Virus record (IMG/VR): IMGVR_UViG_3300020171_000004 | Coordinates: 1-64,000 of that record | Length of the DNA stretch: 64,000 bases | Direction: 5' to 3' (one strand) | From: a virus | In this document: positions 1 to 64,000 of the stretch, piece by piece | Layout of the letters: the number at the start of each line of letters is the position of its first letter | Numbering within the stretch: position 1 is the stretch's first letter | Notes under the pieces: generated by a model | Seen by the model: the letters and a program-made list of their open reading frames with translations, nothing else | What the model was told of the DNA's origin: nothing | Databases searched by the model: none | Made by a program: the position numbers and the translations under genes

Positions 1-835
1 CTGTATGGTCAACGTAGGCCGACTTGACGTTATACGCTGGGGTGTAACTTCCAGTTGATTCCAGCACCCACAAGCTGTCACTCCTATAACCCTCCATGCT
101 TCGGCCATAAACAACATAATTTATAAAGCATGTTGGCGGGTCAGGCGTTTCCTCTGGGGTTGTGCTTAAAACAATAAACAGCTTCGTTTTGTCGGCATTG
201 AAGCTCGCACTACAGGCGGTTGAGTCGAGAAGCCCAAACTGGTCAAAGTCAAATTCCTGCTCATACAGCAGAAATGGCTCGTCCTCAGGCACACAGTACG
301 CCAAGCTTTCTAGATCGGTTGCCGTCACTATTACCTTGTTCTTGATTGTGTCTCCTGGCCCCTCTACTAATTCCAACCCCTTGATGATGCACAATGAGAA
401 TACAATATCCATGTGTTGCTGTGTTGTACCATCATCGTAGAATAGAATATTTGCTACTGGATAGCGTACCTGAAAGAGCGTGTGTTCTCCGTGAGTCGCA
501 TCTTGGATTATCTGCCCACATGATGATATTGCATCAAGCGATGTATTAATAAGTGAGGCATAATTAAAATAGACAGAGCAATGGCCGGTTGATTCTACGG
601 AAAACGATGGGTCAATATATCCACCGGCTATAAGGGCAATATTCTTACACCCTTCCTCTTTTATTTCTGTAGCCTCATCACTGGCCTCTTGTTCTACTTT
701 GTTAGTCTCTCCATGCTCCATGTAGGAAACGTTTATCCGTACTTCATACCTCCCGAAGCTGGACAAGCACTCAACAGTAACTCCCTCGGTTGGAGACACT
801 ACCCGCCTACCCTCATTGAGTTTCTGGAAGGACAT
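1..835 (-). CDS. Tail-fibre-like structural protein, partial (3' end lies beyond the left window edge)
   Basis: The minus-strand frame is open from ATG 835..833 (GGAG 6 nt upstream) to position 1 (MSFQKLNEGRRVVSPTEGVTVECL...YTPAYNVKSAYVDHT). It is absent from the ORF track because no stop lies in the window. The frame is also open upstream to about 1035, so a GTG start at 955 cannot be excluded. Confidence 0.5.
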   Translation of the reverse strand, partial: MSFQKLNEGRRVVSPTEGVTVECLSSFGRYEVRINVSYMEHGETNKVEQEASDEATEIKEEGCKNIALIAGGYIDPSFSVESTGHCSVYFNYASLINTSLDAISSCGQIIQDATHGEHTLFQVRYPVANILFYDDGTTQQHMDIVFSLCIIKGLELVEGPGDTIKNKVIVTATDLESLAYCVPEDEPFLLYEQEFDFDQFGLLDSTACSASFNADKTKLFIVLSTTPEETPDPPTCFINYVVYGRSMEGYRSDSLWVLESTGSYTPAYNVKSAYVDHT

Positions 836-927
836 CTGCCGCTCCAGGATGGCAAGCTGGGCTTGAGCGAATTTAATGTACCCCTTGCTTTGATGAATAT
901 CACCAGAGAATGTAGTTTTTATTGGAA

Positions 928-1545
928 TCAATTCAACCAGATAGGTGAGGAACACACCCCCTCGCGATGGTTCTTTATAATCTCGTAATGTAACGGAACA
1001 AGCATTGAGCTTCTTATCTGAGGGACTTTTGCTATGAAGCTACTGGTTACGCTGATGTCTACCACCACTACTGATGACATTGCACATACAGGAGCAACAA
1101 AAGTCCCTACGTTCAGGCCGTAATTGCTTACATTGGATGAGATAATCGGGGCAGATACCCTGAAATCACCACTCCCTACTTCCTGCGCATACCCGCTCGA
1201 AGACATGGCCGCCATCGGACTGTGCAGGGTTGAGTTTACCCATATCGGATTATCAACGACCGAGTTTATGCTGGGGCAAGGAGCGTTGATGGATATGTCT
1301 GGAGACATGCCTATGGAAATACTGACCAGCGGCGATGCAAAATTACCACTTATCACTATCCCATTCATGACAGTGGAGTGTATCTCGGCACGAGTGGCAA
1401 TGCTCCCGTAAATTGCATACGGATTTACCCCAGTTCCATCTATGGTCGGAGTGCCTACAGCGAAAGAACAACTCACTTGGATAGGGTTGTCTGCTACCCC
1501 ATAGATACTGACAAGCGGGGCTATGAACTCATTGTCATTGGCCAT
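928..1545 (-). CDS. Repeat-containing tail-fibre-like structural protein (205 aa)
   Basis: The ATG abuts the upstream stop (TAAATG). The protein is Ser/Val/Pro-rich with about five degenerate repeats (APLVSIYGVADNPIQV, SPLVSISIGMSPDISI, APIISSNVSNYGLNV, APVCAMSSVVVVDISV). The segment is G+C-rich. Confidence 0.5.
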   Translation of the reverse strand: MANDNEFIAPLVSIYGVADNPIQVSCSFAVGTPTIDGTGVNPYAIYGSIATRAEIHSTVMNGIVISGNFASPLVSISIGMSPDISINAPCPSINSVVDNPIWVNSTLHSPMAAMSSSGYAQEVGSGDFRVSAPIISSNVSNYGLNVGTFVAPVCAMSSVVVVDISVTSSFIAKVPQIRSSMLVPLHYEIIKNHREGVCSSPIWLN

Positions 1546-2019
1546 TTACGCCTTGGTGGTCGTATAATTGTGATTATTAACTGTGGCGGTAACTCCTTCC
1601 ACGATGGTTGTATTGCTCCAATTCATCTCATACGCAGTTGATGTTCCTATGGCCCCGTCAAGCCTTACAGCCGTGGTGCTGGCACCTGTTACGACTGCGT
1701 TATCATACCATCTGAACCACCCTGCTGCTGTTCCGGTGCTGGCTGCGGCAAGTCCTATGCCGCTCCATGTCTCTGCTGCGGTCTTAGCTAACACTCCTGC
1801 CGTCGATACATCCATGTTCAAGCCGTTGGTAGAGACCCCTGGAACAAAGGCCCCGCTGCCAACCGTCAAGATCATCAGCAGGGTGCCGGTCTCGCTTGCA
1901 TCAGCCGTGGCCGGTTGCGACCCTGAATAGATATGGATGACACTGTTGGCCATTACGGTCTTGACACTTCCAACTGCATTGACTGCATCAGCGAATCCTG
2001 TACTTAATCTCTCTGCCAT
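1546..2019 (-). CDS. Structural (tail-associated) protein, 157 aa
   Basis: An intact ORF in a tightly packed minus-strand late operon. It is Gly/Thr/Ala-rich and beta-type. Overlapping plus-strand ORFs are judged antisense artefacts. Confidence 0.5.
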   Translation of the reverse strand: MAERLSTGFADAVNAVGSVKTVMANSVIHIYSGSQPATADASETGTLLMILTVGSGAFVPGVSTNGLNMDVSTAGVLAKTAAETWSGIGLAAASTGTAAGWFRWYDNAVVTGASTTAVRLDGAIGTSTAYEMNWSNTTIVEGVTATVNNHNYTTTKA

Positions 2020-2031
2020 TTTATGATCCTC

Positions 2032-2955
2032 TTAATATACTGAGTTAATTACGTTATGTCCATCAGCAACAGTTGCGCCCATAGCACCAGATGGATAGAT
2101 TAGTTTCTTTTCTGTAGCAACTGTCAATTGACCATCAGCAGATCCTATACACAATCCGGCATCAGATGACCATACAGCAGACAAACCTGGAATCTGAAAT
2201 TCTGATTGACTAAGATCTACAAGTTCTATATTTTCTGACCATTCGTGCGCAGGGAATGGTGATTTCTTAATATACTGCATATCATCAAACTTATCACCAG
2301 CAGCAATAAATGCAGTCTTTTCACTATCAGATACCCAAACTCCACCTTTAACAGCCTTCATCATTCTTCCATTAGATCCAAACTGAAAGAACCGTCTTGC
2401 CATATCATACTTGCCATATGCGTTAGGTTCAGATACCCAAATAACATTCCCCTGCATTATCCACATACATGAGTTAAACAACTCAATATGACTACCTAAT
2501 GGAGCTGGATAAAAAGCCCTAACAGTAGTAGCACCTACATGATCAGTCAGTGCTGGCCATGCAGTTGAAATTCCATTTTCAATAACCCCATTTTGATATG
2601 GGCTAGTATAATAGGTCTTTGCACCTACCTGCTTAAATGCAATTCTTGCACCTTTAGTAAGACCAGAACGAATCCCCGTTAGTGAAAAATCAGTACCAAT
2701 CTGATATAACGCAGAATCACTTTCTCTATCCTGAACAACAAAGGCATCACCTTTATCACAAAAAAGAGAATGTGAAATTATTGATGAAAGTTCAATTTGC
2801 CCAAGTCGTCTAGAAATCATTCCAGAATCATCAATATCACAATCGACTGCTTCAGCAAGAAAACCTACACCAGTTTCAGGATTATATGGATGCCTCAAAG
2901 GATCAATAATATTATTAATCCCTAAAGCACCTTTTAGAATAATTGATTCAGTCAT
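2032..2955 (-). CDS. Tail/baseplate-type structural protein, 307 aa
   Basis: A long intact ORF with an ATG start. It is spaced 3 nt from the upstream gene in the late operon. I recognised no enzymatic motif. Confidence 0.5.
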   Translation of the reverse strand: MTESIILKGALGINNIIDPLRHPYNPETGVGFLAEAVDCDIDDSGMISRRLGQIELSSIISHSLFCDKGDAFVVQDRESDSALYQIGTDFSLTGIRSGLTKGARIAFKQVGAKTYYTSPYQNGVIENGISTAWPALTDHVGATTVRAFYPAPLGSHIELFNSCMWIMQGNVIWVSEPNAYGKYDMARRFFQFGSNGRMMKAVKGGVWVSDSEKTAFIAAGDKFDDMQYIKKSPFPAHEWSENIELVDLSQSEFQIPGLSAVWSSDAGLCIGSADGQLTVATEKKLIYPSGAMGATVADGHNVINSVY

Positions 2956-2958
2956 ATT

Positions 2959-3870
2959 TTATCTCAATATTAACCCACGAGAATCATAAGGAATTGTAAG
3001 TTCAAGTGTTTGCAAGGCGTCAAAAAACAAACCTTTATATTTTATTGTATTTGGAGTTAAATTTGCTGTTTTATCTGCTCCTTCAATTCCATCTTCAAGA
3101 AACTCATAAGCTTTCCATGCAGCAAAATTCGTCAATAATGCTATTTGCAAATGTTCAGGAATACCATCTGGAACATCCATATCATAAACCATTATAACAG
3201 GTTTCCGGTAAAAATGCAAGGTTAAAGTTTCACCAACCAATGGAATCCCCTGATAATATAACTTACCACCATGCTCTACAACCTCAGAAATGTTACCAGC
3301 CCTAGAAAGAGACGGATACGTTGTAATAAAATCAATAAAAGAATGTGCTATGTCAATTTCAGATCCACGCGCTGATACAGCAAGTTGAAGACCTCTTTGA
3401 TAAGTGCTTGGCATATTCACATAAGCTAAAGCAGTATCAGTTGTAACAGTATCTATAGAAAAAAGATCAGGCAACGGTGGTGTAATCATATCATATAAAT
3501 GTGATTTTATACCACCAGCAATTTCAAAAACTCCTTGATTAATGAAATCCCCAATACTATCAGCAATACCAGTATCATCTACAAGAGTATTAGTTCTTGC
3601 TATTAATTCTGCAAAGGTATGACCAGAAGTTGATCTTGCAGCCTCACCATAAAATATCTGAAGATCATCAGTATCTGACATAGTTGTTGTGTCAAATATT
3701 AAAGTAAGAACTTTATCTACAAGTGTTCCTGTAGTTGCAGGAGAAATTGAATTATAAATAACAAGACCATCTGTGCTATTTATTATAACTTCTAAATAAT
3801 CTTCAACTACATTATTAGTAAAAGTTATAGTTTTTGCACTGGCATCAAATACATAATCTGTTCTAAGCAT
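2959..3870 (-). CDS. Tail-type structural protein, 303 aa
   Basis: The track ORF 2959..3891 starts at TTG. I moved the start to ATG 3870..3868, which is preceded by AAGGA (aaggaactgtaATG). Confidence 0.5.
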   Translation of the reverse strand: MLRTDYVFDASAKTITFTNNVVEDYLEVIINSTDGLVIYNSISPATTGTLVDKVLTLIFDTTTMSDTDDLQIFYGEAARSTSGHTFAELIARTNTLVDDTGIADSIGDFINQGVFEIAGGIKSHLYDMITPPLPDLFSIDTVTTDTALAYVNMPSTYQRGLQLAVSARGSEIDIAHSFIDFITTYPSLSRAGNISEVVEHGGKLYYQGIPLVGETLTLHFYRKPVIMVYDMDVPDGIPEHLQIALLTNFAAWKAYEFLEDGIEGADKTANLTPNTIKYKGLFFDALQTLELTIPYDSRGLILR

Positions 3871-3895
3871 TACAGTTCCTTTATTCCACAAGTTT

Positions 3896-3909
3896 GTTCA
3901 TATTTGAAC
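3896..3909. repeat. GTTCA-N4-TGAAC palindrome, copy d
   Basis: The sequence gttcaTATTtgaac lies in the 71-nt gap between genes 3942..4187 and 2959..3870. Confidence 0.8.
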
Positions 3910-3941
3910 GACAAGTTTTCATCAGTTAAATTGAAAATTAT

Positions 3942-4187
3942 TTATAAATCATCTTGCGTTATTGGATTAGTTGGATCAATAAAAACTTCCGTAGCTTCAG
4001 GTCGATGCACTGGTACACTTTGTTTTTCACCTAAAGGCTTAGGATCAGAATATTGTGGATGCTTCTCTTCCCAACAAGTATCAGCGCAAACAAATAGCTT
4101 ATCCCATGTCATTCTACAATCAGAAGCATAACGCTCAAAGCCACACTGGTCACAAATTACTAAATAATCTCCAGGTCTGTAAGTCAT
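3942..4187 (-). CDS. Cys-rich small protein, 81 aa
   Basis: ATG start directly after the upstream TAA. It has a CDQCG...CADTC cysteine pattern (zinc-ribbon-like). Confidence 0.5.
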   Translation of the reverse strand: MTYRPGDYLVICDQCGFERYASDCRMTWDKLFVCADTCWEEKHPQYSDPKPLGEKQSVPVHRPEATEVFIDPTNPITQDDL

Positions 4188-4325
4188 TTATTTGCCTCGT
4201 AGTAATTTTATAAAACTCTTCCACCATTTTTTTACAGGAACAGTAACCATAAATGAAACAGTTTTAGCCTTTTCTGGTGGACCATTAGGTGATTGGTCAA
4301 ATCTTTGCCATTTTGACATATTCAT
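4188..4325 (-). CDS. Small basic protein, 45 aa (below the track cutoff)
   Basis: Hand-translated as MNMSKWQRFDQSPNGPPEKAKTVSFMVTVPVKKWWKSFIKLLRGK. Its start overlaps the endolysin stop as ATGA, and its stop abuts the next ATG. Confidence 0.3.
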   Translation of the reverse strand: MNMSKWQRFDQSPNGPPEKAKTVSFMVTVPVKKWWKSFIKLLRGK

Positions 4326-4753
4326 TTACCATCCAAATTATAAAATTTAATCCTACCTATTCGTGCAACAAATTTGCTTTGAACAGCCCATTTTGGATTT
4401 GGAATACTGACATCAAAATATGAGTCTGCACCAGGGACAGGATTGACATCTAACCCTAAAAGTGCACTGTGTGCTGCCTTCAAACACTGTTTCCATGATG
4501 GGTCACTAGTTATTGGCCACTTAGTAAGTTGTCTGTCTTTTGGGTCAGTAACAGATGAAAATTGCCAAGGATCAAATAAAACACCCATAACATCACGACC
4601 CCACCATCCAGGATGTGCCACTCTGTTTAGCACAACATTAGCAACCCCAAGTTGTGCTTGATAAGATTCACCTCTAGCCTCTCTCCATATCACCAATGCT
4701 AGCATAGCCATATCAGCGTTTCTTTGTAATACATCAGTCATATTATCATCCAA
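4322..4753 (-). CDS. Cell-wall hydrolase, SleB/Hydrolase_2-like (endolysin candidate)
   Basis: The motif ALVIWREARGES...GVANVVLNRV...FDPWQFS matches the SleB-type cell wall hydrolase signature from memory. Confidence 0.75.
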   Translation of the reverse strand: MDDNMTDVLQRNADMAMLALVIWREARGESYQAQLGVANVVLNRVAHPGWWGRDVMGVLFDPWQFSSVTDPKDRQLTKWPITSDPSWKQCLKAAHSALLGLDVNPVPGADSYFDVSIPNPKWAVQSKFVARIGRIKFYNLDGK

Positions 4754-4862
4754 TTAAATACACAATTATCATTCCGATTTCGTCGTAAATTTACCATTAT
4801 TCGACAGTAAATATCCCAACTATCTGTTCGAAGTACTTTTCGTCTAAAATCTACTATTACGT

Positions 4863-5147
4863 TCATTCTTTATCGTCACCGTAGATTTTCTCATAGGCCG
4901 CTACGACTGCAAGGTAAACTTTGTTTTTCGCCACAGTACCAAACCCTCTTGCCTTTAAGTCATTAATTACATATTCTACAGCAGCCTTTCTCTTTTCTGT
5001 TCCAGTGCCAGTTATGGCCGCGGCATACTTTACGGCATCTATAGCGGTCTTTGACAGCTCCACCCCCAGATCAGTAAGATAAATCTTGAGAGATGGCAAC
5101 AGAAAACTCCAAACTGCTGACATAAACAATCGTATTGCTGTAATCAT
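4863..5147 (-). CDS. Single-pass membrane protein, LL-H-type holin-like (94 aa)
   Basis: N-terminal TM segment (AIRLFMSAVWSFLLPSL) followed by GTEKRKAAVEYVINDLKARG, which resembles LL-H holins. It lies next to the endolysin. Confidence 0.45.
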   Translation of the reverse strand: MITAIRLFMSAVWSFLLPSLKIYLTDLGVELSKTAIDAVKYAAAITGTGTEKRKAAVEYVINDLKARGFGTVAKNKVYLAVVAAYEKIYGDDKE

Positions 5148-5148
5148 T

Positions 5149-5580
5149 TTATTTCTCCTTTAATTTTAACTGTTTAGCTATTTTATTCACGTCAGGTAAA
5201 AAAGCAGGACTGACAATAATACCCGCTGGACCTGCGCCATATCCTCGCAAATACCATGATGCATGTCCATCGTCAAATACTACGTCATACTCTCCCCATT
5301 CAACGCTGTTTTTATACCAAGAGTAAAAACTTTCATATCCGTTTTTACTATTATCCGATGTACCAATAAATTTAGTTATAACAACGTACCCCTTGTGTGT
5401 CCCATCATCAGAGTATGCCAATTCTCCCTCAAACCAATACTGATCGGTATAAACTCCAGTAGTCATGTCACAGTCAAAATAAACAACAGGTACGGTTTCT
5501 GAATGAGCTGCACAACCAGAAATAATATTGGTTATACACAGCAATGCCACTGCCCATAATGTTAATGAAAAATATTTCAT
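5149..5580 (-). CDS. Lipoprotein, 143 aa
   Basis: The signal peptide has the lipobox LLCITNIISGC. The start overlaps the upstream Zn-ribbon stop as ATGA. Confidence 0.6.
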   Translation of the reverse strand: MKYFSLTLWAVALLCITNIISGCAAHSETVPVVYFDCDMTTGVYTDQYWFEGELAYSDDGTHKGYVVITKFIGTSDNSKNGYESFYSWYKNSVEWGEYDVVFDDGHASWYLRGYGAGPAGIIVSPAFLPDVNKIAKQLKLKEK

Positions 5581-5726
5581 CTCAAGTCTTTATGATGTGA
5601 CAATAGTTCTGCAACTTCGCTTGCAGTCTTTGCGTAAATCTTTCCACAAGGAATACAGATCACTCCACCATCGTGGTTTCTTACACATTCTTTTTTGCAT
5701 TTAGGGCAAATAAACTTATGTTTCAT
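5577..5726 (-). CDS. Zn-ribbon protein, 49 aa (copy 1, below the track cutoff)
   Basis: Hand-translated as MKHKFICPKCKKECVRNHDGGVICIPCGKIYAKTASEVAELLSHHKDLR. It has ATGA overlaps at both ends. Confidence 0.55.
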   Translation of the reverse strand: MKHKFICPKCKKECVRNHDGGVICIPCGKIYAKTASEVAELLSHHKDLR

Positions 5727-6037
5727 TGGTAGTCACTCCCAGATATTTTTTGTTTAACTTCTGCAGAACCAATACCGATCTTCTTAGAAGAAATAATAGT
5801 TGATATCATATTAAATGCAGCTAACAGTGCGACTACTCCAGCGACAGCTGCGTCAACGAGAGTTTGAATCCACTCCTGAGTAATTTCAAAATCTATAACG
5901 CCGAAGAATTTAAGCGCCCAAGCAACAGCACCAACCAAGAAAACAAGATTAGAAACAAGAGATCCAGTTTTCCAAGATTCAGGATTAGCAACTTCCTTGC
6001 CTTTCTTCAGTGCTCTAAGGATATCACCAAGTACCAT
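5723..6037 (-). CDS. Two-TM membrane protein, holin-like (104 aa)
   Basis: Start moved to ATG 6037, preceded by GAGGGAG. Two hydrophobic helices are present (LVSNLVFLVGAVAWALKFFGVI and AVAGVVALLAAFNMISTII). Confidence 0.5.
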   Translation of the reverse strand: MVLGDILRALKKGKEVANPESWKTGSLVSNLVFLVGAVAWALKFFGVIDFEITQEWIQTLVDAAVAGVVALLAAFNMISTIISSKKIGIGSAEVKQKISGSDYQ

Positions 6038-6038
6038 T

Positions 6039-6188
6039 TTACTCCCTCTCTGTAATGTTATCTTTAAACCATCTATCAATTAGCATCAGCGTATTTTTAC
6101 CGTGGCTTTCTTCATGGTTTTCATGAATGCTCCGAGTGCAGGCTGACAGCATAATAATGATCAACAGTATGCCTAAATTACGAATCAT
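6039..6188 (-). CDS. Small lipoprotein, 49 aa (o-spanin-like)
   Basis: An internal ATG of track ORF 6039..6299 gives MIRNLGILLIIIMLSACTRS..., with lipobox LSAC. It overlaps the peptidase 3' end by 11 nt. Confidence 0.45.
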   Translation of the reverse strand: MIRNLGILLIIIMLSACTRSIHENHEESHGKNTLMLIDRWFKDNITERE

Positions 6189-6687
6189 TACGTACCTTAA
6201 ATCGAGGAATACCCATGTCCTGCAGGTCGGTATCGGCAACTGCTGGAGTATCTCTACCTGGAAGGATAACACCATCAACTGACAGTATTTTTTTAACATA
6301 CTCGACGCAACTTGTTACATCATTATCCCTATTATTAAAACCCCACTGTGCCAAGATAGCCTCTGGTTGACTATATGCAAAACCTACTTGCCGCATAGCC
6401 TCAGTCAATCCAGCCTCTGATAACTTAGATTTACGTGGGTACCAGTAAAAATCTCCCATCTTACTCAATGGGAAAATGCGAACCAATGGTTGAACAGCTT
6501 CAAATATCATCACCCTATCGCCAACCACCCATGCCAACCCAAAATGAGCAAGAGGAGATTTAGTAACGTGCATCACCACTTGAACCTTCTTATCATACCA
6601 AGATGCTGATTTTTCATGTGTAAAAGCAATAGGATCACCGCTATGGATAAGCCGACGCATTTCACTATATATTAAAGGTTTACTCAT
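6178..6687 (-). CDS. Permuted papain-fold (YiiX/NlpC-P60-like) peptidase candidate, 169 aa
   Basis: The pattern GDPIAF...SPLAHFGLAW...IFEAV, with a late catalytic-type Cys (TSCVEYV), resembles permuted papain-like amidases. This rests on memory only. Confidence 0.45.
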   Translation of the reverse strand: MSKPLIYSEMRRLIHSGDPIAFTHEKSASWYDKKVQVVMHVTKSPLAHFGLAWVVGDRVMIFEAVQPLVRIFPLSKMGDFYWYPRKSKLSEAGLTEAMRQVGFAYSQPEAILAQWGFNNRDNDVTSCVEYVKKILSVDGVILPGRDTPAVADTDLQDMGIPRFKVRNDS

Positions 6688-6959
6688 TAATTTCCACCAC
6701 TTTTATGCCATATGCCAATACTTATTAAGCCTATAATAGAACCTATAAGTAAAACTATTAGTGTGTTCCACACTGTCTTTTTTGTCCCATCAAAAAACTC
6801 ATTCAGGTTTTTATAAAATTTAACAGCTTCGCTTAACTCTTCCTTGGTCACAGGGCAGTCACATTCATGTATCTTTACAATTGCCGCTGCTATTGCATGT
6901 ATATCCGCATCTGACAACATCATAGCCCGTCTCTCAAATTCTATTGGCATATCTTCCAT
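6687..6959 (-). CDS. C-terminally anchored membrane protein, 90 aa
   Basis: Start moved to ATG 6959 (MEDMPIEF...), which removes the overlap with 7000..7473. The C-terminal TM segment is TLIVLLIGSIIGLISIGIW. Confidence 0.45.
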   Translation of the reverse strand: MEDMPIEFERRAMMLSDADIHAIAAAIVKIHECDCPVTKEELSEAVKFYKNLNEFFDGTKKTVWNTLIVLLIGSIIGLISIGIWHKSGGN

Positions 6960-6999
6960 ATATGTCCTTTTATAAGAAGTTAATGATATACCAACAGAA

Positions 7000-7473
7000 T
7001 TATTGCATAATCCCAACTGGAGCATCTTCAGGATAAACAATTTCTGGCTTGACCACTTCTGGCTTAACAATAACAGGATCAACGACCTCAACCTTTACGG
7101 CATCGCTAACCGCTTTTGTCACCTCGATAGCAGCAACGGCAGCTATTCCACCCATAGCAACATTGCCAGCAATACCAATCGCCTTGCCGATAATATCATT
7201 TCGTGACGTATCGTATTGCAGACTCGGTGCTTGAACAACAGCTGTTTCGGCCATGGTTGTAATGGTTATGTTATCACCTCGCATTTCCTGCACTCCAGAA
7301 ATAGTAACGGGCTGGTAGATTCGTTGTTTATTCAGATCCCTAAAAACATCCTGCCTGACATTGTTCATATTGGCTTCTTCTTGTGTCACAGCACATCCGG
7401 ATATCATCGAGCCTAGAGCAAGAATCGCGCAAATCCACAAAGCGATTGAAACATAATTTCCCGTTGTCTTCAT
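7000..7473 (-). CDS. Lipoprotein, 157 aa
   Basis: The signal peptide has the lipobox LGSMISGC, the same ISGCA context as 5149..5580. The C-terminus has PEVVKPEIV repeats. Confidence 0.6.
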   Translation of the reverse strand: MKTTGNYVSIALWICAILALGSMISGCAVTQEEANMNNVRQDVFRDLNKQRIYQPVTISGVQEMRGDNITITTMAETAVVQAPSLQYDTSRNDIIGKAIGIAGNVAMGGIAAVAAIEVTKAVSDAVKVEVVDPVIVKPEVVKPEIVYPEDAPVGIMQ

Positions 7474-7619
7474 TCTTTATCCCCTTCTTTTAAAAGTTCT
7501 ACCGCCTCTGCCGCGTCTTCAGCATACATTATTCAACATGATGTGCAAATAAAACCACCATCGTGGTTTCTTCCACATTGCTCTCCGCACTGTGTGCATT
7601 TGAATTCTATAATTTCCAC
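7470..7619 (-). pseudogene. Zn-ribbon paralogue (copy 2) with an in-frame TGA at codon 29; either read through or a split/pseudogene
   Basis: GTG 7619 lies 7 nt after AGGAG. Translation is VEIIEFKCTQCGEQCGRNHDGGFICTSC*IMYAEDAAEAVELLKEGDKE. It has 49 codons, like copy 1, and ends in an ATGA overlap with the lipoprotein start. The TGA at 7535..7533 aligns with Gly (GGA) of copy 1. Confidence 0.5.
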
Positions 7620-7672
7620 AGTATTACTCCTGTCAGGATTAACAAAGCAATAACTTCCACCCACGTCAGCAT
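7607..7672 (-). CDS. Tiny hydrophobic peptide, 21 aa (speculative)
   Basis: Hand-translated as MLTWVEVIALLILTGVILWKL. It has a TAATG overlap with the preceding tiny ORF. Confidence 0.2.
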   Translation of the reverse strand: MLTWVEVIALLILTGVILWKL

Positions 7673-7743
7673 TACACTATTATCCAAACTAGCAATGCTA
7701 AAACAACTAAGTAAGTTATCCAAAATTTCCCGGCAAACGTCAT
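7672..7743 (-). CDS. Tiny hydrophobic peptide, 23 aa (speculative)
   Basis: Hand-translated as MTFAGKFWITYLVVLALLVWIIV. It has an ATGA overlap with the stop of the 649-aa gene. Confidence 0.25.
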   Translation of the reverse strand: MTFAGKFWITYLVVLALLVWIIV

Positions 7744-9689
7744 TGGATTACCGCCGATCCTGGTCCAGACAGGATTGCTGATCCAGCGCCGTTAATCAGT
7801 GCTCTAATAGCCAGTGGTGCTGGAGTATATACTCCAGCAATATATCCCACATCTGGTGCTGAACCATTCCAATGTATGCAACCAGTTAGGCTTGACCCGC
7901 CATTATCGTCTGGAAATGAGCAATGTACGCCATCTATATATAAACCAGCATCAATAGATGGAGACCCAACAGCAAGCGCAAAATCTCCAGTTGCCCCTGT
8001 TGAGGCTGCACCCCAACCAAGTACACGGACACCACGACAATCTGTTGCCCGGCCACAATAAGGGGCCGATAGCGCAGGGGTAAATGTTATTGTCCTTGTG
8101 GTATCGTCTCCGATAGCTGTTATCTGCCTGCGCACACCATCATCCCCAACCTCTATATATTGTCCAACAATAGGACTTGGCCATGTGTATGTCGCCTCTG
8201 TTGCTAGCAAAACGGTATCAGATGCAATCTCCCCTTGAGATATAGACGCCCACAAAAATGGTTCATCAACGTCTGTAAACAACGGGTCATTTGATATTTC
8301 ATTAACTGAACTCCCGCCCAAAATACCCCCACCAGATGAGGAACAATCTAAATTTCCGCTTGCTATGGTATGGTAGTCTCTACTTAACCATTCAGCTATT
8401 GTAAATTTTGCAGAAATAGACGCACAACCTGTTGTGCTAATACTTTTGAGAGTGTCACCTGGATATAAATTAACATGGTCAAAATGCGTATATACGCTTT
8501 GTCCAGGCGGAGAATCTATCTGTGCCGCCCCCGTCCCACCAAAAGCACCTGCTGGTGAGATTTTTCCCAATATAGAGTTCCGAACAGTCAGGATACAACC
8601 TTTCTCGTCATCACGACCACCCCTTGTGTTTTTAATACCGTTCTGCCCATTCGCCCACATTGTGGTATTATCAAGAACCGCAGTAGTTGAATCAGAGTAT
8701 CCACCAGAACATTTCAGTCCTGTTTCAGAACTGCGATATGATAGCACATTTTTAACCGAAAATGTCGATACCCTTCCAACAATTTCCGGCAGTGAACCAC
8801 CTGGACCAAAATTCGAAACCCCCCAAATTTTAACCCCAGTTGCCCCTGAATTTTTTGTGACAATATTTACCAGTGTGGCGTTTTCAGCTTTGGTATCAAC
8901 TCCATCTTCTGAGATTTTGTCAGTTACGATATTACTTATAGTAATATTCCTGACCCATTCATCAGTGTTTATACCGTCTCCGTCTCCGTTATCAGCACCT
9001 TTACCATCATTTACGTTGGTTATCGTGAGATTATCGAGTAGGATATTGTCACTGTAATACCCACCATTGCCGACAAAAGCCACGGCACGAACCTGATCAT
9101 TCACACTTGTAGGCACTCCCACTAGATCGTAAAACGTGCTATTTTTTACGACAACTCCATTTACTCCCCTAAAAACCATACCGTTTGAACAGTTATGTAC
9201 TGTAACATTATCAAACGATAGATTATTGCTAGTTGTGATTGTGCCATCAAAGGCCACCATCCCAATGGAATAGTTTTTAACTTCGAGCGGTCCTACAACG
9301 TGGATGTTATTAAGGGGTGGGTACACATAAAATAGAGAACTTGCGTATGTTGCACCATCCCAACCGTCAAAAATAACCTCCTCATCTGCATACGGTTTGA
9401 TTGTAATTGGATTTTCTGTGGTCCCTCCGGTAAGGCTCGTTGTTTTCGTCCCGAACTGTCTCCCAATATATGTTCCAGCTCGGAAATATATAGTATCTCC
9501 TGGCCCCGGTGCGTTCCAGTTTTTATCCCATATCATCACCTTCGCATCGCAAAATGGCTGAGTGATTGACCCTGTACCAGTTGTGTTAGAGCATGTTCCA
9601 CCTATTGAGTTTTTGTCAAAAAACCAATCCTGGCAAAAACCTACTGACGGAAACAACAATAAAGCTACTATCAGGCATATTTTTATCAT
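7740..9689 (-). CDS. Signal-peptide-bearing right-handed parallel beta-helix protein (polysaccharide depolymerase-like), 649 aa
   Basis: The N-terminus is MIKICLIVALLLFPSVGFC. Repeated beta-helix rungs are visible (VTVHNCSNGMVFRG, VVKNSTFYDL, NITISNIVTD), and the C-terminus has the GSPSIDAG motif. The coding sequence is G+C-rich. Confidence 0.7.
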   Translation of the reverse strand: MIKICLIVALLLFPSVGFCQDWFFDKNSIGGTCSNTTGTGSITQPFCDAKVMIWDKNWNAPGPGDTIYFRAGTYIGRQFGTKTTSLTGGTTENPITIKPYADEEVIFDGWDGATYASSLFYVYPPLNNIHVVGPLEVKNYSIGMVAFDGTITTSNNLSFDNVTVHNCSNGMVFRGVNGVVVKNSTFYDLVGVPTSVNDQVRAVAFVGNGGYYSDNILLDNLTITNVNDGKGADNGDGDGINTDEWVRNITISNIVTDKISEDGVDTKAENATLVNIVTKNSGATGVKIWGVSNFGPGGSLPEIVGRVSTFSVKNVLSYRSSETGLKCSGGYSDSTTAVLDNTTMWANGQNGIKNTRGGRDDEKGCILTVRNSILGKISPAGAFGGTGAAQIDSPPGQSVYTHFDHVNLYPGDTLKSISTTGCASISAKFTIAEWLSRDYHTIASGNLDCSSSGGGILGGSSVNEISNDPLFTDVDEPFLWASISQGEIASDTVLLATEATYTWPSPIVGQYIEVGDDGVRRQITAIGDDTTRTITFTPALSAPYCGRATDCRGVRVLGWGAASTGATGDFALAVGSPSIDAGLYIDGVHCSFPDDNGGSSLTGCIHWNGSAPDVGYIAGVYTPAPLAIRALINGAGSAILSGPGSAVIQ

Positions 9690-10453
9690 TGTTGACTGGC
9701 TCCTGTTAAAATATTATCAAAACCTACCGTTTGTGGTGATACATTAGACGAAAATCGCTCTCCGAATTTGGGGTCAGTTGGAGATATTGTAGGCGTAAAT
9801 GATGTTAGAACTCCAGCAGAAGACAGGTTTTCTCCAGCCTGTAATTTTGCATAAACCTTCCCGGTTGTTGCGTTCCAATCTCCTATAATATGATATATTG
9901 TGTTGATTGTAGCCGCCACATACGTGGTTATACCTGCCACACTTGTACCATCCACATGTGCCACAATTAATCTATATCCTGGACTTGTCCCAAGATAACC
10001 AGTCGCGTTATACTGAAAACGAGCAGTAATTATTGCTGTTGTGCTTTGGTCACCATACTCAAAGATACCTATGGTATTTGCAGGTAGTATAGCAAGGGTT
10101 TCGACATCAACCTCAAACCTCCCGTTCTGTGAAGTTATGCCAGTATCAGCTAAAGGCGCGGAGATAAAACTATCAATCGCCCCAGTCCATTGGATATACT
10201 TATCCGTCGTCCCTTGCACTGATACTCCAGTACCAGACAGCGTAACTGTCGTTGTCCCTCCGCTGGTACAGGCAGTAGTCGTTCCACTAGTGTGGTCAAC
10301 ATTATAAGACAGCGAGTATATTCCTATACCGTCGCAATCACCAGCAGGAGCATCAGCCCCTTTCCTCGATATCCCAGCAATAAACCCCGGTGGAAACGCC
10401 AGCGCAGACGTGGCCCACAAACACAGTATGAGTGTGATTGTTAATTTCTTCAT
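9686..10453 (-). CDS. Secreted LamG/concanavalin-like protein candidate, 255 aa
   Basis: Start moved to ATG 10453 (MKKLTITLILCLWATSALA-FPPG, a Sec signal with an AXA site). The stop overlaps the next start as ATGA. The LamG call is weak (YHIIGDWNATTGKVYAKL). Confidence 0.5.
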   Translation of the reverse strand: MKKLTITLILCLWATSALAFPPGFIAGISRKGADAPAGDCDGIGIYSLSYNVDHTSGTTTACTSGGTTTVTLSGTGVSVQGTTDKYIQWTGAIDSFISAPLADTGITSQNGRFEVDVETLAILPANTIGIFEYGDQSTTAIITARFQYNATGYLGTSPGYRLIVAHVDGTSVAGITTYVAATINTIYHIIGDWNATTGKVYAKLQAGENLSSAGVLTSFTPTISPTDPKFGERFSSNVSPQTVGFDNILTGASQQ

Positions 10454-10454
10454 A

Positions 10455-11399
10455 TCAGTTCGCCGCAAAGGTTGACGTGCCGATTGACACCGCTGTACAC
10501 ATCCAGTCATATGCATCTGTTTTGAAACTCCAACAGGCAAAAGATTGGCCAATCTGGGCAGCAGTCATGCGAGCGTAGCCGTTATCAGTTCCAGCGCTAA
10601 TCGTTCCATCAGAGGCCAGTAGATAGATTTTATCAGTAGCCCCCGCCCTGACTCCCCACTTGTTAGCTTGGGCTGTTCCAACCGTGCCAAGGATCGTCAT
10701 ACCAGCCGCAGCTGTTGGTAGGGTCATAGCCACGTCAGCGGCGGCCTGTCCAGTATTATACGCAATTGTACTGGCCACTTGTGCCGCTGTTAATGAAATG
10801 TCAGTATGTCCGTCAACTTCAACGGCAGTAATTGATTTACCAGATAAAGTCTGTGCGTCAGTAGTCCCGACAATCGTGCCACTCGGAGCAATCAACGATG
10901 TCCCCCATGTGCTTGATCCGGAATACACAGCGATTCCAGCAGCAGCAGGCCAAGTCATACCTCCAGAACCATTAGCGACCCATGAGCGCACCCCTGCAAC
11001 AGTTGATGATAGCACATAGGTATCAGTGCTGGGATTCCCAAGCGCATTCTCTTTTAATGCAACTGAATCGAAAATCTTGTCGGCTGACCACAGTTTATCT
11101 ACGTCCCCATTCGTTGCAGTGTCATTAATCAGGCCAGCAACGCTTGATGTCCATCCGAATGTCCCAACCCCAGTGGCTTGGATGATTTGGTTTGTTGCTG
11201 ATGGTAATGCTCCGAAAACATAAGTTTTTAAGCCAGTTCCAGTGATATATCCCTTTACTCCTGCCGCATTCTGCCCAAACAATTTCGTTCCATCCGCCGG
11301 AGTCTGAGCAACACCTGTTGTGTCAATGTTCGCTGTAAATCCAGTTCCAGGAATGCAGAGTGCAAGCAATGCTATCCCTAATAGTATTTTTTTCATCAT
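10455..11399 (-). CDS. Tail-fibre-like protein with an N-terminal signal peptide, 314 aa
   Basis: MMKKILLGIALLALCIPGTGFTA is signal-like. The body is Gly/Thr/Ala-rich and fibre-like (DKLWSADKIFDSVALKENALG). Confidence 0.5.
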   Translation of the reverse strand: MMKKILLGIALLALCIPGTGFTANIDTTGVAQTPADGTKLFGQNAAGVKGYITGTGLKTYVFGALPSATNQIIQATGVGTFGWTSSVAGLINDTATNGDVDKLWSADKIFDSVALKENALGNPSTDTYVLSSTVAGVRSWVANGSGGMTWPAAAGIAVYSGSSTWGTSLIAPSGTIVGTTDAQTLSGKSITAVEVDGHTDISLTAAQVASTIAYNTGQAAADVAMTLPTAAAGMTILGTVGTAQANKWGVRAGATDKIYLLASDGTISAGTDNGYARMTAAQIGQSFACWSFKTDAYDWMCTAVSIGTSTFAAN

Positions 11400-11548
11400 T
11401 CTCCGTCCACTGTTAATATTTCACCATCCACTGTCAGCACTTCTCCGTCTATTGTCAGTCCACTATCAGTTGGCAATAAAATAGTATCATTTTTATCAAA
11501 TCCACATATCGGAGATTGTATTGGATTTATAATTGATTGACTAAGCAT
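11396..11548 (-). CDS. Small protein, 50 aa, with a DGE(V/I)LTV repeat (below the track cutoff)
   Basis: Hand-translated as MLSQSIINPIQSPICGFDKNDTILLPTDSGLTIDGEVLTVDGEILTVDGE. It has a TAATG overlap upstream and an ATGA overlap downstream. Confidence 0.35.
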   Translation of the reverse strand: MLSQSIINPIQSPICGFDKNDTILLPTDSGLTIDGEVLTVDGEILTVDGE

Positions 11549-11856
11549 TATTCAAACCTTATACCAAAAGCATTACCAGGACTTGCAGGCTTAACTATTC
11601 TATATGTTCCACGAAAAGGAAGACTCACTCGATTATTATCAACATTAAGAACATAAGTTGTTCCACCATAAACAAAATTAGTCCAATCAGTATCAGTAGC
11701 AACAGCAGGGCTTGTTACTCTAGGTATCTGAATAGCAACACTTTCAGTAGTAACAAGTCCAACAATAGAAAGTGATCCATTTAAATTTTGATTATCAACA
11801 ATTAAAATCTTATTTGCTGCATCTACTGTTGACTCTATTAATGTTTTTGCTCGCAT
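11548..11856 (-). CDS. Beta-rich structural protein, 102 aa
   Basis: An intact ORF with an ATG start, coupled to its neighbours. Confidence 0.5.
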   Translation of the reverse strand: MRAKTLIESTVDAANKILIVDNQNLNGSLSIVGLVTTESVAIQIPRVTSPAVATDTDWTNFVYGGTTYVLNVDNNRVSLPFRGTYRIVKPASPGNAFGIRFE

Positions 11857-11957
11857 ATTATCACCAAAATAAATGAATTATTATATTTACACCATGTACA
11901 AGTAGGATTCCCATACTCTAATAGCGCTCCACATTGTTTGCAATGACCAGCTTTCAT
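11838..11957 (-). CDS. Zn-ribbon peptide, 39 aa (below the track cutoff)
   Basis: Hand-translated as MKAGHCKQCGALLEYGNPTCTWCKYNNSFILVIICEQKH, with CxxC...CxxC. It is the first ORF after the terminator hairpin. Confidence 0.35.
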   Translation of the reverse strand: MKAGHCKQCGALLEYGNPTCTWCKYNNSFILVIICEQKH

Positions 11958-11967
11958 AAGATTACTT

Positions 11968-11995
11968 TATATAACAATTTTTTACTTTTTATCAA
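11968..11995 (-). promoter_or_regulatory. Candidate sigma70-type promoter for the fibre/envelope operon
   Basis: On the minus strand, TTGATA-16 nt-TATATA ends 10 nt before ATG 11957. This would give a near-leaderless mRNA. Confidence 0.3.
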
Positions 11996-12010
11996 CTAAA
12001 TAAACTTAAC

Positions 12011-12044
12011 TTTCTGTAATAACAAATTAATATTATTACAGAAA
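12011..12044 (-). terminator. Stem-loop terminator candidate after the capsid operon
   Basis: A perfect 12-bp inverted repeat (tttctgtaataa / ttattacagaaa) with a 10-nt loop. It lies just 3' of gene 12064..12468, with an A/T-rich flank. Confidence 0.5.
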
Positions 12045-12063
12045 ATTAAAACTACTTAATAAA

Positions 12064-12468
12064 TTAACTAACAGTACAAACAGGAGAAATTAGCAGCGAA
12101 CCATCAGGCTTAACAAACACTACATAATAATCATCAGCAGCAGCAGTGATAGTCAATCCAAGCAAACCAGCAGCAGTAGTAGTAAACATACTCGGGCCAG
12201 CACTGCCAAGATTCTTTAGTGCACCATTCGTCAATACTGCAAGAGTTGTATCAGCTAAATCATTAGTAAGTCCAGTAGCAACCTCACTTAAATAGAGCAA
12301 ACCAGAAACAGGGGCAGTAACAGTAGCCCCATTAACATCTTTGAAAACAAATTGAACTGCACATGAACCTGTTGCAGGTGTAGCAGTAGTTGTAATAGAA
12401 TTAAAAGCAGGAACTAATGAAACGCCTTCAAATGTTGGACCAGTTTTACCAAACGAATATTTTCCCAT
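12064..12468 (-). CDS. Ig-like/capsid-surface protein candidate, 134 aa
   Basis: A Thr/Ala/Gly-rich beta protein immediately downstream of the major capsid gene. Confidence 0.45.
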   Translation of the reverse strand: MGKYSFGKTGPTFEGVSLVPAFNSITTTATPATGSCAVQFVFKDVNGATVTAPVSGLLYLSEVATGLTNDLADTTLAVLTNGALKNLGSAGPSMFTTTAAGLLGLTITAAADDYYVVFVKPDGSLLISPVCTVS

Positions 12469-12494
12469 TTTTTACCACTCTTTTTTAAGGGCAA

Positions 12495-12520
12495 TGTTGG
12501 AAGATTGTCCACTTCCAACA
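12495..12520 (-). other. 9-bp perfect hairpin between the capsid and downstream genes
   Basis: tgttggaag / cttccaaca with an 8-nt loop. It may be a partial terminator or an RNA stability element. Confidence 0.4.
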
Positions 12521-12544
12521 CCAGTATTAAAATTAGTTTCAACC

Positions 12545-12558
12545 GTTCAAAAATGAAC
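12545..12558. repeat. GTTCA-N4-TGAAC palindrome, copy e
   Basis: The sequence gttcaAAAAtgaac lies 10 nt 3' of the major capsid stop codon. Confidence 0.8.
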
Positions 12559-12567
12559 GTTGATTAG

Positions 12568-13491
12568 TTATGCTGCACCTGGTGAACCAAAAAGTCCTCT
12601 TGGATCTGACCAACCAAAACTTCCACGAAAAGTCGCTTTAAACTTCGCATTCTCAGTATCAAAGTCATTTTCAGTACCAAATGCATCAGCACGACGCTCC
12701 ATATACTTCAAACCATCTGGACAATTCGTACCGATAAACCAAGCATCAGCATCAGTCAAATAATGATTAACCTTGACACCCTGTGGAAACTTCTTAGAAG
12801 CTCTCAGCGCATTAATATCATTGTTAGCACCACCGGACTGGCCAATAGACTCCAAAATCCGAAATGCATCAAACTCAAGAGCAGATGGAATAATCAGCTT
12901 CTGTGGCATAATAGCAATCGTCAAACCACGATCAGTCTTAAATGCACCAATATCAATACATGCCTGCTCAAGTGCAGCTTCACTTAAATCAGCAGCAGTT
13001 GCCAGCTCATTCCGCCAAGTACCACCAGACTTGTTCGGATGATCAGTAGCGCAAAGTTCCTTACCATCAGAATTAGATCCCATAGTATAAGCAGAGTTAA
13101 ATGCACGATTAAGTACATTCGCACCAATCATTTCTTTAGTCTGCCGAATGGAGAAAGCTAAAGCACTTGCACGACGCAGAGCAACAGTCACTGCAATACC
13201 ATCCTCATACATCTCTCGAGTGATAATAAACCCAAGACCATAAGTCACATGAGTATAACGACTAACAAAGCCCTGTTCCTGCTCGTCATACGCAACGCCA
13301 GCACCTTCAGTCTTAACAGCCGCAAGACCAAATCCGGTAACTCCAGCTTCCTCTTCAAAAGCCTTCGTTGAATTAGTCTTCTCAAAAATATCTAGATATT
13401 CAATTGGATATTCTTTATACTTCTGACCAAACCAAGTCTTTACACCTGGAACCAAATCTTTAGCAAAATTACTAGTTGTAATAATTCCCAT
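12568..13491 (-). CDS. Major capsid protein (HK97-fold type), 307 aa
   Basis: Supported by position after the scaffold and decoration genes, by size, and by the pattern GFGLAAVKTEGAGVAYDEQEQGFVSRYTHVTYGLGFIITREMYEDG, which is typical of Mu-gpT-like capsid proteins from memory. Confidence 0.75.
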   Translation of the reverse strand: MGIITTSNFAKDLVPGVKTWFGQKYKEYPIEYLDIFEKTNSTKAFEEEAGVTGFGLAAVKTEGAGVAYDEQEQGFVSRYTHVTYGLGFIITREMYEDGIAVTVALRRASALAFSIRQTKEMIGANVLNRAFNSAYTMGSNSDGKELCATDHPNKSGGTWRNELATAADLSEAALEQACIDIGAFKTDRGLTIAIMPQKLIIPSALEFDAFRILESIGQSGGANNDINALRASKKFPQGVKVNHYLTDADAWFIGTNCPDGLKYMERRADAFGTENDFDTENAKFKATFRGSFGWSDPRGLFGSPGAA

Positions 13492-13502
13492 TATTTATCT
13501 CC

Positions 13503-14090
13503 TTATACGTCAGTTGCTGACAACATTTCATGCTCAATAATGGTAACTTCCCACTTACAATTAGTCCCAAGTGCATTATCTTCACGATCAACAACACGCA
13601 AAATCTTACACTGACCAGCTGCAGTTGCAGTATCACTTGAGTCAAGCTCAATTGCACTCTTACCTGTAGAAGTACTTCCAGAGCCTACAGTAATATCTGT
13701 AGACAACCCAACCATATCAGCACCAATTGAGTTACCAACACTGTCCTCTTGAATCTCAAAGATTACAAAAGGATCATCAACTACAAAAGCATACATTGCA
13801 GTAGATGCAGGACGATAATCACGATTCGGTGTATCAGGATGTGTCATTACATAAGGATTGTCACCAAACCCTACAACAACACCACGAATAGCAGCCGCAG
13901 CAGTAGCCTGAGTCACTGTAGGAAATTTACCAGTTGCATCAGCAGAACCAGCACTCTTAACTGCATCACCTTTAAATAATGCAGTACCATCACCTACAGG
14001 TACATAATAGGTATTTATTTTTCCATTCCAAGGTGCACCAGACAAATGTTTGACTGGTTTAAACCCGAATGGAGTATCAAGATTTGCCAT
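13503..14090 (-). CDS. Head decoration/cement-like protein, 195 aa
   Basis: It lies immediately upstream of the capsid gene, as lambda D does relative to E. The assignment is positional only. Confidence 0.4.
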   Translation of the reverse strand: MANLDTPFGFKPVKHLSGAPWNGKINTYYVPVGDGTALFKGDAVKSAGSADATGKFPTVTQATAAAAIRGVVVGFGDNPYVMTHPDTPNRDYRPASTAMYAFVVDDPFVIFEIQEDSVGNSIGADMVGLSTDITVGSGSTSTGKSAIELDSSDTATAAGQCKILRVVDREDNALGTNCKWEVTIIEHEMLSATDV

Positions 14091-14119
14091 AATATAACTC
14101 CATTAAAAAATTAATAATT

Positions 14120-14530
14120 TTATGAAATACTTATCTCACCATCCAAACCATCTTTACCAGGAGTTTTCGATCTTCGCTTGATCTCATTTTCAACTTTAGT
14201 AATATTAGCCTGACTTGCTGCACGATCCTCATTATAAAACTTTTCTGGAATTTCCATCAGCACTGCTCGCTGACCACCACCAACATGAGGATTTGCAAGA
14301 CTTCCTACTGAACCAGCCTGCCCAATCTTTGGATCACCAACCTGTACTTTTTCATCAACAGCATTCCAACCAGCATCTTTAAAGCTCTGAACTCTATCAC
14401 CCTTATCATTCACAAACCGGCGCACGAAACCGGGCCTTTTCGGTGCAGTTAAAATATTACGCGTACCAAGTGGAACTCTCTTCCTAGGTGACTCACCATT
14501 AACGCCCTTTGCCTTTTCTAAATCACTCAT
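14120..14530 (-). CDS. Head-module protein, 136 aa
   Basis: An intact ORF between the scaffold and decoration-like genes. Confidence 0.45.
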   Translation of the reverse strand: MSDLEKAKGVNGESPRKRVPLGTRNILTAPKRPGFVRRFVNDKGDRVQSFKDAGWNAVDEKVQVGDPKIGQAGSVGSLANPHVGGGQRAVLMEIPEKFYNEDRAASQANITKVENEIKRRSKTPGKDGLDGEISIS

Positions 14531-14541
14531 CTCACTTTCTC

Positions 14542-15489
14542 CTATGCTTGCATTTTTGCAATGTCATTAATATATGCTTCTTCAGTCATAATGCCGCCCC
14601 GTACAAACTGATTCATAATCTGCACTTGCTCAGCAGTTAAATCAGCTTTAGTAAAAGCAACAGTACTTCCTTTTGCAGAAGATCCCTCAACAGGACTCTT
14701 TGGGCCAACAGGATTCTTGACCTGAACAGTAGGTTTATCCACCTCAATCTTAGCAGTTGCAAACTTCTCAGGAAAGACTTCTTGAACCTTAGTCCTAACT
14801 ATAGCATAAACTCGATCAAGTGGTGCTCCTATATATTGACCAGCAACAGTATCAGCAAACTTTGCCATATCATCATCTTCAAGATACCAAGCATTATCCT
14901 TAATCCAGGAATCATAAACAGGATTAGCATTTTGAGAACTTACTTGCTTGTCAGTAACTATAGGCTTATCAATATCTTTCTGTTTTTCATCAATCTGCTT
15001 ATCAAGTTCCTCGACCTTATCTACATCAGCCAACTCAATAGCATCTCGACGTTCTTTCTTTAATGCAGTGATTTCACCCTCAAGTTTCTTCAGCTCAGCT
15101 TTATAAACATTATCATTATGAGTTTTCAAGGCACTAACAGAACCATTCAAAGCTTGAAGCTGTTCCTTCAGATCCTTATTATGCTGACTCATTGACTTCT
15201 GAATATCTTTTGATCTCAAGATATATGTCACTGCATCTACAGCATCATCACCAGTATGATCTTCACGCCAACCAAGCTGTGTAGCAAGTTCCTTAACATC
15301 AGGAAGATCATTACCTTTAACTTCAGCAACCTTGGATTCCGCAACTGAAGTCTCAGTCTTTACATCAGCTGATTTATTCTCAGCAACCTTCTCACCAGTA
15401 ACAGCTTTAAGTTCAGCAATCATTTCTGATTCTGACTTAGCAACTTCAACTCCACCAATTATATCATCAATAAAATCTTCTGACATCAT
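14542..15489 (-). CDS. Scaffolding protein candidate, 315 aa
   Basis: Acidic with long coiled-coil-type stretches (KKLEGEITALKKERRDAIELADVDKVEELDKQIDEKQKDI). It lies upstream of the capsid gene. Confidence 0.6.
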   Translation of the reverse strand: MMSEDFIDDIIGGVEVAKSESEMIAELKAVTGEKVAENKSADVKTETSVAESKVAEVKGNDLPDVKELATQLGWREDHTGDDAVDAVTYILRSKDIQKSMSQHNKDLKEQLQALNGSVSALKTHNDNVYKAELKKLEGEITALKKERRDAIELADVDKVEELDKQIDEKQKDIDKPIVTDKQVSSQNANPVYDSWIKDNAWYLEDDDMAKFADTVAGQYIGAPLDRVYAIVRTKVQEVFPEKFATAKIEVDKPTVQVKNPVGPKSPVEGSSAKGSTVAFTKADLTAEQVQIMNQFVRGGIMTEEAYINDIAKMQA

Positions 15490-15498
15490 AACACCTAT

Positions 15499-15825
15499 TT
15501 AAAAAAGTAATTTTGCAAGAACATCATTATCATTAATCAATACATAGGTTTCTTTATCTTGCCCAAGCATAGAAACACCGGCATATCGAGCATAGCTTAC
15601 CTTATCGCCAACGGTAGCCCAAGGAGAACCATCATCAATATCAGCCCAGGCACCAGAACCAACAGCAACCAGCGTACCAACTGTAGCAGCCATTTGCTCT
15701 TTATCCTGAGATGTTTTAGGTATGTAAATTCCACCAGCTGTCATTTCTTCTACCTTATCAGGCATAACCAGCAAGTGCCCACCAGTAGGAATTATTCCAG
15801 ATTGATTAATGTTTTGTTCTTTCAT
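15499..15825 (-). CDS. groES: GroES/Cpn10-like co-chaperonin, 108 aa
   Basis: PTGGHLLVMPDKVEEMTAGGIYIPKTS...GTLVAVGSG...VGDKVSYARYAG...YVLINDNDVLAKL aligns by eye with E. coli GroES (PLHDRVIVKR..ETKSAGGIVL..GEVLAVGNG..VGDIVIF). Confidence 0.75.
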   Translation of the reverse strand: MKEQNINQSGIIPTGGHLLVMPDKVEEMTAGGIYIPKTSQDKEQMAATVGTLVAVGSGAWADIDDGSPWATVGDKVSYARYAGVSMLGQDKETYVLINDNDVLAKLLF

Positions 15826-15863
15826 AATATTACCCTTTTAAATAAATGTTTTAACAACCTAAT

Positions 15864-16121
15864 TTAATAACCATCTTGGTTAACTTCATCCTGTTCTTCT
15901 ATCGAAGCATAGTGTATGTTCAGCAACTGATCAATACCGTCAAGCTGTCCAACAGCACGATTAGTAAAACCATGCGTTGACTGTGCATCACCACCAATAG
16001 TATTCCCATTCGCTAACTGATCTTTGATAGACTCTTTTACCTTCATAAGCTCGCTGAAAATCTCTTTCGTAACTGGATGCTGTTTCCATTCTGCAAACTG
16101 TTCTGCACTAATCATTATCAA
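15864..16121 (-). CDS. Hypothetical head-module protein, 85 aa
   Basis: The track ORF has a TTG start, and an ATG lies two codons in. Its start overlaps the stop codon of the upstream DUF2829-like gene. Confidence 0.45.
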   Translation of the reverse strand: MIMISAEQFAEWKQHPVTKEIFSELMKVKESIKDQLANGNTIGGDAQSTHGFTNRAVGQLDGIDQLLNIHYASIEEQDEVNQDGY

Positions 16122-16630
16122 GTCTCCTTAAAATTAACTACTCTCATTTGAAGCACTCTATGATATTCTAACATTATTTCAAGTTGTTTATTAAGTAAGT
16201 TAAAATCAAGTTCATCTAATTTTTTTGTTTTATCAAAATCAGTAATAAAAACAGTTAAATTAATAATTTTATTACTTAATTCTTTTTGTTCAGTTAAAAC
16301 TCTTTTTTGATAATCTTTCATCTTAATCTCCTTTATTGCTTCTACAATAAACCAATCATTATCAAGCATATCAGATTGACTTGCTACCCAACCTGGAATC
16401 CATTCTTCTTGGGCATTATACATAGCAAAGTATGGTTGACAATTCAGTGGCTTATCTTCACCAATAAACTTTGCAGTGCGATCATTTACTTTTCTAAATG
16501 TTCCTTGAGTGTTAAATGAGGGAAGGTGCAGTGGATCCATATAAACTACATACATATTTTTACCATTCCACTTCTTACGAGCAATCTTCTTCCCCTGTTT
16601 GGCAACTCTTATAGCATCTCCAAAATCCAT
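16118..16630 (-). CDS. DUF2829 (Tad2-like) domain protein with a C-terminal helical extension, 170 aa
   Basis: Start moved to ATG 16630 (GAGGAG 7 nt upstream). MDFGDAIRVAKQGKKIARKKWNGKNMYVV...YFAMYNAQEEWIPGWVASQSDMLDNDWFIVE matches the DUF2829 signature (WNGK ... PGW.ASQ.DMLA.DW) from memory. Confidence 0.7.
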   Translation of the reverse strand: MDFGDAIRVAKQGKKIARKKWNGKNMYVVYMDPLHLPSFNTQGTFRKVNDRTAKFIGEDKPLNCQPYFAMYNAQEEWIPGWVASQSDMLDNDWFIVEAIKEIKMKDYQKRVLTEQKELSNKIINLTVFITDFDKTKKLDELDFNLLNKQLEIMLEYHRVLQMRVVNFKET

Positions 16631-16631
16631 G

Positions 16632-18809
16632 TTAATTCTCCTCATTGTTAGTCTCTAGTCCATATTCTCTCTTTGCTGTACTTTCAGTAATACCGTTTGG
16701 TGCTTTACCAATACTCATCTGAGTTCTTCCAAGTTCAATCTGATTATTTACTGACTTTTCTTCAAGATCAAGTTTTCTAGAATCATTCTGAATGCCAGCA
16801 ACATCTTTAGCTTGCTTAACTTCTGCATGTGGAATTTCAGCATAAATCTTTTCAGTCTCAGCCTTAAGTTTTTCGATCTTAGCGCTAAGTTCTTCCAACT
16901 TCAGTTGCATCTCCTGCATGGCCATCTGTTCTTCAGGCTTGCCACCTTCAGGCTCTTCAGGAAAGAACTTTTCAATATCTTCAATATCAAGTGCAATCAA
17001 GTATCTACGTAAGATCTCTTTATCATCCAATCCTGATCCACGAAGATCAAGAAGTGCCTTAGCCTTCAGCAGTCTCTGAACCATCGTAGTAGCATTCGGA
17101 TCACTTACTGGTTCAATATCAAAATCACTACTAGAAAAATCAGCCTGAACAATAGCTTGTGCATTGTCAAGAACTAAGCCATAAGTCATCTGATCAAGAT
17201 AAAGTGCATTCAATCGTTTGATCTTCTTGAACTCTTTATACTGTGCTCGATGAATTCGTTTATGAACAGCCAAGTAAACTTGCAATCCCTGTTCAATAAG
17301 TGCCAAGACTGATTCTGCAGGAACATTTGCACCTGGAGAATTACCAGCCAAGATCTCTGTCATTCCAGCAAGTTCTTTTCCTGATTCAATCAGTAAGCCT
17401 AGCAACTGAAACAACGTTGTGCTAGGTTCTCTGATTGGCATTGGAAAGACGTTCTTACGCAGATCATCACCAGTAACATCAACTGGTTTCCACTCACCAG
17501 ATTTCAGTTGAATAGACTTACCACGACCAAGCTTCAAACCACGACCAAGGAATCCTGACTGCCTATTGCTCAATGTTCCAGCATCAATCAGCTGGTTCAG
17601 TAAAGTATTGATAGCACTGTTCGTGCTCATTAACAAACTGCCGAAACCCATTCCATAAAAACCACCATCTACTGATGGCATGAACAGGTAACGAGTAAAA
17701 TACTGTTCTGGAATGATTTTAACTATTTCACCGTTTGGATCTTGAACGCCTTGAGCAGTGTTAGTTCTAATTACTCCATCAGATGCCCAGCGAGGTGAAA
17801 TTCTGACAAGCTTTTCTGTCTGTGCATGAATCGTTACAATGTAAGGTTCTTGATAGCCATCACCATCAAGATCATACCAGCGATGCTGCTCAAGAAATAA
17901 ATGTGGCGTTTCATCATCTACGTCAGAGGTCTTGTCAGAGGTTGCTTGACCAAGTGAGGCAATATCAAACTTTATAAAGGTACCAGAGGTGATTCTCTCG
18001 ACTATCTCGTTATGATAGAGGAAGATTCTGTGGGTAACTCGTGGTGCTCGTTCAAGAGATTCAGCAAAATAATTTACTATTAGATCATCTGCAAAGACTA
18101 AGCTAGAGATATTCTTTCGCTCGATGCTATCAAAGTAACTCTTCTTAAAGGCACAACCAATTGCAGGTAGCGTAAACAGCAACTGATCCACACCTTCTTC
18201 CCAACCATCCATATGAGAAAGAAGCTGAAAAGACATGAACTCACTGATGCGCTGAGACTTTTCAAGTTTCGCTCCGGTAGGATCAGCTCCTATGACCTTG
18301 CCACGAACTACATTATTGCCTTTGATTAGCTCTGGATATGCACGTGAAGCAAATTGCATACATGCATTGATGATCAGTGGATACTTAACGTTTGCTACAA
18401 CTTCACCAGCATAAGTTTTCTTCTTGACATGAAGCTTAGCCAGATCAATGATTTGCAGATTAAGTGCTTCCCACTCAGTACGACTAGCAAGATCAATCTT
18501 ATAACCTTCAATTGCTTTGGTTGTAATGTCAGAAATGATGTCAGCTTTTTGCTGATCTGCAATATTGGTTACTAGAACTAATGCTTCTGCCCGAAGAACT
18601 TCTTTCTCAATAGCTTGCTCAAGTACTTGATCAGCAGGCTGATTTTGCTCATTGAGGATGTCTTCAACTGGTTGCTCTGATGCCCAGACTGGAACATCCT
18701 GAACATTAGATATTTCCTGGTCAGGTAAGGCTTGTGTTCCTGTGGCGCCCATCCCGGCGTTGCCGGTCTGGTCGAGATCAGGGGATTCGTAAGGTTGCAT
18801 CATTGGCAT
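16632..18809 (-). CDS. Portal protein, 725 aa
   Basis: Supported by its size and its position immediately after the large terminase and before the head genes. Confidence 0.7.
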   Translation of the reverse strand: MPMMQPYESPDLDQTGNAGMGATGTQALPDQEISNVQDVPVWASEQPVEDILNEQNQPADQVLEQAIEKEVLRAEALVLVTNIADQQKADIISDITTKAIEGYKIDLASRTEWEALNLQIIDLAKLHVKKKTYAGEVVANVKYPLIINACMQFASRAYPELIKGNNVVRGKVIGADPTGAKLEKSQRISEFMSFQLLSHMDGWEEGVDQLLFTLPAIGCAFKKSYFDSIERKNISSLVFADDLIVNYFAESLERAPRVTHRIFLYHNEIVERITSGTFIKFDIASLGQATSDKTSDVDDETPHLFLEQHRWYDLDGDGYQEPYIVTIHAQTEKLVRISPRWASDGVIRTNTAQGVQDPNGEIVKIIPEQYFTRYLFMPSVDGGFYGMGFGSLLMSTNSAINTLLNQLIDAGTLSNRQSGFLGRGLKLGRGKSIQLKSGEWKPVDVTGDDLRKNVFPMPIREPSTTLFQLLGLLIESGKELAGMTEILAGNSPGANVPAESVLALIEQGLQVYLAVHKRIHRAQYKEFKKIKRLNALYLDQMTYGLVLDNAQAIVQADFSSSDFDIEPVSDPNATTMVQRLLKAKALLDLRGSGLDDKEILRRYLIALDIEDIEKFFPEEPEGGKPEEQMAMQEMQLKLEELSAKIEKLKAETEKIYAEIPHAEVKQAKDVAGIQNDSRKLDLEEKSVNNQIELGRTQMSIGKAPNGITESTAKREYGLETNNEEN

Positions 18810-18812
18810 TAT

Positions 18813-20327
18813 TTAATAACCTGTAACATAACTAGTTTCTGATTCATTATAGATTTCTGACTCTTCCCAAGCTTCAAATTCCCAATAAGGTTTAGCAATA
18901 GCTCGCTGAAGTCCAGACATAACAAAGTAACGCATGCAATCCATTAAGTGATCACGATCTTTGACAATCTGACCATTCTCATCTCGGCGATAGATACGAA
19001 ACTCAGAAAGTAAATTAACTAATGTCCCAAATATCTTGAGCTTTCCAGTAGCAAGCATTTGCCAAGTTTTATAAAGCCCAGACTCAATTGACTTATTTGC
19101 ATTAGTTATATCAAGACCAAGTGTCATGTAAATTTCAAAGAGTTGCTTACCATCTTCCTGCGAACGCCCATGAGCTGCAGAATCTATGACTCCTGGAATC
19201 CAAAAGCCTCGAGCCTTGATTCCTTCAGCATGAATTACAGGTTCTGCCATGCCTTGATAGTATTCCGAGAACAAGAATGTTATACCACTTGTAGGATCAG
19301 TTGCGCCCCAAAGGCAGGCAGTTTTTTTCCAACCAACATCAAGAGCATAAGCTTTCTTCCAATGATCAGGAATAGGGAAATCATTTACTACAATATTGCT
19401 CTCTAGGATTGGATAAATTGCACCAGAGCCAAGCTGTGGAACTCCTTTAGATCTTGCTTCACGTTGGTGCGGCGGCAGAGCAGCAAAGAGTTTATCCTTT
19501 TGTTCTTTGGTAAGATGTGGAGCATCATCCCAAGTAGCTTGAATCAAGAACCTTGAACCTTCTTGATGTTCTTCGATTTTGCCTTCAGGCATGAACTGTA
19601 GGACTGTTTCAGTAAGTCCTGCAAGTGGCGTAAAGGTTAGCATGATCAAACCATTGGTCGTCATGGTTCGAGTCAAGCATTCAGTATATATATCTAATGG
19701 ACATTCCTCGTCTAACCAAATTAGATCTTGTTCTGTTCCTTCGAATGACTTTCTACCTTCAGCATATGATTTGATCTTGATACGTGAAATTCCACCTGAG
19801 ATATGCTGAACAAGGATTGTGTCTATTGCATTCGGAACACCACCAGCACGAGGTGTTGTCTTAAGAATGTACTTTTCTGGGATCAGACCTGTTCCGTGTT
19901 CCTCTGGTGTGCCGACTAGTTTGAACTGAACAATATCACGGGCTGTTGTGCTGGTTGTTCCGCAAGCCCATACAGTTACAGGCTGAGTAAAACGATGACC
20001 AGGCCACCAATCAGAATATCGCCCAGTTGCATGAAGAGTTGTTTCATACGCGCCAATTCCCTCGCTCTTACCTATACGATTTGCCGCCATGATGCATCGC
20101 TCTGGAAATTTGCTACCAGCAGCAAAGAATTCCATATGCTTTGGATAGTTATGGCGGCTAAGAAGTCCAGTTTCTGGATAATACTGAATGATGCGATTTT
20201 GTTTTATTCTGGCTGACTTTTCTTTTAATAGTTTAAGATATTGTTCCTTCTGATCTCTATTCAACGTAGAGATGTCTGCTAAGATCTGATCAGTTGATGG
20301 AATAATATTTTGGCTAAGTTCTTGCAT
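18813..20327 (-). CDS. terL: Terminase large subunit
   Basis: Walker A-like AANRIGKSEG and Walker B LIWLDEECP, followed by a nuclease-type C-terminal half. It lies upstream of the portal. Confidence 0.85.
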   Translation of the reverse strand: MQELSQNIIPSTDQILADISTLNRDQKEQYLKLLKEKSARIKQNRIIQYYPETGLLSRHNYPKHMEFFAAGSKFPERCIMAANRIGKSEGIGAYETTLHATGRYSDWWPGHRFTQPVTVWACGTTSTTARDIVQFKLVGTPEEHGTGLIPEKYILKTTPRAGGVPNAIDTILVQHISGGISRIKIKSYAEGRKSFEGTEQDLIWLDEECPLDIYTECLTRTMTTNGLIMLTFTPLAGLTETVLQFMPEGKIEEHQEGSRFLIQATWDDAPHLTKEQKDKLFAALPPHQREARSKGVPQLGSGAIYPILESNIVVNDFPIPDHWKKAYALDVGWKKTACLWGATDPTSGITFLFSEYYQGMAEPVIHAEGIKARGFWIPGVIDSAAHGRSQEDGKQLFEIYMTLGLDITNANKSIESGLYKTWQMLATGKLKIFGTLVNLLSEFRIYRRDENGQIVKDRDHLMDCMRYFVMSGLQRAIAKPYWEFEAWEESEIYNESETSYVTGY

Positions 20328-21037
20328 TAGTTTCGAAATAAACTAGCTGGCAGCTTAGATAACAAAGAAATGGATTCTTCCGACGTTGATACAGGAGAAT
20401 TTGGAAGATTCATATGACAGTCAAGCGATTCATCTTGGTGATTATCTTTAAAGAAATTAACAAGTTGATCGGAAGAATCCATATCTTCAGCATCTAAATA
20501 TTCAAGGTCTTGTTCAGTTTCAATGGTTAATTCTGGCTGTTCATCGGTGAACACATCAAACTCAGTAGCGGATGTTTTTGGTAAAGGATCTGCAAGTTGA
20601 TTTGGATCTTGTTTGTAGGTCTTTGCAATTGACTGTTGCATTGCATTGATTTCAGCGTCGATTTCTTGATCTGTCTTAGTCTGCATTGTCATGTCAACAT
20701 GCAATCTGTCTGGTGCTTTGTAACCTGTTCGATCAAGGACATCTTTTGCCGCAGTGAGCTGAACTGAGTGAGGTGCTTTCTCGGCAGGATTCATGATGCG
20801 CTCAAGAACACTCAGGGCAGAAGTATTCATACTCACGAGTTTTTTACGAACATCAAGTGTTGATTCTTGAGCTTTATCTTGCAGGCCTTCAAGGTAGGCT
20901 TGGCCAAGAGGAGACCTGATGATCTGGCTAACCGTACAATCTGACATTTCCATGCGCTCAGCTATGTCTTTATTCTTATAACCTGAAAAGGCCATTTGAA
21001 TTATTGTTCGATGTTGAGTGCGCAGTTCTTTCAGCAT
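20327..21037 (-). CDS. Terminase small subunit candidate with an N-terminal HTH, 236 aa
   Basis: A LuxR/sigma-r4-like HTH (YKNKDIAERMEMSDCTVSQIIRS) and an acidic C-terminus. Its stop overlaps the terL start. Confidence 0.55.
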   Translation of the reverse strand: MLKELRTQHRTIIQMAFSGYKNKDIAERMEMSDCTVSQIIRSPLGQAYLEGLQDKAQESTLDVRKKLVSMNTSALSVLERIMNPAEKAPHSVQLTAAKDVLDRTGYKAPDRLHVDMTMQTKTDQEIDAEINAMQQSIAKTYKQDPNQLADPLPKTSATEFDVFTDEQPELTIETEQDLEYLDAEDMDSSDQLVNFFKDNHQDESLDCHMNLPNSPVSTSEESISLLSKLPASLFRN

Positions 21038-21052
21038 TTGATTTGTTCTCAG

Positions 21053-21250
21053 TTACTTAACAGTTGAATTAGTTAATTTAGCTAACTCTATTTCTGCTTG
21101 TTGATATATATTCAATACTTCAATCATTTGATGAATACAAAAATGTTTACCTTCAGGTGTTCTTAATTGCTTAATCTCAATTGAAAGTTGTTCCATTGCT
21201 CTTTGTCGCTCTTCTGCGTTTTCATATTGTTTCAAAAATGATAATGGCAT
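21053..21250 (-). CDS. Hypothetical protein, 65 aa (first gene of the leftward late block)
   Basis: An intact ATG ORF predicted to be helical. Confidence 0.4.
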   Translation of the reverse strand: MPLSFLKQYENAEERQRAMEQLSIEIKQLRTPEGKHFCIHQMIEVLNIYQQAEIELAKLTNSTVK

Positions 21251-21800
21251 GACATTTAATCTCCTGGATTATTTGTTAGTTCCTGGAATATAAAACTGTG
21301 TATGTCCGTCCAGGAGTCGGTAAAGATAGCGAGTCACCACACACAATAAACAAATTAGCATTTATATTAGAAGCGTAACCTTTTTAACGTAGGATTGCAA
21401 GCAAATAGTGAATGGTGACAAAGTTTCGCAAATGACACATTTTGCCGTCATTGTTGCAGATCGCTGGATTATTTTTCGAAGGCTGACTGGTGATTCGCCT
21501 TAGCGAAGTTTCTTGATTGTTTGATCACTTTAGCGAGTTTGGTGCAAAGTTCCCTAATGACGACATTTCTTAGAGTCTGCCCTCCACAACTCATAGGTGA
21601 AAGGCATTATCCGTCATATGGGATCGAGGCATCGGGTCTGTGGCAGTTAGGCACACAAGAAAATTGTTCCCGTTCTTGCAGTTATTTCAAGAATCAATAT
21701 TAAATAATAATTACTCATAACAGAGAAACATTCCCAAACATAATCAACTCGAATAGATAGTGAAGCATTTATTGAACGTTAAACTATTTCAAAATAAAAC

Positions 21801-21829
21801 TTGACAATGGTATTAATGTGGAATAGATT
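21801..21829 (+). promoter_or_regulatory. Early promoter P1 (sigma70 consensus-like)
   Basis: TTGACA-17 nt-TAGATT, preceded by the A-rich aaactatttcaaaataaaac. Confidence 0.7.
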
Positions 21830-21884
21830 AACAGTATCAGGAACGGAATAGTTTTAACATTTTTAAACTATCTCAAAATAAAAC

Positions 21885-21913
21885 TTGACAACCATAAAAC
21901 TTGTGAGTATATT
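21885..21913 (+). promoter_or_regulatory. Early promoter P2
   Basis: TTGACA-17 nt-TATATT. The upstream 20 nt (aaactatctcaaaataaaac) is nearly identical to that of P1. Confidence 0.7.
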
Positions 21914-21985
21914 AAAGTTATCAACAATGAAATAGTTATACAGATAACAAACCTTGAATGGTTGCAACTGTAAACAAATTAATTG

Positions 21986-22014
21986 TTGACAAGAACGAAA
22001 CAGTTTTATATAGT
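21986..22014 (+). promoter_or_regulatory. Early promoter P3
   Basis: TTGACA-17 nt-TATAGT, about 45 nt upstream of the first plus-strand ORF. Confidence 0.65.
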
Positions 22015-22060
22015 AGAAATTAAGAGAACTTAAAGTACAACCTTAACCTTGGAGAATATT

Positions 22061-22171
22061 ATGAACTCTTACATTTTAGAATCTTTTGAAAATTACAGAA
22101 TACAAGAAAGTTACTTCATTTCAAAAAGGCTCTTTCAGTTTATTACAAAAGAAATTTTACGGAGGAACTAA
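22061..22171 (+). CDS. Small early protein, 36 aa (below the track cutoff)
   Basis: GGAGAA lies 5 nt before the ATG. Hand-translated as MNSYILESFENYRIQESYFISKRLFQFITKEILRRN. Its stop abuts the next ATG. Confidence 0.3.
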   Translation: MNSYILESFENYRIQESYFISKRLFQFITKEILRRN

Positions 22172-22384
22172 ATGAAAAACATAACAATATGCTTAAAACC
22201 TGAAACGATAAAACAATTTAAGGAACTGGCAACCTTGAAAGGATATTCAATTTCTGGCTGGATAAATGCAAAGATGGAAGAAGAAATTACCAAAACGAAA
22301 ACTGTAGAGGAACAAAAACTTTTTGCACTTCTATGCAAACTAACCAAAGAAGAACTAAATAAATTGTATGAATTATATTTATAA
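22172..22384 (+). CDS. Ribbon-helix-helix (Arc/CopG-like) DNA-binding protein, 70 aa
   Basis: ITICLKPETIKQFKELATLKGYSISGWINAKMEEE fits a strand-helix-helix pattern. It is the first sizeable early gene. Confidence 0.5.
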   Translation: MKNITICLKPETIKQFKELATLKGYSISGWINAKMEEEITKTKTVEEQKLFALLCKLTKEELNKLYELYL

Positions 22385-22389
22385 AAAAC

Positions 22390-22418
22390 TTGACAAGTAA
22401 TGAGATAATTAGTAAGAT
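22390..22418 (+). promoter_or_regulatory. Early promoter P4
   Basis: aaaaaacTTGACA-17 nt-TAAGAT. The downstream tatcagggaaagaatagtt resembles the leaders of P1 and P2. Confidence 0.65.
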
Positions 22419-22493
22419 TTAAACTATCAGGGAAAGAATAGTTCTTAGCCTTGAAAATGTGGAATAATCCACAAAACCAAAAGAGGTGACATC

Positions 22494-22973
22494 ATGGCAG
22501 AATCAATCTACACTCAGCTTGAGAATCAAACTGTTTTAACTCCAGTGGATGGCAAGGACTTTCGTCATCCTTTACCAGCTGGCCTGTTCCCAACTGACAA
22601 GCAATTCGAATCAGAAACAGACTTGATTGCATGGGCTGAAGAGAATGATTACACTTATCCACTCATTCAGAAAGGACTCCAGAAAGCAATCATCGAAGTG
22701 CGAGCGGCCTTTAAATCATGCCCGAAAGATAAGGTCTGGTCTGAAGATCTGGGTCTGAAAAATATCGATGATATGGTATGGAAAATTGTTGACCGACCAA
22801 ACACAGGGGGAACCAAGTCACTTGATGCAGCCAGATTTAATGACTGCATGAAGATGATTTCAAACCTGACCATGAATGGCATGGATAGTGCCACAATCCG
22901 CACAATGGTTACTCCTATCTATGGCGAAGAGGTAGTTGATACCATCTTTACTGAATTGGAAGCCTTGGCATAA
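22494..22973 (+). CDS. Early protein, 159 aa, function unknown
   Basis: GAGGTG RBS and higher G+C than its neighbours. It is the first gene after P4. Confidence 0.55.
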   Translation: MAESIYTQLENQTVLTPVDGKDFRHPLPAGLFPTDKQFESETDLIAWAEENDYTYPLIQKGLQKAIIEVRAAFKSCPKDKVWSEDLGLKNIDDMVWKIVDRPNTGGTKSLDAARFNDCMKMISNLTMNGMDSATIRTMVTPIYGEEVVDTIFTELEALA

Positions 22974-23015
22974 CTTGAAACTTACCGCACATGCGGTATC
23001 ACTTGGTGATTAACT

Positions 23016-23117
23016 ATGAGCTATTCAAAACGATTCCTTGCTTTCTTCAATCGCAAAAGCCCTATATATTTTCCAGACTGGTTAGTTGACGCATGGTATA
23101 AACAGTTTCAAGAGATG
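23016..23117 (+). CDS. Small ORF, 33 aa (speculative)
   Basis: Hand-translated as MSYSKRFLAFFNRKSPIYFPDWLVDAWYNSFKR. It has no clear RBS. Confidence 0.2.
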
Positions 23118-23146
23118 AAAATATCTTTTGAATAAACTAACTTGCC

Positions 23147-23186
23147 TGAGCCGGATATGATCCTTTGTGATTATATTCGGCTTTTG
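23147..23186 (+). terminator. Rho-independent terminator candidate
   Basis: Stem agccggatat / atattcggct (one G-U pair) with a 14-nt loop, followed by TTTTGT. Confidence 0.5.
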
Positions 23187-23230
23187 TCATTGGTAATGGT
23201 GAAAAACTTGCTTGAGTGATTAGCAAGGCT

Positions 23231-23244
23231 GTTCATTGGTGAAC
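23231..23244. repeat. GTTCA-N4-TGAAC palindrome, copy a
   Basis: The sequence ggCTGTTCAttggTGAACAG gives a 7-bp stem and is intergenic. Confidence 0.8.
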
Positions 23245-23462
23245 AGATGGAAGGAAAATGTGTCCGAATGTGATTTATTTGTGGCTGAATTGTGGCTGAA
23301 TGTGGTCAAACGTACACAAAAGAAGTGTGTACAAACGTACCCAAACGGCCACAAAACAACCTGTACACGGTGACAAAACACACATGACCACAAAAAGAAA
23401 TTGTAATGATTTCAACATGTTAGCTTTATGTGGTGATAATTGTGTGTGAAATGTGGGCAACC

Positions 23463-23572
23463 GTACACCACCCTCCCGTCTCTAAGAGATTAGTTGGTAG
23501 TAGGAATTATTATTAAATTTTTTTTTTTAAAGCCTCCTAAAGACTCCATATCCTTAAGGGAGGGTGGTGTAC
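23463..23572. repeat. 15-bp perfect inverted repeat flanking an 80-nt A/T-rich spacer with a T11 run
   Basis: gtacaccaccctccc (23463-23477) pairs with gggagggtggtgtac (23558-23572). The T11 run is at 23518-23528. The flanks extend the dyad imperfectly (gtgtgtg...tgtgg versus ccac...cacacac). Confidence 0.85.
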
Positions 23573-23845
23573 ACATGACCACAAAACGCACACACCGACC
23601 AAACATTCCCCGTAATATCAACCACTTAGCAAAACAAACCGTAACCAAAAACAGGCACACTTAGCAACAAACCGCACCAAAACAGGCACAAACCGCACCA
23701 ACAACACATACAAGACAGCTACAACCGGACACAACCGGACACAAAAAACAGTGGACAAACGGCCACAACCGTGTTAAATTGTCACCATACCGCACCACTG
23801 AGCAAAACGCTCACCAAATCAACAAACCTCAAAAGGAGAATCACC

Positions 23846-24433
23846 ATGTCAAGCCATCACATGTCCTTTCGCTTAAACCATTACCAACTAGCTAAAGCAT
23901 TAAGAATTCTGGTAACTCTTGAACCTAATCAACCAATATCATCCCTCAGCCAAGCAGCAAAGATAATCATCATTGACTGGATTTCAAAACATTCCATCAA
24001 TTCATCCTTGGAAACATCACAAGCAGACATTGAAGCCATCAAGTTAATAGCCTCACTACCATCTAATCAAATCGACCCATATAATACCATACAAAATGCC
24101 TTCGCACAAGCACAATCAAACTATCGGCAACCATCACAACTAAAAGTACAGACACAGAAACCAGACTGGCAAATACAGCGAGACCTTGAAGATGAAAGAA
24201 TCTTCCAAGAGATGAAGCAGGAATCATTAGAAAAAGCCAAACAAGCAGAGCAAGAAAAACTCACGCAACAAAACAAAGATATAGCCGAACAAATCAAGCT
24301 AGCGTCTCAAGCATTAAATCGAACAAAACCAAAGCCCTCAGAATTTCATGATCCCAACATTACCGAATCATCTATTTCAACCGTAACTGATTTCAGCCCG
24401 CCACCTGAATGGAAAGATCAGCAAGATAAATAA
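23846..24433 (+). CDS. Early protein, 195 aa, with an RHH-like N-terminus (paralogue family with 27296 and 28044)
   Basis: Start moved to ATG 23846 (AAGGAG 7 nt upstream). The N-terminus SFRLNHYQLAKALRIL parallels TIRLTPYQLARGLQTI of 27296..27559. Confidence 0.55.
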   Translation: MSSHHMSFRLNHYQLAKALRILVTLEPNQPISSLSQAAKIIIIDWISKHSINSSLETSQADIEAIKLIASLPSNQIDPYNTIQNAFAQAQSNYRQPSQLKVQTQKPDWQIQRDLEDERIFQEMKQESLEKAKQAEQEKLTQQNKDIAEQIKLASQALNRTKPKPSEFHDPNITESSISTVTDFSPPPEWKDQQDK

Positions 24434-24449
24434 GAATAGGCAAACCAAC

Positions 24450-24518
24450 GAAAAGAGCGTACCGGAACGGCCAGGACGTGCCATAAAAAGGCCAAAACCG
24501 ACCCGCCACGCTCTTTTC
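24450..24518 (+). other. 11-bp perfect long-range hairpin with competing partners (candidate structured RNA or attenuator)
   Basis: gaaaagagcgt (24450-60) pairs with acgctcttttc (24508-18). The adjacent accggaa (24461-67) can pair with ttccggt (24525-31). A second acgctttt copy lies at 24519-26. Confidence 0.4.
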
Positions 24519-24745
24519 ACGCTTTTCCGGTGTATTCATACCATCCACCACAAACGGCCCGTCACGGTCAACCTAGCGACAAAATAAAAGCCACCTTTCA
24601 GCACCAAAAAGACCATATTTTTTCCTTGCATTCCCTTTGTTTTCGTGTTACGGTTCTGCATAGTCCTTTTTTACACGGCCACCACAAAAACGCCCCTATA
24701 TATAAAGGGCAAACCAAAACAACCAACTAATCAAAGGAACCAATC

Positions 24746-24943
24746 ATGACCAAACAAGAACTTCAAAAACGCAAACGCCAGACATCAGTAGCCAAAGACT
24801 ATCAAGAATTTTCTCACCGCCTTAAAATGAGTGGCTGGAATCAACCTTCAGCAGACTGGAAACTACGCCTTGAAGCCCTCGTTCAGTTCCATCCATCCCA
24901 TTCAACCAGACAAATACTCAATCGAGCAAAGTTAGCATCATAA
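24746..24943 (+). CDS. Hypothetical early protein, 65 aa
   Basis: An intact ATG ORF with an AAAGGA RBS. Confidence 0.45.
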   Translation: MTKQELQKRKRQTSVAKDYQEFSHRLKMSGWNQPSADWKLRLEALVQFHPSHSTRQILNRAKLAS

Positions 24944-24957
24944 CCAAGGAGCTAAGC

Positions 24958-25161
24958 ATGAATAGAGAAACTCATATTTGTTATATCAATACTCATACAA
25001 ATGAATATGTTAGTATGAAAGTTAGTTCATTATATGCAGATAGAATGATTAAAGATCTTGAAGATCAGGGGAGTCTAGTTTCAATGTTCTCTGATAGATA
25101 CTGGCAAGGAGATAAATGGACTGAAGGTTATCTCAGAAAGCAGTTAAAAGAGTCATCATAG
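24958..25161 (+). CDS. Hypothetical early protein, 67 aa
   Basis: An intact ATG ORF with an AAGGAG RBS. Confidence 0.45.
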   Translation: MNRETHICYINTHTNEYVSMKVSSLYADRMIKDLEDQGSLVSMFSDRYWQGDKWTEGYLRKQLKESS

Positions 25162-25169
25162 AGTAGATT

Positions 25170-25376
25170 ATGAAAGCAAAACTGCAATCATTCAAATTCA
25201 AAGTCACTTTCACTAACCATGACCCAATGGCAACATGCAGGTGCTCAGTGAATCAAACTGAAATCTTCACTATCAAAGACTACTACGAATCACTTGCCCG
25301 AAATAAATTATATTTCAAACTTTTCAACCAATTAAAACTCGAAGATATCACCTTCAAAATTGAACCTATCAACTAA
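25170..25376 (+). CDS. Hypothetical early protein, 68 aa
   Basis: An intact ATG ORF, tightly spaced with its neighbours. Confidence 0.45.
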   Translation: MKAKLQSFKFKVTFTNHDPMATCRCSVNQTEIFTIKDYYESLARNKLYFKLFNQLKLEDITFKIEPIN

Positions 25377-25388
25377 GGACTTCTAATC

Positions 25389-25622
25389 ATGCCAGACTGC
25401 AAATTTTGTTTTCAACCAACTAACTATACTTACCGAGATTCACGAATCAGCAACCATGACATGAATCTAGTCAATTATTGCAGCACTTGCAGTGCTAATC
25501 GTGATTACTTGTCAATCAGTTCAATATTCGGCCCAAAGCTAACTCCTATCATCGAAACAACTATCAAGCCAATCGAACCAGCACATGACCAATATCTCAA
25601 CAGACCAAGGAATGATCGATGA
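25389..25622 (+). CDS. Cys-rich early protein, 77 aa
   Basis: CKFC...CSTC cysteine pairs. Confidence 0.45.
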   Translation: MPDCKFCFQPTNYTYRDSRISNHDMNLVNYCSTCSANRDYLSISSIFGPKLTPIIETTIKPIEPAHDQYLNRPRNDR

Positions 25623-25803
25623 AAAAGCAGACTATCAAGCATCTTTATTCTGGCTTCGTCATATTCATCATCATCCCAGTGCTCTTCATACTTGCTGGCA
25701 TAATCGAGCAAATACCATGAACAAACTCGTCATTTTAGGCTTATATCTTTGGGCTTGTATCATCATACTGTCTGGAATCATCTTTTCATCAATCAACTTC
25801 TAA
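25585..25803 (+). CDS. Small protein with a C-terminal TM segment (start uncertain)
   Basis: The C-terminus is MNKLVILGLYLWACIIILSGIIFSSINF. Alternative ATGs lie at 25612 and 25717. It overlaps the previous gene. Confidence 0.3.
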   Translation: MTNISTDQGMIDEKADYQASLFWLRHIHHHPSALHTCWHNRANTMNKLVILGLYLWACIIILSGIIFSSINF

Positions 25804-25823
25804 CCTTAAATAAAGGAATAAAA

Positions 25824-26144
25824 ATGAACACTAAAACAATTGGAACAAAAGTAAAAGTTCTTGATGGAAGTTATGCTGTCAGAGTAGATCAATATGAAGA
25901 ACATTCTCATATTGGTCTATGTAAAGATATTTTTGAAATAATTCAATTAAAAAATGATTATTTAAAAACAAAAAGCTTTGGTACAACTGTTCATGATATA
26001 ATTATTCAAAATACTGTAAATAAGCAGATTTATTTACATACTTCATCATTAGTAATACCAATAAAGGTAAAACAAATCAGTAGAAAAGAAGCAAAAGAAA
26101 TGCTAAGAGAAAATTATCAACAAGAATTTGAAATCATTGATTAA
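25824..26144 (+). CDS. Hypothetical early protein, 106 aa
   Basis: Start moved to ATG 25824 (AAAGGA upstream). Confidence 0.5.
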   Translation: MNTKTIGTKVKVLDGSYAVRVDQYEEHSHIGLCKDIFEIIQLKNDYLKTKSFGTTVHDIIIQNTVNKQIYLHTSSLVIPIKVKQISRKEAKEMLRENYQQEFEIID

Positions 26145-26163
26145 TAAAGGGGCAAAAAATCAA

Positions 26164-26352
26164 ATGTCAGAAACAATCAAAGAAATACTCATGGAACGAG
26201 ACAATATGTCAGAAAAAGGTGCAAATGATCTTATATCAGAAGCTCGTGAAGTCTTACAAGAATACCTAGCAAACAATGATCAAAACAAAGCATACAATAT
26301 CTGTGAAGAATACTTTGGCCTTGAACCAGATTACTTATATGAATTGCTTTAA
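26164..26352 (+). CDS. Hypothetical early protein, 62 aa
   Basis: Start moved to ATG 26164. The protein is helical and acidic (EEYFGLEPDYLYELL). Confidence 0.45.
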   Translation: MSETIKEILMERDNMSEKGANDLISEAREVLQEYLANNDQNKAYNICEEYFGLEPDYLYELL

Positions 26353-26364
26353 AGGAGGTAAAAT

Positions 26365-26559
26365 ATGACAGATGATTGTGGATTAGTTTTTTGTGATACT
26401 TGTAGAGGAACAAAATTTAATCTTATTCAACATACAGAAAATGTTAAAATGCATTGTATTAAATGTGGAAGATTAGATATTATATATTGGAATGGTACTT
26501 CTGATTCATCTAAAGGCTCTATGAAAAGATTAGATACCTCAGAATGGATAAAAAGATAA
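26365..26559 (+). CDS. Zn-ribbon early protein, 64 aa
   Basis: CDTCRG...CIKCG pattern with an AGGAGG RBS. Confidence 0.45.
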   Translation: MTDDCGLVFCDTCRGTKFNLIQHTENVKMHCIKCGRLDIIYWNGTSDSSKGSMKRLDTSEWIKR

Positions 26560-26569
26560 TTACCAAACT

Positions 26570-26600
26570 AAGAGAATCAATTAGTCAACCTGATTCTCTT
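26570..26600 (+). other. 10-bp perfect hairpin
   Basis: aagagaatca / tgattctctt with an 11-nt loop, and no U-tract. It lies between genes 26365..26559 and 26645..27226. Confidence 0.5.
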
Positions 26601-26644
26601 GCTATGTTAATTAATCAACAAACAACCTCATCAGGAGCCTGAAC

Positions 26645-27226
26645 ATGGATTACATAATAAAAGAACGTTTAAACATGCCTGAAATCAGTGCCGCATCAAT
26701 AAACATGACTTACAATAGGCCAGATTTAATAAAGAAGCTAGAAACAACTAACCATACTCCTACAATCATGCAAACGTGCAAAACATGTTCCAAAGAATAC
26801 AATCAAACTCAAGCAACCAGATTGCTAGAAAAACTCCCAACCTTGCCAGACTTTGATTATCAAAACACTTGCTTAACCTGCATCAAGCAACAAAGTAGCA
26901 CAAGCAAAACATCAAAGTATCCAAACCTTAGTGAACTTAGAAAAAACCTTGACGAGCTAAACATCATCTACCAGCAAGCTTTTAATAAATGGAAGGCCGC
27001 ATCAAAAGAGTACAAAGCACTAGACTATCAAGAAAATATGCTCGTTTATGAACTGAATCAGCTTCAAGAAAAAGCTGCAAAATTAGCAACCAAGAAACAA
27101 TCGGCCAAACCATCAGCAACCAAAAAACCGACAAATTCAGCCTTAGTAATGCAAATCCTTGCAAACTTATCACCTGAACAACGAGAGGCAGTTTTAACTA
27201 ACTTAGCAAAACAATCAGCAAGTTAA
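26645..27226 (+). CDS. Early protein, 193 aa, with Cys pairs, a coiled coil and a C-terminal LSPEQREAVL tail
   Basis: GGAG RBS. It contains CKTC...CLTC, a basic Lys/Ser/Thr tract, and then ILANLSPEQREAVLTNLAKQSAS. Confidence 0.55.
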   Translation: MDYIIKERLNMPEISAASINMTYNRPDLIKKLETTNHTPTIMQTCKTCSKEYNQTQATRLLEKLPTLPDFDYQNTCLTCIKQQSSTSKTSKYPNLSELRKNLDELNIIYQQAFNKWKAASKEYKALDYQENMLVYELNQLQEKAAKLATKKQSAKPSATKKPTNSALVMQILANLSPEQREAVLTNLAKQSAS

Positions 27227-27243
27227 TCAATCTAGTCTCGGCT

Positions 27244-27257
27244 GTTCATAATTGAAC
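27244..27257. repeat. GTTCA-N4-TGAAC palindrome, copy b
   Basis: The sequence gcTGTTCAtaatTGAACAac lies 18 nt 3' of the stop of 26645..27226. Confidence 0.8.
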
Positions 27258-27295
27258 AACCTCAGCAAGCTAACTAACCAGTCAGGAGCCAAAAA

Positions 27296-27559
27296 ATGAA
27301 AAGCATCAGAGTAACTATTAGATTAACACCATATCAACTAGCACGCGGCCTACAAACAATCAGGCAGCTCAAACCAGATTACAAATTAATCAGTATCAAT
27401 GATCTTGTCAAAACAATCTATCAGATTTATTTAACTAAAGATATTATGAATAAGTCTGATGAAGTCCCAACTAGCCTCTTAGAGGAAATCCTAAGCTTCT
27501 CAAACAAATCAGCTGAAAAGCAAATAACTCTGCAAGACTTACTCAACATTAAAAACTAA
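27296..27559 (+). CDS. RHH-like early protein, 87 aa (paralogue family)
   Basis: MKSIRVTIRLTPYQLARGLQTIRQLKP parallels the N-terminus of 23846..24433. Confidence 0.5.
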   Translation: MKSIRVTIRLTPYQLARGLQTIRQLKPDYKLISINDLVKTIYQIYLTKDIMNKSDEVPTSLLEEILSFSNKSAEKQITLQDLLNIKN

Positions 27560-27577
27560 CTTATAAGGAATCTTACT

Positions 27578-27775
27578 ATGAAAAAATTATCTTATTCAGT
27601 TCTATCAACACATAAATGCTCTCGTTGCAGCAAGCCACTCAAACAAAACCTAATCGACCGAAAATCACATGCAACACTTTGTTACAAGTGCTTTCGTATT
27701 TCAAATGGCAAGCCAGCACATCATGTAGCACATAGAAAAAGAGTTGATCTGAACTTATCAGTACATGGAATTTAA
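27578..27775 (+). CDS. Zn-ribbon early protein, 65 aa
   Basis: CSRCSK...CYKCF pattern. Confidence 0.45.
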   Translation: MKKLSYSVLSTHKCSRCSKPLKQNLIDRKSHATLCYKCFRISNGKPAHHVAHRKRVDLNLSVHGI

Positions 27776-28025
27776 TATGAAAGAAAAACTAAAAAGTTTC
27801 CTCATTAAAAAAGGCTTCAAACAACTTGATGACAAGACTCTCACAAGCACAAGAAACAAAAATGATTACAGAATTATCCTCAATGCACTAAGTATGCGCA
27901 TCGAGCGAAGGTTCTTGATCTATCAATGGAACAACATTAAAGAATATAAATGGTTCAGACTTCAATCTGGGTATTATACTGAAATTAGTATCATAGATGA
28001 AAAGATTCATGGAATGAAAAGATAA
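27765..28025 (+). CDS. Hypothetical early protein, 82-86 aa
   Basis: Track ORF. An alternative ATG at 27777 would remove the 11-nt overlap. Confidence 0.45.
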   Translation: MEFNMKEKLKSFLIKKGFKQLDDKTLTSTRNKNDYRIILNALSMRIERRFLIYQWNNIKEYKWFRLQSGYYTEISIIDEKIHGMKR

Positions 28026-28043
28026 TTTAACAAAGGAACTAAC

Positions 28044-28271
28044 ATGTCAAACAATAAAGCAAGAACTATATCAACTAGAGTTACTCTTGGCGAATTTTCC
28101 AAAGCCCGTGATGGCCTAATCGCTAAGGGCATTCCAGAAGCAAAACTTATGTCAAACTCTAGCATCATGCGGGCAGCTATTCTTATGTGTTGCATCCTGA
28201 ACGAGAATCCTGAAAGCCCTGCAAGCCAGGAATCAACAGAGACAGTTCAGCAACTCTGGAAACTTAAGTGA
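28044..28271 (+). CDS. RHH-like early protein, 75 aa (distant paralogue)
   Basis: ISTRVTLGEFSKARDGLIAKG fits the same strand-helix pattern. Confidence 0.4.
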   Translation: MSNNKARTISTRVTLGEFSKARDGLIAKGIPEAKLMSNSSIMRAAILMCCILNENPESPASQESTETVQQLWKLK

Positions 28272-28279
28272 GGCAAATT

Positions 28280-28510
28280 ATGAAGATTAAAAAACCTATA
28301 ACACTTGTAATCCATCACGAACATGATTCAGGAGCTACAACAATAGTACCATCCGGATGGACTGGAAATTTTCACTTAATCATTGAAAATCCAGAGGACG
28401 GAGACTTGACATATGAATACTCATTTCATTCAAGAGAATGGCTTATTCTTAATATTAAAGATCCATTGTTAGATAAATTTCTAAATGCAGTAGATGAGAA
28501 TTATTTATAA
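28280..28510 (+). CDS. Hypothetical early protein, 76 aa
   Basis: Start moved to ATG 28280 (GTGAGG 6 nt upstream). Confidence 0.45.
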   Translation: MKIKKPITLVIHHEHDSGATTIVPSGWTGNFHLIIENPEDGDLTYEYSFHSREWLILNIKDPLLDKFLNAVDENYL

Positions 28511-28520
28511 GGAGAATCAC

Positions 28521-28826
28521 ATGCACACAAAAGAAGTAATCAGACGCCTGCACTTAATGGCAGATACGATTGAAAATTTAGAAATCACTGACATCCTTAG
28601 CTGTAATCTTGATTATGACCTAGCAATGTCAGTTCACGTAGAAGAGTTAACTCTTTCAGGAGTTGAAGCTACATGGACATCTCGTCTTTGTTCTGCTTTT
28701 GAATGGGAAAAATCTTTCATCGAGAATGATATCAAATTTTATGCCTTATATACTGAAGAAGAATACAATCAAGAAAAATATCAGTGGGTTGAATATTCAC
28801 CTTTACTTAATGATAAAAAATCATGA
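28521..28826 (+). CDS. Hypothetical early protein, 101 aa
   Basis: Start moved to ATG 28521 (AAGGAG upstream). Confidence 0.45.
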   Translation: MHTKEVIRRLHLMADTIENLEITDILSCNLDYDLAMSVHVEELTLSGVEATWTSRLCSAFEWEKSFIENDIKFYALYTEEEYNQEKYQWVEYSPLLNDKKS

Positions 28827-29098
28827 ACAATGATAAACAAATAATACAAGCATTATTAGAAATTATTGATAGTTATGATAATAATGATGTCTCTAAAGAT
28901 TTAATTATTGCTCATTATAAAGAATTTGATTGCAGTATTATAATAAAATTATCAACTAAAGGAGAAGCTAATAAAAATACTCCATTCTACTTTGGAAATA
29001 TATATACATGTATTATTAAAGAATATTGGGCTGATAATAATTTAATACATGCTGATATGTTGTATAGTTTGAGCCCACATAGCATTATAAAGGAATAA
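28823..29098 (+). CDS. Hypothetical early protein, 91 aa
   Basis: ATGA overlap with the previous gene. Confidence 0.45.
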   Translation: MNNDKQIIQALLEIIDSYDNNDVSKDLIIAHYKEFDCSIIIKLSTKGEANKNTPFYFGNIYTCIIKEYWADNNLIHADMLYSLSPHSIIKE

Positions 29099-29100
29099 TT

Positions 29101-29499
29101 ATGCAAATCAAATTAAATAACGGAACTTATGACGATTGTTCAATCAAAATATGTAAGTATCCAAACAATCGACCAGCCCTTGTACTTTATCACGAAGGAG
29201 AAATACTACTAATAGCAACAGTAAACATGCCAGATGTTGAAATTCCTGATGGATATGTTTGCATAAAAGACTGGAGTGAGAATGAAGGTATCTTAACAAG
29301 TCTTATTGAGAACAAAATCATTAAGCCACCTAAATTTCACATTCCAACAGAATATGTTAATATAAGTGTATGTAAACTAAAAAAAATTTTTATCAAATTA
29401 ATTCTAAGGAATAATTATGAAAGAAAGAATAGTAGTTTATACATTATGCCTAATAGTCATTGTTATTTTTTGGGGAAGTATTTGGATATGGATTGCTAA
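29101..29499 (+). CDS. DUF4313-like early protein candidate, 132 aa
   Basis: IKICKYPNNRPALVLY...IATVNMPD...CIKDWSENEGILTSLIENKII resembles the DUF4313 pattern (cKY..N..AL, TVNl, D.N.nG...L.en) from memory. The last 30 or so aa look non-native. Confidence 0.4.
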   Translation: MQIKLNNGTYDDCSIKICKYPNNRPALVLYHEGEILLIATVNMPDVEIPDGYVCIKDWSENEGILTSLIENKIIKPPKFHIPTEYVNISVCKLKKIFIKLILRNNYERKNSSLYIMPNSHCYFLGKYLDMDC

Positions 29500-29512
29500 A
29501 GCATTATCATGA
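29417..29512 (+). CDS. Tiny TM peptide, 31 aa, overlapping the tail of 29101..29499 out of frame (speculative)
   Basis: AAGGA lies 6 nt before the ATG. Hand-translated as MKERIVVYTLCLIVIVIFWGSIWIWIAKALS. Confidence 0.3.
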   Translation: MKERIVVYTLCLIVIVIFWGSIWIWIAKALS

Positions 29513-29519
29513 GGAAATC

Positions 29520-29759
29520 ATGTCAATTGAAGAATACATCAAACTGATAAATGATTTAAGAAAAAAGAACAAGAATCAGTGGGTACAAAAGAGAGTTCCT
29601 AATGTTCATGGAAAAGTTGTCAGAATCAAATTTTATAATACTTGGATTCAAATACTTTCAATCGAGGATAGCATCAAATACTCTAACACAATGGATTGCA
29701 AAGTCAGCGAATTTACTAAATTTCTTCGTGAGACCTTGCGGGAGGAACTAGCAAAATGA
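29520..29759 (+). CDS. Hypothetical early protein, 79 aa
   Basis: Start moved to ATG 29520 (GAGGA upstream). Confidence 0.45.
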   Translation: MSIEEYIKLINDLRKKNKNQWVQKRVPNVHGKVVRIKFYNTWIQILSIEDSIKYSNTMDCKVSEFTKFLRETLREELAK

Positions 29760-29968
29760 TGAAAACAATAAAGAATATCCACATCATTTGCAATAATGAT
29801 AGTTTGCAATTTGTAGTAATCGGAGATGAAAGTATTGCCTTGGAAAAATTAGAAGAACTTAAAAAAACTTATTATGAGGATAATAAATATCAATTTACTT
29901 CTGAAAAATCTTATGATTTAAGCAGTTACTGGCATATTCATACACTTGATGGTTTAATTGAAGAATAA
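29756..29968 (+). CDS. Hypothetical early protein, 70 aa
   Basis: ATGA overlap with the previous gene. Confidence 0.45.
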   Translation: MMKTIKNIHIICNNDSLQFVVIGDESIALEKLEELKKTYYEDNKYQFTSEKSYDLSSYWHIHTLDGLIEE

Positions 29969-29991
29969 CAAGAACAGAATCCAATAGGTTA

Positions 29992-31548
29992 ATGATTATG
30001 ATGAAATATAAAGGAAAGATTTTAACAACTGAACAAGAAAATCATATCAACACAATAACTCAAGGTCGCAATCATGCCATCCAAGCACCGCCTGGATCAG
30101 GCAAGACATTTTTACTGCTAGCACTTGCTCGTAAGATGAAAGGTCATGGCTTATCAGTCAGTTTTAATAAGCTTTTAGCAATTGAAGCATCAAAGAAATT
30201 CACCTCAGCAGTTACTTGCAAAACTGGCCATGCGCTCGCTTATGGAGCAGTTGGCTTCAAATATCGCAAGCGATTAAAGAAACTCACAGGCAAACATCTT
30301 GCAGACAGCCGTGACATTGGAGATTGGCAACCATATAACAGTCCAAGTAATAAAGGTTACTTGATTCTGAGTACAATTAAAAAGTATTGCTATTCAGCAG
30401 ACCGAATAATCAGTTGGAAGCACTTGCCTCAGTTAACTATTCTTAATGATTCAGATATTAACTTGATGAAGGAAGATTTAGTCTTTAATGCACAAGCAAT
30501 CTTTGATGAAATGGCTAGCGAATCCTCTGATCTGCCAATTACGCATGATGTTTACTTAAAGATCTGGGCGTTAAGTAATCCTGTGCTTAACCAAGATTAC
30601 ATCTTTTTTGATGAATACCAAGACAGTAATCCAGTAATTGCACAAGTCATAAAACAACAAAGCTGTCAGAAAATCTTCGTTGGTGACCAATTCCAGCAAA
30701 TCTATGCTTGGCGAGGTGCAGTAAATGCCCTTCAAGATGAAAAATTAGCAAAACTTTACATTACACGAAGTTTTCGATTCGGTGATGAAATAGCAGGTTT
30801 GTCAAATAACATCATCAAGAGCTATTATCCGACTGATTTTGAGTATGTACCATTTTATGGCAATGATGCTATCCAATCACGAGTTTATTACACTCCGCTA
30901 AGCAATATTGATTGCATCATTTGCCGCACTAACAAAGGAGTTATCGGTGAAACTATCAAAACCTTAGGCCAGAATAAAACAGTTCACATCCTTGGAGGTA
31001 CTCAACCATTAACTTACCTGATAAACAGCATTTTCCAGCTTAAGATCAAAAACTATACGAATCACCCTGATTTGTTCTTGTTCACTAGCTTTGCTGATCT
31101 CAAAGAGTATGCAGATTCTCCAATGGGGGGAGACTTGAAGGCAGTCTTGAAACTGATTGAAACTTATGGCCGTGAGCGATTGCTGAATATATTAGAAAGC
31201 ACTACTGAATCTGCTGAAGAAGCAAGCGTGACCATAACTACAGCGCATAAGTCTAAGGGTCTTGAGTGGTCAGTAGTTAAGCTGGCAAATGATTTCAAAG
31301 TGCCTGGAGAAGGTTCAGTGCCTACTCAAGAAGAAACAAACATACTTTATGTTGCTGCCAGTAGAGCATTGCATAAACTTGATTTGAGCGAATGTCAGGC
31401 AACTTTTCCTGCAACCTTTCAATCAGCAATCCAGATCAATAAAGAAAAGTATCAAATTGCCAAAGCAACTGAAAGAGATATTAATAAGCAGTTTAAAGAA
31501 GTTGTAAGTAATAACATCAAAGATCTAAAAGATGATGTTCCATTCTGA
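29992..31548 (+). CDS. UvrD/Rep/PcrA-like superfamily 1 DNA helicase, 518 aa
   Basis: Motifs seen: Walker A APPGSGKTF, motif II FFDEYQDSNP, motif III QQIYAWRGA, TTAHKSKGLEW, and motif VI YVAASRA. Confidence 0.8.
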   Translation: MIMMKYKGKILTTEQENHINTITQGRNHAIQAPPGSGKTFLLLALARKMKGHGLSVSFNKLLAIEASKKFTSAVTCKTGHALAYGAVGFKYRKRLKKLTGKHLADSRDIGDWQPYNSPSNKGYLILSTIKKYCYSADRIISWKHLPQLTILNDSDINLMKEDLVFNAQAIFDEMASESSDLPITHDVYLKIWALSNPVLNQDYIFFDEYQDSNPVIAQVIKQQSCQKIFVGDQFQQIYAWRGAVNALQDEKLAKLYITRSFRFGDEIAGLSNNIIKSYYPTDFEYVPFYGNDAIQSRVYYTPLSNIDCIICRTNKGVIGETIKTLGQNKTVHILGGTQPLTYLINSIFQLKIKNYTNHPDLFLFTSFADLKEYADSPMGGDLKAVLKLIETYGRERLLNILESTTESAEEASVTITTAHKSKGLEWSVVKLANDFKVPGEGSVPTQEETNILYVAASRALHKLDLSECQATFPATFQSAIQINKEKYQIAKATERDINKQFKEVVSNNIKDLKDDVPF

Positions 31549-31561
31549 GGAGAATTAATTA

Positions 31562-31966
31562 ATGGAGATACAACAATTATCAATTGATGCAGATGGTAGT
31601 TCAGGTATTACTATAAAAGCTATTTTGAGTGAAGGATATTTTTGTGGTGAGTTTACCTTGAAAGAGAAAACACCACAGCCTATCTTTATCTCACCTTGGA
31701 TGCAGTTTGAACCTGCTAAAATGAATGATGAAAGGTTACAGATTGCACATGAAATTGTCCGTCGTGTATTAGCTCATGATGAACTGTTGAAACAGGTTGC
31801 ACAATTACAAAGTCGGCATGAACGTGATATGGATACTTATGCACGTAAATGTGAAACAATAAATACTACGAATAATATGTGGAGAGCTGACAGAGTTAAG
31901 GCAGGATTACCTGCTGACTTTAGTGATATTAAAGAATGGCCACCAGAAATGATGAGCAATTATTAA
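31562..31966 (+). CDS. Hypothetical protein, 134 aa
   Basis: An intact ATG ORF with a GAGGAG RBS. Confidence 0.45.
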   Translation: MEIQQLSIDADGSSGITIKAILSEGYFCGEFTLKEKTPQPIFISPWMQFEPAKMNDERLQIAHEIVRRVLAHDELLKQVAQLQSRHERDMDTYARKCETINTTNNMWRADRVKAGLPADFSDIKEWPPEMMSNY

Positions 31967-31998
31967 TTTTATAGTATAATTTAATTAATGAGGTTAAT

Positions 31999-32295
31999 AT
32001 GAAAACTTTAAATGATAAATTAACAGAAAAAGCTACTTTGGAATGTAGTAACTTGTATTACAATACTATACAAAGATTTATTAGGAATTTTATGTCTACT
32101 TTTAATATTCCAGAAGATGTTATGAGGAAAAATCCTTTATTGCAACCTCTTTGGAATATGCAGTATTCCTCAGGCAGTTCTACACAAATGCTTGAAATAA
32201 TTACGCCTCTTTATGTGGATAATTATTTAAATGATTTTTGTAAGAAAGTAGAAGAAATGCAAGAAATGCTTGAGGATCATTTAAATGATAATTGA
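31999..32295 (+). CDS. Hypothetical protein, 98 aa
   Basis: An intact ATG ORF with a GAGG RBS. Confidence 0.45.
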   Translation: MKTLNDKLTEKATLECSNLYYNTIQRFIRNFMSTFNIPEDVMRKNPLLQPLWNMQYSSGSSTQMLEIITPLYVDNYLNDFCKKVEEMQEMLEDHLNDN

Positions 32296-32418
32296 ACTTT
32301 TTCTATGGTCAATGCTAACAACCAGTATTCAGACTTATGCTTTTTGCCTTGAGCAAGTTATTTATATTCAAGCAGATCAAAAGAAAGTTTACTTAATACT
32401 TGAAGAGGAGCCTTAATC

Positions 32419-32766
32419 ATGATTAAGCGATTTCGTGCATGGGATGCAATAGAAAAAGAATACTGGTATGCTGATGAAAATTTGCTATTTATTAATGGCG
32501 CAAAAGCACTTGAACTCAGATTGACATCATTCGAATTAACAGATGTTGAACAATATATCTGTAAGATTGATTCAAGAGGTGTCATGATTTATGAAAATGA
32601 TCTCATTAAAAGCACTACTCAATCAACTGATAGGATTTATCAAGTTGTCTGGTCTGTCATGGAATGTGGCTTTCGTAAGGTTCCTTACGGGTTGCCTTAT
32701 CCAGAAACCAAAATTGATGAAGCGTTTACAGAAGTCATTGGGACAATTCACTCACAAAAAGGATAA
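32419..32766 (+). CDS. YopX-family protein, 115 aa
   Basis: The pattern RFRAWD...IYENDLI...EVIGTIH is characteristic of YopX. Confidence 0.6.
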   Translation: MIKRFRAWDAIEKEYWYADENLLFINGAKALELRLTSFELTDVEQYICKIDSRGVMIYENDLIKSTTQSTDRIYQVVWSVMECGFRKVPYGLPYPETKIDEAFTEVIGTIHSQKG

Positions 32767-32910
32767 GGAGGAAGCTGAAAATAAAAAAGGTTTAAAGGTG
32801 AAAGAAAGTTGTTGCTTTTGTTGGTCGGGTGTGTTATTGTTTTTTTCATGGTTATGAAAAACCCGAATTTTCCCTGATGCCCCTTTTAAGCCCTTTTGAG
32901 ACTAAATGCC

Positions 32911-33555
32911 ATGAATGAAAAAACTGACCAACAATTATTAAAGGAAGAATATGATTACCTTCCTGAAACTGGTTTGTTACTATCTAAAAGAACCGGTAAA
33001 CCTGTAGGTCAGTTTTATAAATCAGGTTATTTAGTACATCATTTTAAAAATAAGCCTTGCAATGTTCATAGATTAATTTATTGTTGGTATCATGGTTATT
33101 TCCCAGAACATCATGTAGATCATATTAATCAGTGTAAAGTAGATAATAGGATAATCAATCTTAGGGAAGTAACTCCTGCATGTAATTCAAAAAATGTAAA
33201 TCTTCGAATAAATAGTGTTTCAGCTGTTTGTGGTGTAAGAAAAGATCGTTATTCTGATAAATGGAGTGTTAGAATTAGTCATAATAATGAGCATATATTT
33301 ATTGGGCAATTTACACACTTCATCAATGCTGTTAAGGCACGATATTATGCAGAGGAACTGTTTGGTTATACTAGATGTAATCCGGTTAGTACTGCGGCTG
33401 AATATTTAATGAAAAATTTAAATAAGGAGGATATTGATGAACAAGATTTGCCAGCAGTGAAAACAGTTAGTGGCGAATGGGATTATTTTTGTTTAGCTAA
33501 AAAAGAAAAAATTTATGAAAAAGCCCTGAAGTTAGGTGTTATTAAAGATACATAA
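32911..33555 (+). CDS. HNH homing endonuclease with an AP2-type DNA-binding domain
   Basis: VHRLIYCWYHGYFPEHHVDHINQCKVDNRIINLREVTPACNSKN (HNH) followed by GVRKDRYSDKWSVRISHNNEHIFIGQF (AP2-like). The start is taken at ATG 32911. Confidence 0.75.
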   Translation: MNEKTDQQLLKEEYDYLPETGLLLSKRTGKPVGQFYKSGYLVHHFKNKPCNVHRLIYCWYHGYFPEHHVDHINQCKVDNRIINLREVTPACNSKNVNLRINSVSAVCGVRKDRYSDKWSVRISHNNEHIFIGQFTHFINAVKARYYAEELFGYTRCNPVSTAAEYLMKNLNKEDIDEQDLPAVKTVSGEWDYFCLAKKEKIYEKALKLGVIKDT

Positions 33556-33630
33556 TTTATTTGTAGGTAGTAAGCCTACAGGTCAACGGGCATTTAGCCC
33601 AAGTTATTAATCCTTATAAGGAGATTCAAA

Positions 33631-33996
33631 ATGTCTACAATCAAAGTTGTATCAAACCAAGCTGTTCGTGAGATCACTGTTACTGAGCCATCCGTTATGA
33701 GTGCATCTACCGTTGAAGAACTGGTAGAGGCTCTTGGTGAGGACCTGGTGGTGAATCAGGTCAAGAATCAGCTCAAAGTATCTTTCCGTGCTGTAGTTCG
33801 CCGCAAACTGGAAGAGAAAGATGATAATGACGAATTTACCAACACTGACGAGGCTATTCTTGCTGAGGATTTCTCTGACTGGAAACCTACCCTGCGCATC
33901 ACCAAGACTGCTGAGGAGAAAGCTCTTGAGGCACTTGGTAATCTGTCTCCTGAGGTTCGTGAGGCTGTCCTTGCAAACTTCAACAACGCTCGTTAA
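33631..33996 (+). CDS. Acidic, probably highly expressed protein, 121 aa, with a C-terminal LSPEVREAVL tail
   Basis: Strong RBS (TAAGGAG) and markedly higher G+C with CTG/CGT/GAG codon preference than its neighbours. It ends LGNLSPEVREAVLANFNNAR. Confidence 0.6.
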   Translation: MSTIKVVSNQAVREITVTEPSVMSASTVEELVEALGEDLVVNQVKNQLKVSFRAVVRRKLEEKDDNDEFTNTDEAILAEDFSDWKPTLRITKTAEEKALEALGNLSPEVREAVLANFNNAR

Positions 33997-34012
33997 ACAG
34001 CATTAAAGTCGT

Positions 34013-34068
34013 GCAGTTCGAGTCTGCTAGGTGACTACGCTGGGTAGCGAGTAAAGGTTCGAGTCCTT
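34013..34068 (+). other. Two tRNA T-arm-like motifs without a cloverleaf (tRNA remnant or tRNA-like 3' UTR structure)
   Basis: gcag-TTCGAGT-ctgc (34013-27) and aagg-TTCGAGT-cctt (34054-68). I could not find matching acceptor, D or anticodon arms. Confidence 0.35.
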
Positions 34069-34096
34069 GATATCAGCAGGTGCTGGGAGTCTGACA

Positions 34097-34118
34097 GCCT
34101 GGAAAGACAGGCACTTTT
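34097..34118 (+). terminator. Rho-independent terminator candidate
   Basis: gcctg-gaaaga-caggc followed by acTTTTaTT. Confidence 0.45.
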
Positions 34119-34167
34119 ATTATAAAATATTTTTGATTCAATCAATTTAACCTTGAGAGGATTTCTC

Positions 34168-34353
34168 ATGGATGAAAAAATAAAAGAATTAATAACATTT
34201 ATAGCAATCAATTCAGAACAAGAATCATCTTTTTTATATCCAAATCCTGGATGGAATATTAATTCACATTCTTTATTAAAGAAACTTCAAGAATTATATA
34301 CTCTTGAAGATAAAGAAATAGATGATATATTAATATTAAATCAACCAGAATAA
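34168..34353 (+). CDS. Hypothetical protein, 61 aa
   Basis: Start moved to ATG 34168 (GAGAGG 7 nt upstream). Confidence 0.4.
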   Translation: MDEKIKELITFIAINSEQESSFLYPNPGWNINSHSLLKKLQELYTLEDKEIDDILILNQPE

Positions 34354-34377
34354 AAATTTTTGAATGGGATTTTTCAA

Positions 34378-35361
34378 ATGGATTATACAGAAAAGATTGA
34401 TTATTCATCCCTATCAACTTACATGGGATGCCCTCGCAAGTTCCTCTTCCAATATATGATGCATCTGCGTCCTAAAGGCAATTCCATTCACCTTGTCTTT
34501 GGTTCTTGCTGGCATTATGGTTTGGAAGTATCATACAATCTTCTTAAAGAACAGCAAAAAGATTCAACAAATAATCCTGCATTAAATGTAATGGATTTAA
34601 CTATTGTTTCTGTTAATGCATTTAACAAACTATGGGCACTTGATGGTGCTCCATTATGGAAGGATGAAGATTTAATTTTTCCTAAGTCTCCAGGCCATGC
34701 TGCGAATATGTATAAGCAATATTGGGAGAGATTTTTAGAGTCAGATCAAAAAAGAGTTCTTGCTGTTGAAGCGCCATTCGCGATTGATCTATCACATTAT
34801 AGATCAAATTTGCCTCGTTATATTGGTCGGATTGATTTAATTCTAAGTGATGGTGATGGGATTGAGATTTTTGACCATAAAACTGCTAAGGCAATCTATG
34901 CAATTACTCCACAAACATTTGAAAATAGTTTCCAGACAGATGGTTATCTTACTGCTGGAAGACTGTTTTATGAGAAGGTTCCAAAAATCACTTATCGAGT
35001 TGCTTTATGTCAGAAAAGTAAGATTGACTTTCAGCCAATTACAATTAGTAAACGCTCAAGTGCAATTGATCATTTTCTGTATGACTTGATATTTTATGTT
35101 GGAAAGATTCAAGAAGATATAGCAATACTTGAAGAAGACAAAGCTCGATGTACAGATCGTTCTGATCTTTTGAAATCATTCTACCGATGCTATGGTCAGG
35201 CTTGTACCAGTTTTATGTCACCCTGCACTTACTTTGATCTTTGCAGAATGAGAAACAATCCTCTTGCTTGGATGGATAAGCCACCTCAAGGATTTCATTA
35301 TGATGCCTGGGACCCGGATGAACATGATGAAAAGATGAGAAAGCGCTTAGCAACAGTTTAA
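34378..35361 (+). CDS. PD-(D/E)XK nuclease of Cas4/RecB type with a Cys cluster
   Basis: N-terminal GCPRKF, the core GRIDLIL...IEIFDHKTAK, the QxxxY-like FQTDGY, and C-terminal CYGQACTSFMSPCTYFDLC (4Fe-4S-type cysteines). Confidence 0.75.
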   Translation: MDYTEKIDYSSLSTYMGCPRKFLFQYMMHLRPKGNSIHLVFGSCWHYGLEVSYNLLKEQQKDSTNNPALNVMDLTIVSVNAFNKLWALDGAPLWKDEDLIFPKSPGHAANMYKQYWERFLESDQKRVLAVEAPFAIDLSHYRSNLPRYIGRIDLILSDGDGIEIFDHKTAKAIYAITPQTFENSFQTDGYLTAGRLFYEKVPKITYRVALCQKSKIDFQPITISKRSSAIDHFLYDLIFYVGKIQEDIAILEEDKARCTDRSDLLKSFYRCYGQACTSFMSPCTYFDLCRMRNNPLAWMDKPPQGFHYDAWDPDEHDEKMRKRLATV

Positions 35362-35387
35362 AGCACAAACATTTAAAGGAGTTTTAA

Positions 35388-35852
35388 ATGGGTAATAAAC
35401 ATTCTTCATTAGCACAAGCTTTTTTATCTGGTTTAGCGCCTAACCTAAACGCTGATGATTGTTGGCCTTGGTTAGGAAATACGAATTATAAAGGTTATGG
35501 TGAATTTTATTTTCAAGGTAATCGTTATAGAACACATCAATTATCTTATCAAATTTTTAATGGAGGAAATGAAAAGAATCTTTTAGTTATGCATACTTGT
35601 GATAATCCTTGCTGTGTAAATCCTAAACACCTAATTTTAGGTACTCATCAGGAGAATATAATTGATTCAGTTAAAAAAGATCGTTGGCATAAAGCAAAAT
35701 TGAATGTTGAGTGTGTAAAAGTTATTAAGTGGATGTTGAAGTATAAGCCTGAAAGAGGTCTTGCATCTAAGTTAGCACGATTACATGGTGTTGGACGATC
35801 AGTGATTTCTGAGATTGCTGCTGGAAAAGTATGGTCTTTTGTTAAAGTTTAA
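35388..35852 (+). CDS. HNH homing endonuclease, 154 aa
   Basis: CWPWLGNTNYKGYG...THQLSY...HTCDNPCCVNPKHLILGTHQEN. Confidence 0.75.
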   Translation: MGNKHSSLAQAFLSGLAPNLNADDCWPWLGNTNYKGYGEFYFQGNRYRTHQLSYQIFNGGNEKNLLVMHTCDNPCCVNPKHLILGTHQENIIDSVKKDRWHKAKLNVECVKVIKWMLKYKPERGLASKLARLHGVGRSVISEIAAGKVWSFVKV

Positions 35853-35867
35853 TTATAGGTGGATAAT

Positions 35868-36659
35868 ATGGAAAATAAAACGAAAACATTAGTTCCACCA
35901 AATAAACAAAGGCTGGCAAATAAAGAGCGGAAATTTAATTTAAAATTTCTACTTACAGGAAATTCAGGATCTGGTAAAACGCATTTTACTGTTACTTATA
36001 CTTCTGGACCGATTCATTATTACATGTTTGACCATGGTGGGGAGAAAACAATTGAAAAGATTGCGGCAAAACGAACTGATATAACACTTGATAATTTTTC
36101 AAGCAGTAAGCAAATGTTCAGTGATTTTTGGCATCAATTCCAGGAAGATGAAAAAGCAGGCTTATTCGATTGGCTTGCAGAAAATAATGGCTTGCTTGTA
36201 ATTGATAGTTTGACGAATGTTAATCTTAAGGCCATTGAAGAAATTGCTAAAAAAGCTGGAGTTACTCCAAGTGGTATTGGCAAGCGAATTGATATGAAAC
36301 TTGGCATGGCTCCACCACATTGGGGTCAGTTGCTTAATTGGATGACTACTTTCGTTAGTACACTACAGGAACTTCCTTGTGCAGTAGCAGTGACAGTTCA
36401 TTTGCATACATTGATGAATTCAAATCAAGAAGTAGTTGGTAGGTATCCAGCAGTTAATGGACAGTTCAGACAGCTTCTGGCATGTGATTTTGATGAAGCA
36501 TATCTGCTGACAACTCAAGGAACTAAACGTCAAATCTTCTTTACAGAAAAACTTAGCTTTGAAGCAAAATCAAGAGTATTTGATATGCCAAAAGTCGAAG
36601 GTATAACGCTCGATCAACTAGCTAAGGCTTATTTAGCTGGCAAGACAACTATTTCATAA
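35868..36659 (+). CDS. Sak4-like (AAA_24/RecA-fold) recombination ATPase
   Basis: Walker A GNSGSGKTH and Walker B LLVIDSLTN. The start is taken at ATG 35868 rather than GTG 35859. Confidence 0.65.
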   Translation: MENKTKTLVPPNKQRLANKERKFNLKFLLTGNSGSGKTHFTVTYTSGPIHYYMFDHGGEKTIEKIAAKRTDITLDNFSSSKQMFSDFWHQFQEDEKAGLFDWLAENNGLLVIDSLTNVNLKAIEEIAKKAGVTPSGIGKRIDMKLGMAPPHWGQLLNWMTTFVSTLQELPCAVAVTVHLHTLMNSNQEVVGRYPAVNGQFRQLLACDFDEAYLLTTQGTKRQIFFTEKLSFEAKSRVFDMPKVEGITLDQLAKAYLAGKTTIS

Positions 36660-36670
36660 AAGAGATTATT

Positions 36671-36928
36671 ATGGCCTGGAGAATATTAAAACAACCTAAT
36701 GGAAAACTTGCAAGATTTTCTGATGTTGTTGATGATTTTACTCATTTTGATATGACTGAAGAAGAAGCAATTGAATTGTGTAGAAAATCTATGGGAGAAC
36801 GTGATGCAAAAGAAAAAGTTTCACGTGCAGAAGAAAATGGAAAGCATTTCTTAGATGAGATTGATACAATTAAAATAGTTCATGGTAAAAAAAGATCTGA
36901 AGAATGTAAAATTGAGTTATCCACATAA
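36671..36928 (+). CDS. Hypothetical protein, 85 aa
   Basis: An intact ATG ORF. Confidence 0.45.
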   Translation: MAWRILKQPNGKLARFSDVVDDFTHFDMTEEEAIELCRKSMGERDAKEKVSRAEENGKHFLDEIDTIKIVHGKKRSEECKIELST

Positions 36929-36942
36929 TACGGAGAATTATT

Positions 36943-37128
36943 ATGGCACGTATGGCAAGACTTATTATTTATGATGCTGATGATCTTTCTTTAACAAAAC
37001 AATTAGCAGGATCTTTGTCTGAAGGTTTACACGAAAAAGGTAAAGTAAGTATTATGATTATCAATCTTGCAGCAGATCCGCTTTTAAATGGTATAGTGCA
37101 AGATTTAACTAAGAAACAAGATGATTAA
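36943..37128 (+). CDS. Hypothetical protein, 61 aa
   Basis: An intact ATG ORF with a GGAGAA RBS. Confidence 0.4.
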   Translation: MARMARLIIYDADDLSLTKQLAGSLSEGLHEKGKVSIMIINLAADPLLNGIVQDLTKKQDD

Positions 37129-37135
37129 CAAGTGG

Positions 37136-37163
37136 GGTCTGAGAATATTTCTTAGATCTTTTT
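37136..37163 (+). terminator. Rho-independent terminator
   Basis: A 10-bp stem (ggtctgagaa / ttcttagatc, two G-U pairs) with a 3-nt loop, followed by T5. Confidence 0.6.
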
Positions 37164-37190
37164 AACAACAAATAAAAAAGGAGTTTTATC

Positions 37191-37616
37191 ATGTCAATGA
37201 TCCCTAACCTGTCCGATATTCCTGACAAAGCACCAGTTGAAGCAGGTGAGTATGATCTTCGAGTTTTCAAGGTAAAGGAGACTAAATCTCAGCGTACTGG
37301 CCGTTATGGTTGTATGCTTGTTTGTGAGATTGATGGTGAAGATAATGCAAATAACGTCTTTCATACACTCTGGTATGGTAATTACAAAGACTTTCAGGGC
37401 GATGATGAAGAAAAGAACAATATGATGTGGAGAATGGTTAAGGACTTCTTGACTTCTCTCGGCCTTGATCCCAATGAGGAGACTGACGAGAGTGATCTTG
37501 TTGGACTTGAGTTCTCTGCTGATTTGAGTTTTAATGATGGAATGAGCACTGATGATGATGGCAATCCTATTAAAGTCGGTCAGCCCCGGAATGAAATTGC
37601 CAGAATTACTGGTTAA
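37191..37616 (+). CDS. DUF669-like single-strand DNA-binding protein candidate, 141 aa
   Basis: The N-terminal pattern PVEAGEYDLRVFKVKETKSQRTGRYGCMLVCEI plus an acidic tail. It lies next to the Sak4-like ATPase, as DUF669 proteins usually do. It has a strong RBS and host-like codons. Confidence 0.55.
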   Translation: MSMIPNLSDIPDKAPVEAGEYDLRVFKVKETKSQRTGRYGCMLVCEIDGEDNANNVFHTLWYGNYKDFQGDDEEKNNMMWRMVKDFLTSLGLDPNEETDESDLVGLEFSADLSFNDGMSTDDDGNPIKVGQPRNEIARITG

Positions 37617-37644
37617 GCGTCAGATCAGTTTAGCTGATTAAACT

Positions 37645-37699
37645 TTGCTGTTCACTTATGAACGAACTGTTGAATGGTTTGTAAGTAAGTGAACAGCAA
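37645..37699. repeat. GTTCA-N4-TGAAC palindrome copy c, nested in an 11-bp long-range inverted repeat
   Basis: The local hairpin is gctGTTCActtaTGAACg (37650-63). ttgctgttcac (37645-55) also pairs perfectly with gtgaacagcaa (37689-99). Confidence 0.8.
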
Positions 37700-37772
37700 C
37701 TTTCTTTTATGTCAGAAGAGTATAAAATCATTTATAATATTCTTAGATAAAAGAAACTTTAGGAGACTTAAG

Positions 37773-37985
37773 ATGAAAATTAAAAAGAAATCAATAAGCT
37801 CTAAACCTGCAACTCCAGCACAGAAAGCTGCCAGAGAACGGAACTGGAACAAGGGTCAAGTTCTTTGCATACGAACTATTGCACATAATATACAAAATTC
37901 TAAAACAACGAATGAAGTAGAAAAAACAATACTTGCTATGACAATAGATTCTTTAACTGCAATACTTGCGCATTGGAATAAATAA
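37773..37985 (+). CDS. Basic small protein, 70 aa
   Basis: Start moved to ATG 37773 (AGGAG upstream). Confidence 0.45.
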   Translation: MKIKKKSISSKPATPAQKAARERNWNKGQVLCIRTIAHNIQNSKTTNEVEKTILAMTIDSLTAILAHWNK

Positions 37986-38278
37986 TGGCAAAGCCCTTAA
38001 ATGAAGCAACCGGAACAAGAGAGCGTATTAAGTATGATGGTGATATAATTTATGTATTTATTTCATGTGAAGCAAAAGAAATATTCATATCTTCAGTAAA
38101 TGATCAAATTCCTAAAGTTGCTGCTATATATGATTCTTTGACTCGAATAATTTCACTTGCTTGGCAGAATAATGATATTGAAAATGTAGTTAATCAATTA
38201 CATAGATCAAGTCGAAGTCAGTTTGATCTCCCAGGATTGCTTGCAGAATTATTAATTCAAAAACAAGAATCAGAATAA
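37985..38278 (+). CDS. Hypothetical protein, 97 aa
   Basis: TAATG overlap with the previous gene. Confidence 0.45.
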   Translation: MAKPLNEATGTRERIKYDGDIIYVFISCEAKEIFISSVNDQIPKVAAIYDSLTRIISLAWQNNDIENVVNQLHRSSRSQFDLPGLLAELLIQKQESE

Positions 38279-38287
38279 GGACAAGTT

Positions 38288-40057
38288 ATGAATAAAACTG
38301 AACTTGAAAAAGCGATAGAAGAAGCTAACATGGCTTACTCTGCAGGTATTCCTTTCATAACTGATGAAGAGTATGATATTCTATGGCAAGCACTTTATGC
38401 TATTGATCCAAATCATCCACTGCTTTATCATACTGCTCAGACTCATCAACAAGTTCATAATAAATCTTGGCACAAGCATCAAATCTTTGGAACAAACAAA
38501 GCATTTGGTATGGAAGATCTTAAGCCATTCTTAATGAGGTTTGGTAGCGAGTGGCTTGTCATTGAGCCAAAATACGATGGTTGTGCAGCAGTTATTGCTA
38601 TGGAGAAATCTGGCCTAACTGTGACTCTTGAAGGTGATGGTAAATGCGGTAGTGATGTTACTCACCTTTTGCCATTCATTAATATTGATTTTCAATTAAG
38701 AAACTTTCAGCCAGTTGAACTTCTTTTACCTATTGCTGAATGGAATCCTGAGTATGGTAAGAATCCTCGTAATGTTGTTGCTGGATGGTTAGCTCGGAAG
38801 TATGAAACTCCTAGTGCTATGATGACAGCAGTTGCTCATAACTTTGGTAACTTATCAAAAGATTATAAGTATGATGGAGATTTAGATTCTCTTGGCGAAC
38901 TGCTTATTGAGACTCATGCAGAATGGTCAAAGATCTATCCTATTGATGGATTGATGCTTAAGATCAAAGATGAAAAGTCTCGCTTGATTGCAGGAAATAA
39001 TGGTACAACGAGTGCTTGGTCAATTGCTTGGAAGCCACCTATTCAAATCAAGGAAACTACTGTTATCGAAAGAGAATGGAATGTATCTCGATTAGGGAGA
39101 GTTGTTCCCACAGTTATTTATACATCAATAGAATTATGTGGAACAACAAATTCTCGTGTAACTTGTAATAATGCAAAATGGTTATTAGATAGAAAAATTC
39201 ATGTAGGGTCAAAGATAACTGTTGGTAAAGCCGGAGAAATAATTCCCAAAATAATTGAAATACAAAATATTAATCCTATTGATGAAACTACATTAGTCCC
39301 AACCAATTGCCCTACGTGCGGAGATTTTCTTGCTTGGGAAGGTGTTCATTTAGTCTGTAACGGTGCAAATTGTATATCTCAAAAGATTGTCTCTATTGCT
39401 TATTTTTACTCAGCAAAAGGTATAAAAGTTGATGGCATAGGCGAGGCAATGATTGAAAAACTCCTGAATAATGCAAATTGTTATAAGGTTTTGATATCTA
39501 AGCCATGGGCATTACTTGATATGGTGTCATATGATCTTATCCCTGATGTGATTGCTGTGCTTGGACAAGTTCTTACCAGTAATATCCTGCGTGATGTTAA
39601 CTTAGTTAATGAAACTAAAAACATGGCGCATTTTATGGCTGGTTTAGGTATTCAAGGATTAGCTTTCAAATCAGCTCTTAAGCTATGTCAATATATTAAA
39701 ACTGGAAAAATGTCTAGTGGAGTGCCAAGTAAAGCAATAGCTAGTTTTTTCGAGGCTGCAAGGCTTTATACAGAAGCTGTAGCTGAAATGAAAGTCTTTA
39801 AGTTTGCTGACATTCCAAGCCCTGCTAAAGCAAAGTACTGCATCACAGGTAGTTTAAGTATGTCTCGTGATGAAATGATTGAATTTCTTGATGATTATAG
39901 TTTCGGCTTTTCTCCTACAGTTACAATGGATACGAATTATTTGATTGTCGGTGATGAGGCTGGAAAGACAAAAATCAATAAGGCTATAAAGTATAATGTT
40001 CCACAGATAACTGAAGCGCAACTAATGAACATAATTAAGGAGAAGTCAAATGAGTGA
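38288..40057 (+). CDS. ligA: NAD-dependent DNA ligase
   Basis: Adenylation motif EPKYDGCA, Zn finger CPTCGDFLAWEGVHLVCNGANC, an HhH region, and a C-terminal BRCT-like segment (KYCITGSL...YLIVGDEAGKTKINKA). Confidence 0.85.
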   Translation: MNKTELEKAIEEANMAYSAGIPFITDEEYDILWQALYAIDPNHPLLYHTAQTHQQVHNKSWHKHQIFGTNKAFGMEDLKPFLMRFGSEWLVIEPKYDGCAAVIAMEKSGLTVTLEGDGKCGSDVTHLLPFINIDFQLRNFQPVELLLPIAEWNPEYGKNPRNVVAGWLARKYETPSAMMTAVAHNFGNLSKDYKYDGDLDSLGELLIETHAEWSKIYPIDGLMLKIKDEKSRLIAGNNGTTSAWSIAWKPPIQIKETTVIEREWNVSRLGRVVPTVIYTSIELCGTTNSRVTCNNAKWLLDRKIHVGSKITVGKAGEIIPKIIEIQNINPIDETTLVPTNCPTCGDFLAWEGVHLVCNGANCISQKIVSIAYFYSAKGIKVDGIGEAMIEKLLNNANCYKVLISKPWALLDMVSYDLIPDVIAVLGQVLTSNILRDVNLVNETKNMAHFMAGLGIQGLAFKSALKLCQYIKTGKMSSGVPSKAIASFFEAARLYTEAVAEMKVFKFADIPSPAKAKYCITGSLSMSRDEMIEFLDDYSFGFSPTVTMDTNYLIVGDEAGKTKINKAIKYNVPQITEAQLMNIIKEKSNE

Positions 40058-40271
40058 AAAGGATTGTAAAGTAACTGCCAGAATTGAGGAAGAATTATAT
40101 ACGATGATACAAGATAATTTCCATCATGGTCAGCAGACATTATTCTTTAGGACTGTGTTTAGATCACTGAAAGAAATTATTAAGGCAGATCGCTTCAATG
40201 ATATTACTGATTATCTTTATAAAGGAAAGCCACTTACTTTACCTGCGATTGATAGCTTTAATAAGGATTAA
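40050..40271 (+). CDS. Small protein, 73 aa, possible RHH
   Basis: KVTARIEEELYTMIQDNF fits a strand-helix pattern. This is weak. Confidence 0.4.
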   Translation: MSEKDCKVTARIEEELYTMIQDNFHHGQQTLFFRTVFRSLKEIIKADRFNDITDYLYKGKPLTLPAIDSFNKD

Positions 40272-40274
40272 GTT

Positions 40275-40766
40275 ATGACTGAAAAAGAAAAACTCGTAAA
40301 GTTCACTCGTGACTTAATGAATAAATGGGTTTTACAAAAGTATTGGAACGGGGAGCCTTGTGAAAGAGCAATAAATCCTGAAGAATTAGTAGATCAATAT
40401 ATTAATGAGCAGAGGAATGTGCATCTTGGTGCAGCAATGTTTTGCTTGATTAATCTTTATAATACTGATATGAACTTTCCTGAGCTTGATGATCGGCCAT
40501 TGAAACAGTTAGAAAAATATAAGGAGAAAACTAAAGATAGGAAGACAAAACCTAATGTAAAGTTTTCTCATGCTTTTGAGTCATTTATCAAGGAAGAATT
40601 TCTTACTCAAGATAGTATAAAAACATTTACTTTAAAAGAATTAGTAGGAAGAACATTAGAAATAACTGCTTTTGATATTAATCCTTTGACTTGTAAAGTT
40701 GATAAATTATATTTTGCTCAGGATTTAAAATCTAATGAAATTTTTCTTTTAGCTGAGGAATTATAA
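40275..40766 (+). CDS. Hypothetical protein, 163 aa
   Basis: An intact ATG ORF. Confidence 0.45.
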   Translation: MTEKEKLVKFTRDLMNKWVLQKYWNGEPCERAINPEELVDQYINEQRNVHLGAAMFCLINLYNTDMNFPELDDRPLKQLEKYKEKTKDRKTKPNVKFSHAFESFIKEEFLTQDSIKTFTLKELVGRTLEITAFDINPLTCKVDKLYFAQDLKSNEIFLLAEEL

Positions 40767-40779
40767 CAGGAGATAAGTC

Positions 40780-41058
40780 ATGCCACTTATGGATCGAATA
40801 TATTGCAAATCATTTCTTGAAATGCATTATACTGAACAGTTAGGTTTAGTTGAAAAAGTCAGAACGATCAGAAGCTCTGCAATGAATGAAGCTCTAGTTA
40901 GTTCTAAGACTATTTCTAAGGCAGGAATAAAAAGAGCATCTGCTAAGTCTGGAAAGACAAGAGCACCAAAAGATATAACTAAGACAGCTAATGCTGCTCT
41001 TGCTAAGTTAAGTCCAGAACAAATCGAATTAATTAAAAAACAATTTGCAGGTAATTAA
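40780..41058 (+). CDS. Basic protein, 92 aa, with a C-terminal LSPEQIELI tail
   Basis: It ends TKTANAALAKLSPEQIELIKKQFAGN, preceded by a Lys/Ser/Arg-rich tract. Confidence 0.5.
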   Translation: MPLMDRIYCKSFLEMHYTEQLGLVEKVRTIRSSAMNEALVSSKTISKAGIKRASAKSGKTRAPKDITKTANAALAKLSPEQIELIKKQFAGN

Positions 41059-41059
41059 T

Positions 41060-41287
41060 ATGAAATTATCATCTAGATATATTATAGGTAATTGGATTAA
41101 TAATAAAGTTAGTCTTATAAATATTGAAAGAGCTTTAGAATTACCTTTTAATAGTTTGATTAATTTTTATAATTCAGAAGGTCCAGCTGAGCCTGGATTA
41201 GAAACATTACTTAATATAATAAATTGTTTTCCAAGTTTACTTGATATAGCAGATAATAAATTTAATATTGAAAATAAGGATAAATAA
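41060..41287 (+). CDS. HTH (XRE-like) protein candidate, 75 aa
   Basis: Start moved to ATG 41060. Contains NIERALELPFNSLINFYN. Confidence 0.4.
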   Translation: MKLSSRYIIGNWINNKVSLINIERALELPFNSLINFYNSEGPAEPGLETLLNIINCFPSLLDIADNKFNIENKDK

Positions 41288-42739
41288 ATGCAACTCTTTC
41301 AGATAGAATCAAAAAAAATAACTGAAATCATTATCAAGGATCGTGCAAGAACTGTAGTCGGTGATATTTCTTCACTTGCAAACTCAATCAAGATGGTCGG
41401 GCAGCTCAGTCCAATTTTGATTGATGAAAACAATGTACTAATTGATGGTCTTCACAGGATTGAAGCTGTTAAAAGTCTTGAAATCGAAACCATTGAAGCA
41501 CGAGTAGTCTTTGGTATTACTCAAGATGACCATGTACTGATTGAAATGCTTTCTAATATGGATCGGAAAGAATTTGCTTGGCATGAAGAAATAGAACTCA
41601 AGTACAAGCTGCATAATTATTGGAAAGATCATGCAGAAAAAGATGGACAGACTTGGGGTTATCGAGAGACTGCGAAGCGGCTTTATTGCAGTTTGGGTGG
41701 CTTGTCAACTGACTTGGCTTTTGCTGAAGCATTGAAGATTTTCCCTGAACTGAAAGAACAAACAACTAAAGGCAGAGCAAGAGAACTTTATAAAGCATTT
41801 GGTAATCAAGCTACTGCAATTCAGCGGATGGATAGCTTCACTGATGTTGAGAAGGAACGCTTGAAAGATCTTCAATCAGGTAACTTTCAGATACCAAAGA
41901 AAACTACTGCACCAAAGCCAGCAGCAGCAAAGATTTCTTCAGATTCTTCATCAGAGGATCTTTCATCTATGACTCTTTCAGATGATGGTTTAGATGACGA
42001 TTTTGCTGATGAAGAAGAAAAAGAAGTTCTTCAGAATATCAGTGTTATTTATGTAGCTGAAAACTATAAGACTTTCCTAGACAAGATTCCTGATAATTCA
42101 GTAGGTTTAGTTGAACTTGATCCACCGTATGCTATTGGTTTTAATGAGAACTATGGCAAGACAAATGGCATCACTAGCAAGGCAACTGATTGGGATGAAA
42201 AAGAACTTTATAACTTTTACTTCAATTACCTACCACTTATCTATAACAAGATGCTTGATGGTAGTTGGGTACTTTGCTGGACTGGTAAAGAACATTATAC
42301 TGAAATTAATAAGATTGCTGAAAGTATTGGATTTCAAACTCAGCAGCCAGGTGCATGGATAAAGTCTGGTGGAAGTACCAATCAGCCAAAGAGAAGTTTG
42401 GTTAGTAACTGGGAAATGTACTTGCTGTTCAGGAAAGGAAATGCACAGTTTAATACACCAAGCCTTCCAAGTGCTATAAATATTGACTCAGGTAATTCTG
42501 CTAATCGTATTCATCAGTGGGAAAAACCAGTCAAGCTGTATGATCATTTCTTTAAAGCATTATGTAAGCCAGGGACTATTTTCTTGAGTCCTTTTGCTGG
42601 TTCAGGAAATTGTCTTATCAGTGCAGCAAAGACAAGAATGATGCCTATCGGTTGCGATAAGAGTCAAAAGTATATTCCAGAATTTTATCAGCGACTTGAA
42701 CAATACACTGGAATTTCAGCAGACATTAGTGGACTTTAA
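41288..42739 (+). CDS. ParB-like N-terminal domain fused to a beta-class N6A/N4C DNA methyltransferase
   Basis: ParB/Srx motif SPILIDENNVLIDGLHRIEA, an acidic/Ser linker, motif IV ELDPPY, and then motif I SPFAGSGN. Confidence 0.85.
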   Translation: MQLFQIESKKITEIIIKDRARTVVGDISSLANSIKMVGQLSPILIDENNVLIDGLHRIEAVKSLEIETIEARVVFGITQDDHVLIEMLSNMDRKEFAWHEEIELKYKLHNYWKDHAEKDGQTWGYRETAKRLYCSLGGLSTDLAFAEALKIFPELKEQTTKGRARELYKAFGNQATAIQRMDSFTDVEKERLKDLQSGNFQIPKKTTAPKPAAAKISSDSSSEDLSSMTLSDDGLDDDFADEEEKEVLQNISVIYVAENYKTFLDKIPDNSVGLVELDPPYAIGFNENYGKTNGITSKATDWDEKELYNFYFNYLPLIYNKMLDGSWVLCWTGKEHYTEINKIAESIGFQTQQPGAWIKSGGSTNQPKRSLVSNWEMYLLFRKGNAQFNTPSLPSAINIDSGNSANRIHQWEKPVKLYDHFFKALCKPGTIFLSPFAGSGNCLISAAKTRMMPIGCDKSQKYIPEFYQRLEQYTGISADISGL

Positions 42740-42752
42740 AAGGAGGAGTAAT

Positions 42753-42932
42753 ATGGATAACATATATTTACATAAATCATTCTTAAGAATGTATTTAAGA
42801 ATTTTTACATTTGCTATTATAATGCCTTTAAATGGATATATATTTTTAAAATATTGGTGGCTTGGTCTAGTTCTAATAATTCTACAATTACCAAGTTTTA
42901 TATCTCGAGAGTATCTTACTAGGCATATATGA
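42753..42932 (+). CDS. Membrane protein, 59 aa
   Basis: Start moved to ATG 42753 (AGGAGGAG upstream). Two hydrophobic segments are present. Confidence 0.4.
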   Translation: MDNIYLHKSFLRMYLRIFTFAIIMPLNGYIFLKYWWLGLVLIILQLPSFISREYLTRHI

Positions 42933-42965
42933 TGATTATAAGATAATTTAATATGGAGAATAAAT

Positions 42966-43235
42966 ATGTCAAAATATGAATCGGGGAAGATAATGCCTGA
43001 AGAAAGACCTCCTGATAAGGGTCAGTTCTGTTGTATGCACAAAAATGTTGTTCCGCTTGAAATAGGTTTTGCCACAAAGTCCTGGCCGAATGGTTATAAG
43101 AATGAACCAAATTATAATTTTGCTGTAGGTATTCTAACTTCAAACATAATCAGAGTAAAAAGTTATCTTTGCTTGGATTGTAAGCATGAAATTAAAGCCC
43201 CGAACCCAGGTCAAATCAAAAAGGATAGGTTATAG
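42966..43235 (+). CDS. Hypothetical protein, 89 aa
   Basis: An intact ATG ORF with a GGAGAA RBS. Confidence 0.4.
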   Translation: MSKYESGKIMPEERPPDKGQFCCMHKNVVPLEIGFATKSWPNGYKNEPNYNFAVGILTSNIIRVKSYLCLDCKHEIKAPNPGQIKKDRL

Positions 43236-43271
43236 AATGATATCAGCTACATTAAAAATGGAAATAACATA

Positions 43272-43454
43272 ATGTTTATTTTAATTAAATCAAAAGAGAA
43301 TGTATTTTATATAGTAAGAAAGGATGATATTAGAATAATTCATTCTCATCCTAATAATGAATCTGTTATTCGTTTTACAGATGAATCTAAAAATACTCCT
43401 ATAGTAATAAATGGAACACCTGAAGATTTTTTTAATACTCACTTTGTAAAATAA
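43272..43454 (+). CDS. Hypothetical protein, 60 aa
   Basis: An intact ATG ORF. Confidence 0.4.
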   Translation: MFILIKSKENVFYIVRKDDIRIIHSHPNNESVIRFTDESKNTPIVINGTPEDFFNTHFVK

Positions 43455-43473
43455 TTTTTATAGGAATATAATA

Positions 43474-45996
43474 ATGAAAATTCCAAAAGATCCTACTAGC
43501 GAACAAGATCAAAAGAATAATTCTCTTGATATTCTTGCAGTAGAATGTCCACCAACGAATAATATCAATACAGCTATTATTGCTATGGTAGGTGATGCAC
43601 CGAATGATATTGAAGTGCTTAAAGGTGAACCATTTCTTGGGCCACATGGAGCACAATTCAATCGCATTTGTGCGGCGGTCAGGTTAGCTAGGTATCAAAT
43701 ATATCTAACTACTGCTTGCAAGGCAAAACTTCCTAAGCATAATGTCAGCAAGCTATGGACTGATAAAGGCTGGAGGCATCCTAAATGGGGAGAACTTCAA
43801 CAAGCTTTAATCAATGAACTTGCAGAATTTCCAGGCAAAGTAATCATGTTGCTTGGAGATACTGCCATGAGGTTGCTGATTGATGAGCCAAGATTTGATT
43901 CTATTCAAAAATTTCGTGGTTCATTTTATCACGCCGAGGATTTTCCTCACCTTAAAGAAAAACTTGCTGGCAAGATCATAGGTTTTTCTTTCCATCCATC
44001 ATTTACGACCTTCACTGGCAAGCCTGTACACTTTTATACAATGATTGCAGACTTTACAAAAGCTCTGAAACTCATTGATAGCCCAGAACTGCTAACTGAT
44101 AATACTGAAATCATTACCTCACCTGGATTTGAAAAAGTTATGCAGTTTTATGCTCTTGTTCAAAATAAGGAATTTGTTGGCTTTGATATTGAAGCTACTC
44201 CAAAATTTATCACATGCTTTTCATTTTCTGTTTATGATGAAGGTAAAATCAAGGCAATGTCTATTCCTTTAATGGATAATCGTGGAAGCTACTGGTCACC
44301 TGAAGAAGAAGTAAAAATCTGGATAGGAATGGCAAAAATATTAGCTGATGAAAATCTTAAGAAGATTTTGACTAATGGTATGTTTGATATTATGTTTACT
44401 TTGAGAACAATGAATATTAAAACAGAAAACTTCTTCTTTGATACAATGCTTGCCCAACATATATGTTATACTGATTTACCTAAGGGTTTAGATTATTTAA
44501 CATCTTGTTATACTTACTTTCCATATTATAAAGATGAGGGAAAACAATCACATCTAAAAGTAATCAAAGACTGGCCACAATATTGGAACTATAATGCAAA
44601 AGATTCTGCATATTTGCTTCCTATTTCTGAGGCTCTTATTAAGGAACTTGAAGAATTCAATGCTTCTGATGCTTTAGAATATACAATGAACTTGCATAAG
44701 CCTCTGATGGAAATGGAGTTTAATGGCTTCCTTACTGATACTGAAGGAATTAAAAAGACTAAAGCAGAGTATGAGGAAAAGATTCTTACACTTCAAGCAC
44801 AGCTTAATGAAATTGCTGGACAGGAATTAAATACCAATTCATCAAAACAAATGATTGCATACTTTTATGGCATTTGTATGATTAAACCATACATAGACAG
44901 AACTTCAGGTAATGCTACTTGCGGATCAGTTGCTTTACATAGAATTGCAAAGAATGGTGGTAAAGGTTCTACTGAAGCAAAGATTATTATTAAGATCAGA
45001 AAGTATGGAAAGCTGGTTTCTACCTATTTTAATATTGATGTAGATGAAGATAAGAGACTTCGATGTAATCATAAGATTTCTGGAACTACTTCAGGCAGGA
45101 TTGCTACAGAAAAGACTTACTTTGGTACAGGGTCAAACTTGCAAAATCAGCCTTATGTTTTTAAATATTTTTTGATTGCTGATCCTGATCACATTATATG
45201 TGAAGTTGACTTAGCAAAGGCTGAAGCTCATGTTGTTGCGTATTTAGCACAAGATGCAAACATGATAGAATCCTTTGTTAGTGGAATTGATGTTCATAGT
45301 TTTAATGCCAGTAAGATTTTTCATGTACCTATTGAAGAAGTCATTGCTGAGCATCATGCAAATAAAGAAGATCAAAAATCAACCATGCGATATATGGGCA
45401 AGAAAGTAGTTCATGCCAGCAACTATAACATGGGTCCACAAACATTCTCAGATCAGCTTGCTGTTGAAGAAATCTTTATGTCTCAAAGTGAATGTAAGAA
45501 ACTTTTGACTAACTATACTGACAGATTTCCTGGACTAAAGCGTTGGCACCGTTCCATTGAAGAAGAAGTTCAAGCAACTAGAACTTTGTATAATCTTTTC
45601 GGTAGGCCAAAGAAGTTTCTTGGTGAAATGAATCCTGCACTGTTTAGAAATGCTTACAGTTATAAGCCTCAATCTACTGTAGCAGAACTACTTAATCGTG
45701 GAACAATTAAGATTGCTAATGATCCTAGACTTGGTAAGGATGGTTTTGATATTCGTTTACTTACTACTGTTCATGATTCTGATGTTTTTATGTTTCACAA
45801 AAGTCAGATACCGAATTTGCTGCAGATTCTTTTAATCATCAAAGAGCATATGACACATACTTTTACTTACAAAGGTAAGAGTTTTACAATAGGTTTGGAC
45901 GCCAAGATTGGCACTCAGTGGGCCGGTAATACAGCAGGAATAGATCATTTCACTCAAGAAGAAATCGATAAAGCAGTTAAAAAAATAGGATTTTAA
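43474..45996 (+). CDS. polA: Family A DNA polymerase with an N-terminal UDG-superfamily domain and a 3'-5' exonuclease
   Basis: UDG-like motifs: VGDAPN, PFLGPHG, YLTTACKAKLP, LLGDTA and FHPS. Exo I motif: VGFDIEAT. Polymerase motif A DLAKAEAHV, motif B RYMGKKVVHASNYNMG, and motif C TVHDS. Confidence 0.9.
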   Translation: MKIPKDPTSEQDQKNNSLDILAVECPPTNNINTAIIAMVGDAPNDIEVLKGEPFLGPHGAQFNRICAAVRLARYQIYLTTACKAKLPKHNVSKLWTDKGWRHPKWGELQQALINELAEFPGKVIMLLGDTAMRLLIDEPRFDSIQKFRGSFYHAEDFPHLKEKLAGKIIGFSFHPSFTTFTGKPVHFYTMIADFTKALKLIDSPELLTDNTEIITSPGFEKVMQFYALVQNKEFVGFDIEATPKFITCFSFSVYDEGKIKAMSIPLMDNRGSYWSPEEEVKIWIGMAKILADENLKKILTNGMFDIMFTLRTMNIKTENFFFDTMLAQHICYTDLPKGLDYLTSCYTYFPYYKDEGKQSHLKVIKDWPQYWNYNAKDSAYLLPISEALIKELEEFNASDALEYTMNLHKPLMEMEFNGFLTDTEGIKKTKAEYEEKILTLQAQLNEIAGQELNTNSSKQMIAYFYGICMIKPYIDRTSGNATCGSVALHRIAKNGGKGSTEAKIIIKIRKYGKLVSTYFNIDVDEDKRLRCNHKISGTTSGRIATEKTYFGTGSNLQNQPYVFKYFLIADPDHIICEVDLAKAEAHVVAYLAQDANMIESFVSGIDVHSFNASKIFHVPIEEVIAEHHANKEDQKSTMRYMGKKVVHASNYNMGPQTFSDQLAVEEIFMSQSECKKLLTNYTDRFPGLKRWHRSIEEEVQATRTLYNLFGRPKKFLGEMNPALFRNAYSYKPQSTVAELLNRGTIKIANDPRLGKDGFDIRLLTTVHDSDVFMFHKSQIPNLLQILLIIKEHMTHTFTYKGKSFTIGLDAKIGTQWAGNTAGIDHFTQEEIDKAVKKIGF

Positions 45997-45998
45997 TT

Positions 45999-46298
45999 AT
46001 GGAAATTATATATCAACCTAGACAATCAGGTAAAACTCTTAGTCTTATTAAACAAGCAGATAATTTTAATGGTTATATCCTTACAATGAATGCAAGATCT
46101 TGTGAGCATATAATGAATTTAGCTGAAAAACATGGATATAAAATAAATTTTCCATTAACATGGGATGAATTTTTATTAGGAAGATTTTATCCTAATGGAG
46201 TTAAAAAGATTTATATTGATAATGCTGATTTAATATTACAAAGGCTTGCTAATGAAAGATATGTAGCACTTGAAGCAATTACAATCACAAAAGAATAG
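45999..46298 (+). CDS. Mini P-loop protein, 99 aa
   Basis: Walker A-like PRQSGKTL and Walker B-like KIYIDNAD. Confidence 0.45.
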   Translation: MEIIYQPRQSGKTLSLIKQADNFNGYILTMNARSCEHIMNLAEKHGYKINFPLTWDEFLLGRFYPNGVKKIYIDNADLILQRLANERYVALEAITITKE

Positions 46299-46307
46299 GA
46301 TTTTAAT

Positions 46308-46448
46308 ATGAATAAATCTATTTGGTTTGAATTAAATGGTAAATGGATTCATGGAGAAAAACCTATCATGGTACGATCAGAAAAAGATAGACGTACAAAA
46401 GAACGTAGAAAAACATCCGAGAGAAGACAATTAGAGAGAAGAATATAA
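46308..46448 (+). CDS. Small basic protein, 46 aa (below the track cutoff)
   Basis: Hand-translated as MNKSIWFELNGKWIHGEKPIMVRSEKDRRTKERRKTSERRQLERRI. Confidence 0.3.
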   Translation: MNKSIWFELNGKWIHGEKPIMVRSEKDRRTKERRKTSERRQLERRI

Positions 46449-46464
46449 AATAAAGGATGAAAAA

Positions 46465-46786
46465 ATGAACTGGTTAAAACAAAAAATATTTAAGTTTTTA
46501 TCTTTACCATCAATTAACAAGACAAGCAAATGAATTAAATGAACTCAGGGAAATTATAAAAGAGCGAACTGAATATCATTTAGATGTTCATTCTTATGCC
46601 AAAAAGAATTCTCAGGTAATTCTAATTGGTAAATATTATAAACGCGATTTTGTTAAATGCTATAATATTCCTGATCAGGAATTAGATTTTTTAATTGATC
46701 ATTGTATAGAACTTGAAAAGTATTCAACTATGGGTAAGGTTGATGCTATGCCAGAAATTAATGCAGTCATTAAATCTTTTATTTAA
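46465..46786 (+). pseudogene. ORF split at an A-run: a 22-codon start fragment plus a 103-codon start-less frame (+1 shift or indel)
   Basis: ATG 46465 (AAGGA RBS) terminates at 46531-33. The +1 frame is open from 46478 to 46783 with no ATG, GTG or TTG until 46730. An A6 run lies at 46481-86. Confidence 0.4.
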
Positions 46787-46798
46787 GGCTAATCAAAT

Positions 46799-48061
46799 AT
46801 GTCACGACAATTATCGGATTGGCTTGAGTATTACATGAAGTACACTCAAAGGTCAGAGCCACCTGAATTGTATCATTTATGGTCAGGACTTACAGCACTT
46901 AGTTCAGCATTACGACGTAAATGTTATTGTAATTGGGGAGCTCTTCGTGGATATGTTTATCCTAATTTATTTGTTTCATTAGTCGGTCCACCTGGAGGAC
47001 GGAAAGGCACAGCAATGAAAATTGCAAAATCAATTGTACAAACACTGAATGTGCCTATGGGAGCAGATTCACTTGGTTCAACACAAGCACTTTATAAAGA
47101 GATCATGGATTCTGAGGATAGTTATGTTGATCCTCAAGGTTTAACTAAAAAGCATAAGAGTGTTTCAATCTGGTCAGAAGAATTTCAAGTATTTCTTTCT
47201 GATAGAGATCAAATGCTGATAAGCTCATTAACTGATCTATTTGATTGTTCTGATAGTTGGAAGTATAAAACTCTAGCAAGAAAGAATGAAGATTTATCTA
47301 ACTGCTGGTTGACAATCATCGGCGCTATAACTCCGAGTTTGCTTCAAGCAAAGCTAAGCCAAGATGCTGTAGGCGGTGGGTTAATATCTAGAATTATCTT
47401 TGTAGTTGGCAATGGCCCGAAGCAGCGAACAGCTTTACAGTTTTTAACTGAAGAAGAAGAAGAGATTATTCATAATCTTGAAAATGATTTACAGGAAATA
47501 GCGAATTTATCTGGGCCATTTGTTCTATCTCAGGAATTTCTTACTGCATATGTTCGTTGGTATGAACAAGAATATGATGATTCAGGTGTTATATCAGATA
47601 AGTTCTTAGGATATAATCACAGGCGACCGTTACATCTTAACAAGATTTGTATGCTAGTTTCGGTAGCTGAATCAAATGATATGATTATAACTGATAAACA
47701 CTTTGAAAAAGCATTAGCGATTCTTCAGGTAACTGAACAGGAAATGCCAAATGCTTTTTATGGTCTGGGCTTATCAAGTCAATCAAATATATATGCAAAG
47801 TTTCTCAGTTTTATTGATTCACATGAATATTTTGATTGGTCTGAACTTATGAGGAATTTTCATCTTGATGTAGATAACATTCCACAACTTCGTGGATATG
47901 TTGAAATGGCTGAGCAATCAGGATTGATCAAGTCTGAAAGTTCTGCAACATCATCGCGATATACTACGATTAAAACTCAAATAGAAATTGATAAATCGGG
48001 ATATTTGGATGATACAGTTTTCAGGTTGATGGATCGAAACTTACTAAAACAAAAACAATAA
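46799..48061 (+). CDS. P-loop NTPase, replicative helicase candidate (DUF3987/D5-like)
   Basis: Walker A VGPPGGRKGT. It is encoded near the primase-polymerase. The family assignment is tentative. Confidence 0.55.
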   Translation: MSRQLSDWLEYYMKYTQRSEPPELYHLWSGLTALSSALRRKCYCNWGALRGYVYPNLFVSLVGPPGGRKGTAMKIAKSIVQTLNVPMGADSLGSTQALYKEIMDSEDSYVDPQGLTKKHKSVSIWSEEFQVFLSDRDQMLISSLTDLFDCSDSWKYKTLARKNEDLSNCWLTIIGAITPSLLQAKLSQDAVGGGLISRIIFVVGNGPKQRTALQFLTEEEEEIIHNLENDLQEIANLSGPFVLSQEFLTAYVRWYEQEYDDSGVISDKFLGYNHRRPLHLNKICMLVSVAESNDMIITDKHFEKALAILQVTEQEMPNAFYGLGLSSQSNIYAKFLSFIDSHEYFDWSELMRNFHLDVDNIPQLRGYVEMAEQSGLIKSESSATSSRYTTIKTQIEIDKSGYLDDTVFRLMDRNLLKQKQ

Positions 48062-48083
48062 AGAATAAAAAGGAACTGATTAC

Positions 48084-48269
48084 ATGGCTGATGCAAGAGT
48101 TAAAAAATCTATAACTGTACAACTTACTTTAAATAGGAAAGAAATTGAATATATTCGTGACTTAATGCAAAATTATCTTAGTGATGATCCAGATTCTGAA
48201 AATCCTGAGCATACTGAAATACGTGAGAATATATTTAAATTACTTGATGATATATTATCATATAATTAA
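48084..48269 (+). CDS. Hypothetical protein, 61 aa
   Basis: An intact ATG ORF with an AAAGGA RBS. Confidence 0.4.
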   Translation: MADARVKKSITVQLTLNRKEIEYIRDLMQNYLSDDPDSENPEHTEIRENIFKLLDDILSYN

Positions 48270-48298
48270 TTAAAAATAATTAAAAAGGAACTACTTAC

Positions 48299-48934
48299 AT
48301 GACACTCAAAACTATTCAACTCAATGATGATACTAAGATTCTTTTCTTTGATACTGAAACTTCAGGATTCATCAAGAAGGAACTTTCAGCAGATCATCCA
48401 GATCAAGCATGGACTGTGCAAATCGGCGCAATCTTAGCAAACAAAGATGAAGATATTGCTAAGATGAATGTAATCATCAAATCAAATGGAAGATCAATGA
48501 ATCCATTTGCACAAGAAGTTCATGGGATTTCAACTGAGAAAGCTGATGCAGAAGGTATTGAAGAACATGAAGCAGCAGAGAAATTTGGATTATTGCTTCG
48601 TCAAGCTGACCTGATGGTTTGTCATAACTTGGCTTTTGATATTAAGTATGCCAGGCACTTGATGGAAAGAAATGTTGATGCTTTGTCTGATGAAGCTCGG
48701 TCAGCTTTCTATCTTGATATGCCAGGTTACTGTACTATGCAAGATAAAGCAGTTGTTAAGTTTTGTGGACTGAAAAATAAAGCAGGTCGTGCAAAATGGC
48801 CAAAGCTTATTGAGCTGCATAACATTTTATTTGAAGAAGGCTTTGATGGCGCACATGATGCATTCGCTGATATCTCGGCTACGAAACGATGCTTCTTTGC
48901 CTTACTTGATTTGGGAATTATCACCTTAGATTGA
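48299..48934 (+). CDS. DnaQ-like DEDDh 3'-5' exonuclease
   Basis: Exo I FFDTETSG, Exo II VCHNLAFDIKY, and Exo III GAHDAFADI. Confidence 0.8.
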   Translation: MTLKTIQLNDDTKILFFDTETSGFIKKELSADHPDQAWTVQIGAILANKDEDIAKMNVIIKSNGRSMNPFAQEVHGISTEKADAEGIEEHEAAEKFGLLLRQADLMVCHNLAFDIKYARHLMERNVDALSDEARSAFYLDMPGYCTMQDKAVVKFCGLKNKAGRAKWPKLIELHNILFEEGFDGAHDAFADISATKRCFFALLDLGIITLD

Positions 48935-48947
48935 GGAATAAAAAATT

Positions 48948-49277
48948 ATGACTGATTATGAAAAGTATCGAGGAAAATGCTATGAATATTCAGCTGCTTT
49001 AGTAATGGATTATCCAGATCTTAAATTAGTTCGTGGACATTATTATGATGCACAATGGGGAGAACAAGCACATTGGTGGACTGAAACAAAATCAGGAGTA
49101 ATAGTTGATCCAACAGTAAATCAATTTCCTTCAAAAGGTCATGGTGTTTATATTCCTTTTGATGGTATTTGTACTTGTGAAGTTTGTGGAAAAGAAAAAC
49201 CTGAAGAAGAGATGTATTTTATGTCTCGTTATCCAGTTTGTTCAGATTATTGTGCAAGAACATTAGTTGGAGTTTAA
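48948..49277 (+). CDS. Hypothetical protein, 109 aa, with a C-terminal Cys cluster
   Basis: CTCEVCGKE...CSDYC pattern. Confidence 0.45.
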   Translation: MTDYEKYRGKCYEYSAALVMDYPDLKLVRGHYYDAQWGEQAHWWTETKSGVIVDPTVNQFPSKGHGVYIPFDGICTCEVCGKEKPEEEMYFMSRYPVCSDYCARTLVGV

Positions 49278-49291
49278 CTAAACGCTTTTAA

Positions 49292-49314
49292 ATGCCCGTC
49301 ACGGCATGATTTTT
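49292..49314 (+). terminator. Rho-independent terminator candidate
   Basis: atgcc-cgtcac-ggcat followed by gaTTTTT. Confidence 0.5.
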
Positions 49315-49398
49315 CCTGGCATAGTGACGTACTGGAAAATTTTTTTCATGTTGTGGTGGGCATCCTACCGACAAACATCCCACAAAAAGAGGCTTATC

Positions 49399-49599
49399 AT
49401 GTCCGACTTATTAATGGCAGTACAAGATGAAGTCAAGAGAATAAGAGAGATGATAACAGAAGTTAAAACTCTCATGCTTCAAAGTAATGTAAATTTTTAT
49501 TTTTATGAATTAGTTCTTACTGAAGCAGATAAGGCAATCAGAGAACATGATACAGTTGCTTTGTTAAGATTATTACCTGAATTAAAGGCAATGGAATAA
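49399..49599 (+). CDS. Hypothetical protein, 66 aa
   Basis: Start moved to ATG 49399 (AGAGG upstream). The track extension lies over the terminator. Confidence 0.45.
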   Translation: MSDLLMAVQDEVKRIREMITEVKTLMLQSNVNFYFYELVLTEADKAIREHDTVALLRLLPELKAME

Positions 49600-49635
49600 T
49601 AAATTTTAAATAGCTAATTTAGGAGAACAAAGAAA

Positions 49636-49875
49636 ATGAGAGTATCAACAAAGCAATTAAAAGAACTTCAAGAAATTCAATTGGATAAAACTACAGCAGA
49701 TAATACTTTGAAAATAGCTCTGGCATATCATAGTAATTGTCATAATCAAGTTATAAAAAGAGAAGAGTTATTGTGGGAAGAAATAAGAGAAATTCATGAA
49801 CTAGATTTAGAAACTAAAATATCGGTATCTCTTGATGGGAATCTGATTATTGGCAAAAATAAAAATACAGATTGA
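49636..49875 (+). CDS. Hypothetical protein, 79 aa
   Basis: AGGAGAA RBS. Confidence 0.45.
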   Translation: MRVSTKQLKELQEIQLDKTTADNTLKIALAYHSNCHNQVIKREELLWEEIREIHELDLETKISVSLDGNLIIGKNKNTD

Positions 49876-49904
49876 TTTTTACTGGAGCTAAAAAGGACTC
49901 TTAC

Positions 49905-50114
49905 ATGGATAAAAAAACATTGTTACATTATTTAAGAAGTTCATATAATATAAATGTAAATGATATGCGTAAAGCAAGATTACAAGCCACTGATGAACTT
50001 GAAAGACTTTATGCATTAGAAGAGCGAGTTAAGAAACTTGCAGATAAAATTGAAGAGCATGAAACAAGTTTAAATATGGATAACTTTTTGTTCATTTCTG
50101 AACGGCAAAACTAA
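49905..50114 (+). CDS. Hypothetical protein, 69 aa
   Basis: Start moved to ATG 49905. Confidence 0.45.
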   Translation: MDKKTLLHYLRSSYNINVNDMRKARLQATDELERLYALEERVKKLADKIEEHETSLNMDNFLFISERQN

Positions 50115-50132
50115 AACCTAAGCAAGAATTTT

Positions 50133-51134
50133 ATGAATATCTCTAATCAAGAATTCTTAAGTGCAATCTTTGGATCTGATTTTATCTGGGCGCATGTAAC
50201 AGATTTCTTTCATGATCCAGGTGAAGGCTTTATTGATGAAAGCAAACAGGCTTGGCTAGGAAATCATTATGTAAATATAGAACTTCGAGATCAAGCAAAT
50301 CAATACTTTACAATTAGTTTGTTTAATGAAACAGATCAAGGAGCTAGGCGAAGAAAGGAACTTTTCAAATCAACTCACTGCATAGTAGTAGATGATGTTG
50401 GTGAAAAGATTCCAATTGATCTCATGCTTGATAAGCCTGCACCTAGTTGGATATTAGAAACAAGTCCAGGCTCTCAGCAATGGGGATATATCTTGACCGA
50501 GCCATGCAAGGAACGAGCAATAGTAGAGAACTTGCTGACTGGTCTTGTTCATAAGATTTGCCCTGATGGAGTTGATTCAGGAATGCTTGGTGTTACTCGA
50601 TATGTTCGGTTACCTGAAGGTTATAATACCAAGGCAAGTAAAGTTGCTAAGAACAATGGCAAGATTTTCAAATGCAAAATGATTATTTGGCAGCCAGAAG
50701 TGAAGATCAGTATTACTGACTTAGCTGATGCATTTGATGTTGATTTAACTAAATCATGCAAATATAAACTTTCTAGTGATTATGAATTTCTTGAAGATCA
50801 TTATGCAGCAAAGCATCCTGCTTGGCAAAAGATTGAAATCAAAAGCATCTTGAATGAAGGGCATTATGATGTTAGTTGTCCTTGGTCTGATGAACATACT
50901 GATCCATCAGATGATAGAGCTACAGTTTTTATTCTTGCTGACGGTTATATGAGTTTTAAATGTCATCATGGGCATTGCATTAATAAAACTGGTAAAGATC
51001 TTTTAGAATATTCTCGTGAACAGATAAGCGATTTTGATGCTCTTTATCTTGAATATAGAAATGAGTTATCAAGATTAAATCCAATTAAACCATGTCCAAT
51101 TAAGTTTAAAGAAAAATTATGTATGAAAGGTTGA
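50133..51134 (+). CDS. Archaeo-eukaryotic-type primase-polymerase with a Zn-binding C-terminus
   Basis: DxD motif CIVVDDVGE, TSPGSQQWGY, and VTRYVRLPEGYNTK (the R.PG..N.K motif of prim-pol proteins). Also CPWSDEHTDPSDD...FKCHHGHC. Confidence 0.7.
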   Translation: MNISNQEFLSAIFGSDFIWAHVTDFFHDPGEGFIDESKQAWLGNHYVNIELRDQANQYFTISLFNETDQGARRRKELFKSTHCIVVDDVGEKIPIDLMLDKPAPSWILETSPGSQQWGYILTEPCKERAIVENLLTGLVHKICPDGVDSGMLGVTRYVRLPEGYNTKASKVAKNNGKIFKCKMIIWQPEVKISITDLADAFDVDLTKSCKYKLSSDYEFLEDHYAAKHPAWQKIEIKSILNEGHYDVSCPWSDEHTDPSDDRATVFILADGYMSFKCHHGHCINKTGKDLLEYSREQISDFDALYLEYRNELSRLNPIKPCPIKFKEKLCMKG

Positions 51135-51493
51135 TAGAATTAGGAAATAAATTAAAAGCTGAAGGTAGAGAAGATGATGCATGTCTTGTTTTTGATGCTG
51201 CAATTAAATGTATTTCTAAATCAACAAAATTGAAAAGTGAAATAGGTAATAAATATGGTTTGCTTACAGTTATTTCAAGAGCAGAAAATATAAAAGGACG
51301 TACTAGATGGAATTGTCAATGTGACTGTGGAAAAAGTAAAGACTCTGTTTCAGCAAGGTCATTAAGAACAGGAAATACAATTTCATGTGGTTGTCAACAT
51401 AATGGACGTAAAGCAAGCAGTATGACTTCACCTAAAATAAAAGCTCAAAGAAAGAAATACTATAAAGAATATAAAATGTTGGATATTAAATAA
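51119..51493 (+). CDS. Cys-rich putative DNA-binding protein, 124 aa
   Basis: WNCQCDCGK...ISCGC pattern. Confidence 0.4.
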   Translation: MYERLIELGNKLKAEGREDDACLVFDAAIKCISKSTKLKSEIGNKYGLLTVISRAENIKGRTRWNCQCDCGKSKDSVSARSLRTGNTISCGCQHNGRKASSMTSPKIKAQRKKYYKEYKMLDIK

Positions 51494-51819
51494 TGAGACT
51501 TGTAATCTTAGAAAGCCCATACGCTGGAGATATTCTTAGAAACATTCAATATGCAAGACGTTGTGTTATGGATAGTTTGCTTCGCGGTGAAGCTCCAATA
51601 GCAAGTCATTTGCTTTATACTCAAAATAGTATATTAAATGATGATCTGCCAGCAGAACGTCAGCTTGGTATTAATGCTGGACTTGCATGGAAAACTGTCG
51701 CTGAAGCAACTGTAGTGTATGCTGATTTAGGAATAACTAAAGGTATGCAGTATGGAATTGATCAGGCTAAAGAGCAAGGTCTTGAAATAGAAATTAGATA
51801 CTTATTTAAAAAGGAGTAA
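51493..51819 (+). CDS. Conserved phage protein, possibly nucleoside 2-deoxyribosyltransferase-like, 108 aa
   Basis: LVILESPYAGD...NIQYARRC...RGEAPIASHLLY pattern. The functional assignment is weak. Confidence 0.35.
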   Translation: MRLVILESPYAGDILRNIQYARRCVMDSLLRGEAPIASHLLYTQNSILNDDLPAERQLGINAGLAWKTVAEATVVYADLGITKGMQYGIDQAKEQGLEIEIRYLFKKE

Positions 51820-51821
51820 AC

Positions 51822-52343
51822 ATGAAATACTATCTTGACACAGAATTTATTGAATATCCAAATACAATTAATCTTATTTCTATAGGGATTAAATGTGAAG
51901 ATGGAAGAACTTTCTATGCTGAATCAAATCAATTTGATATTAATAAAGCAAATGATTGGGTAAAAGAAAATGTTATAGTTAATCTTTTACATCAGAATAA
52001 AAAACCTTTTATTGATCGAACGGATTTTGATTGTGATTATCCAAATTCTTTTGTAATGTTTTCAAACAATAAAAGAATTGCTGATATAATTAAAATGTTT
52101 ATTGGTGATGATATCCCTGAATTTTGGGGTTATTATGCTGATTATGATTGGGTAGTATTTTGTTGGTTATTTGGTTCTATGATTAATCTTCCCGAAGGTT
52201 GGCCAATGTATTGTAAAGATCTCAAGCAGTTATTAGATGAAACTGGAAAAGAGAAAATTCCTGATCCTTTAAATGCACATAATGCTTTAGCAGATGCTAT
52301 TTGGAATGAGAAATTACATCAACATCTTTTATATGGAGAATAA
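51822..52343 (+). CDS. DEDD-family 3'-5' exo(ribo)nuclease, 173 aa
   Basis: YLDTEFIE, YYADYDWVVF, and HNALADAIW motifs. Confidence 0.65.
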   Translation: MKYYLDTEFIEYPNTINLISIGIKCEDGRTFYAESNQFDINKANDWVKENVIVNLLHQNKKPFIDRTDFDCDYPNSFVMFSNNKRIADIIKMFIGDDIPEFWGYYADYDWVVFCWLFGSMINLPEGWPMYCKDLKQLLDETGKEKIPDPLNAHNALADAIWNEKLHQHLLYGE

Positions 52344-52345
52344 AA

Positions 52346-52948
52346 ATGACAATAGATCCAATTGAAAATGAACTTGATTATCCATCAACTAAAGAAGAAA
52401 CTTTATGGTATTTAGGTAAAGTAATAGTTAAAAAACATACTGATCTTGAAGAAGCCAGAGCATGTCTTGAATCAACTATGGGTTCTGGATTTAGCAGCAC
52501 TGCAACATTAAGACAGATTTATGGTTGGGAACATTCAATTACTAGATCACAGATGTTTTCTGTACAATTAATTGATATACCAACTTTTGTATCAGTTCAC
52601 TTAGTTCGTCATGTTACTACAGTTCCTTTTGTAAGATCTAAAAGGATTGATCGGGATGGTGATGGAACTGAGAATCGTTATACTCCTGTTAATCATAGAT
52701 TCCTTGCTAATGCTGAAGCACTAATTAATATGGCCAGACGTAGACTATGCTATCAAGCATCACCAGAAACACGTGAAGTAATGATAAGGATTAAAGAAGC
52801 CATTCGTGAGATTGATCCAGATCTTGCTTATTATATGGTTCCTAATTGTGTATATCGTGGCGGTATATGTCCTGAACCAAAACCATGCGGTAATTATAAG
52901 ATCAGGCGATTTTTAGGTGAGGATGATGAGAAGAATATGAAAAAATAG
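52346..52948 (+). CDS. ThyX-like (flavin-dependent thymidylate synthase fold) protein with a divergent signature
   Basis: WEHSITRSQMFSVQLIDIPTFVSVHLVRHVTTVPFVRSKR and RRRLCYQASPETREV parallel ThyX FEH..FTF...FVARQW.RHR..S...S.RY and R....AQWEI. However, RHRxxS is RHVTTV here. Confidence 0.5.
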   Translation: MTIDPIENELDYPSTKEETLWYLGKVIVKKHTDLEEARACLESTMGSGFSSTATLRQIYGWEHSITRSQMFSVQLIDIPTFVSVHLVRHVTTVPFVRSKRIDRDGDGTENRYTPVNHRFLANAEALINMARRRLCYQASPETREVMIRIKEAIREIDPDLAYYMVPNCVYRGGICPEPKPCGNYKIRRFLGEDDEKNMKK

Positions 52949-52957
52949 GAGATAATT

Positions 52958-53218
52958 ATGGAAATAATTAATGCAAATATTTCTGCAGATCTTTGTGAAA
53001 CATCACTTGAAGAAGGTTTATTTAGGTTACAAAGTGTGGATAAAAATAAAGTATTTTTAATAGCCGCAATTGATTATAAGTTTTTTGATTTATTTCAACT
53101 TACTGAGAAAATGAATTTTCCAATCGCTAATATAGATACTTCTCAAGCATTAACTTATGCATCTTGGTTGTTAATAGATTATTCAGTTAATAAAATATAT
53201 TATTCTGAAGGTGCTTAA
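52958..53218 (+). CDS. Hypothetical protein, 86 aa
   Basis: An intact ATG ORF with a GGAG RBS. Confidence 0.4.
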   Translation: MEIINANISADLCETSLEEGLFRLQSVDKNKVFLIAAIDYKFFDLFQLTEKMNFPIANIDTSQALTYASWLLIDYSVNKIYYSEGA

Positions 53219-53220
53219 AA

Positions 53221-53406
53221 ATGAATTGTTTTAATGCAGTATATGAAGTATATTATTATGATGAATATACTAAACAAGATAAACATATTTATCAATGTGA
53301 AAAACATTTTTTAAGATGGAAAATATTTGCATCTTCTCATGATATACCAATAAGATATAATTTATGTAATAAAAATATTTTATGTGTAGATTGTACTAGA
53401 TTATAA
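53221..53406 (+). CDS. Hypothetical protein, 61 aa (last plus-strand gene)
   Basis: An intact ATG ORF containing Cys residues. Confidence 0.4.
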   Translation: MNCFNAVYEVYYYDEYTKQDKHIYQCEKHFLRWKIFASSHDIPIRYNLCNKNILCVDCTRL

Positions 53407-53481
53407 AAGATAAATAAAGTATTAAAAATAAATAGTGGTGGGGCATGGATTTCTTCACACCCCCCCATATTAGTTTATTTT

Positions 53482-56400
53482 TTATTGCATTGCTTCTGCA
53501 ACTTCAAGATACCTTTGCAGAATTTGTTCACGCTGTGCCTTGAGTTGTCCAAGTCTAGTCTGAACATTTTCTGTAGATGGTATCTTTTCCAACTTGTTTA
53601 TCACTGCTTTATTCCTATTCAATGCTGATTGAAAATTCTCTTGTAACTTTGATTGCTTAAATCGATCAAGATTTGATTCAATGAAAAGTCGCTTATCATC
53701 AGAATTTTCAAGTTGTTTCTTAAACAATCTTGCATCCTTGCTAGCATCTGCAAATTCCTTTGCTGCAATAGATTGTTTATTTTCTGCTCCACGCCCGAAG
53801 TGCCAATAGTAAAGTTTACCAACTCCAGGAATCGAATCAATGATTCTTGCATGATCAAACTTACTTGTATCACCTGAGATATAATTATTGTAAGTTTCAT
53901 TTACATCTTTGCTTGCAGCATTGATGAATTTCATTGGAGGTAAAATCATCTGACTAGTTGCAGACCCAATACCATCTTTAGTTACTTGCATCCGCATAAA
54001 TCTTGAAGCACCACCTATTGTTAAGAAATTCTCAATTACATGATCAGAGAACTTTGATTCTTTACCCATCAGGAAGTCTTTAAGTTCATCTGCACCAGCA
54101 TTAGCAATCGTCAACAATGCCATCAGTTGAACCATGTTTGTTAGTCCCTGAAGTTTTTGCTGAGGATTATCAGACTTAAGGTTATGCACAACCTCTTTTC
54201 TAAATACATCAAACTGCTTCAAAGTGTATGTTTTGAGCATATAGAATACTCGACCATTTCCAGAATTGAGATAAAACTCAGGCATCTCAGAAAGAGCAAC
54301 TGGCTGAAAGTCAAGCAGTCTAGAATAAAGCAACATCTTAACATTGTCAGATGGATTTCCTGATAAGATTTCCTGGACAACATCAGTTGATTTGCTACCA
54401 AATGTTGGCTTGATCTGCCTATCCAGTGCTTCAGGATTTGCTTTTGCTTGAGCTTTGAATTGATCTAAAGCATTATTAATCAAGACCTCTTTACCTATTG
54501 AATCTATCTTTTCTAGTCCAACAAACTTAAATACCTTACTAACTCCTTTACTTAATGTTGTTCCATCAGCAAACTCCTGGGCGATACGCTCAATTCCTAA
54601 ATCCTCTTTAGTTACATCTGACTTATTTATTATTGCTTTAGCAAGATTCTTACCTGTGCTAAGGAATCCATTTGGTGTCCATACTTTACCAACATACATT
54701 GCCCATGCTAAGTCACCAATCTGCGTGATAGCTGACATAGGACTACCCATAGTATCAATGTAAGAAAAGTTTTTATAAGCATTAATTATGCCATGAGTAC
54801 CTTGTTCATGAAATCTTGCATCAAGAATATCACGAACTGTCTTTTCATCTTTCTTTTGAATCCTTCCTTCAGTCATCATCCTGTCAATATAACTACCAAT
54901 GTTTTCAGTATAATTATTGGTATGTTTATACTCATTCAGCTTTTCATCAATGATGGTAATGTTTTCATTTAATGTACTGATTCGATCTTCAAAATCCATC
55001 AGTCTTTCAGGATTCTCAGCACGAGCCATATCAGCAAGCATATTAAGTTTTATCAACTCAGCTTGTTTTTGTTTCTTTGATGATTTCAATCCACTGATTC
55101 TCTCAGGAACCTTACCAAAGAATTTTCTTGCCTCAATCTTCTTAGTCATACTATAAACATACTGCATCAATGCTGCATCAGCGTCCATATAAAATGGTGC
55201 ATACTCTTTTGGAATAGTCTCAAATACACGAGATTGAATATTACCAGGTCCACCAATTCCTCGATGATTTCCAAGAATTAAATTACTTATGATGTCTGCT
55301 TTGACTTCAGGAAAATCGCGCTCAAATTGTTCTTGAGTTAATCCAAGTTTCTTTGCCTGTGCCCTGATCGCTTCAGTAAACATAGGCCGCTGAGAAATTT
55401 CTTGCGTTGCTTGCAGAAATCCCTCCTGGTCTTTAATAACACGTGGCCAATACTCTTCAATAAAGTTTACATCATAACCAACTGTGATAGCATCTTTACG
55501 AAGTTGATTTAGTTTCTCACGAAGAGCAACAAGCTGATCAGTAAGATTGTACTTTTGTGCTAGCTGCTCGATCTTACCTTTATCAGAGTTAAGCCTTGCC
55601 CAATTCCACTCAACTTGTTCATCTGCTGTCATACCACCTTGACGGATGCCTAAAGCATTCTTAGCTCCATTAGTTGCATCAAGGATTGGTTTAGCTACCT
55701 TCAATACATCAATGATCTTCTGACTTGTTTTAAAATCAAGCCATCTCAGGTGTTCACTTAATTCTGGATCAACATTTTTAAGCCTTGTTGATATTGATCC
55801 TAATGCCTTATCAGCAAGAAGTTTGATTTCATGAACTTTTATTCTTGCTTGTTGTGCATAGTTTTGCAAGAGGTTATTCTTTTCTGATTTCAATGCTTCA
55901 TAATCTACCTGTAGAATCTTTTGCTCAGCAACTTGAAACATTGAGAAACTATCAGTAGTTTTATCAGTGATTGGAAGATAAGATATCATCATAGGCATAG
56001 CAATAGTGATATCAGTACCTTGATAACGCATAATATCAGATATTTTTTCAGCAATTTTATTACCTATAAAAATCATTCTACCATCATCAAAAGTATTTAA
56101 TGCCTCTTCTTTAGATATTTTTACATCTTCATTAATATTACTTTCAATTGATTCAAGTTTCCCATTCCCATAAGATTCAAGCATGGCCGGAATAGTCTTA
56201 TCATATAAGGTCTTGAGTCCTTCGCCACCAACCTTTAAATCAAGGCCAGAATATGTACCTCCGTTATCAGTTATTATCTTCTTTGCAAGTTCTTTTCCTA
56301 TATGACTTTCTAAAGCATCAGCTGATACATCACCAGAGTAAACTGGATTTCCATCTTTTCCATCAACCTCTAAATAGAATTTACCATTATTTAATGCTTT

Positions 56401-59400
56401 TGCATTTATAGAGTCTACCTGATTCTCCAACGAGTACCTATCCGCCTGAGTCTCACCAGCAGTCATTCCAGGCCTAGTAACTAATGATACACCATCAAAT
56501 CCATTCTCTTTAGCATAAGCAAGAACTCGCTTGATACCAAGCTGATAGATATTCTCTTTCAAGTGCTTTGGCATCTTAGCTTGATTGTCTGATAATGGTC
56601 CTTGCATTTCTTCAATGCGAAGAATTCGCTTACCGTCTGCATTGATTTCGTTGAAACGAATACGGACGATTGGATTCTTGATATCTGAGTATTGAGAGTG
56701 GCCATCCCCCCAGTGATTCTCAAATTCCATACTACGAATATCGTTCACCTCATTGTGGAGCTTCAAAAACTTTTTTACTGCTTCCTTAGATGTTCCCCCG
56801 GTCTTTATGGGTTTACTTTCATAGCCGTTTTCAACAACCCAAAAAATGCCATTCTTGTCTAAGACACTATACCCTTCTGGGAGAGACTTAATTGTGCTCT
56901 GGTTTTTCCCATGAGCCGTGATAAACATCTCCCTGTAGCTGCCATCGACTGCGCCTGGTTCGGTATATTGGGAGAAGTGGGTTTTCTTTCCATCAATAAC
57001 CTTCTGCATAGCTGATTTAAGTTCCCAATACCTACCATGTTCTTCTGGAGTCATTCTCATTTCATCAATGATATATTTCCTGTCTAAAGATCTGAATTCT
57101 TCTTGATTTTTTAAAGATAAGTTCTTTTCATCGCTTAATACTACATCATCTAATTCAACCATATTTGCTTTGACAAAGTTACTCAATTCTTCTTTAGTAA
57201 CTATATCAGTAGGTTTCTTAGCAGCTAACCATTCTTGCAGGCCAATAGCTTGAATCTCTTGATAAGGTCTTTGCTCATTAGTATTTTTCAGTTTACTTTT
57301 CAGGTATGGAATAACTTTCTGTGCTTTAAGTTCTGCAGGAAAATCATTAAACACTGCACTCTGAAGTCTTGAATAAAATGCCTGAGCAACTTGCATTAAT
57401 TCTTTTCCTTCAAGTGTTTGATTAGCTGCCAGTCGCTCATAAATCTTTCCAGTTTCTACTTCACGAGCTAAGCCTGAAACTGTTTGTTGACCAAAGCTCA
57501 GCATCTGCTGAAAGAAATCCATGATCCGCTGAATAGTCTTACCGAAAGTAGTATTTCGGTATGATTCTCGATTCACCATGATCTGCGCGAAAGTGTTTGC
57601 TCGATTCTCAACCATTCGCTGCTTAGCATCTTCATGAGTACTGAGTGCAAATTCAAGCTTGTTAGCTTTGCGAAGTTTATTAAATTCTGCATTTAAAGCT
57701 GAATCATCTGCAGGAGTTATCATCCCAAGATTATCAAGCACATGCTTGTTCTCATGCCAAAGAGTCTTGTTATCTGCAAAGTTTTCATCAAGAAGAATGT
57801 CTGAGCCAATAGTAATACCAAGGATTTTTCCTGCTTTTGACATCTGACCAGTTTCAATTGCCAACTTAACAAAGCCTTGACCAGCAGTTTGAATACTTTT
57901 GATTGTTAATCCTTGACCATTTTTAAACTTAACTGAGACATTTCCATCAGCATCTTGAATTATTTCTTGATTTGGAAAAGCTTTTTTAATATCTTCAAGA
58001 TTGACTTTACTTAAGCCTTCTTGATTTTCAGTTGATTGAAATTGTGTCTGTCCTTCAACAGTATGAATATTTTTTGCATCAAAAACATTAATCTCAAAAG
58101 CAGCAGCTAAAGATTTCCCATCAATAACTGCATCATATCCAGCAGCCTTAAATGCTTCAGTAGCTTTAAAACCATCTGCTTTATTTAAGATACTAGACTT
58201 ACCTAAAGCATCTTGAAGTAACTGCTTATATTCAGGAGAATTTTTATATAAAGGATTTTTAAAACTAAACCTTGCTTCAGCTATACGTCCAGGTTTACCT
58301 GTAGTATTTTCTGCTGCATCAGCATATCCTTCAGCATAATCTTTCTTTACAGTAAAATAATGCCCTGCACCAGACCAGCCATGTTCAAATGATTGTATCT
58401 TAGCATTATCAAAAGAATCAAAAGGTTCTGCAGATGTTCCATGAAAACCAGTTAATTCTTGTCCTGCTTCATTTTTAGTATAACCTTCAGCTACTTGAAA
58501 CTGTGGAGCAAATCCACCAGTCTCTGCATTAGCTTCTGGTGATGTATATTGAGGCCTGTTTTGTTTATTCCATTGATCTTGCAACAAACCATTTTCTGTG
58601 TAAAGCGAAGCACTTTCTTGCTGAAGAACTGCTAACTCATTTGGATCAGTAGTCGTAGCTATCTGATCAGCCAAAGCAGCAGATTGTTGTTCATTTACAT
58701 TTAACTGCTCTTCCAACTCTTTGATAGAAGGAACTTGTTCACCTACACCGACTTGTCCGGTGGGCGCAAATTGCTGTTCATTTGTGAACGAACTTGCCAC
58801 ACTTGAAGCAAGTCCTTTTTGGTTTTCTGGAACTGCTGGATCATATGTTTTATAAAGATCATCAATGCGTTTCTGCACCAGACGATTTGTAACATCTTGA
58901 GGATTATCAAACAGCCATCCACGCTGAGGTTCTGGTTTAGCATTTTTGCGCTGATTATATTCAAGTGATATTTGCCTTTGAACTGCTACATCAATCTCAT
59001 CTTTGCTCATACCTGATGCAATAGAATTATGAATCCATCCATCAACTTTAGCTTCATCTACATTGCCTGGAGCAGAAGGATTATATGTATCATATTGCTT
59101 GTTTATTTCATTGCCAATAAACCTATTATTAACAGTTGAGTTATCATCATATGCCCAACCTCTAACAGGAGTATTCTTCTTTTGATTATAATCCAATGCT
59201 GCTTGTCGCTGCTTTGCATAATCATTAAGTCCTTGATCTTCTTGAGGAACTTCTTTCTGCATCCATCCAGCATTTAACTTATTTGATAATTGTACTGGTC
59301 TATTGCCTTCAGTTGGAAATACAAATTCATTACTTCTTCCATGACCTCTTGCAGCATGTCTACCAATCAATTCTGCGGGAATAGTAACTTCAGTAACAGC

Positions 59401-60849
59401 ACCAAACTGTTCAGCTTTAGTTTTATCAGTTGTCCACCACTCACCATTAAGAGTATTCTCATTATTCTCTCCTCTATAGAGAGTAACGTTTTGTCCTGGA
59501 GCTAGATTATCCCAAGTCGCTGCTTTGGTTTCTGTTACTGGTTGCTTAATTCGTTGTTCAGGTTCTTGCTGCTGTATTGGCTGATCTATCTGCTGTTCTA
59601 CTACTTGCTCAGTCTGCGCAGGCTTCAATATTGATACAATTTCTTCAAGTTCATATTTTTTAACGAATTCATCAGGAGACATTTCACCAGAATCAAGCTT
59701 TGCTTTATCAGCTTCAATCTCTATAGATTTTTGATTAAACTCTTCATCAATCTTGGCCCTAGCATCAGAAGATTGTTTAACCAATTGCTTCTCAAGTTCA
59801 AAGTCTCGTTTACCATTAATGATAACTTCAAATTTACTAGCATCAGGTTGAACTGCTTCAGGCTGAGCCTGATCAGTTCCTTCATTAGCAGCGAGTTCTT
59901 GCTCAGTCACTTCAGGCTTACTAGGTGCTCCTGGAAGTAAGTTTGCACCAGCACCCATTGCACCACCAAGAATGATAGCTTTTGCTGAGGCCTCAGGAAC
60001 TCCCTCAAGCAAAGGCTTATCAAGTGCTGCATTAGTGAATATTGTCTCTTGAACAGTTTGTGGTAACTCTTCAAACACACTTTCAGTAATACCACCACCA
60101 ACAATAGATTTTACAACACCTTTAAAGCCTTCCTTCTTAGCTGGATTCAAACCAGAAACTACCATTGTATCAATATCAGTAAAGCCTAGTTTCTTAGATA
60201 ATGATCCACCAACAACACCAAATATTGAAGTACCAAGGCCAGATAATGCCGCTAAACCAGACTGTGTTGCAGTAGTTAATCTGTCTGGAGTTTGTTCTCT
60301 TATCTGCTCTTCTGTTTGCCCAGCACTTATTGCACCCTCACCAATAGCACCAGCAGCAATAACTGATCCTGTCTTTCCTAAAGCAGTCACAGCCTTTGGA
60401 GCAAATTTACTACCAACTGCAAGGGCACCACGACCTAAGACCCCACCAGCAGCAACAGATGGCAAAGTCTCGACAATACCATGCGCAATAGTACTTGGAC
60501 TTGCCAGCATAGCCTTAGCTGTATCAACAAAGCCTTTTGCATCATCAACACTTTTATTAGCTTCTTGCTGTGCAGGAGAGAACTCTGTGGATAACTCTTG
60601 TTGCCATTCTGCTGGTTTTATCCCGATTGTCTCAAGACCACGGCCAATATGACCACCTGTAGGAATATCAGCAAGCCCTATAATACCTTGGCCAGCACCA
60701 ACAACACCTTTAGCAAGAGATATACTAGCATCTTTTAGATTAGATCCTAAAGTACGTTCATATTTAGGTTTTTGAACTTGAGTATCATCAAATAAATTTC
60801 CTACTACTGGCGAAGTAGTGTCTTGTGTATCATCAAAAAGACCGGCCAT
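53482..60849 (-). CDS. Giant multidomain (polyvalent-type) virion/ejection protein, 2455 aa
   Basis: One uninterrupted ORF. Its elements, by residue:
- aa 4-24: LFDDTQ x2 at the N-terminus.
- aa 1 to about 310: Gly/Ala-rich hydrophobic region.
- aa 457-461: LYRGE module.
- aa 528-676: tandem repeats of about 76 aa.
- aa 802-923: FHGTS...GHYFT...FEINVF module.
- aa 1032-1036: HENKH (HExxH).
- A long uncharacterised C-terminal half. Confidence 0.8.
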   Translation of the reverse strand: MAGLFDDTQDTTSPVVGNLFDDTQVQKPKYERTLGSNLKDASISLAKGVVGAGQGIIGLADIPTGGHIGRGLETIGIKPAEWQQELSTEFSPAQQEANKSVDDAKGFVDTAKAMLASPSTIAHGIVETLPSVAAGGVLGRGALAVGSKFAPKAVTALGKTGSVIAAGAIGEGAISAGQTEEQIREQTPDRLTTATQSGLAALSGLGTSIFGVVGGSLSKKLGFTDIDTMVVSGLNPAKKEGFKGVVKSIVGGGITESVFEELPQTVQETIFTNAALDKPLLEGVPEASAKAIILGGAMGAGANLLPGAPSKPEVTEQELAANEGTDQAQPEAVQPDASKFEVIINGKRDFELEKQLVKQSSDARAKIDEEFNQKSIEIEADKAKLDSGEMSPDEFVKKYELEEIVSILKPAQTEQVVEQQIDQPIQQQEPEQRIKQPVTETKAATWDNLAPGQNVTLYRGENNENTLNGEWWTTDKTKAEQFGAVTEVTIPAELIGRHAARGHGRSNEFVFPTEGNRPVQLSNKLNAGWMQKEVPQEDQGLNDYAKQRQAALDYNQKKNTPVRGWAYDDNSTVNNRFIGNEINKQYDTYNPSAPGNVDEAKVDGWIHNSIASGMSKDEIDVAVQRQISLEYNQRKNAKPEPQRGWLFDNPQDVTNRLVQKRIDDLYKTYDPAVPENQKGLASSVASSFTNEQQFAPTGQVGVGEQVPSIKELEEQLNVNEQQSAALADQIATTTDPNELAVLQQESASLYTENGLLQDQWNKQNRPQYTSPEANAETGGFAPQFQVAEGYTKNEAGQELTGFHGTSAEPFDSFDNAKIQSFEHGWSGAGHYFTVKKDYAEGYADAAENTTGKPGRIAEARFSFKNPLYKNSPEYKQLLQDALGKSSILNKADGFKATEAFKAAGYDAVIDGKSLAAAFEINVFDAKNIHTVEGQTQFQSTENQEGLSKVNLEDIKKAFPNQEIIQDADGNVSVKFKNGQGLTIKSIQTAGQGFVKLAIETGQMSKAGKILGITIGSDILLDENFADNKTLWHENKHVLDNLGMITPADDSALNAEFNKLRKANKLEFALSTHEDAKQRMVENRANTFAQIMVNRESYRNTTFGKTIQRIMDFFQQMLSFGQQTVSGLAREVETGKIYERLAANQTLEGKELMQVAQAFYSRLQSAVFNDFPAELKAQKVIPYLKSKLKNTNEQRPYQEIQAIGLQEWLAAKKPTDIVTKEELSNFVKANMVELDDVVLSDEKNLSLKNQEEFRSLDRKYIIDEMRMTPEEHGRYWELKSAMQKVIDGKKTHFSQYTEPGAVDGSYREMFITAHGKNQSTIKSLPEGYSVLDKNGIFWVVENGYESKPIKTGGTSKEAVKKFLKLHNEVNDIRSMEFENHWGDGHSQYSDIKNPIVRIRFNEINADGKRILRIEEMQGPLSDNQAKMPKHLKENIYQLGIKRVLAYAKENGFDGVSLVTRPGMTAGETQADRYSLENQVDSINAKALNNGKFYLEVDGKDGNPVYSGDVSADALESHIGKELAKKIITDNGGTYSGLDLKVGGEGLKTLYDKTIPAMLESYGNGKLESIESNINEDVKISKEEALNTFDDGRMIFIGNKIAEKISDIMRYQGTDITIAMPMMISYLPITDKTTDSFSMFQVAEQKILQVDYEALKSEKNNLLQNYAQQARIKVHEIKLLADKALGSISTRLKNVDPELSEHLRWLDFKTSQKIIDVLKVAKPILDATNGAKNALGIRQGGMTADEQVEWNWARLNSDKGKIEQLAQKYNLTDQLVALREKLNQLRKDAITVGYDVNFIEEYWPRVIKDQEGFLQATQEISQRPMFTEAIRAQAKKLGLTQEQFERDFPEVKADIISNLILGNHRGIGGPGNIQSRVFETIPKEYAPFYMDADAALMQYVYSMTKKIEARKFFGKVPERISGLKSSKKQKQAELIKLNMLADMARAENPERLMDFEDRISTLNENITIIDEKLNEYKHTNNYTENIGSYIDRMMTEGRIQKKDEKTVRDILDARFHEQGTHGIINAYKNFSYIDTMGSPMSAITQIGDLAWAMYVGKVWTPNGFLSTGKNLAKAIINKSDVTKEDLGIERIAQEFADGTTLSKGVSKVFKFVGLEKIDSIGKEVLINNALDQFKAQAKANPEALDRQIKPTFGSKSTDVVQEILSGNPSDNVKMLLYSRLLDFQPVALSEMPEFYLNSGNGRVFYMLKTYTLKQFDVFRKEVVHNLKSDNPQQKLQGLTNMVQLMALLTIANAGADELKDFLMGKESKFSDHVIENFLTIGGASRFMRMQVTKDGIGSATSQMILPPMKFINAASKDVNETYNNYISGDTSKFDHARIIDSIPGVGKLYYWHFGRGAENKQSIAAKEFADASKDARLFKKQLENSDDKRLFIESNLDRFKQSKLQENFQSALNRNKAVINKLEKIPSTENVQTRLGQLKAQREQILQRYLEVAEAMQ

Positions 60850-60898
60850 TTTACACCTATAATTTAATTATTAATTAGTTGATTAGTTGATAATACTC

Positions 60899-62137
60899 TT
60901 AATATGGAAGTGTCCCAAATCTTTTGATATATTCAGCTTCATAATCTTTATTACCTTTCATTTTTATCATTCGATCTTTAGTAGCATTTGAAGGCTTTTC
61001 TAAAGCTGTTTGCTGCTTATCCATTAGATCTTCTAAGTAGGTAGCTTTTCCACCTCTCACAAAAACATTCCTCTTTCTTGTCTGTAGGCTATCAACTTGT
61101 TGACCATCCTTATTAGTAATCATTATTGGTTCTTCAACAATTTGCCATGATCCTTTATCTAATGGATTCTGCAATGCATTAATTTGAGCATCACGCAAAG
61201 CACTTTCTGAATCAGTACTTAATGCATCAATACGATTTTTCTCACGGTCATTTGTATTTCTATTTTTCTCACTCTGTATTGCTGTATGATAGTTAAGCTG
61301 AGCTTTATACTGTTCAACTGCATCTTGGCGCTCACGTGGACTCATTCCAGTTGTATCTGGAGGTTGTGGACCTGCATCAAGTTTTGCTAATGCTCGATCT
61401 TTATTTTCTTGGTTAGTCTCAACTGTTCCTTGATGTTGAAATTTCATTTGACGAATGTTTTCTTGTATATCATTTGTCGACATACTACCATCATAGGTAA
61501 TATCAAGATCACCTACTATAGCTCTTACTGGCTGACCAAGTGTTCTTAATGAAACTGGATTTGCTTGATTATCTGTTTGTCCATGCACAGTCATTGTATT
61601 TTTACCTATGGATAACTGTCTATCACCATTAGGCATAGTTTGTTCATACATTGGTGTTCTATCTTTTGAATAAGCATCAGATTCAGCAACTAAAGTTCTC
61701 TTAGGTTCAGCCTTCTGTGCTATGAAAGGAGCTATTGCATCTTCGATAGTAGATTCTCCACCAAAGTGTGAATTACTAATACCTTTTTGCACTTGTAAAT
61801 CTTTAAGTTTTCTATTAGTATCAGTAATTGCCGGATTAATAATTGTTTTATTTATGTTTGGCAAAGACACTTCTTTTGCTTGGTCATCAAAATACTTAGC
61901 TTCTTTTGCCTGTCTAGCAAGATATCTATCTTTATCTTCAGGCGTTGCTGTTCCAAGTGCAGTACGTTGATCATAGTTTGCATCTTTAACATTATCAATA
62001 ATACCACCAAGAGCCCTGTTTGCACTTAATGCTGCATCTCCTGCACCTGAAAGACCACGTACAAAAGGTTTTACTAGATTAATGTTTGCATCCTGTGCTT
62101 TCAGAAGTCTTTCATCTTCATATCGACTATAAGCCAT
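60899..62137 (-). CDS. Internal-virion-type protein, 412 aa
   Basis: An intact ORF immediately upstream of the giant gene. No motif was recognised. Confidence 0.5.
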   Translation of the reverse strand: MAYSRYEDERLLKAQDANINLVKPFVRGLSGAGDAALSANRALGGIIDNVKDANYDQRTALGTATPEDKDRYLARQAKEAKYFDDQAKEVSLPNINKTIINPAITDTNRKLKDLQVQKGISNSHFGGESTIEDAIAPFIAQKAEPKRTLVAESDAYSKDRTPMYEQTMPNGDRQLSIGKNTMTVHGQTDNQANPVSLRTLGQPVRAIVGDLDITYDGSMSTNDIQENIRQMKFQHQGTVETNQENKDRALAKLDAGPQPPDTTGMSPRERQDAVEQYKAQLNYHTAIQSEKNRNTNDREKNRIDALSTDSESALRDAQINALQNPLDKGSWQIVEEPIMITNKDGQQVDSLQTRKRNVFVRGGKATYLEDLMDKQQTALEKPSNATKDRMIKMKGNKDYEAEYIKRFGTLPY

Positions 62138-62139
62138 TT

Positions 62140-62613
62140 TTAATTTCTCCGTCTATGATGTATTGAATAAAGTGCAAGAATTGAATCAACTGCAAAGAAT
62201 GATCCACTAACATTTTCAAATTTAAAATCAGCATAAACCCACTTATAGCCGACACCACGATTAATTGCAAACATTTTAACTTGCTTAGTTTCACCAGCAT
62301 TAGGTGTTATAGTATATGGCCCATTAATACTATCACCATTACCAGTTACAGTAAGATTTAGTTGACCATTAAATTCTCCAGCAACATAAACTCTTCGTAA
62401 TCTTTTTGGATGATTATCATCAAAATCAACAGTATATGGAATAAAGTAAGCATCAATATTGACTCCATTATCTGTATCACTACAGCATAGTTTAAATAAT
62501 CCTTCTGGACCAGCCCCAAGTTTTACTCCATTAAACATACACATTGAAGTAAAGTCAAAATTAGTATACTGTGTTGATGCAGTATTTGTTAGGTTTGTTC
62601 TTACTGTTTGCAT
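62140..62613 (-). CDS. Structural protein, 157 aa
   Basis: An intact ORF in the same operon, predicted beta-rich. Confidence 0.5.
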   Translation of the reverse strand: MQTVRTNLTNTASTQYTNFDFTSMCMFNGVKLGAGPEGLFKLCCSDTDNGVNIDAYFIPYTVDFDDNHPKRLRRVYVAGEFNGQLNLTVTGNGDSINGPYTITPNAGETKQVKMFAINRGVGYKWVYADFKFENVSGSFFAVDSILALYSIHHRRRN

Positions 62614-62645
62614 TATTAAACCTTTATAGATTCTTTATTATTAAT

Positions 62646-64000
62646 CTATTTCTCTTGATAATCATGTCTTTCAATAATGTCTTCACCATGACTATAAGTA
62701 TTGGTTTCTGATAAAGATAGTTGTTCACTATGATTATAACTATCACTACGAGTTTCTCCATGACTCCATGACTCGCCTTTTGATTCACTACCATTATAAC
62801 TTAAACCAGCCGAAGCATTTACAGCACCATAAGCTGAAGCCATTGCCTGCATTGCAATGTTGGCCATATCAGCAGACACTTTTTCCCTAAGACTATATTC
62901 AGCTGTATATCCTTGAACAGATGCTTCAGCTGCTGCAATAGCTGCACGAAGATCAGCATCTGCATCCTTAATTTTTAGTTCATATTCAGCAATGATATTT
63001 TTCTGATTCTCTGTAATAGCTTTAGTTTCAGCCTCATACCCCATAACTTCAACTTTATATACTTCAGTAATTGCCTCATTTCGCTTTGATTTGGAAGTAA
63101 CTAAAATACCATATGCCTCAGCTTCAGCAGCAAAACCAGCTATAAGACCTTTATTTGCTTCAATAACTGCCTTAAGGTTTTCAACCTGAACTTCAACATA
63201 CATCTTATTAGCTTCTGCTGTAGCAATATATGCTCTTATTTGCTCTGCATAAATAGCAATAGCATTTGCAGCTACAGCCTTAGAATAATCAAGAGAACGA
63301 TCATTCTTTTTACTATTATAATCTCTAAGTAAAGCTTCAAGTCCTTTAGCAGCATCAATTACGAACTGTTGATTTTTCTGGGCAAGTTCAGCCTGCTCAA
63401 TCATTATCTTGCCACTAGCTTCAAGATTATTTGCAGCAATAACATTAGCTTGTTCCTGTAATCTTCCAGCCAGAGCACCAGTAGGAAGATCAAAACCACG
63501 GGAAGAAAAATACTCTTCGATCTCTCGATATTTTGCATCATTATCTACTGATGTTCTTGCTAAATATCTATCATATATCTCCTGTTCAACAGTTCCACCA
63601 AGACCACCTGCACCACTATTTAAATCAGCAATCAGTTTATCATAAAGAATAGTATATAATGAATCATCGTAAGCTGTTTCAAACCAAGATATTGCTGCTG
63701 TTATATCTGCAGGAAGTTCAAGTGGGAGAATAGCTGAAAGATCAACAGATGGTATTGCATTCAATCCTGGAAATGGTGTATCAAATGTAGGGAAGTCAAG
63801 ATCAAGAGTTGCCTCAAATGTTGGAGCTGTAACAATCGTTGTCCCCATATCAGGAACTGTTACATTATTATATACAATAGCATCTATGTCAGTAGTAGGA
63901 AATGTATTAATGATAGATTCAAGTGTAGTTAAATATCCAGTCGAAGCTGATATTTGTCTAGGAACATTTACCCATTCTAATGTATCATAATTCCATACCC
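62646..64000 (-). CDS. Internal-virion-type protein, partial (5' end probably beyond the right window edge)
   Basis: The track starts at ATG 63848. The same frame stays open to position 64000 (VWNYDTLEWVNVPRQISASTGYLTTLESIINTFPTTDIDAIVYNNVTVPDMGTT...), so the true start may lie outside the window. Confidence 0.5.
   Translation of the reverse strand, partial: VWNYDTLEWVNVPRQISASTGYLTTLESIINTFPTTDIDAIVYNNVTVPDMGTTIVTAPTFEATLDLDFPTFDTPFPGLNAIPSVDLSAILPLELPADITAAISWFETAYDDSLYTILYDKLIADLNSGAGGLGGTVEQEIYDRYLARTSVDNDAKYREIEEYFSSRGFDLPTGALAGRLQEQANVIAANNLEASGKIMIEQAELAQKNQQFVIDAAKGLEALLRDYNSKKNDRSLDYSKAVAANAIAIYAEQIRAYIATAEANKMYVEVQVENLKAVIEANKGLIAGFAAEAEAYGILVTSKSKRNEAITEVYKVEVMGYEAETKAITENQKNIIAEYELKIKDADADLRAAIAAAEASVQGYTAEYSLREKVSADMANIAMQAMASAYGAVNASAGLSYNGSESKGESWSHGETRSDSYNHSEQLSLSETNTYSHGEDIIERHDYQEK

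Follow-up and report, generated by a model that had tools for sequence, protein, structure and literature searches.

The stretch of DNA analysed here (the window, 64 kb from an uncultured phage) carries eight exact copies of the palindrome GTTCA-N4-TGAAC, found by pattern scanning (Table 1). Five are intergenic, another falls within the final codons of a small ORF, and the remaining two are inside genes; with intergenic DNA making up ~11% of the window, the probability of at least five of eight falling between genes is 7e-4. Neighbouring copies are 2.7-12.4 kb apart. The original prediction had listed five copies, and these were recovered by a rescan of the window with the same coordinates and sequences. 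The count itself was too low, the scan adding exact copies at 20539, 50090 and 58776, and the claim that every copy is intergenic, correct for the first five, does not extend to the added ones, of which 20539 and 58776 are in genes and 50090 is at an ORF end. The longer left arm GCTGTTCA is common to five copies rather than to the three first credited with it, the capsid copy starts 9 and not 10 nt past the stop, and the copy described as lying just after an SSB-like gene does follow the DUF669 SSB-like gene, starting 34 nt past its stop codon.

The excess over chance noted earlier was borne out by a regex scan of the whole window, with eight copies against 0.14 on average, and 2 at most, in 100 dinucleotide-preserving shuffles. 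One-mismatch variants, for which a scan had also been proposed, are not enriched (2 extra versus ~2.9 expected). When spacings of 0 to 14 nt between the GTTCA and TGAAC arms were considered, the window held, besides N4, a single N12, and no other 5-N4-5 palindrome exceeded three copies in it.

Table 1. Exact copies of GTTCA-N4-TGAAC in the window
Copy	Position	Strand	Sequence or context
1	3896..3909	-	minus strand: AAAACTTGTC-GTTCA-AATA-TGAAC-aAACTTG
2	12545..12558	-	start 9 nt past major capsid stop
3	20539..20552	+	within small-terminase gene 20327-21037, minus strand
4	23231..23244	.	7-bp arms CTGTTCA/TGAACAG; orientation ambiguous in window
5	27244..27257	+	18 nt past stop of 193-aa gene
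6	37645..37699 (core 37650-37663)	+	core 34 nt past stop of DUF669 SSB-like gene
7	50090..50103	+	TAACTTTTT-GTTCA-TTTC-TGAAC-ggcaAAACT
8	58776..58789	+	within 2455-aa polyvalent-protein gene 53482-60849, minus strand

Copy 1 is flanked by a small ORF (3942-4187) and by a virion protein gene with a likely ATG at 3869, and its positional class is also found in two relatives (L001:19313, L004:20026). Copy 4 is located 48 nt past a strong terminator-like hairpin (23148-23183) and abuts, on the left, an iteron-rich, AT-rich, origin-like non-coding region (23256-23800), with further members of its class at L003:607, L005:805, L008:506 and L065:237. Copy 5 stands 38 nt ahead of a conserved 87-aa gene (27296-27559), and in its class the arms are the sole invariant block of the aligned intergenic regions. 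Copy 7 overlaps the final 25 nt of ORF 49872-50114 and stops 29 nt short of a RepB'-family primase gene (50133-51134) that lacks a clear Shine-Dalgarno sequence; in 16 of 18 relatives this class is found upstream of the primase region, and in 11 it is immediately next to it. Both in-gene copies carry their flank on the plus strand, antisense to the gene. In copy 3 this flank is CT(T/G)G-N-Y, and the site is kept in relatives with flanks CTTGGT, CTTGCT or CTGGTT. In copy 8 it is AAATTGCT; retention of the motif there needs specific codons, including TCG for Ser, TTC and GAA, as read from the sequence, and the site is kept in L089, L091, L098, L100 and L104.

Motif anatomy and spacer length

All eight window positions recur as positional classes in IMG/VR relatives, and in the aligned relatives the arms stand out as invariant islands amid a spacer and surrounding DNA that diverge. 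The full motif proved to be longer and asymmetric: AACTTG-N-Y-GTTCA-YWWR-TGAAC-R. Its half-site, Y-GTTCA-Y-W, is two-fold symmetric at the degenerate positions, with a pyrimidine at position -1 in 228 of 234 half-sites and at position 6 in 203 of 234, A or T at position 7, and a purine at +15 after the motif. Complementarity is not preferred at the -1/+15 pair, and no compensatory changes between the two arms were seen in the window and its relatives; the Y/R positions could alternatively represent purine-pyrimidine appositions at both ends of a hairpin stem. The 3' flank is weakly conserved and has no fixed start nucleotide, but AACT occurs at +16/17 or +20/21 in 24 of 63 sites, versus ~2 expected. 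In the 1.39 Mb formed by the window and its IMG/VR relatives, flank-bearing N4 sites (flank CT[TG]GNY) amount to 63 unique exact sequences and 0 with one mismatch. Such all-or-none exactness is stricter than that of the usual transcription-factor regulons and looks more like that of an enzyme or ParB-type recognition site. Most simply, the set found in this phage and its metagenomic relatives is predicted to consist of binding sites of one sequence-specific protein.

The spacer is free in sequence and 4 nt long in most genomes (N4 132 and N5 17, with each other spacing found at most 7 times). In the subclade L058/L060/L062/L065, the five flank-bearing sites all have N5, without a single N4, indicating that the reader measures the spacing and has co-evolved with its sites. 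The lineage L027/L030/L063, with N5 at the capsid site and N4 at another, is awkward for a rigid dimer. In six intergenic classes, the AACTTG flank is in sense orientation and lies past a stop codon and ahead of the following Shine-Dalgarno sequence, which in L083 begins 7 nt past the motif. At the two conserved in-gene copies (small terminase and 2455-aa gene), the asymmetric flank is antisense to the mRNA, although two of two corresponds to p = 0.25 and orientation statistics are weak.

Hairpins after the capsid and SSB-like genes

The bare 5-6 bp hairpin is weak, four of the six folded sites giving -3.8 to -4.4 kcal/mol, and there is no match to an Rfam family. Extended pairing is restricted to two classes, 3' of the capsid gene and 3' of the SSB-like gene; elsewhere, outer pairing beyond the core is at chance level. 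At the capsid copy, an outer helix (CAAC/GTTG) extends the hairpin to ~12539-12563, followed by a conserved AU-rich linker, AAACTAATTTTAATACTGG, and by a second hairpin at ~12494-12521. Counting N5 variants and one arm variant as matches, the motif of this class is present in nearly all of 80 capsid-bearing relatives, the exceptions being 8 loci, two of which end at a contig edge. The outer helix covaries and reaches at least 4 bp in 49% of cases, versus 9% in shuffles, an enrichment confined to the capsid class. At copy 6, a distal second right arm, TAAGTGAACAGC, makes a long hairpin possible, followed by a T-rich tract, and the region 37645..37699 folds at -40 kcal/mol (z = -6.4). Across the SSB class, the left arm and the 'loop' pair with the distal copy in a terminator-like hairpin, with compensatory changes in the 'loop' and distal-arm columns; the small hairpin and the long one are mutually exclusive.

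These structures could reflect a transcribed GUUCA-N4-UGAAC hairpin, read by a sequence-specific RNA-binding protein or an endoribonuclease, which might set mRNA 3' or 5' ends, stabilise the messages on either side or compete with a terminator as an antiterminator. The succession of covarying outer helix, AU-rich linker and second hairpin in the capsid class is the classic layout of a processing or stabiliser element and, lying 3' of a highly expressed gene, it is similar to the intercistronic stabiliser hairpins of T-even phages and T7. In turn, the SSB class, in which the small conserved hairpin and the 5' arm of a larger terminator-like one overlap and the exclusive structures covary in 'loop' and distal arm, recalls the RAT/terminator modules of the BglG/SacY/LicT family. 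The sense flank between stop codon and next Shine-Dalgarno sequence in six intergenic classes, as well as the coexistence of N4 and N5 within one lineage, would also suit an element in RNA. However, RNA-hairpin-binding proteins usually read loops or bulges and tolerate stem covariation, whereas here the arms do not covary and no one-mismatch survivors, even G-U-compatible ones, exist among the flank-bearing sites. An invariant stem with a free loop is the reverse of typical RNA-protein recognition, and the loop, free in sequence, nonetheless shifts its length in concert in one subclade. The weakness of the bare hairpin at four of six folded sites, the chance-level outer pairing in the remaining classes, the antisense flank of the two conserved in-gene copies, the location of site 23231 downstream of a strong terminator and the lack of an Rfam match also argue against it. 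The overlap typical of RAT modules occurs in one of eight classes, and no CAT/PRD-type protein was found. We consider an RNA-level element unlikely; the RNA hairpin offered by the original prediction holds locally, at the capsid and SSB-like genes, and gives way elsewhere to chance pairing, a weak hairpin and arms that never covary.

Primase, partition and promoter readings

The primase encoded next to copy 7 scores above the Pfam RepB_primase threshold, and RSF1010 RepB' (3H25, 3H20) supplies its only PDB profile matches below E = 1, in which the catalytic DD, D and R motifs are aligned. Its AF2 model (pLDDT 86.5) matches S-2L PrimPol and RepB' with probability 1.0, the similarity to RepB' being limited to the catalytic core (TM 0.29-0.48), and its C-terminal domain is a Zn-ribbon (CPW..H..CHHGHC) instead of the RepB' helix bundle. 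RepB' needs a hairpin with a 6-nt tail on its 5' side and a start site 5 nt away on its 3' side (PMC8567376), a layout which, in ssiA and ssiB of RSF1010, resembles that of the phage motif (PMC8567376). The copies might accordingly be single-strand initiation (ssi) signals: the hairpin would form on unwound or displaced single-stranded DNA, the primase would bind the 5' AACTTG tail and the hairpin base, the primer would begin a few nt 3', and the ~8 sites would serve as built-in start points for priming of the lagging or displaced strand. Besides the presence of a primase of this family (by Pfam, PDB profile and AF2 model), this proposal would account for the 6-nt 5' element at a fixed offset from a hairpin-capable core, the AACT enrichment on the 3' side, the enzyme-like all-or-none exactness, the site immediately 5' of the primase gene in most relatives, and the location of another next to an origin-like region rich in iterons and AT, comparable to that of ssiA and ssiB within oriV. 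Furthermore, at six of seven sites the flank is on a strand compatible with bidirectional replication from ~23.5 kb, the exception being the terS site, on the wrong strand for such an origin; the sites are spaced 2.7-12.4 kb apart. In contrast, the RSF1010 signals ssiA and ssiB, 40 nt in length, each occur a single time, within oriV, and have a long GC-rich stem (9-10 bp in ssiA), whereas the phage sites number eight, are dispersed and have a stem of 5 bp that is AT-rich. Loop length should be immaterial to a RepB'-like reader, yet here it is fixed at 4 and shifts jointly to 5 in one subclade; the 3' flank is weakly conserved and without a fixed start nucleotide, and the 5' tail of the capsid class is sequestered in the outer helix. 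Distant phages with homologous primases (677 kb sampled) show neither the motif nor an obvious substitute, and the likeness to RepB' ends at the catalytic core, the C-terminal domain being different. A priming role is, in our view, rather doubtful.

Sets of parS, KorB OB and matS sites resemble such exact, dispersed palindromes, and a centromere-like role can be envisaged in which a clamp-like or bridging protein of ParB/KorB type, or a host nucleoid factor, would compact, partition or silence the phage DNA, individual transcripts not being the target. A handful of exact palindromes per genome with almost no degenerate copies, spread genome-wide and partly in genes, would fit it, as would the ParB-like N-terminal domain of the phage protein 41288-42739. 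In that protein, however, the domain is fused to an N6/N4 DNA methylase, with no HTH or parS-binding domain detected; no partition ATPase was found among the scanned proteins, the phage appears virulent, and the strong intergenic bias and oriented one-sided flank are unexpected for parS-like sites, all of which makes this role very improbable.

Conserved, oriented motifs scattered through the intergenic DNA of virulent phages usually turn out to be promoters, but promoters for a phage-encoded or re-programmed RNA polymerase (contiguous or activator-dependent, N4-like hairpin promoters included) are the most improbable option, since the resemblance of the AAACTTG flank to the extended -35 region of the four early promoters, AAAACTTGACA, the purine at +15 and the absence of a Shine-Dalgarno sequence in the primase gene downstream of site 50090 are confronted with the failure to find an RNA polymerase or sigma gene among the proteins scanned, a giant protein without DxDxD motif or PDB relative, no -10-like element at a fixed distance, several classes without downstream room for a -10 and start site (as in L083, with its Shine-Dalgarno 7 nt away), a capsid-gene copy that immediately precedes another hairpin, and in-gene copies that would yield antisense RNAs.

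Predicted sites for a dimeric protein on duplex DNA

Our tentative preference is for double-stranded DNA sites of a dimeric protein acting at gene-block boundaries, in a stoperator- or KorB-like manner. One highly sequence-specific, two-fold symmetric protein, dimeric or of higher order and probably phage-encoded, would bind the duplex copies through the half-site Y-GTTCA-Y-W, and the one-sided AACTTG, at -8 to -3, would give the complex polarity, either by an additional subunit or domain or by a contact with RNA polymerase. Once bound, the protein may modulate RNA polymerase passage, meaning read-through from one block to the next of a long transcription unit presumably fed by four early sigma-70 promoters. 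This effect is suggested by the placement of the sites at gene-block boundaries, from stop codon to next ribosome-binding site, without recognisable promoters: sigma-70 promoters are not systematically found near the sites, and the sole strong intergenic promoter cluster is at 21.8-22.4 kb. In addition, the in-gene copies, kept against codon preference and with a flank antisense to the mRNA, favour a role at the DNA level.

The dimeric operator contemplated by the original prediction suits the general features of the set better than its RNA hairpin does, namely the invariant arms, the free spacer sequence, the symmetric half-site and the shift from 4 to 5. The link to RHH proteins as readers, in contrast, was not established: the search for a reader protein identified none and left the RHH candidates unconfirmed, ORF 22172-22384 showing weak Arc/ParD-like matches only and the model of the 87-aa protein 3' of site 27244 no significant structural match. 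The one-sided AACTTG flank, the in-gene copies and the RepB'-type primase were foreseen by neither of its readings. The covarying single-strand structure at two classes is real and counts against a duplex-DNA site, as do the unusually strict exactness of the copies and the N5 and N4 sites combined in L027/L030/L063.

Near-exact short palindromes, ~7-12 per replicon and read by a dimeric protein, are known from the IncP KorB OB and KorA OA operators and from ParB-parS; many are intergenic, and some are far from promoters. The phage copies are likewise near-exact palindromes and mostly intergenic. They differ from these systems in having a one-sided flank and in lying from stop codon to next Shine-Dalgarno sequence, not at promoters; no KorB/ParB-type HTH protein was detected in the phage, whose ParB-like domain is fused to a methylase.

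L5-type stoperators are oriented repressor sites in short intergenic spaces (PMC9283540), with more than 20 copies in Cluster A mycobacteriophages (L5 gp71-type), both intergenic and at promoters, in an orientation that follows transcription (PMC9283540). L5 stoperators are asymmetric 13-mers bound by a two-domain monomer and serve prophage silencing, whereas the perfect palindromic core and measured spacer of the phage sites imply a dimer. Unlike L5, the phage has its two in-gene copies reversed, and no repressor was identified. No integrase was found among the proteins scanned and lysogeny genes were not seen; the phage looks virulent, so that prophage silencing, the known rationale of stoperators, would not apply. 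The ~8 phage copies resemble stoperators in lying mostly in short intergenic spaces and in the sense orientation of the flank in the intergenic classes.

Exact copies of the palindrome and their conservation

The scan of the window detected eight exact copies of GTTCA-N4-TGAAC (see the table), whereas 100 dinucleotide-preserving shuffles averaged 0.14 and never gave more than two. All five copies listed in the original prediction were among them and three had been missed, while its statement that each copy lies in an intergenic gap is right for five of the eight on a simple gene map: the copies at 20539 and 58776 are located within genes, and that at 50090 overlaps a small ORF in its final 25 nt. 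As intergenic DNA represents about 11% of the window, the probability of finding at least five of eight copies there is 7e-4. The shuffled-control scan proposed as a check thus upheld the exact motif, and one-mismatch variants were not above expectation (two additional sites versus approximately 2.9 expected). Among the spacings from 0 to 14 scanned in the window, only a single N12 was found apart from N4, and no other 5-N4-5 palindrome exceeded three copies. The pentamers GTTCA and TGAAC are mildly above expectation (86 and 96 versus 66 and 70); because this over-representation is only mild and the enrichment is confined to the N4 spacing, chance or pentamer abundance was ruled out as the cause.

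A search with the capsid protein retrieved 345 related capsid-bearing stretches from IMG/VR. The survey of the capsid class, that is, the site following the capsid gene, covers the 80 loci kept, and in nearly all of them the motif is found 5-13 nt 3' of the capsid stop with a variable spacer (TAAG, TAAT, TAAA, TTTA, AAAA and others); eight loci have no match, two of these being cut at the contig end. The remaining seven window positions are conserved positional classes in relatives as well: 3' of a 193-aa gene, 3' of the SSB-like gene, 5' of the primase gene, within the giant gene, within terS, beside the early region, and at the 3896 position. In the intergenic alignments, the two arms are the sole invariant blocks. 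Reading of the giant-gene sequences indicates that the motif is maintained there through codon choice (xxG TTC ... GAA C, with Ser as TCG) among relatives with differing flanks. A target-site duplication of a tiny mobile element, as an origin of the flanking direct repeats, was ruled out, since the sites are orthologous and ancient and not recently mobile.

Pooling 63 non-redundant oriented sites yielded the consensus AACTTG-N-Y-GTTCA-Y-W-W-R-TGAAC-R. The AACTTG flank, at positions -8 to -3, is one-sided (C at -6 in 54, T at -5 in 59 and G at -3 in 45 of the 63). Downstream, AACT is enriched at +16/17 and +20/21 (24 of 63 sites, versus about 2 expected), the 3' side being otherwise weakly conserved, with at most 0.33 bits from +16 to +24 and no single position conserved. 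When counted irrespective of orientation, 117 unique sites (234 half-sites), all with invariant arms, define a two-fold symmetric half-site, Y-GTTCA-Y-W, whose degenerate positions are Y at -1 (228/234), Y at 6 (203/234) and W at 7 (204/234); positions -1 and +15 display no preference for complementarity (T.G 25, T-A 15, C.A 15, C-G 5). Across the 1.39 Mb of window plus relatives, sites with the flank CT[TG]GNY comprised 63 unique exact N4 copies, none with one mismatch and five with two, and neither compensatory arm changes nor one-mismatch variants were found among them. Spacings across the relatives were N4 in 132 cases and N5 in 17, with at most seven for any other. In the subclade of loci L058, L060, L062 and L065, the five flank-bearing sites are N5 without exception; the lineage of L027, L030 and L063 has an N5 capsid site, yet an N4 site elsewhere.

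Candidate functions of the sites

Invariant arms that never covary, a spacer free in sequence but fixed in length, a shift of this length across an entire subclade and two-fold symmetry at the degenerate positions lead us to favor a single, highly specific trans-acting reader that would measure the distance between two identical half-sites and would, most simply, be a dimer on duplex DNA. That the sites are duplex-DNA operators is accordingly our preferred reading, albeit a tentative one. The bound protein would affect the passage of RNA polymerase between gene blocks, like the stoperators of phage L5 (PMC9283540) or KorB-type global regulation, a functional step suggested by the position of the sites between stop codon and ribosome-binding site, the absence of promoters and the sense-oriented flank. 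L5-type stoperators also occur in many copies in short intergenic spaces, as do the present sites (eight copies, five to six intergenic, at positions conserved in relatives). They are asymmetric and their orientation follows transcription; here, the flank is sense in intergenic copies and antisense in genes, the core itself being symmetric. Stoperators are bound by an immunity repressor and block elongation; in the proteins scanned here, neither a repressor or integrase nor an RNA polymerase or sigma factor could be detected.

The intergenic classes that can be oriented, 3896 and 12545 (minus strand) and 37650 and 50090 (plus strand), are sense, and both in-gene classes are antisense, in agreement with the relatives; for 23231 and 27244, the orientation scores tie in the window. 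A transcription-linked rule fits five of seven sites and a strand- or replication-linked rule, with an origin near 23.5 kb, six of seven, too few sites to discriminate. As for possible readers, the 87-aa protein is conserved in relatives directly downstream of the 27244 site and has a beta-alpha-alpha-like N-terminus, but it was not supported as an RHH candidate: the PDB profile search gave noise and its AF2 model (pLDDT 77) had no Foldseek match at E < 1. Another ORF (22172-22384) gave weak Arc/ParD-like matches.

The RNA hairpin put forward in the original prediction has a lesser, though not negligible, likelihood. The core hairpin comprises 5-7 bp with two G-C pairs and is weak as RNA (-3.8 to -7.6 kcal/mol). 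In the capsid class, an outer helix of at least 4 bp is found at 49% of unique sites (9% in shuffles); these helices covary (CTTGG/CCAAG, CAAC/GTTG, AATTG/CAATT, TGAC/GTCG), and beyond them come a conserved AU-rich linker and a second hairpin. In the other classes, the proportion is 10% versus 9.5%, which rules out an extended hairpin as a general feature. In the SSB class, the left arm and the 'loop' pair with a distal copy, TAAGTGAACAGC, forming a long hairpin (-40 kcal/mol, z = -6.4) in which changes in the 'loop' columns are matched by compensatory ones in the distal arm. Genuine single-strand structure is therefore present at two of the eight classes, where it surrounds the motif but does not define it. 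An RNA element explains these two classes but leaves the invariance of the stem, the spacing rule and the antisense in-gene copies unaccounted for.

Nor do the sites resemble intrinsic terminators, which combine a stable, G+C-rich stem-loop with a U/T tract and whose stem may vary as long as pairing is kept: the core is weak, its arms are invariant without any compensatory change in the 117 unique sites, most copies lack a T-run after them (a T-rich tract follows only the long SSB-class hairpin), and none of the four copies within the scanned 20-39 kb is included in the terminator list for that region. RAT-type antiterminators have a conserved hairpin that overlaps a terminator's 5' arm; here, such an arrangement is found at the SSB class and not at the other seven. 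Rfam families and tRNAs were not found in the window.

There is a small chance that the sites are priming signals for the phage primase, comparable to ssi, the single-strand initiation signals of RSF1010 RepB'. Recognition by RepB' depends on a 5' tail of 6 nt together with a hairpin, and priming begins 5 nt to the 3' side of the latter (PMC8567376), a layout formally similar to that of the motif. The phage protein is an AEP primase of the RepB' family: it matches Pfam PF16793 (28.7 bits versus a cut-off of 24.3), which its homologues share, and a 30-sequence profile searched against the PDB hit below E = 1 only RSF1010 RepB' (3H25, 3H20), with the catalytic motifs aligned. Its AF2 model (pLDDT 86.5) matched S-2L PrimPol in Foldseek (E = 6.5e-7), scoring above RepB', and 3H20/3H25 with probability 1.0 in the catalytic core only, its C-terminal part being a Zn-ribbon, unlike RepB'. 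The priming reading would have a virulent 65-kb phage with a signal-dependent, RepB'-type primase starting DNA synthesis only at about eight hard-wired hairpin-plus-tail sites, strand-specific around the iteron origin; the genome sequence would thus program discontinuous or displaced-strand synthesis, which would not be quasi-random. This would account for the 5' tail (AACTTG lies directly upstream of the hairpin, as in ssi), the all-or-none exactness, the primase itself, the origin-adjacent site and the in-gene copies. It leaves unexplained the spacing rule, the weak 3' side (RepB' uses a defined start nucleotide about 5 nt from the hairpin; here, AACT is enriched and no single position is conserved), and the capsid class, which sequesters the tail in its outer helix. 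It also leaves unexplained that the motif is absent from the 677 kb sampled of other phages with related primases.

In such distant phages, an analogous multi-copy palindrome was sought and rejected, the top 5-N-5 palindromes being orthologous coding positions. A distant group with 45-50% identical primases and no GTTCA motif (L110, L113, L117, L125, L127, L133, L135, L141, L151, L162) has a different conserved element in the non-coding DNA roughly 100 nt before the primase gene; it combines CTGACC...GGTCAG repeats, both inverted and direct, with a GGTTGCCGC core.

A genome organisation of the ParB/KorB kind is very unlikely. ParB-parS and KorB-OB systems have several near-exact palindromes per replicon, as here (eight exact, with one-mismatch copies at chance level), but they employ a ParB-family protein with a site-specific HTH, whereas the sole ParB-like domain of the phage (residues ~1-120) is fused to an N6_N4 methylase and no HTH domain was detected in that protein. 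The poorest candidate is a promoter, dismissed because sigma-70-like -35/-10 pairs, sought around every site and genome-wide, are not systematically near the sites, no consistent -10 is present, and in several classes the next Shine-Dalgarno begins 7-25 nt 3' of the motif, so that a downstream promoter has no room. N4-type hairpin promoters lie upstream of early genes at one genome end and serve a phage-encoded (virion) RNA polymerase; here, the sites are genome-wide, the early genes are preceded by canonical sigma-70 promoters that lack the palindrome, and no polymerase domain was detected by Pfam or PHROGs among the proteins scanned, remote homology being possible. No evidence of a polymerase was obtained for the 2455-aa giant protein, which has no DxDxD motif and no PDB relative.

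Novelty and significance

No paper on the motif string was found in the searchable literature. Genome-wide sets of conserved protein-binding sites are already known in phage; what is new is the combination of a perfect palindrome, a measured spacer, a one-sided polar flank, all-or-none conservation and in-gene copies in a virulent phage. The clade, uncultured and without a close isolate, is large, with 345 capsid-bearing stretches, and a letter-perfect, positionally conserved set of sites offers a direct handle on how its gene expression or replication is organised. The site also supplies a ready oligonucleotide bait for the reader, such as the 30-mer AAAACTTGCTGTTCATTTGTGAACGAAC, and the motif is a practical marker to recognise and orient clade genomes in metagenomes. 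Should the sites act as polar roadblocks to transcription in this virulent phage, the principle of the stoperator would reach beyond prophage silencing; should they be primase signals, they would represent sequence-programmed priming in a phage. Under either reading, the N4-to-N5 subclade is a natural specificity swap.

The phage genome around the sites

The window covers most of an uncultured phage genome of ~65.8 kb, with head genes resembling those of podoviruses. No nucleotide match to isolated phages was found in the phage collection, and the nearest isolates are distant at the protein level (capsid identity to cultured phages at most 55%).

Coordinates of the palindrome copies and of other features in the window
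Feature	Position	Strand	Details
Palindrome	3896		3896 class
Palindrome	12545		capsid class
Palindrome	20539		terS class
Palindrome	23231		48 nt 3' of a strong terminator-like hairpin; directly left of 23256-23800
Palindrome	27244		
Palindrome	37650		SSB class
Palindrome	50090		primase-upstream class
Palindrome	58776		giant-gene class
Structural genes	1-21.2 kb; 53.5-64 kb	-	terS, terL, portal, HK97-like capsid, 2455-aa polyvalent protein with ART domain
Early/replication genes	22.2-53.4 kb	+	UvrD-like helicase, PD-(D/E)XK nuclease, AAA_24, DUF669 SSB-like, NAD ligase, ParB-domain-methylase fusion, DNA polymerase A, DUF3987, exonucleases, RepB-type primase, ThyX, three HNH genes
Higher-G+C stretch	1-2000		G+C 48% (31-43% elsewhere in the window); spans virion protein genes 928-2019
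175-aa protein gene	16118-16645	-	structural module
Non-coding, late/early	21251-21790		~500 nt between divergent late and early operons
Sigma-70 promoters	21790-22420		-35 hexamers start at 21801, 21885, 21986, 22390
Non-coding stretch	23256-23800		~550 nt; strongly A+C-skewed; four families of 17-19-nt direct repeats (iterons), e.g. AATGTGGTCAAACGTACAC x4, CAAACGGCCACAAAACA x4
Inverted repeat, 37 nt	23441-23477 / 23558-23594		
AT run	~23505-23530		
87-aa protein gene	27296-27559		
HNH genes	32896-33555; 35388-35852; 51119-51493		free-standing, replication module
Long hairpin	37645-37699		SSB class
ParB-methylase gene	41288-42739		
AT-rich gap, 500 nt	46299-46798		no called ORF; short repeats only; upstream of DUF3987 helicase-like gene
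Primase leader	50104-50135		no recognisable Shine-Dalgarno
Primase gene	50133-51134		
2455-aa protein gene	53482-60849	-	ADP-ribosyltransferase domain, residues 794-934

Strong intergenic promoters cluster only once in the window, in the early region at 21.8-22.4 kb, where four near-consensus sigma-70 promoters have the element AAAACTTGACA in common. Three of them belong to a repeated cassette ('aaaataAAACTTGACA...'), and after each comes a similar leader with AATAGTT at its end. These promoters, together with the AGGAG-type ribosome-binding sites on the genes, imply that the host uses standard bacterial signals. Upstream of the first late gene, a good -10 (TATATT) is present but no -35, which suggests a candidate activator-dependent late promoter. 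The neighboring non-coding region between the divergent operons is relatively G+C-rich and has short inverted repeats and no Rfam match. With its iterons, inverted repeat and AT run, the stretch next to the 23231 site resembles an iteron-type origin of replication.

The primase gene starts 20-30 nt 3' of the palindrome without a recognisable Shine-Dalgarno, also in L089, L090, L092, L093, L094 and L100, whereas the neighboring genes have AGGAG-type sites; genes inserted between palindrome and primase in relatives do carry Shine-Dalgarno sequences. At the places of the three HNH endonuclease genes, relatives have variable gene insertions, consistent with mobile homing genes. PHROG giant-protein families match only the N-terminal ~500 residues of the polyvalent protein.

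A host inference from an extended-motif scan of genome contigs was abandoned, as the 120 matches were chance-level singles and only two small MAG contigs were phage-related. These, L186 (DYPS01000127.1) and L266, encode close relatives of the phage's DUF3987 and ligase genes and are probably mis-binned phage contigs; one is labelled Desulfosporosinus and is of sulfidic-cave origin, at most a habitat hint. Metagenomes from sulfidic caves and groundwater are a lead to the host. In the 175-aa structural-module protein, a Tad2-like (Thoeris anti-defence 2) domain (E = 2e-23) is accompanied by a crAss001_48-related domain. Finally, in three relatives (L081:13330-13390, L082:12310-12370 and L083:13170-13230), the interval from the SSB-like gene to the palindrome includes a T-arm and acceptor end resembling those of a tRNA (GCAGGTTCGAATCCTGC...); the window is without a tRNA gene.

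Follow-up and report, generated by a model that had tools for sequence, protein, structure and literature searches.

The window analysed here, a 64,000-nucleotide stretch of viral DNA taken as a whole, contains a giant minus-strand open reading frame (53482–60849), read from the ORF list and its translation, that encodes a polyvalent-type phage protein of 2455 amino acids. This gene closes a minus-strand block that also encodes a virion structural protein, the 157-residue ORF upstream of it matching a PHROG with that annotation. The other minus-strand late block in the window holds the genes for the large terminase, the portal, the major head protein and an endolysin, and a plus-strand replication block encodes PolA, primases, a match to the RNase H family and a weak ThyX-like (Thy1) match. 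The relatives of the portal come from phages of Pelagibacter, Roseobacter, Alcaligenes, Caulobacter and cyanobacteria, and those of Pelagibacter, Roseobacter and other hosts among them we take to be podoviruses. Among the window ORFs scanned, nothing matched a sheath, tube or tape-measure family, and no tail gene that would define the morphology was identified within the window. The source is an uncultured phage of approximately 66 kb with a podovirus-like portal; the portal relatives and the absent sheath, tube and tape-measure matches among the scanned ORFs are consistent with a podovirus.

A metagenomic contig of 65,823 bp bears the same giant gene, and the Pfam family PF18760 is pre-computed for the gene there. 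Across 50,697 GenBank phage records, megablast of the gene region and tblastn of the C-terminal part of the protein found no match, and tblastn with the ADP-ribosyltransferase (ART) module described below found a single distant one, in MW202675; the GenBank phage collection holds no close cultured relative. A PADLOC run returned only a negligible match to DpdE.

Database searches recovered 168 relatives of the giant protein, mostly 1,400–4,300 residues long, and BLAST segment and coverage maps built on 120 of them show that the protein is modular at the level of its sequence. The N-terminal module (aa 1–320; 59890–60849, minus strand) matches phrog_30335 with E 4.4e-44, is rich in Gly and Ala, has four moderately hydrophobic segments in hydropathy analysis and is common to more than 100 giant proteins in the coverage map of the 120 relatives, some of them annotated as ‘PLxRFG domain-containing’. 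The NCBIfam scan of the giant protein gave nothing, so that we do not claim a ‘PLxRFG’ domain here, and we treat aa 1–320 as a putative virion-incorporation or membrane-interaction module. A variable stretch follows (aa 320–935), with the ART inside it, and the C-terminal scaffold outlined by the BLAST segment map (aa 1640–2455; 53485–55932, minus strand) is shared at 39–79% identity by the approximately 23 closest relatives, with or without an ART. Relatives of the giant protein bear recurrent Pfam accessions of the PF18xxx series, which we take to include the polyvalent-protein domains defined in 2017. We also considered whether aa 452–525 (‘LYRGE...WWTTD...EFVFP’) might be another ART copy, of the R type; this segment drew no match from the family HMM and hhalign gave a probability of 0.8%, and the candidate was rejected as unsupported.

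Within the variable stretch lies an ART-PolyVal domain, bounded by its Pfam envelope at aa 794–934 (58048–58470, minus strand) and recognized by PF18760, by an AlphaFold2 model and by fold matches in the PDB and in BFVD. PF18760 is the sole Pfam domain on the whole giant protein (E 2.6e-10, 41.7 bits); the excised piece gives E 4.1e-12 and 47.5 bits over profile positions 2–136 of 140, and both scores exceed the curated gathering cutoff of 31.2 bits. A word-indexed homologue search with the ART module returned nothing, which made an exhaustive scan necessary, and HMMER run over 1.84 billion representative proteins gathered 225 homologues at E ≤ 1e-3. Many of these domains sit within proteins of 1,000–5,600 residues, often several copies in each and as many as 8 in some. 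The module is 63–65% identical to its nearest relatives and 25–35% identical to most members. In searches of PDB sequences, phmmer with the module produced nothing above noise level, farnesyl diphosphate synthase at E 0.3 being an example. When the three motifs were written as a loose regular expression, the real protein contained one match and 20,000 residue shuffles contained none. With a profile score above the curated cutoff, aa 794–934 belong to the ART-PolyVal family, as the earlier note had proposed; its coordinates for the module, 58045–58467, hold on the minus strand only, the plus-strand frame over the same positions being full of stops.

The predicted active site was examined in an alignment of 66 full-length homologous domains. 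H803 (codon 58441–58443, minus strand) lies where strand 1 ends, in an F-H-G-T motif; the position is His in 66 of 66 domains, followed by a Gly (G804) conserved in 100% and a Thr (T805) conserved in 97%, and it aligns with the YHGT motif of exotoxin A, whose histidine is H440. The first tyrosine, Y831 (58357–58359, minus strand), falls in a G-x-Y-F motif on strand 2, here G-H-Y-F, that aligns with GFY of exotoxin A and GIYF of PARP4, and is Tyr in 62 of 66 domains (94%). The second, Y842 (58324–58326, minus strand), lies in A-E-G-Y-A, aligns with the Tyr of ‘AYGYA’ in exotoxin A and is Tyr in 57 domains and Phe in 6 of the 66 (86% Tyr). E919 (58093–58095, minus strand) opens the strand F-E-I-N-V-F and aligns with the E of ‘EFVVY’ in PARP4. 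We predict H803 to be the NAD+-binding or catalytic histidine and E919 the catalytic acid, and with Y831 and Y842 the canonical H-Y-Y-E set reads as complete.

These assignments agree with the family profile, in which H803, Y831 and E919 occupy the conserved H, Y and E/D columns. A profile of the 36-sequence alignment that served as AlphaFold2 input found weak matches among PDB sequences (E 0.006–0.5), nearly all of them H-Y-E ARTs, and the best of these, marginal themselves at E 0.006–0.03, set YHGT against GYHGT of exotoxin A, GfYF...A.sYA against GFYIAGDPALAYGYA and E-vvvF against EFVVY of PARP4. The three residues that the earlier note had singled out are present where it put them, in the contexts F-H-G-T, G-H-Y-F and F-E-I, as is the peptide it quoted (‘ELTGFHGT’ from residue 798). 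The active site of ART-PolyVal has been described as H-Y-D, with His on strand 1, Tyr on strand 2 and Asp on strand 5 (PMC5512222). The only departure of the present module from that 2017 description is its third catalytic residue, Glu rather than Asp. This is a conservative and common variant: of the 66 domains, 47 have Glu here and 15 have Asp (acidic in 94%), so that a glutamate at 919 is unexceptional.

The alignment-based AlphaFold2 model of the module has a pLDDT of 92.7 and a pTM of 0.88; prediction from the single sequence reached a pLDDT of 35 and was uninformative. H803 is on the model strand 12–17, Y831 on 42–45 and E919 at the start of 131–134, a late strand. Foldseek searches of the PDB with the model returned ART folds almost exclusively, headed by chain B of PDB 9k3a (E 2.5e-6) and followed by AcrIF11 (6kyf), with tankyrases, PARP1/2/4/12/13, cholix toxin, MbcT and ParT among the further matches. 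The Foldseek probability is 0.95–1.0 for tankyrase, PARP1/2/4/12/13 and cholix toxin, with TM-scores of 0.4–0.5, and the TM-scores to solved ARTs are moderate overall (0.4–0.57). Among the predicted viral structures of BFVD there were 75 matches at E ≤ 1e-3; of the top 50 listed, many bear the name ART-PolyVal or PolyVal ADP-ribosyltransferase. Judged from the Foldseek matches and from the order of the secondary-structure elements, the model has the split beta-sheet topology, and the module as predicted has the ART fold. A structure prediction lacking this fold was the outcome that, according to the earlier note, would count against an H-Y-E ART, and it did not occur; the arrangement is instead upheld by the PF18760 match, by conservation across the 66 domains and by the fold matches of the model in both structure collections.

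Pairwise alignment with one relative of the giant protein, P0151, and the BLAST segment maps delimit the ART cassette at aa 779–935 (58045–58515, minus strand), flanked by the short sequences PQFQ and TQFQ. In P0151 the two flanks are joined directly and the counterpart of aa 779–935 is missing, a clean indel. ART-PolyVal domains occur in 8 of the 21 closest relatives, at varying positions. By comparison of these sequences, the ART is an accessory cassette in this lineage. Its base composition gives no sign of foreign origin: the GC content of 0.344 is within one standard deviation of that of the gene (0.374 ± 0.031), and the idea of a compositionally foreign cassette was dropped.

Adjoining the ART on its C-terminal side is a putative zincin-like metallopeptidase domain (aa 936–1140; 57430–58044, minus strand), recognized by its motif only. 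The HExxH motif (H1032, E1033 and H1036) and a downstream glutamate, E1081, are invariant in two alignments, one of 21 relatives and one of 8. The region matched no Pfam or peptidase family and no PDB sequence, and sub-threshold matches to Tox-ART-HYE1 within it were treated as noise. Because the HExxH domain is without a database match, any polyprotein-processing step ascribed to it is speculative.

The closest known counterparts are the members of the ART-PolyVal family itself, which was defined by Iyer et al. in 2017 with a giant virion protein of Roseovarius Plymouth podovirus 1 as its prototype (PMC5512222). ARTs are the commonest protein-modifying domains of phage polyvalent proteins, for which packaging and injection have been predicted on the model of T4 Alt (PMC5512222); a 2022 survey took the same view, predicting injected, host-modifying ARTs in polyvalent proteins (PMC9503650), and ART-PolyVal is now annotated in routine phage genome papers (PMC11654794). 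In the literature we found no experimental or biochemical test of any ART-PolyVal member. The present module shares the motif layout of the family, with YHGT, GxGxYFT..A..YA, NP, GYDGV and E/D-x-V-V-F in the same order, and, like the podovirus prototype, it sits in a giant multidomain phage protein (here 2455 residues) whose gene lies among those for late virion proteins. Unlike many copies, which end in a C-terminal ‘QIKSAxGNxGxFD’ tail, this module has ‘NIHTVEGQTQFQ’ in its place.

The best structural match in the PDB, chain B of 9k3a, is gp27 of cyanopodophage A4, a protein of 1717 residues in the outer layer of a pentameric pre-ejectosome and was described as a capsid-internal ejection protein (A4 structure paper). 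The match to gp27 (E 2.5e-6) has a TM-score of 0.57 normalized to the query, and gp27 is likewise a giant protein, encoded in a podovirus beside other internal proteins. At approximately residues 1423–1600, gp27 reads SLYHGT, GSGTYFS..A and an apparent Asp ahead of the late hydrophobic strand, so that its third residue, unlike E919, appears to be Asp; outside this ART-like region its sequence similarity to our protein is not significant. The link to gp27 consists of the Foldseek match and a weak HMM match of 9.5 bits, and the Pfam scan of gp27 placed an ART domain below threshold. In the A4 paper there is no mention of ADP-ribosylation, and the region is not called an ART. A link of this kind offers an experimentally resolved view of the place of such a domain in a podovirus capsid.

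The catalytic domains of diphtheria toxin, exotoxin A, cholix toxin and the PARPs share the fold of the module (Foldseek probability 0.95–1.0) and have the H, both Y and the E in register with it in profile alignments. Unlike that group, the module is far smaller (approximately 140 residues) and carries a helical insertion that separates strand 4 from the late strands; unlike the PARPs, it is without the regulatory and donor-loop elements; and its sequence similarity to these families is marginal (E 0.006–0.5). The module is of the same superfamily clade as diphtheria toxin and the PARPs but belongs to none of those families. AcrIF11 (6KYF), the second-best structural match in the PDB, is like it a small phage-borne ART of the diphtheria type; its activity is proven, with Csy1/Cas8f as the protein that it inactivates, and its key residues are H-F-H-D. 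In contrast to the cassette within a giant virion protein, AcrIF11 is a free-standing anti-CRISPR protein of phages and plasmids, of approximately 130–150 residues, that is expressed after entry, and it has no detectable sequence similarity to the module. From its example, an ART reduced to this size can act against a host defence with high specificity. T4 Alt provides the concept of an ART that is packaged in the capsid, injected with the DNA and active on host proteins, but it belongs to the R-S-E clade (Alt/VIP2), has another architecture and comes from a myovirus, so that the parallel is one of function only.

The earlier note had judged an H-Y-E ART in a podovirus-like ejection protein to be unusual. 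The prototype of the family is itself a giant virion protein of a podovirus (PMC5512222), at least one ART-PolyVal domain is present in 45 of 120 relatives of the giant protein, and the closest solved structure is the podovirus ejection protein gp27, all of which make the setting ordinary.

The reading that we favour, and consider likely, is that the module is a genuine ART-PolyVal effector cassette, a packaged and ejected NAD+-dependent modifier of the host. The rival that departs furthest from it holds that a very long protein has thrown up an array of short H-Y-E motifs by chance, with no ART domain at all. In its favour, three short motifs were what the earlier reader relied on, the word-indexed search was empty and the single-sequence prediction poor; against these stand the Pfam score above the curated cutoff, the 225 homologues, a confident model with ART-fold matches and the silence of all 20,000 shuffles, which together exclude a chance match and leave this explanation a negligible probability. 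That the domain is a relic, an ART fold kept as a structural block of the capsid-internal core after catalysis was lost, is highly improbable too. In its favour, the pre-ejectosome layer to which the ART-like region of A4 gp27 belongs is ordered and touches DNA, and some copies in the many proteins with up to 8 of them are probably degenerate. In the present module, however, all catalytic positions are intact, and across very divergent homologues they are 94–100% conserved, which argues for selection on the chemistry, and the scaffold does without the domain in P0151 and in 12 other close relatives, which argues against an architectural role.

The main alternative concerns the target and the chemistry of an active enzyme. 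It is possible, although we do not favour it, that the module is an active ART-fold enzyme of a kind other than an Alt-like modifier of the transcription machinery: a specific anti-defence enzyme resembling AcrIF11, a nucleic-acid ART or an NAD+ degrader. AcrIF11, proven against Csy1/Cas8f, ranks second among the PDB matches, and MbcT, the toxin of the M. tuberculosis MbcT–MbcA system, and ParT are among the fold matches; MbcT degrades NAD+. The patchy distribution of the cassette among close relatives, at variable positions, is also typical of arms-race cargo rather than of a core takeover function. Set against this, the complete H-Y-Y-E set is closer to the protein-modifying diphtheria toxin and PARP group than to the H-F-H-D of AcrIF11, the sequence points to no target and the structural matches to all of these are similarly moderate.

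For an ART-PolyVal effector cassette of the kind that we favour, a sequence of events can be proposed. The giant protein would be incorporated into the capsid, probably through its N-terminal module and C-terminal scaffold, and would be expelled into the host together with the DNA. Packaging in the virion is suggested by analogy, and a role as an ejection protein by the position of the gene, the podovirus-type relatives of the portal and the structural match to A4 gp27. Once inside the cell, the ART would bind NAD+ and place ADP-ribose on a macromolecule of the host, with a protein as the likeliest substrate, and this modification could aid early takeover or disarm a defence. The adjoining HExxH domain may cut the polyprotein and so free the ART. 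What the analysis itself shows is membership of the family, the fold, the conserved catalytic residues and the behaviour as a cassette; packaging, ejection, enzymatic activity, the nature of the target and proteolytic release we infer. A bolder version, which we regard as rather unlikely, would make the Glu-type cassette a swappable anti-defence warhead, pre-loaded in the capsid core, that is freed by the HExxH domain and ADP-ribosylates a specific immunity protein or nucleic acid of the host within the first seconds of infection. Were this version true, the patchwork of ARTs on conserved scaffolds would track the defence repertoires of the hosts, and the ordered ART-like domain in the A4 pre-ejectosome would be an unrecognized enzyme.

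The finding is real but ordinary: an ART-PolyVal domain in the setting in which domains of this kind were first described. The family is very abundant in giant proteins of phages, a standard Pfam scan finds the domain, and PF18760 is already recorded for this very protein in publicly available pre-computed annotation. With its complete H-Y-Y-E site, its compact build of approximately 157 residues and its clean boundaries, the module lends itself well to a first biochemical test. If the assignment of gp27 holds, the A4 structure would provide direct structural evidence of ART-PolyVal-like domains inside podovirus capsids.

In the giant protein, the ART-PolyVal module is directly followed by an HExxH domain (aa 936–1140; window 57430–58044, minus strand) carrying the motif H1032-E-x-x-H1036 together with E1081. 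These motif residues are invariant across 21 relatives, and the domain, which shows 63–89% identity among close relatives, is present with or without the ART. It has no match in Pfam or among PDB sequences, and we consider it a putative zincin-like peptidase. Sub-threshold matches to Tox-ART-HYE1 in four of eight domain members (best E = 0.0017) are probably noise.

Starting from the N terminus, the giant protein opens with a Gly/Ala-rich module (aa 1–320; window 59890–60849, minus strand) with four moderately hydrophobic segments (aa 41–60, 120–139, 197–218 and 287–305). The module is without a Pfam family and is common to more than 100 giant proteins from phage contigs of approximately 60 kb and some bacterial genomes, some of them annotated as ‘PLxRFG domain-containing protein’; it probably directs virion incorporation or membrane interaction. 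Further along, a small module (aa 452–525; window 59275–59496, minus strand), reading ‘VTLYRGE...GEWWTTDKTKAEQFG...NEFVFP’, bears a superficial resemblance to the ART motifs, with Arg at the place of His. It has no family match, its similarity to the ART profile is not significant (hhalign 0.8%), and it shares 66% identity with a portion of P0271, a stand-alone protein of 146 aa. Next, a unit of approximately 50 aa occurs twice in tandem (aa 540–672; window 58834–59232, minus strand), with the pattern ‘QRQ..L.YNQ.KN....RGW..D....V.NR........Y.TY(N/D)P’. Among the relatives examined, these repeats are shared only with P0151, a relative without the ART cassette.

Elsewhere in the window, a family A DNA polymerase of 840 aa (43474–45996, plus strand) has an N-terminal uracil-DNA-glycosylase-superfamily domain (aa 33–179), followed by 3′–5′ exonuclease and polymerase domains. 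Two plus-strand ORFs, one similar to DUF7768/nucleoside 2-deoxyribosyltransferase (51493–51819) and one weakly matching ThyX (Thy1; 52346–52948), adjoin the replication genes and hint at nucleotide-pool or base-modification functions.

The top structural match of the ART module in the PDB is gp27 of Anabaena phage A-4L (9k3a chain B), an outer-layer protein of the pre-ejectosome encoded on the minus strand of KF356198 (20116–25269). Within gp27, aa ~1423–1600 contain the motifs SLYHGT, GSGTYFS..A and DGDTTLVINPD and appear ART-PolyVal-like; Pfam calls no ART-PolyVal domain in gp27, and the structure paper makes no mention of ADP-ribosylation. In MW202675.1, an unrelated phage genome of 61 kb, a 739-aa protein annotated as ‘peptidase M15’ (7270–9489, plus strand), encoded directly downstream of the portal gene, ends in an ART-PolyVal-like module with 34% identity to that of the giant protein. 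This module is a further head-associated placement of the ART-PolyVal domain.
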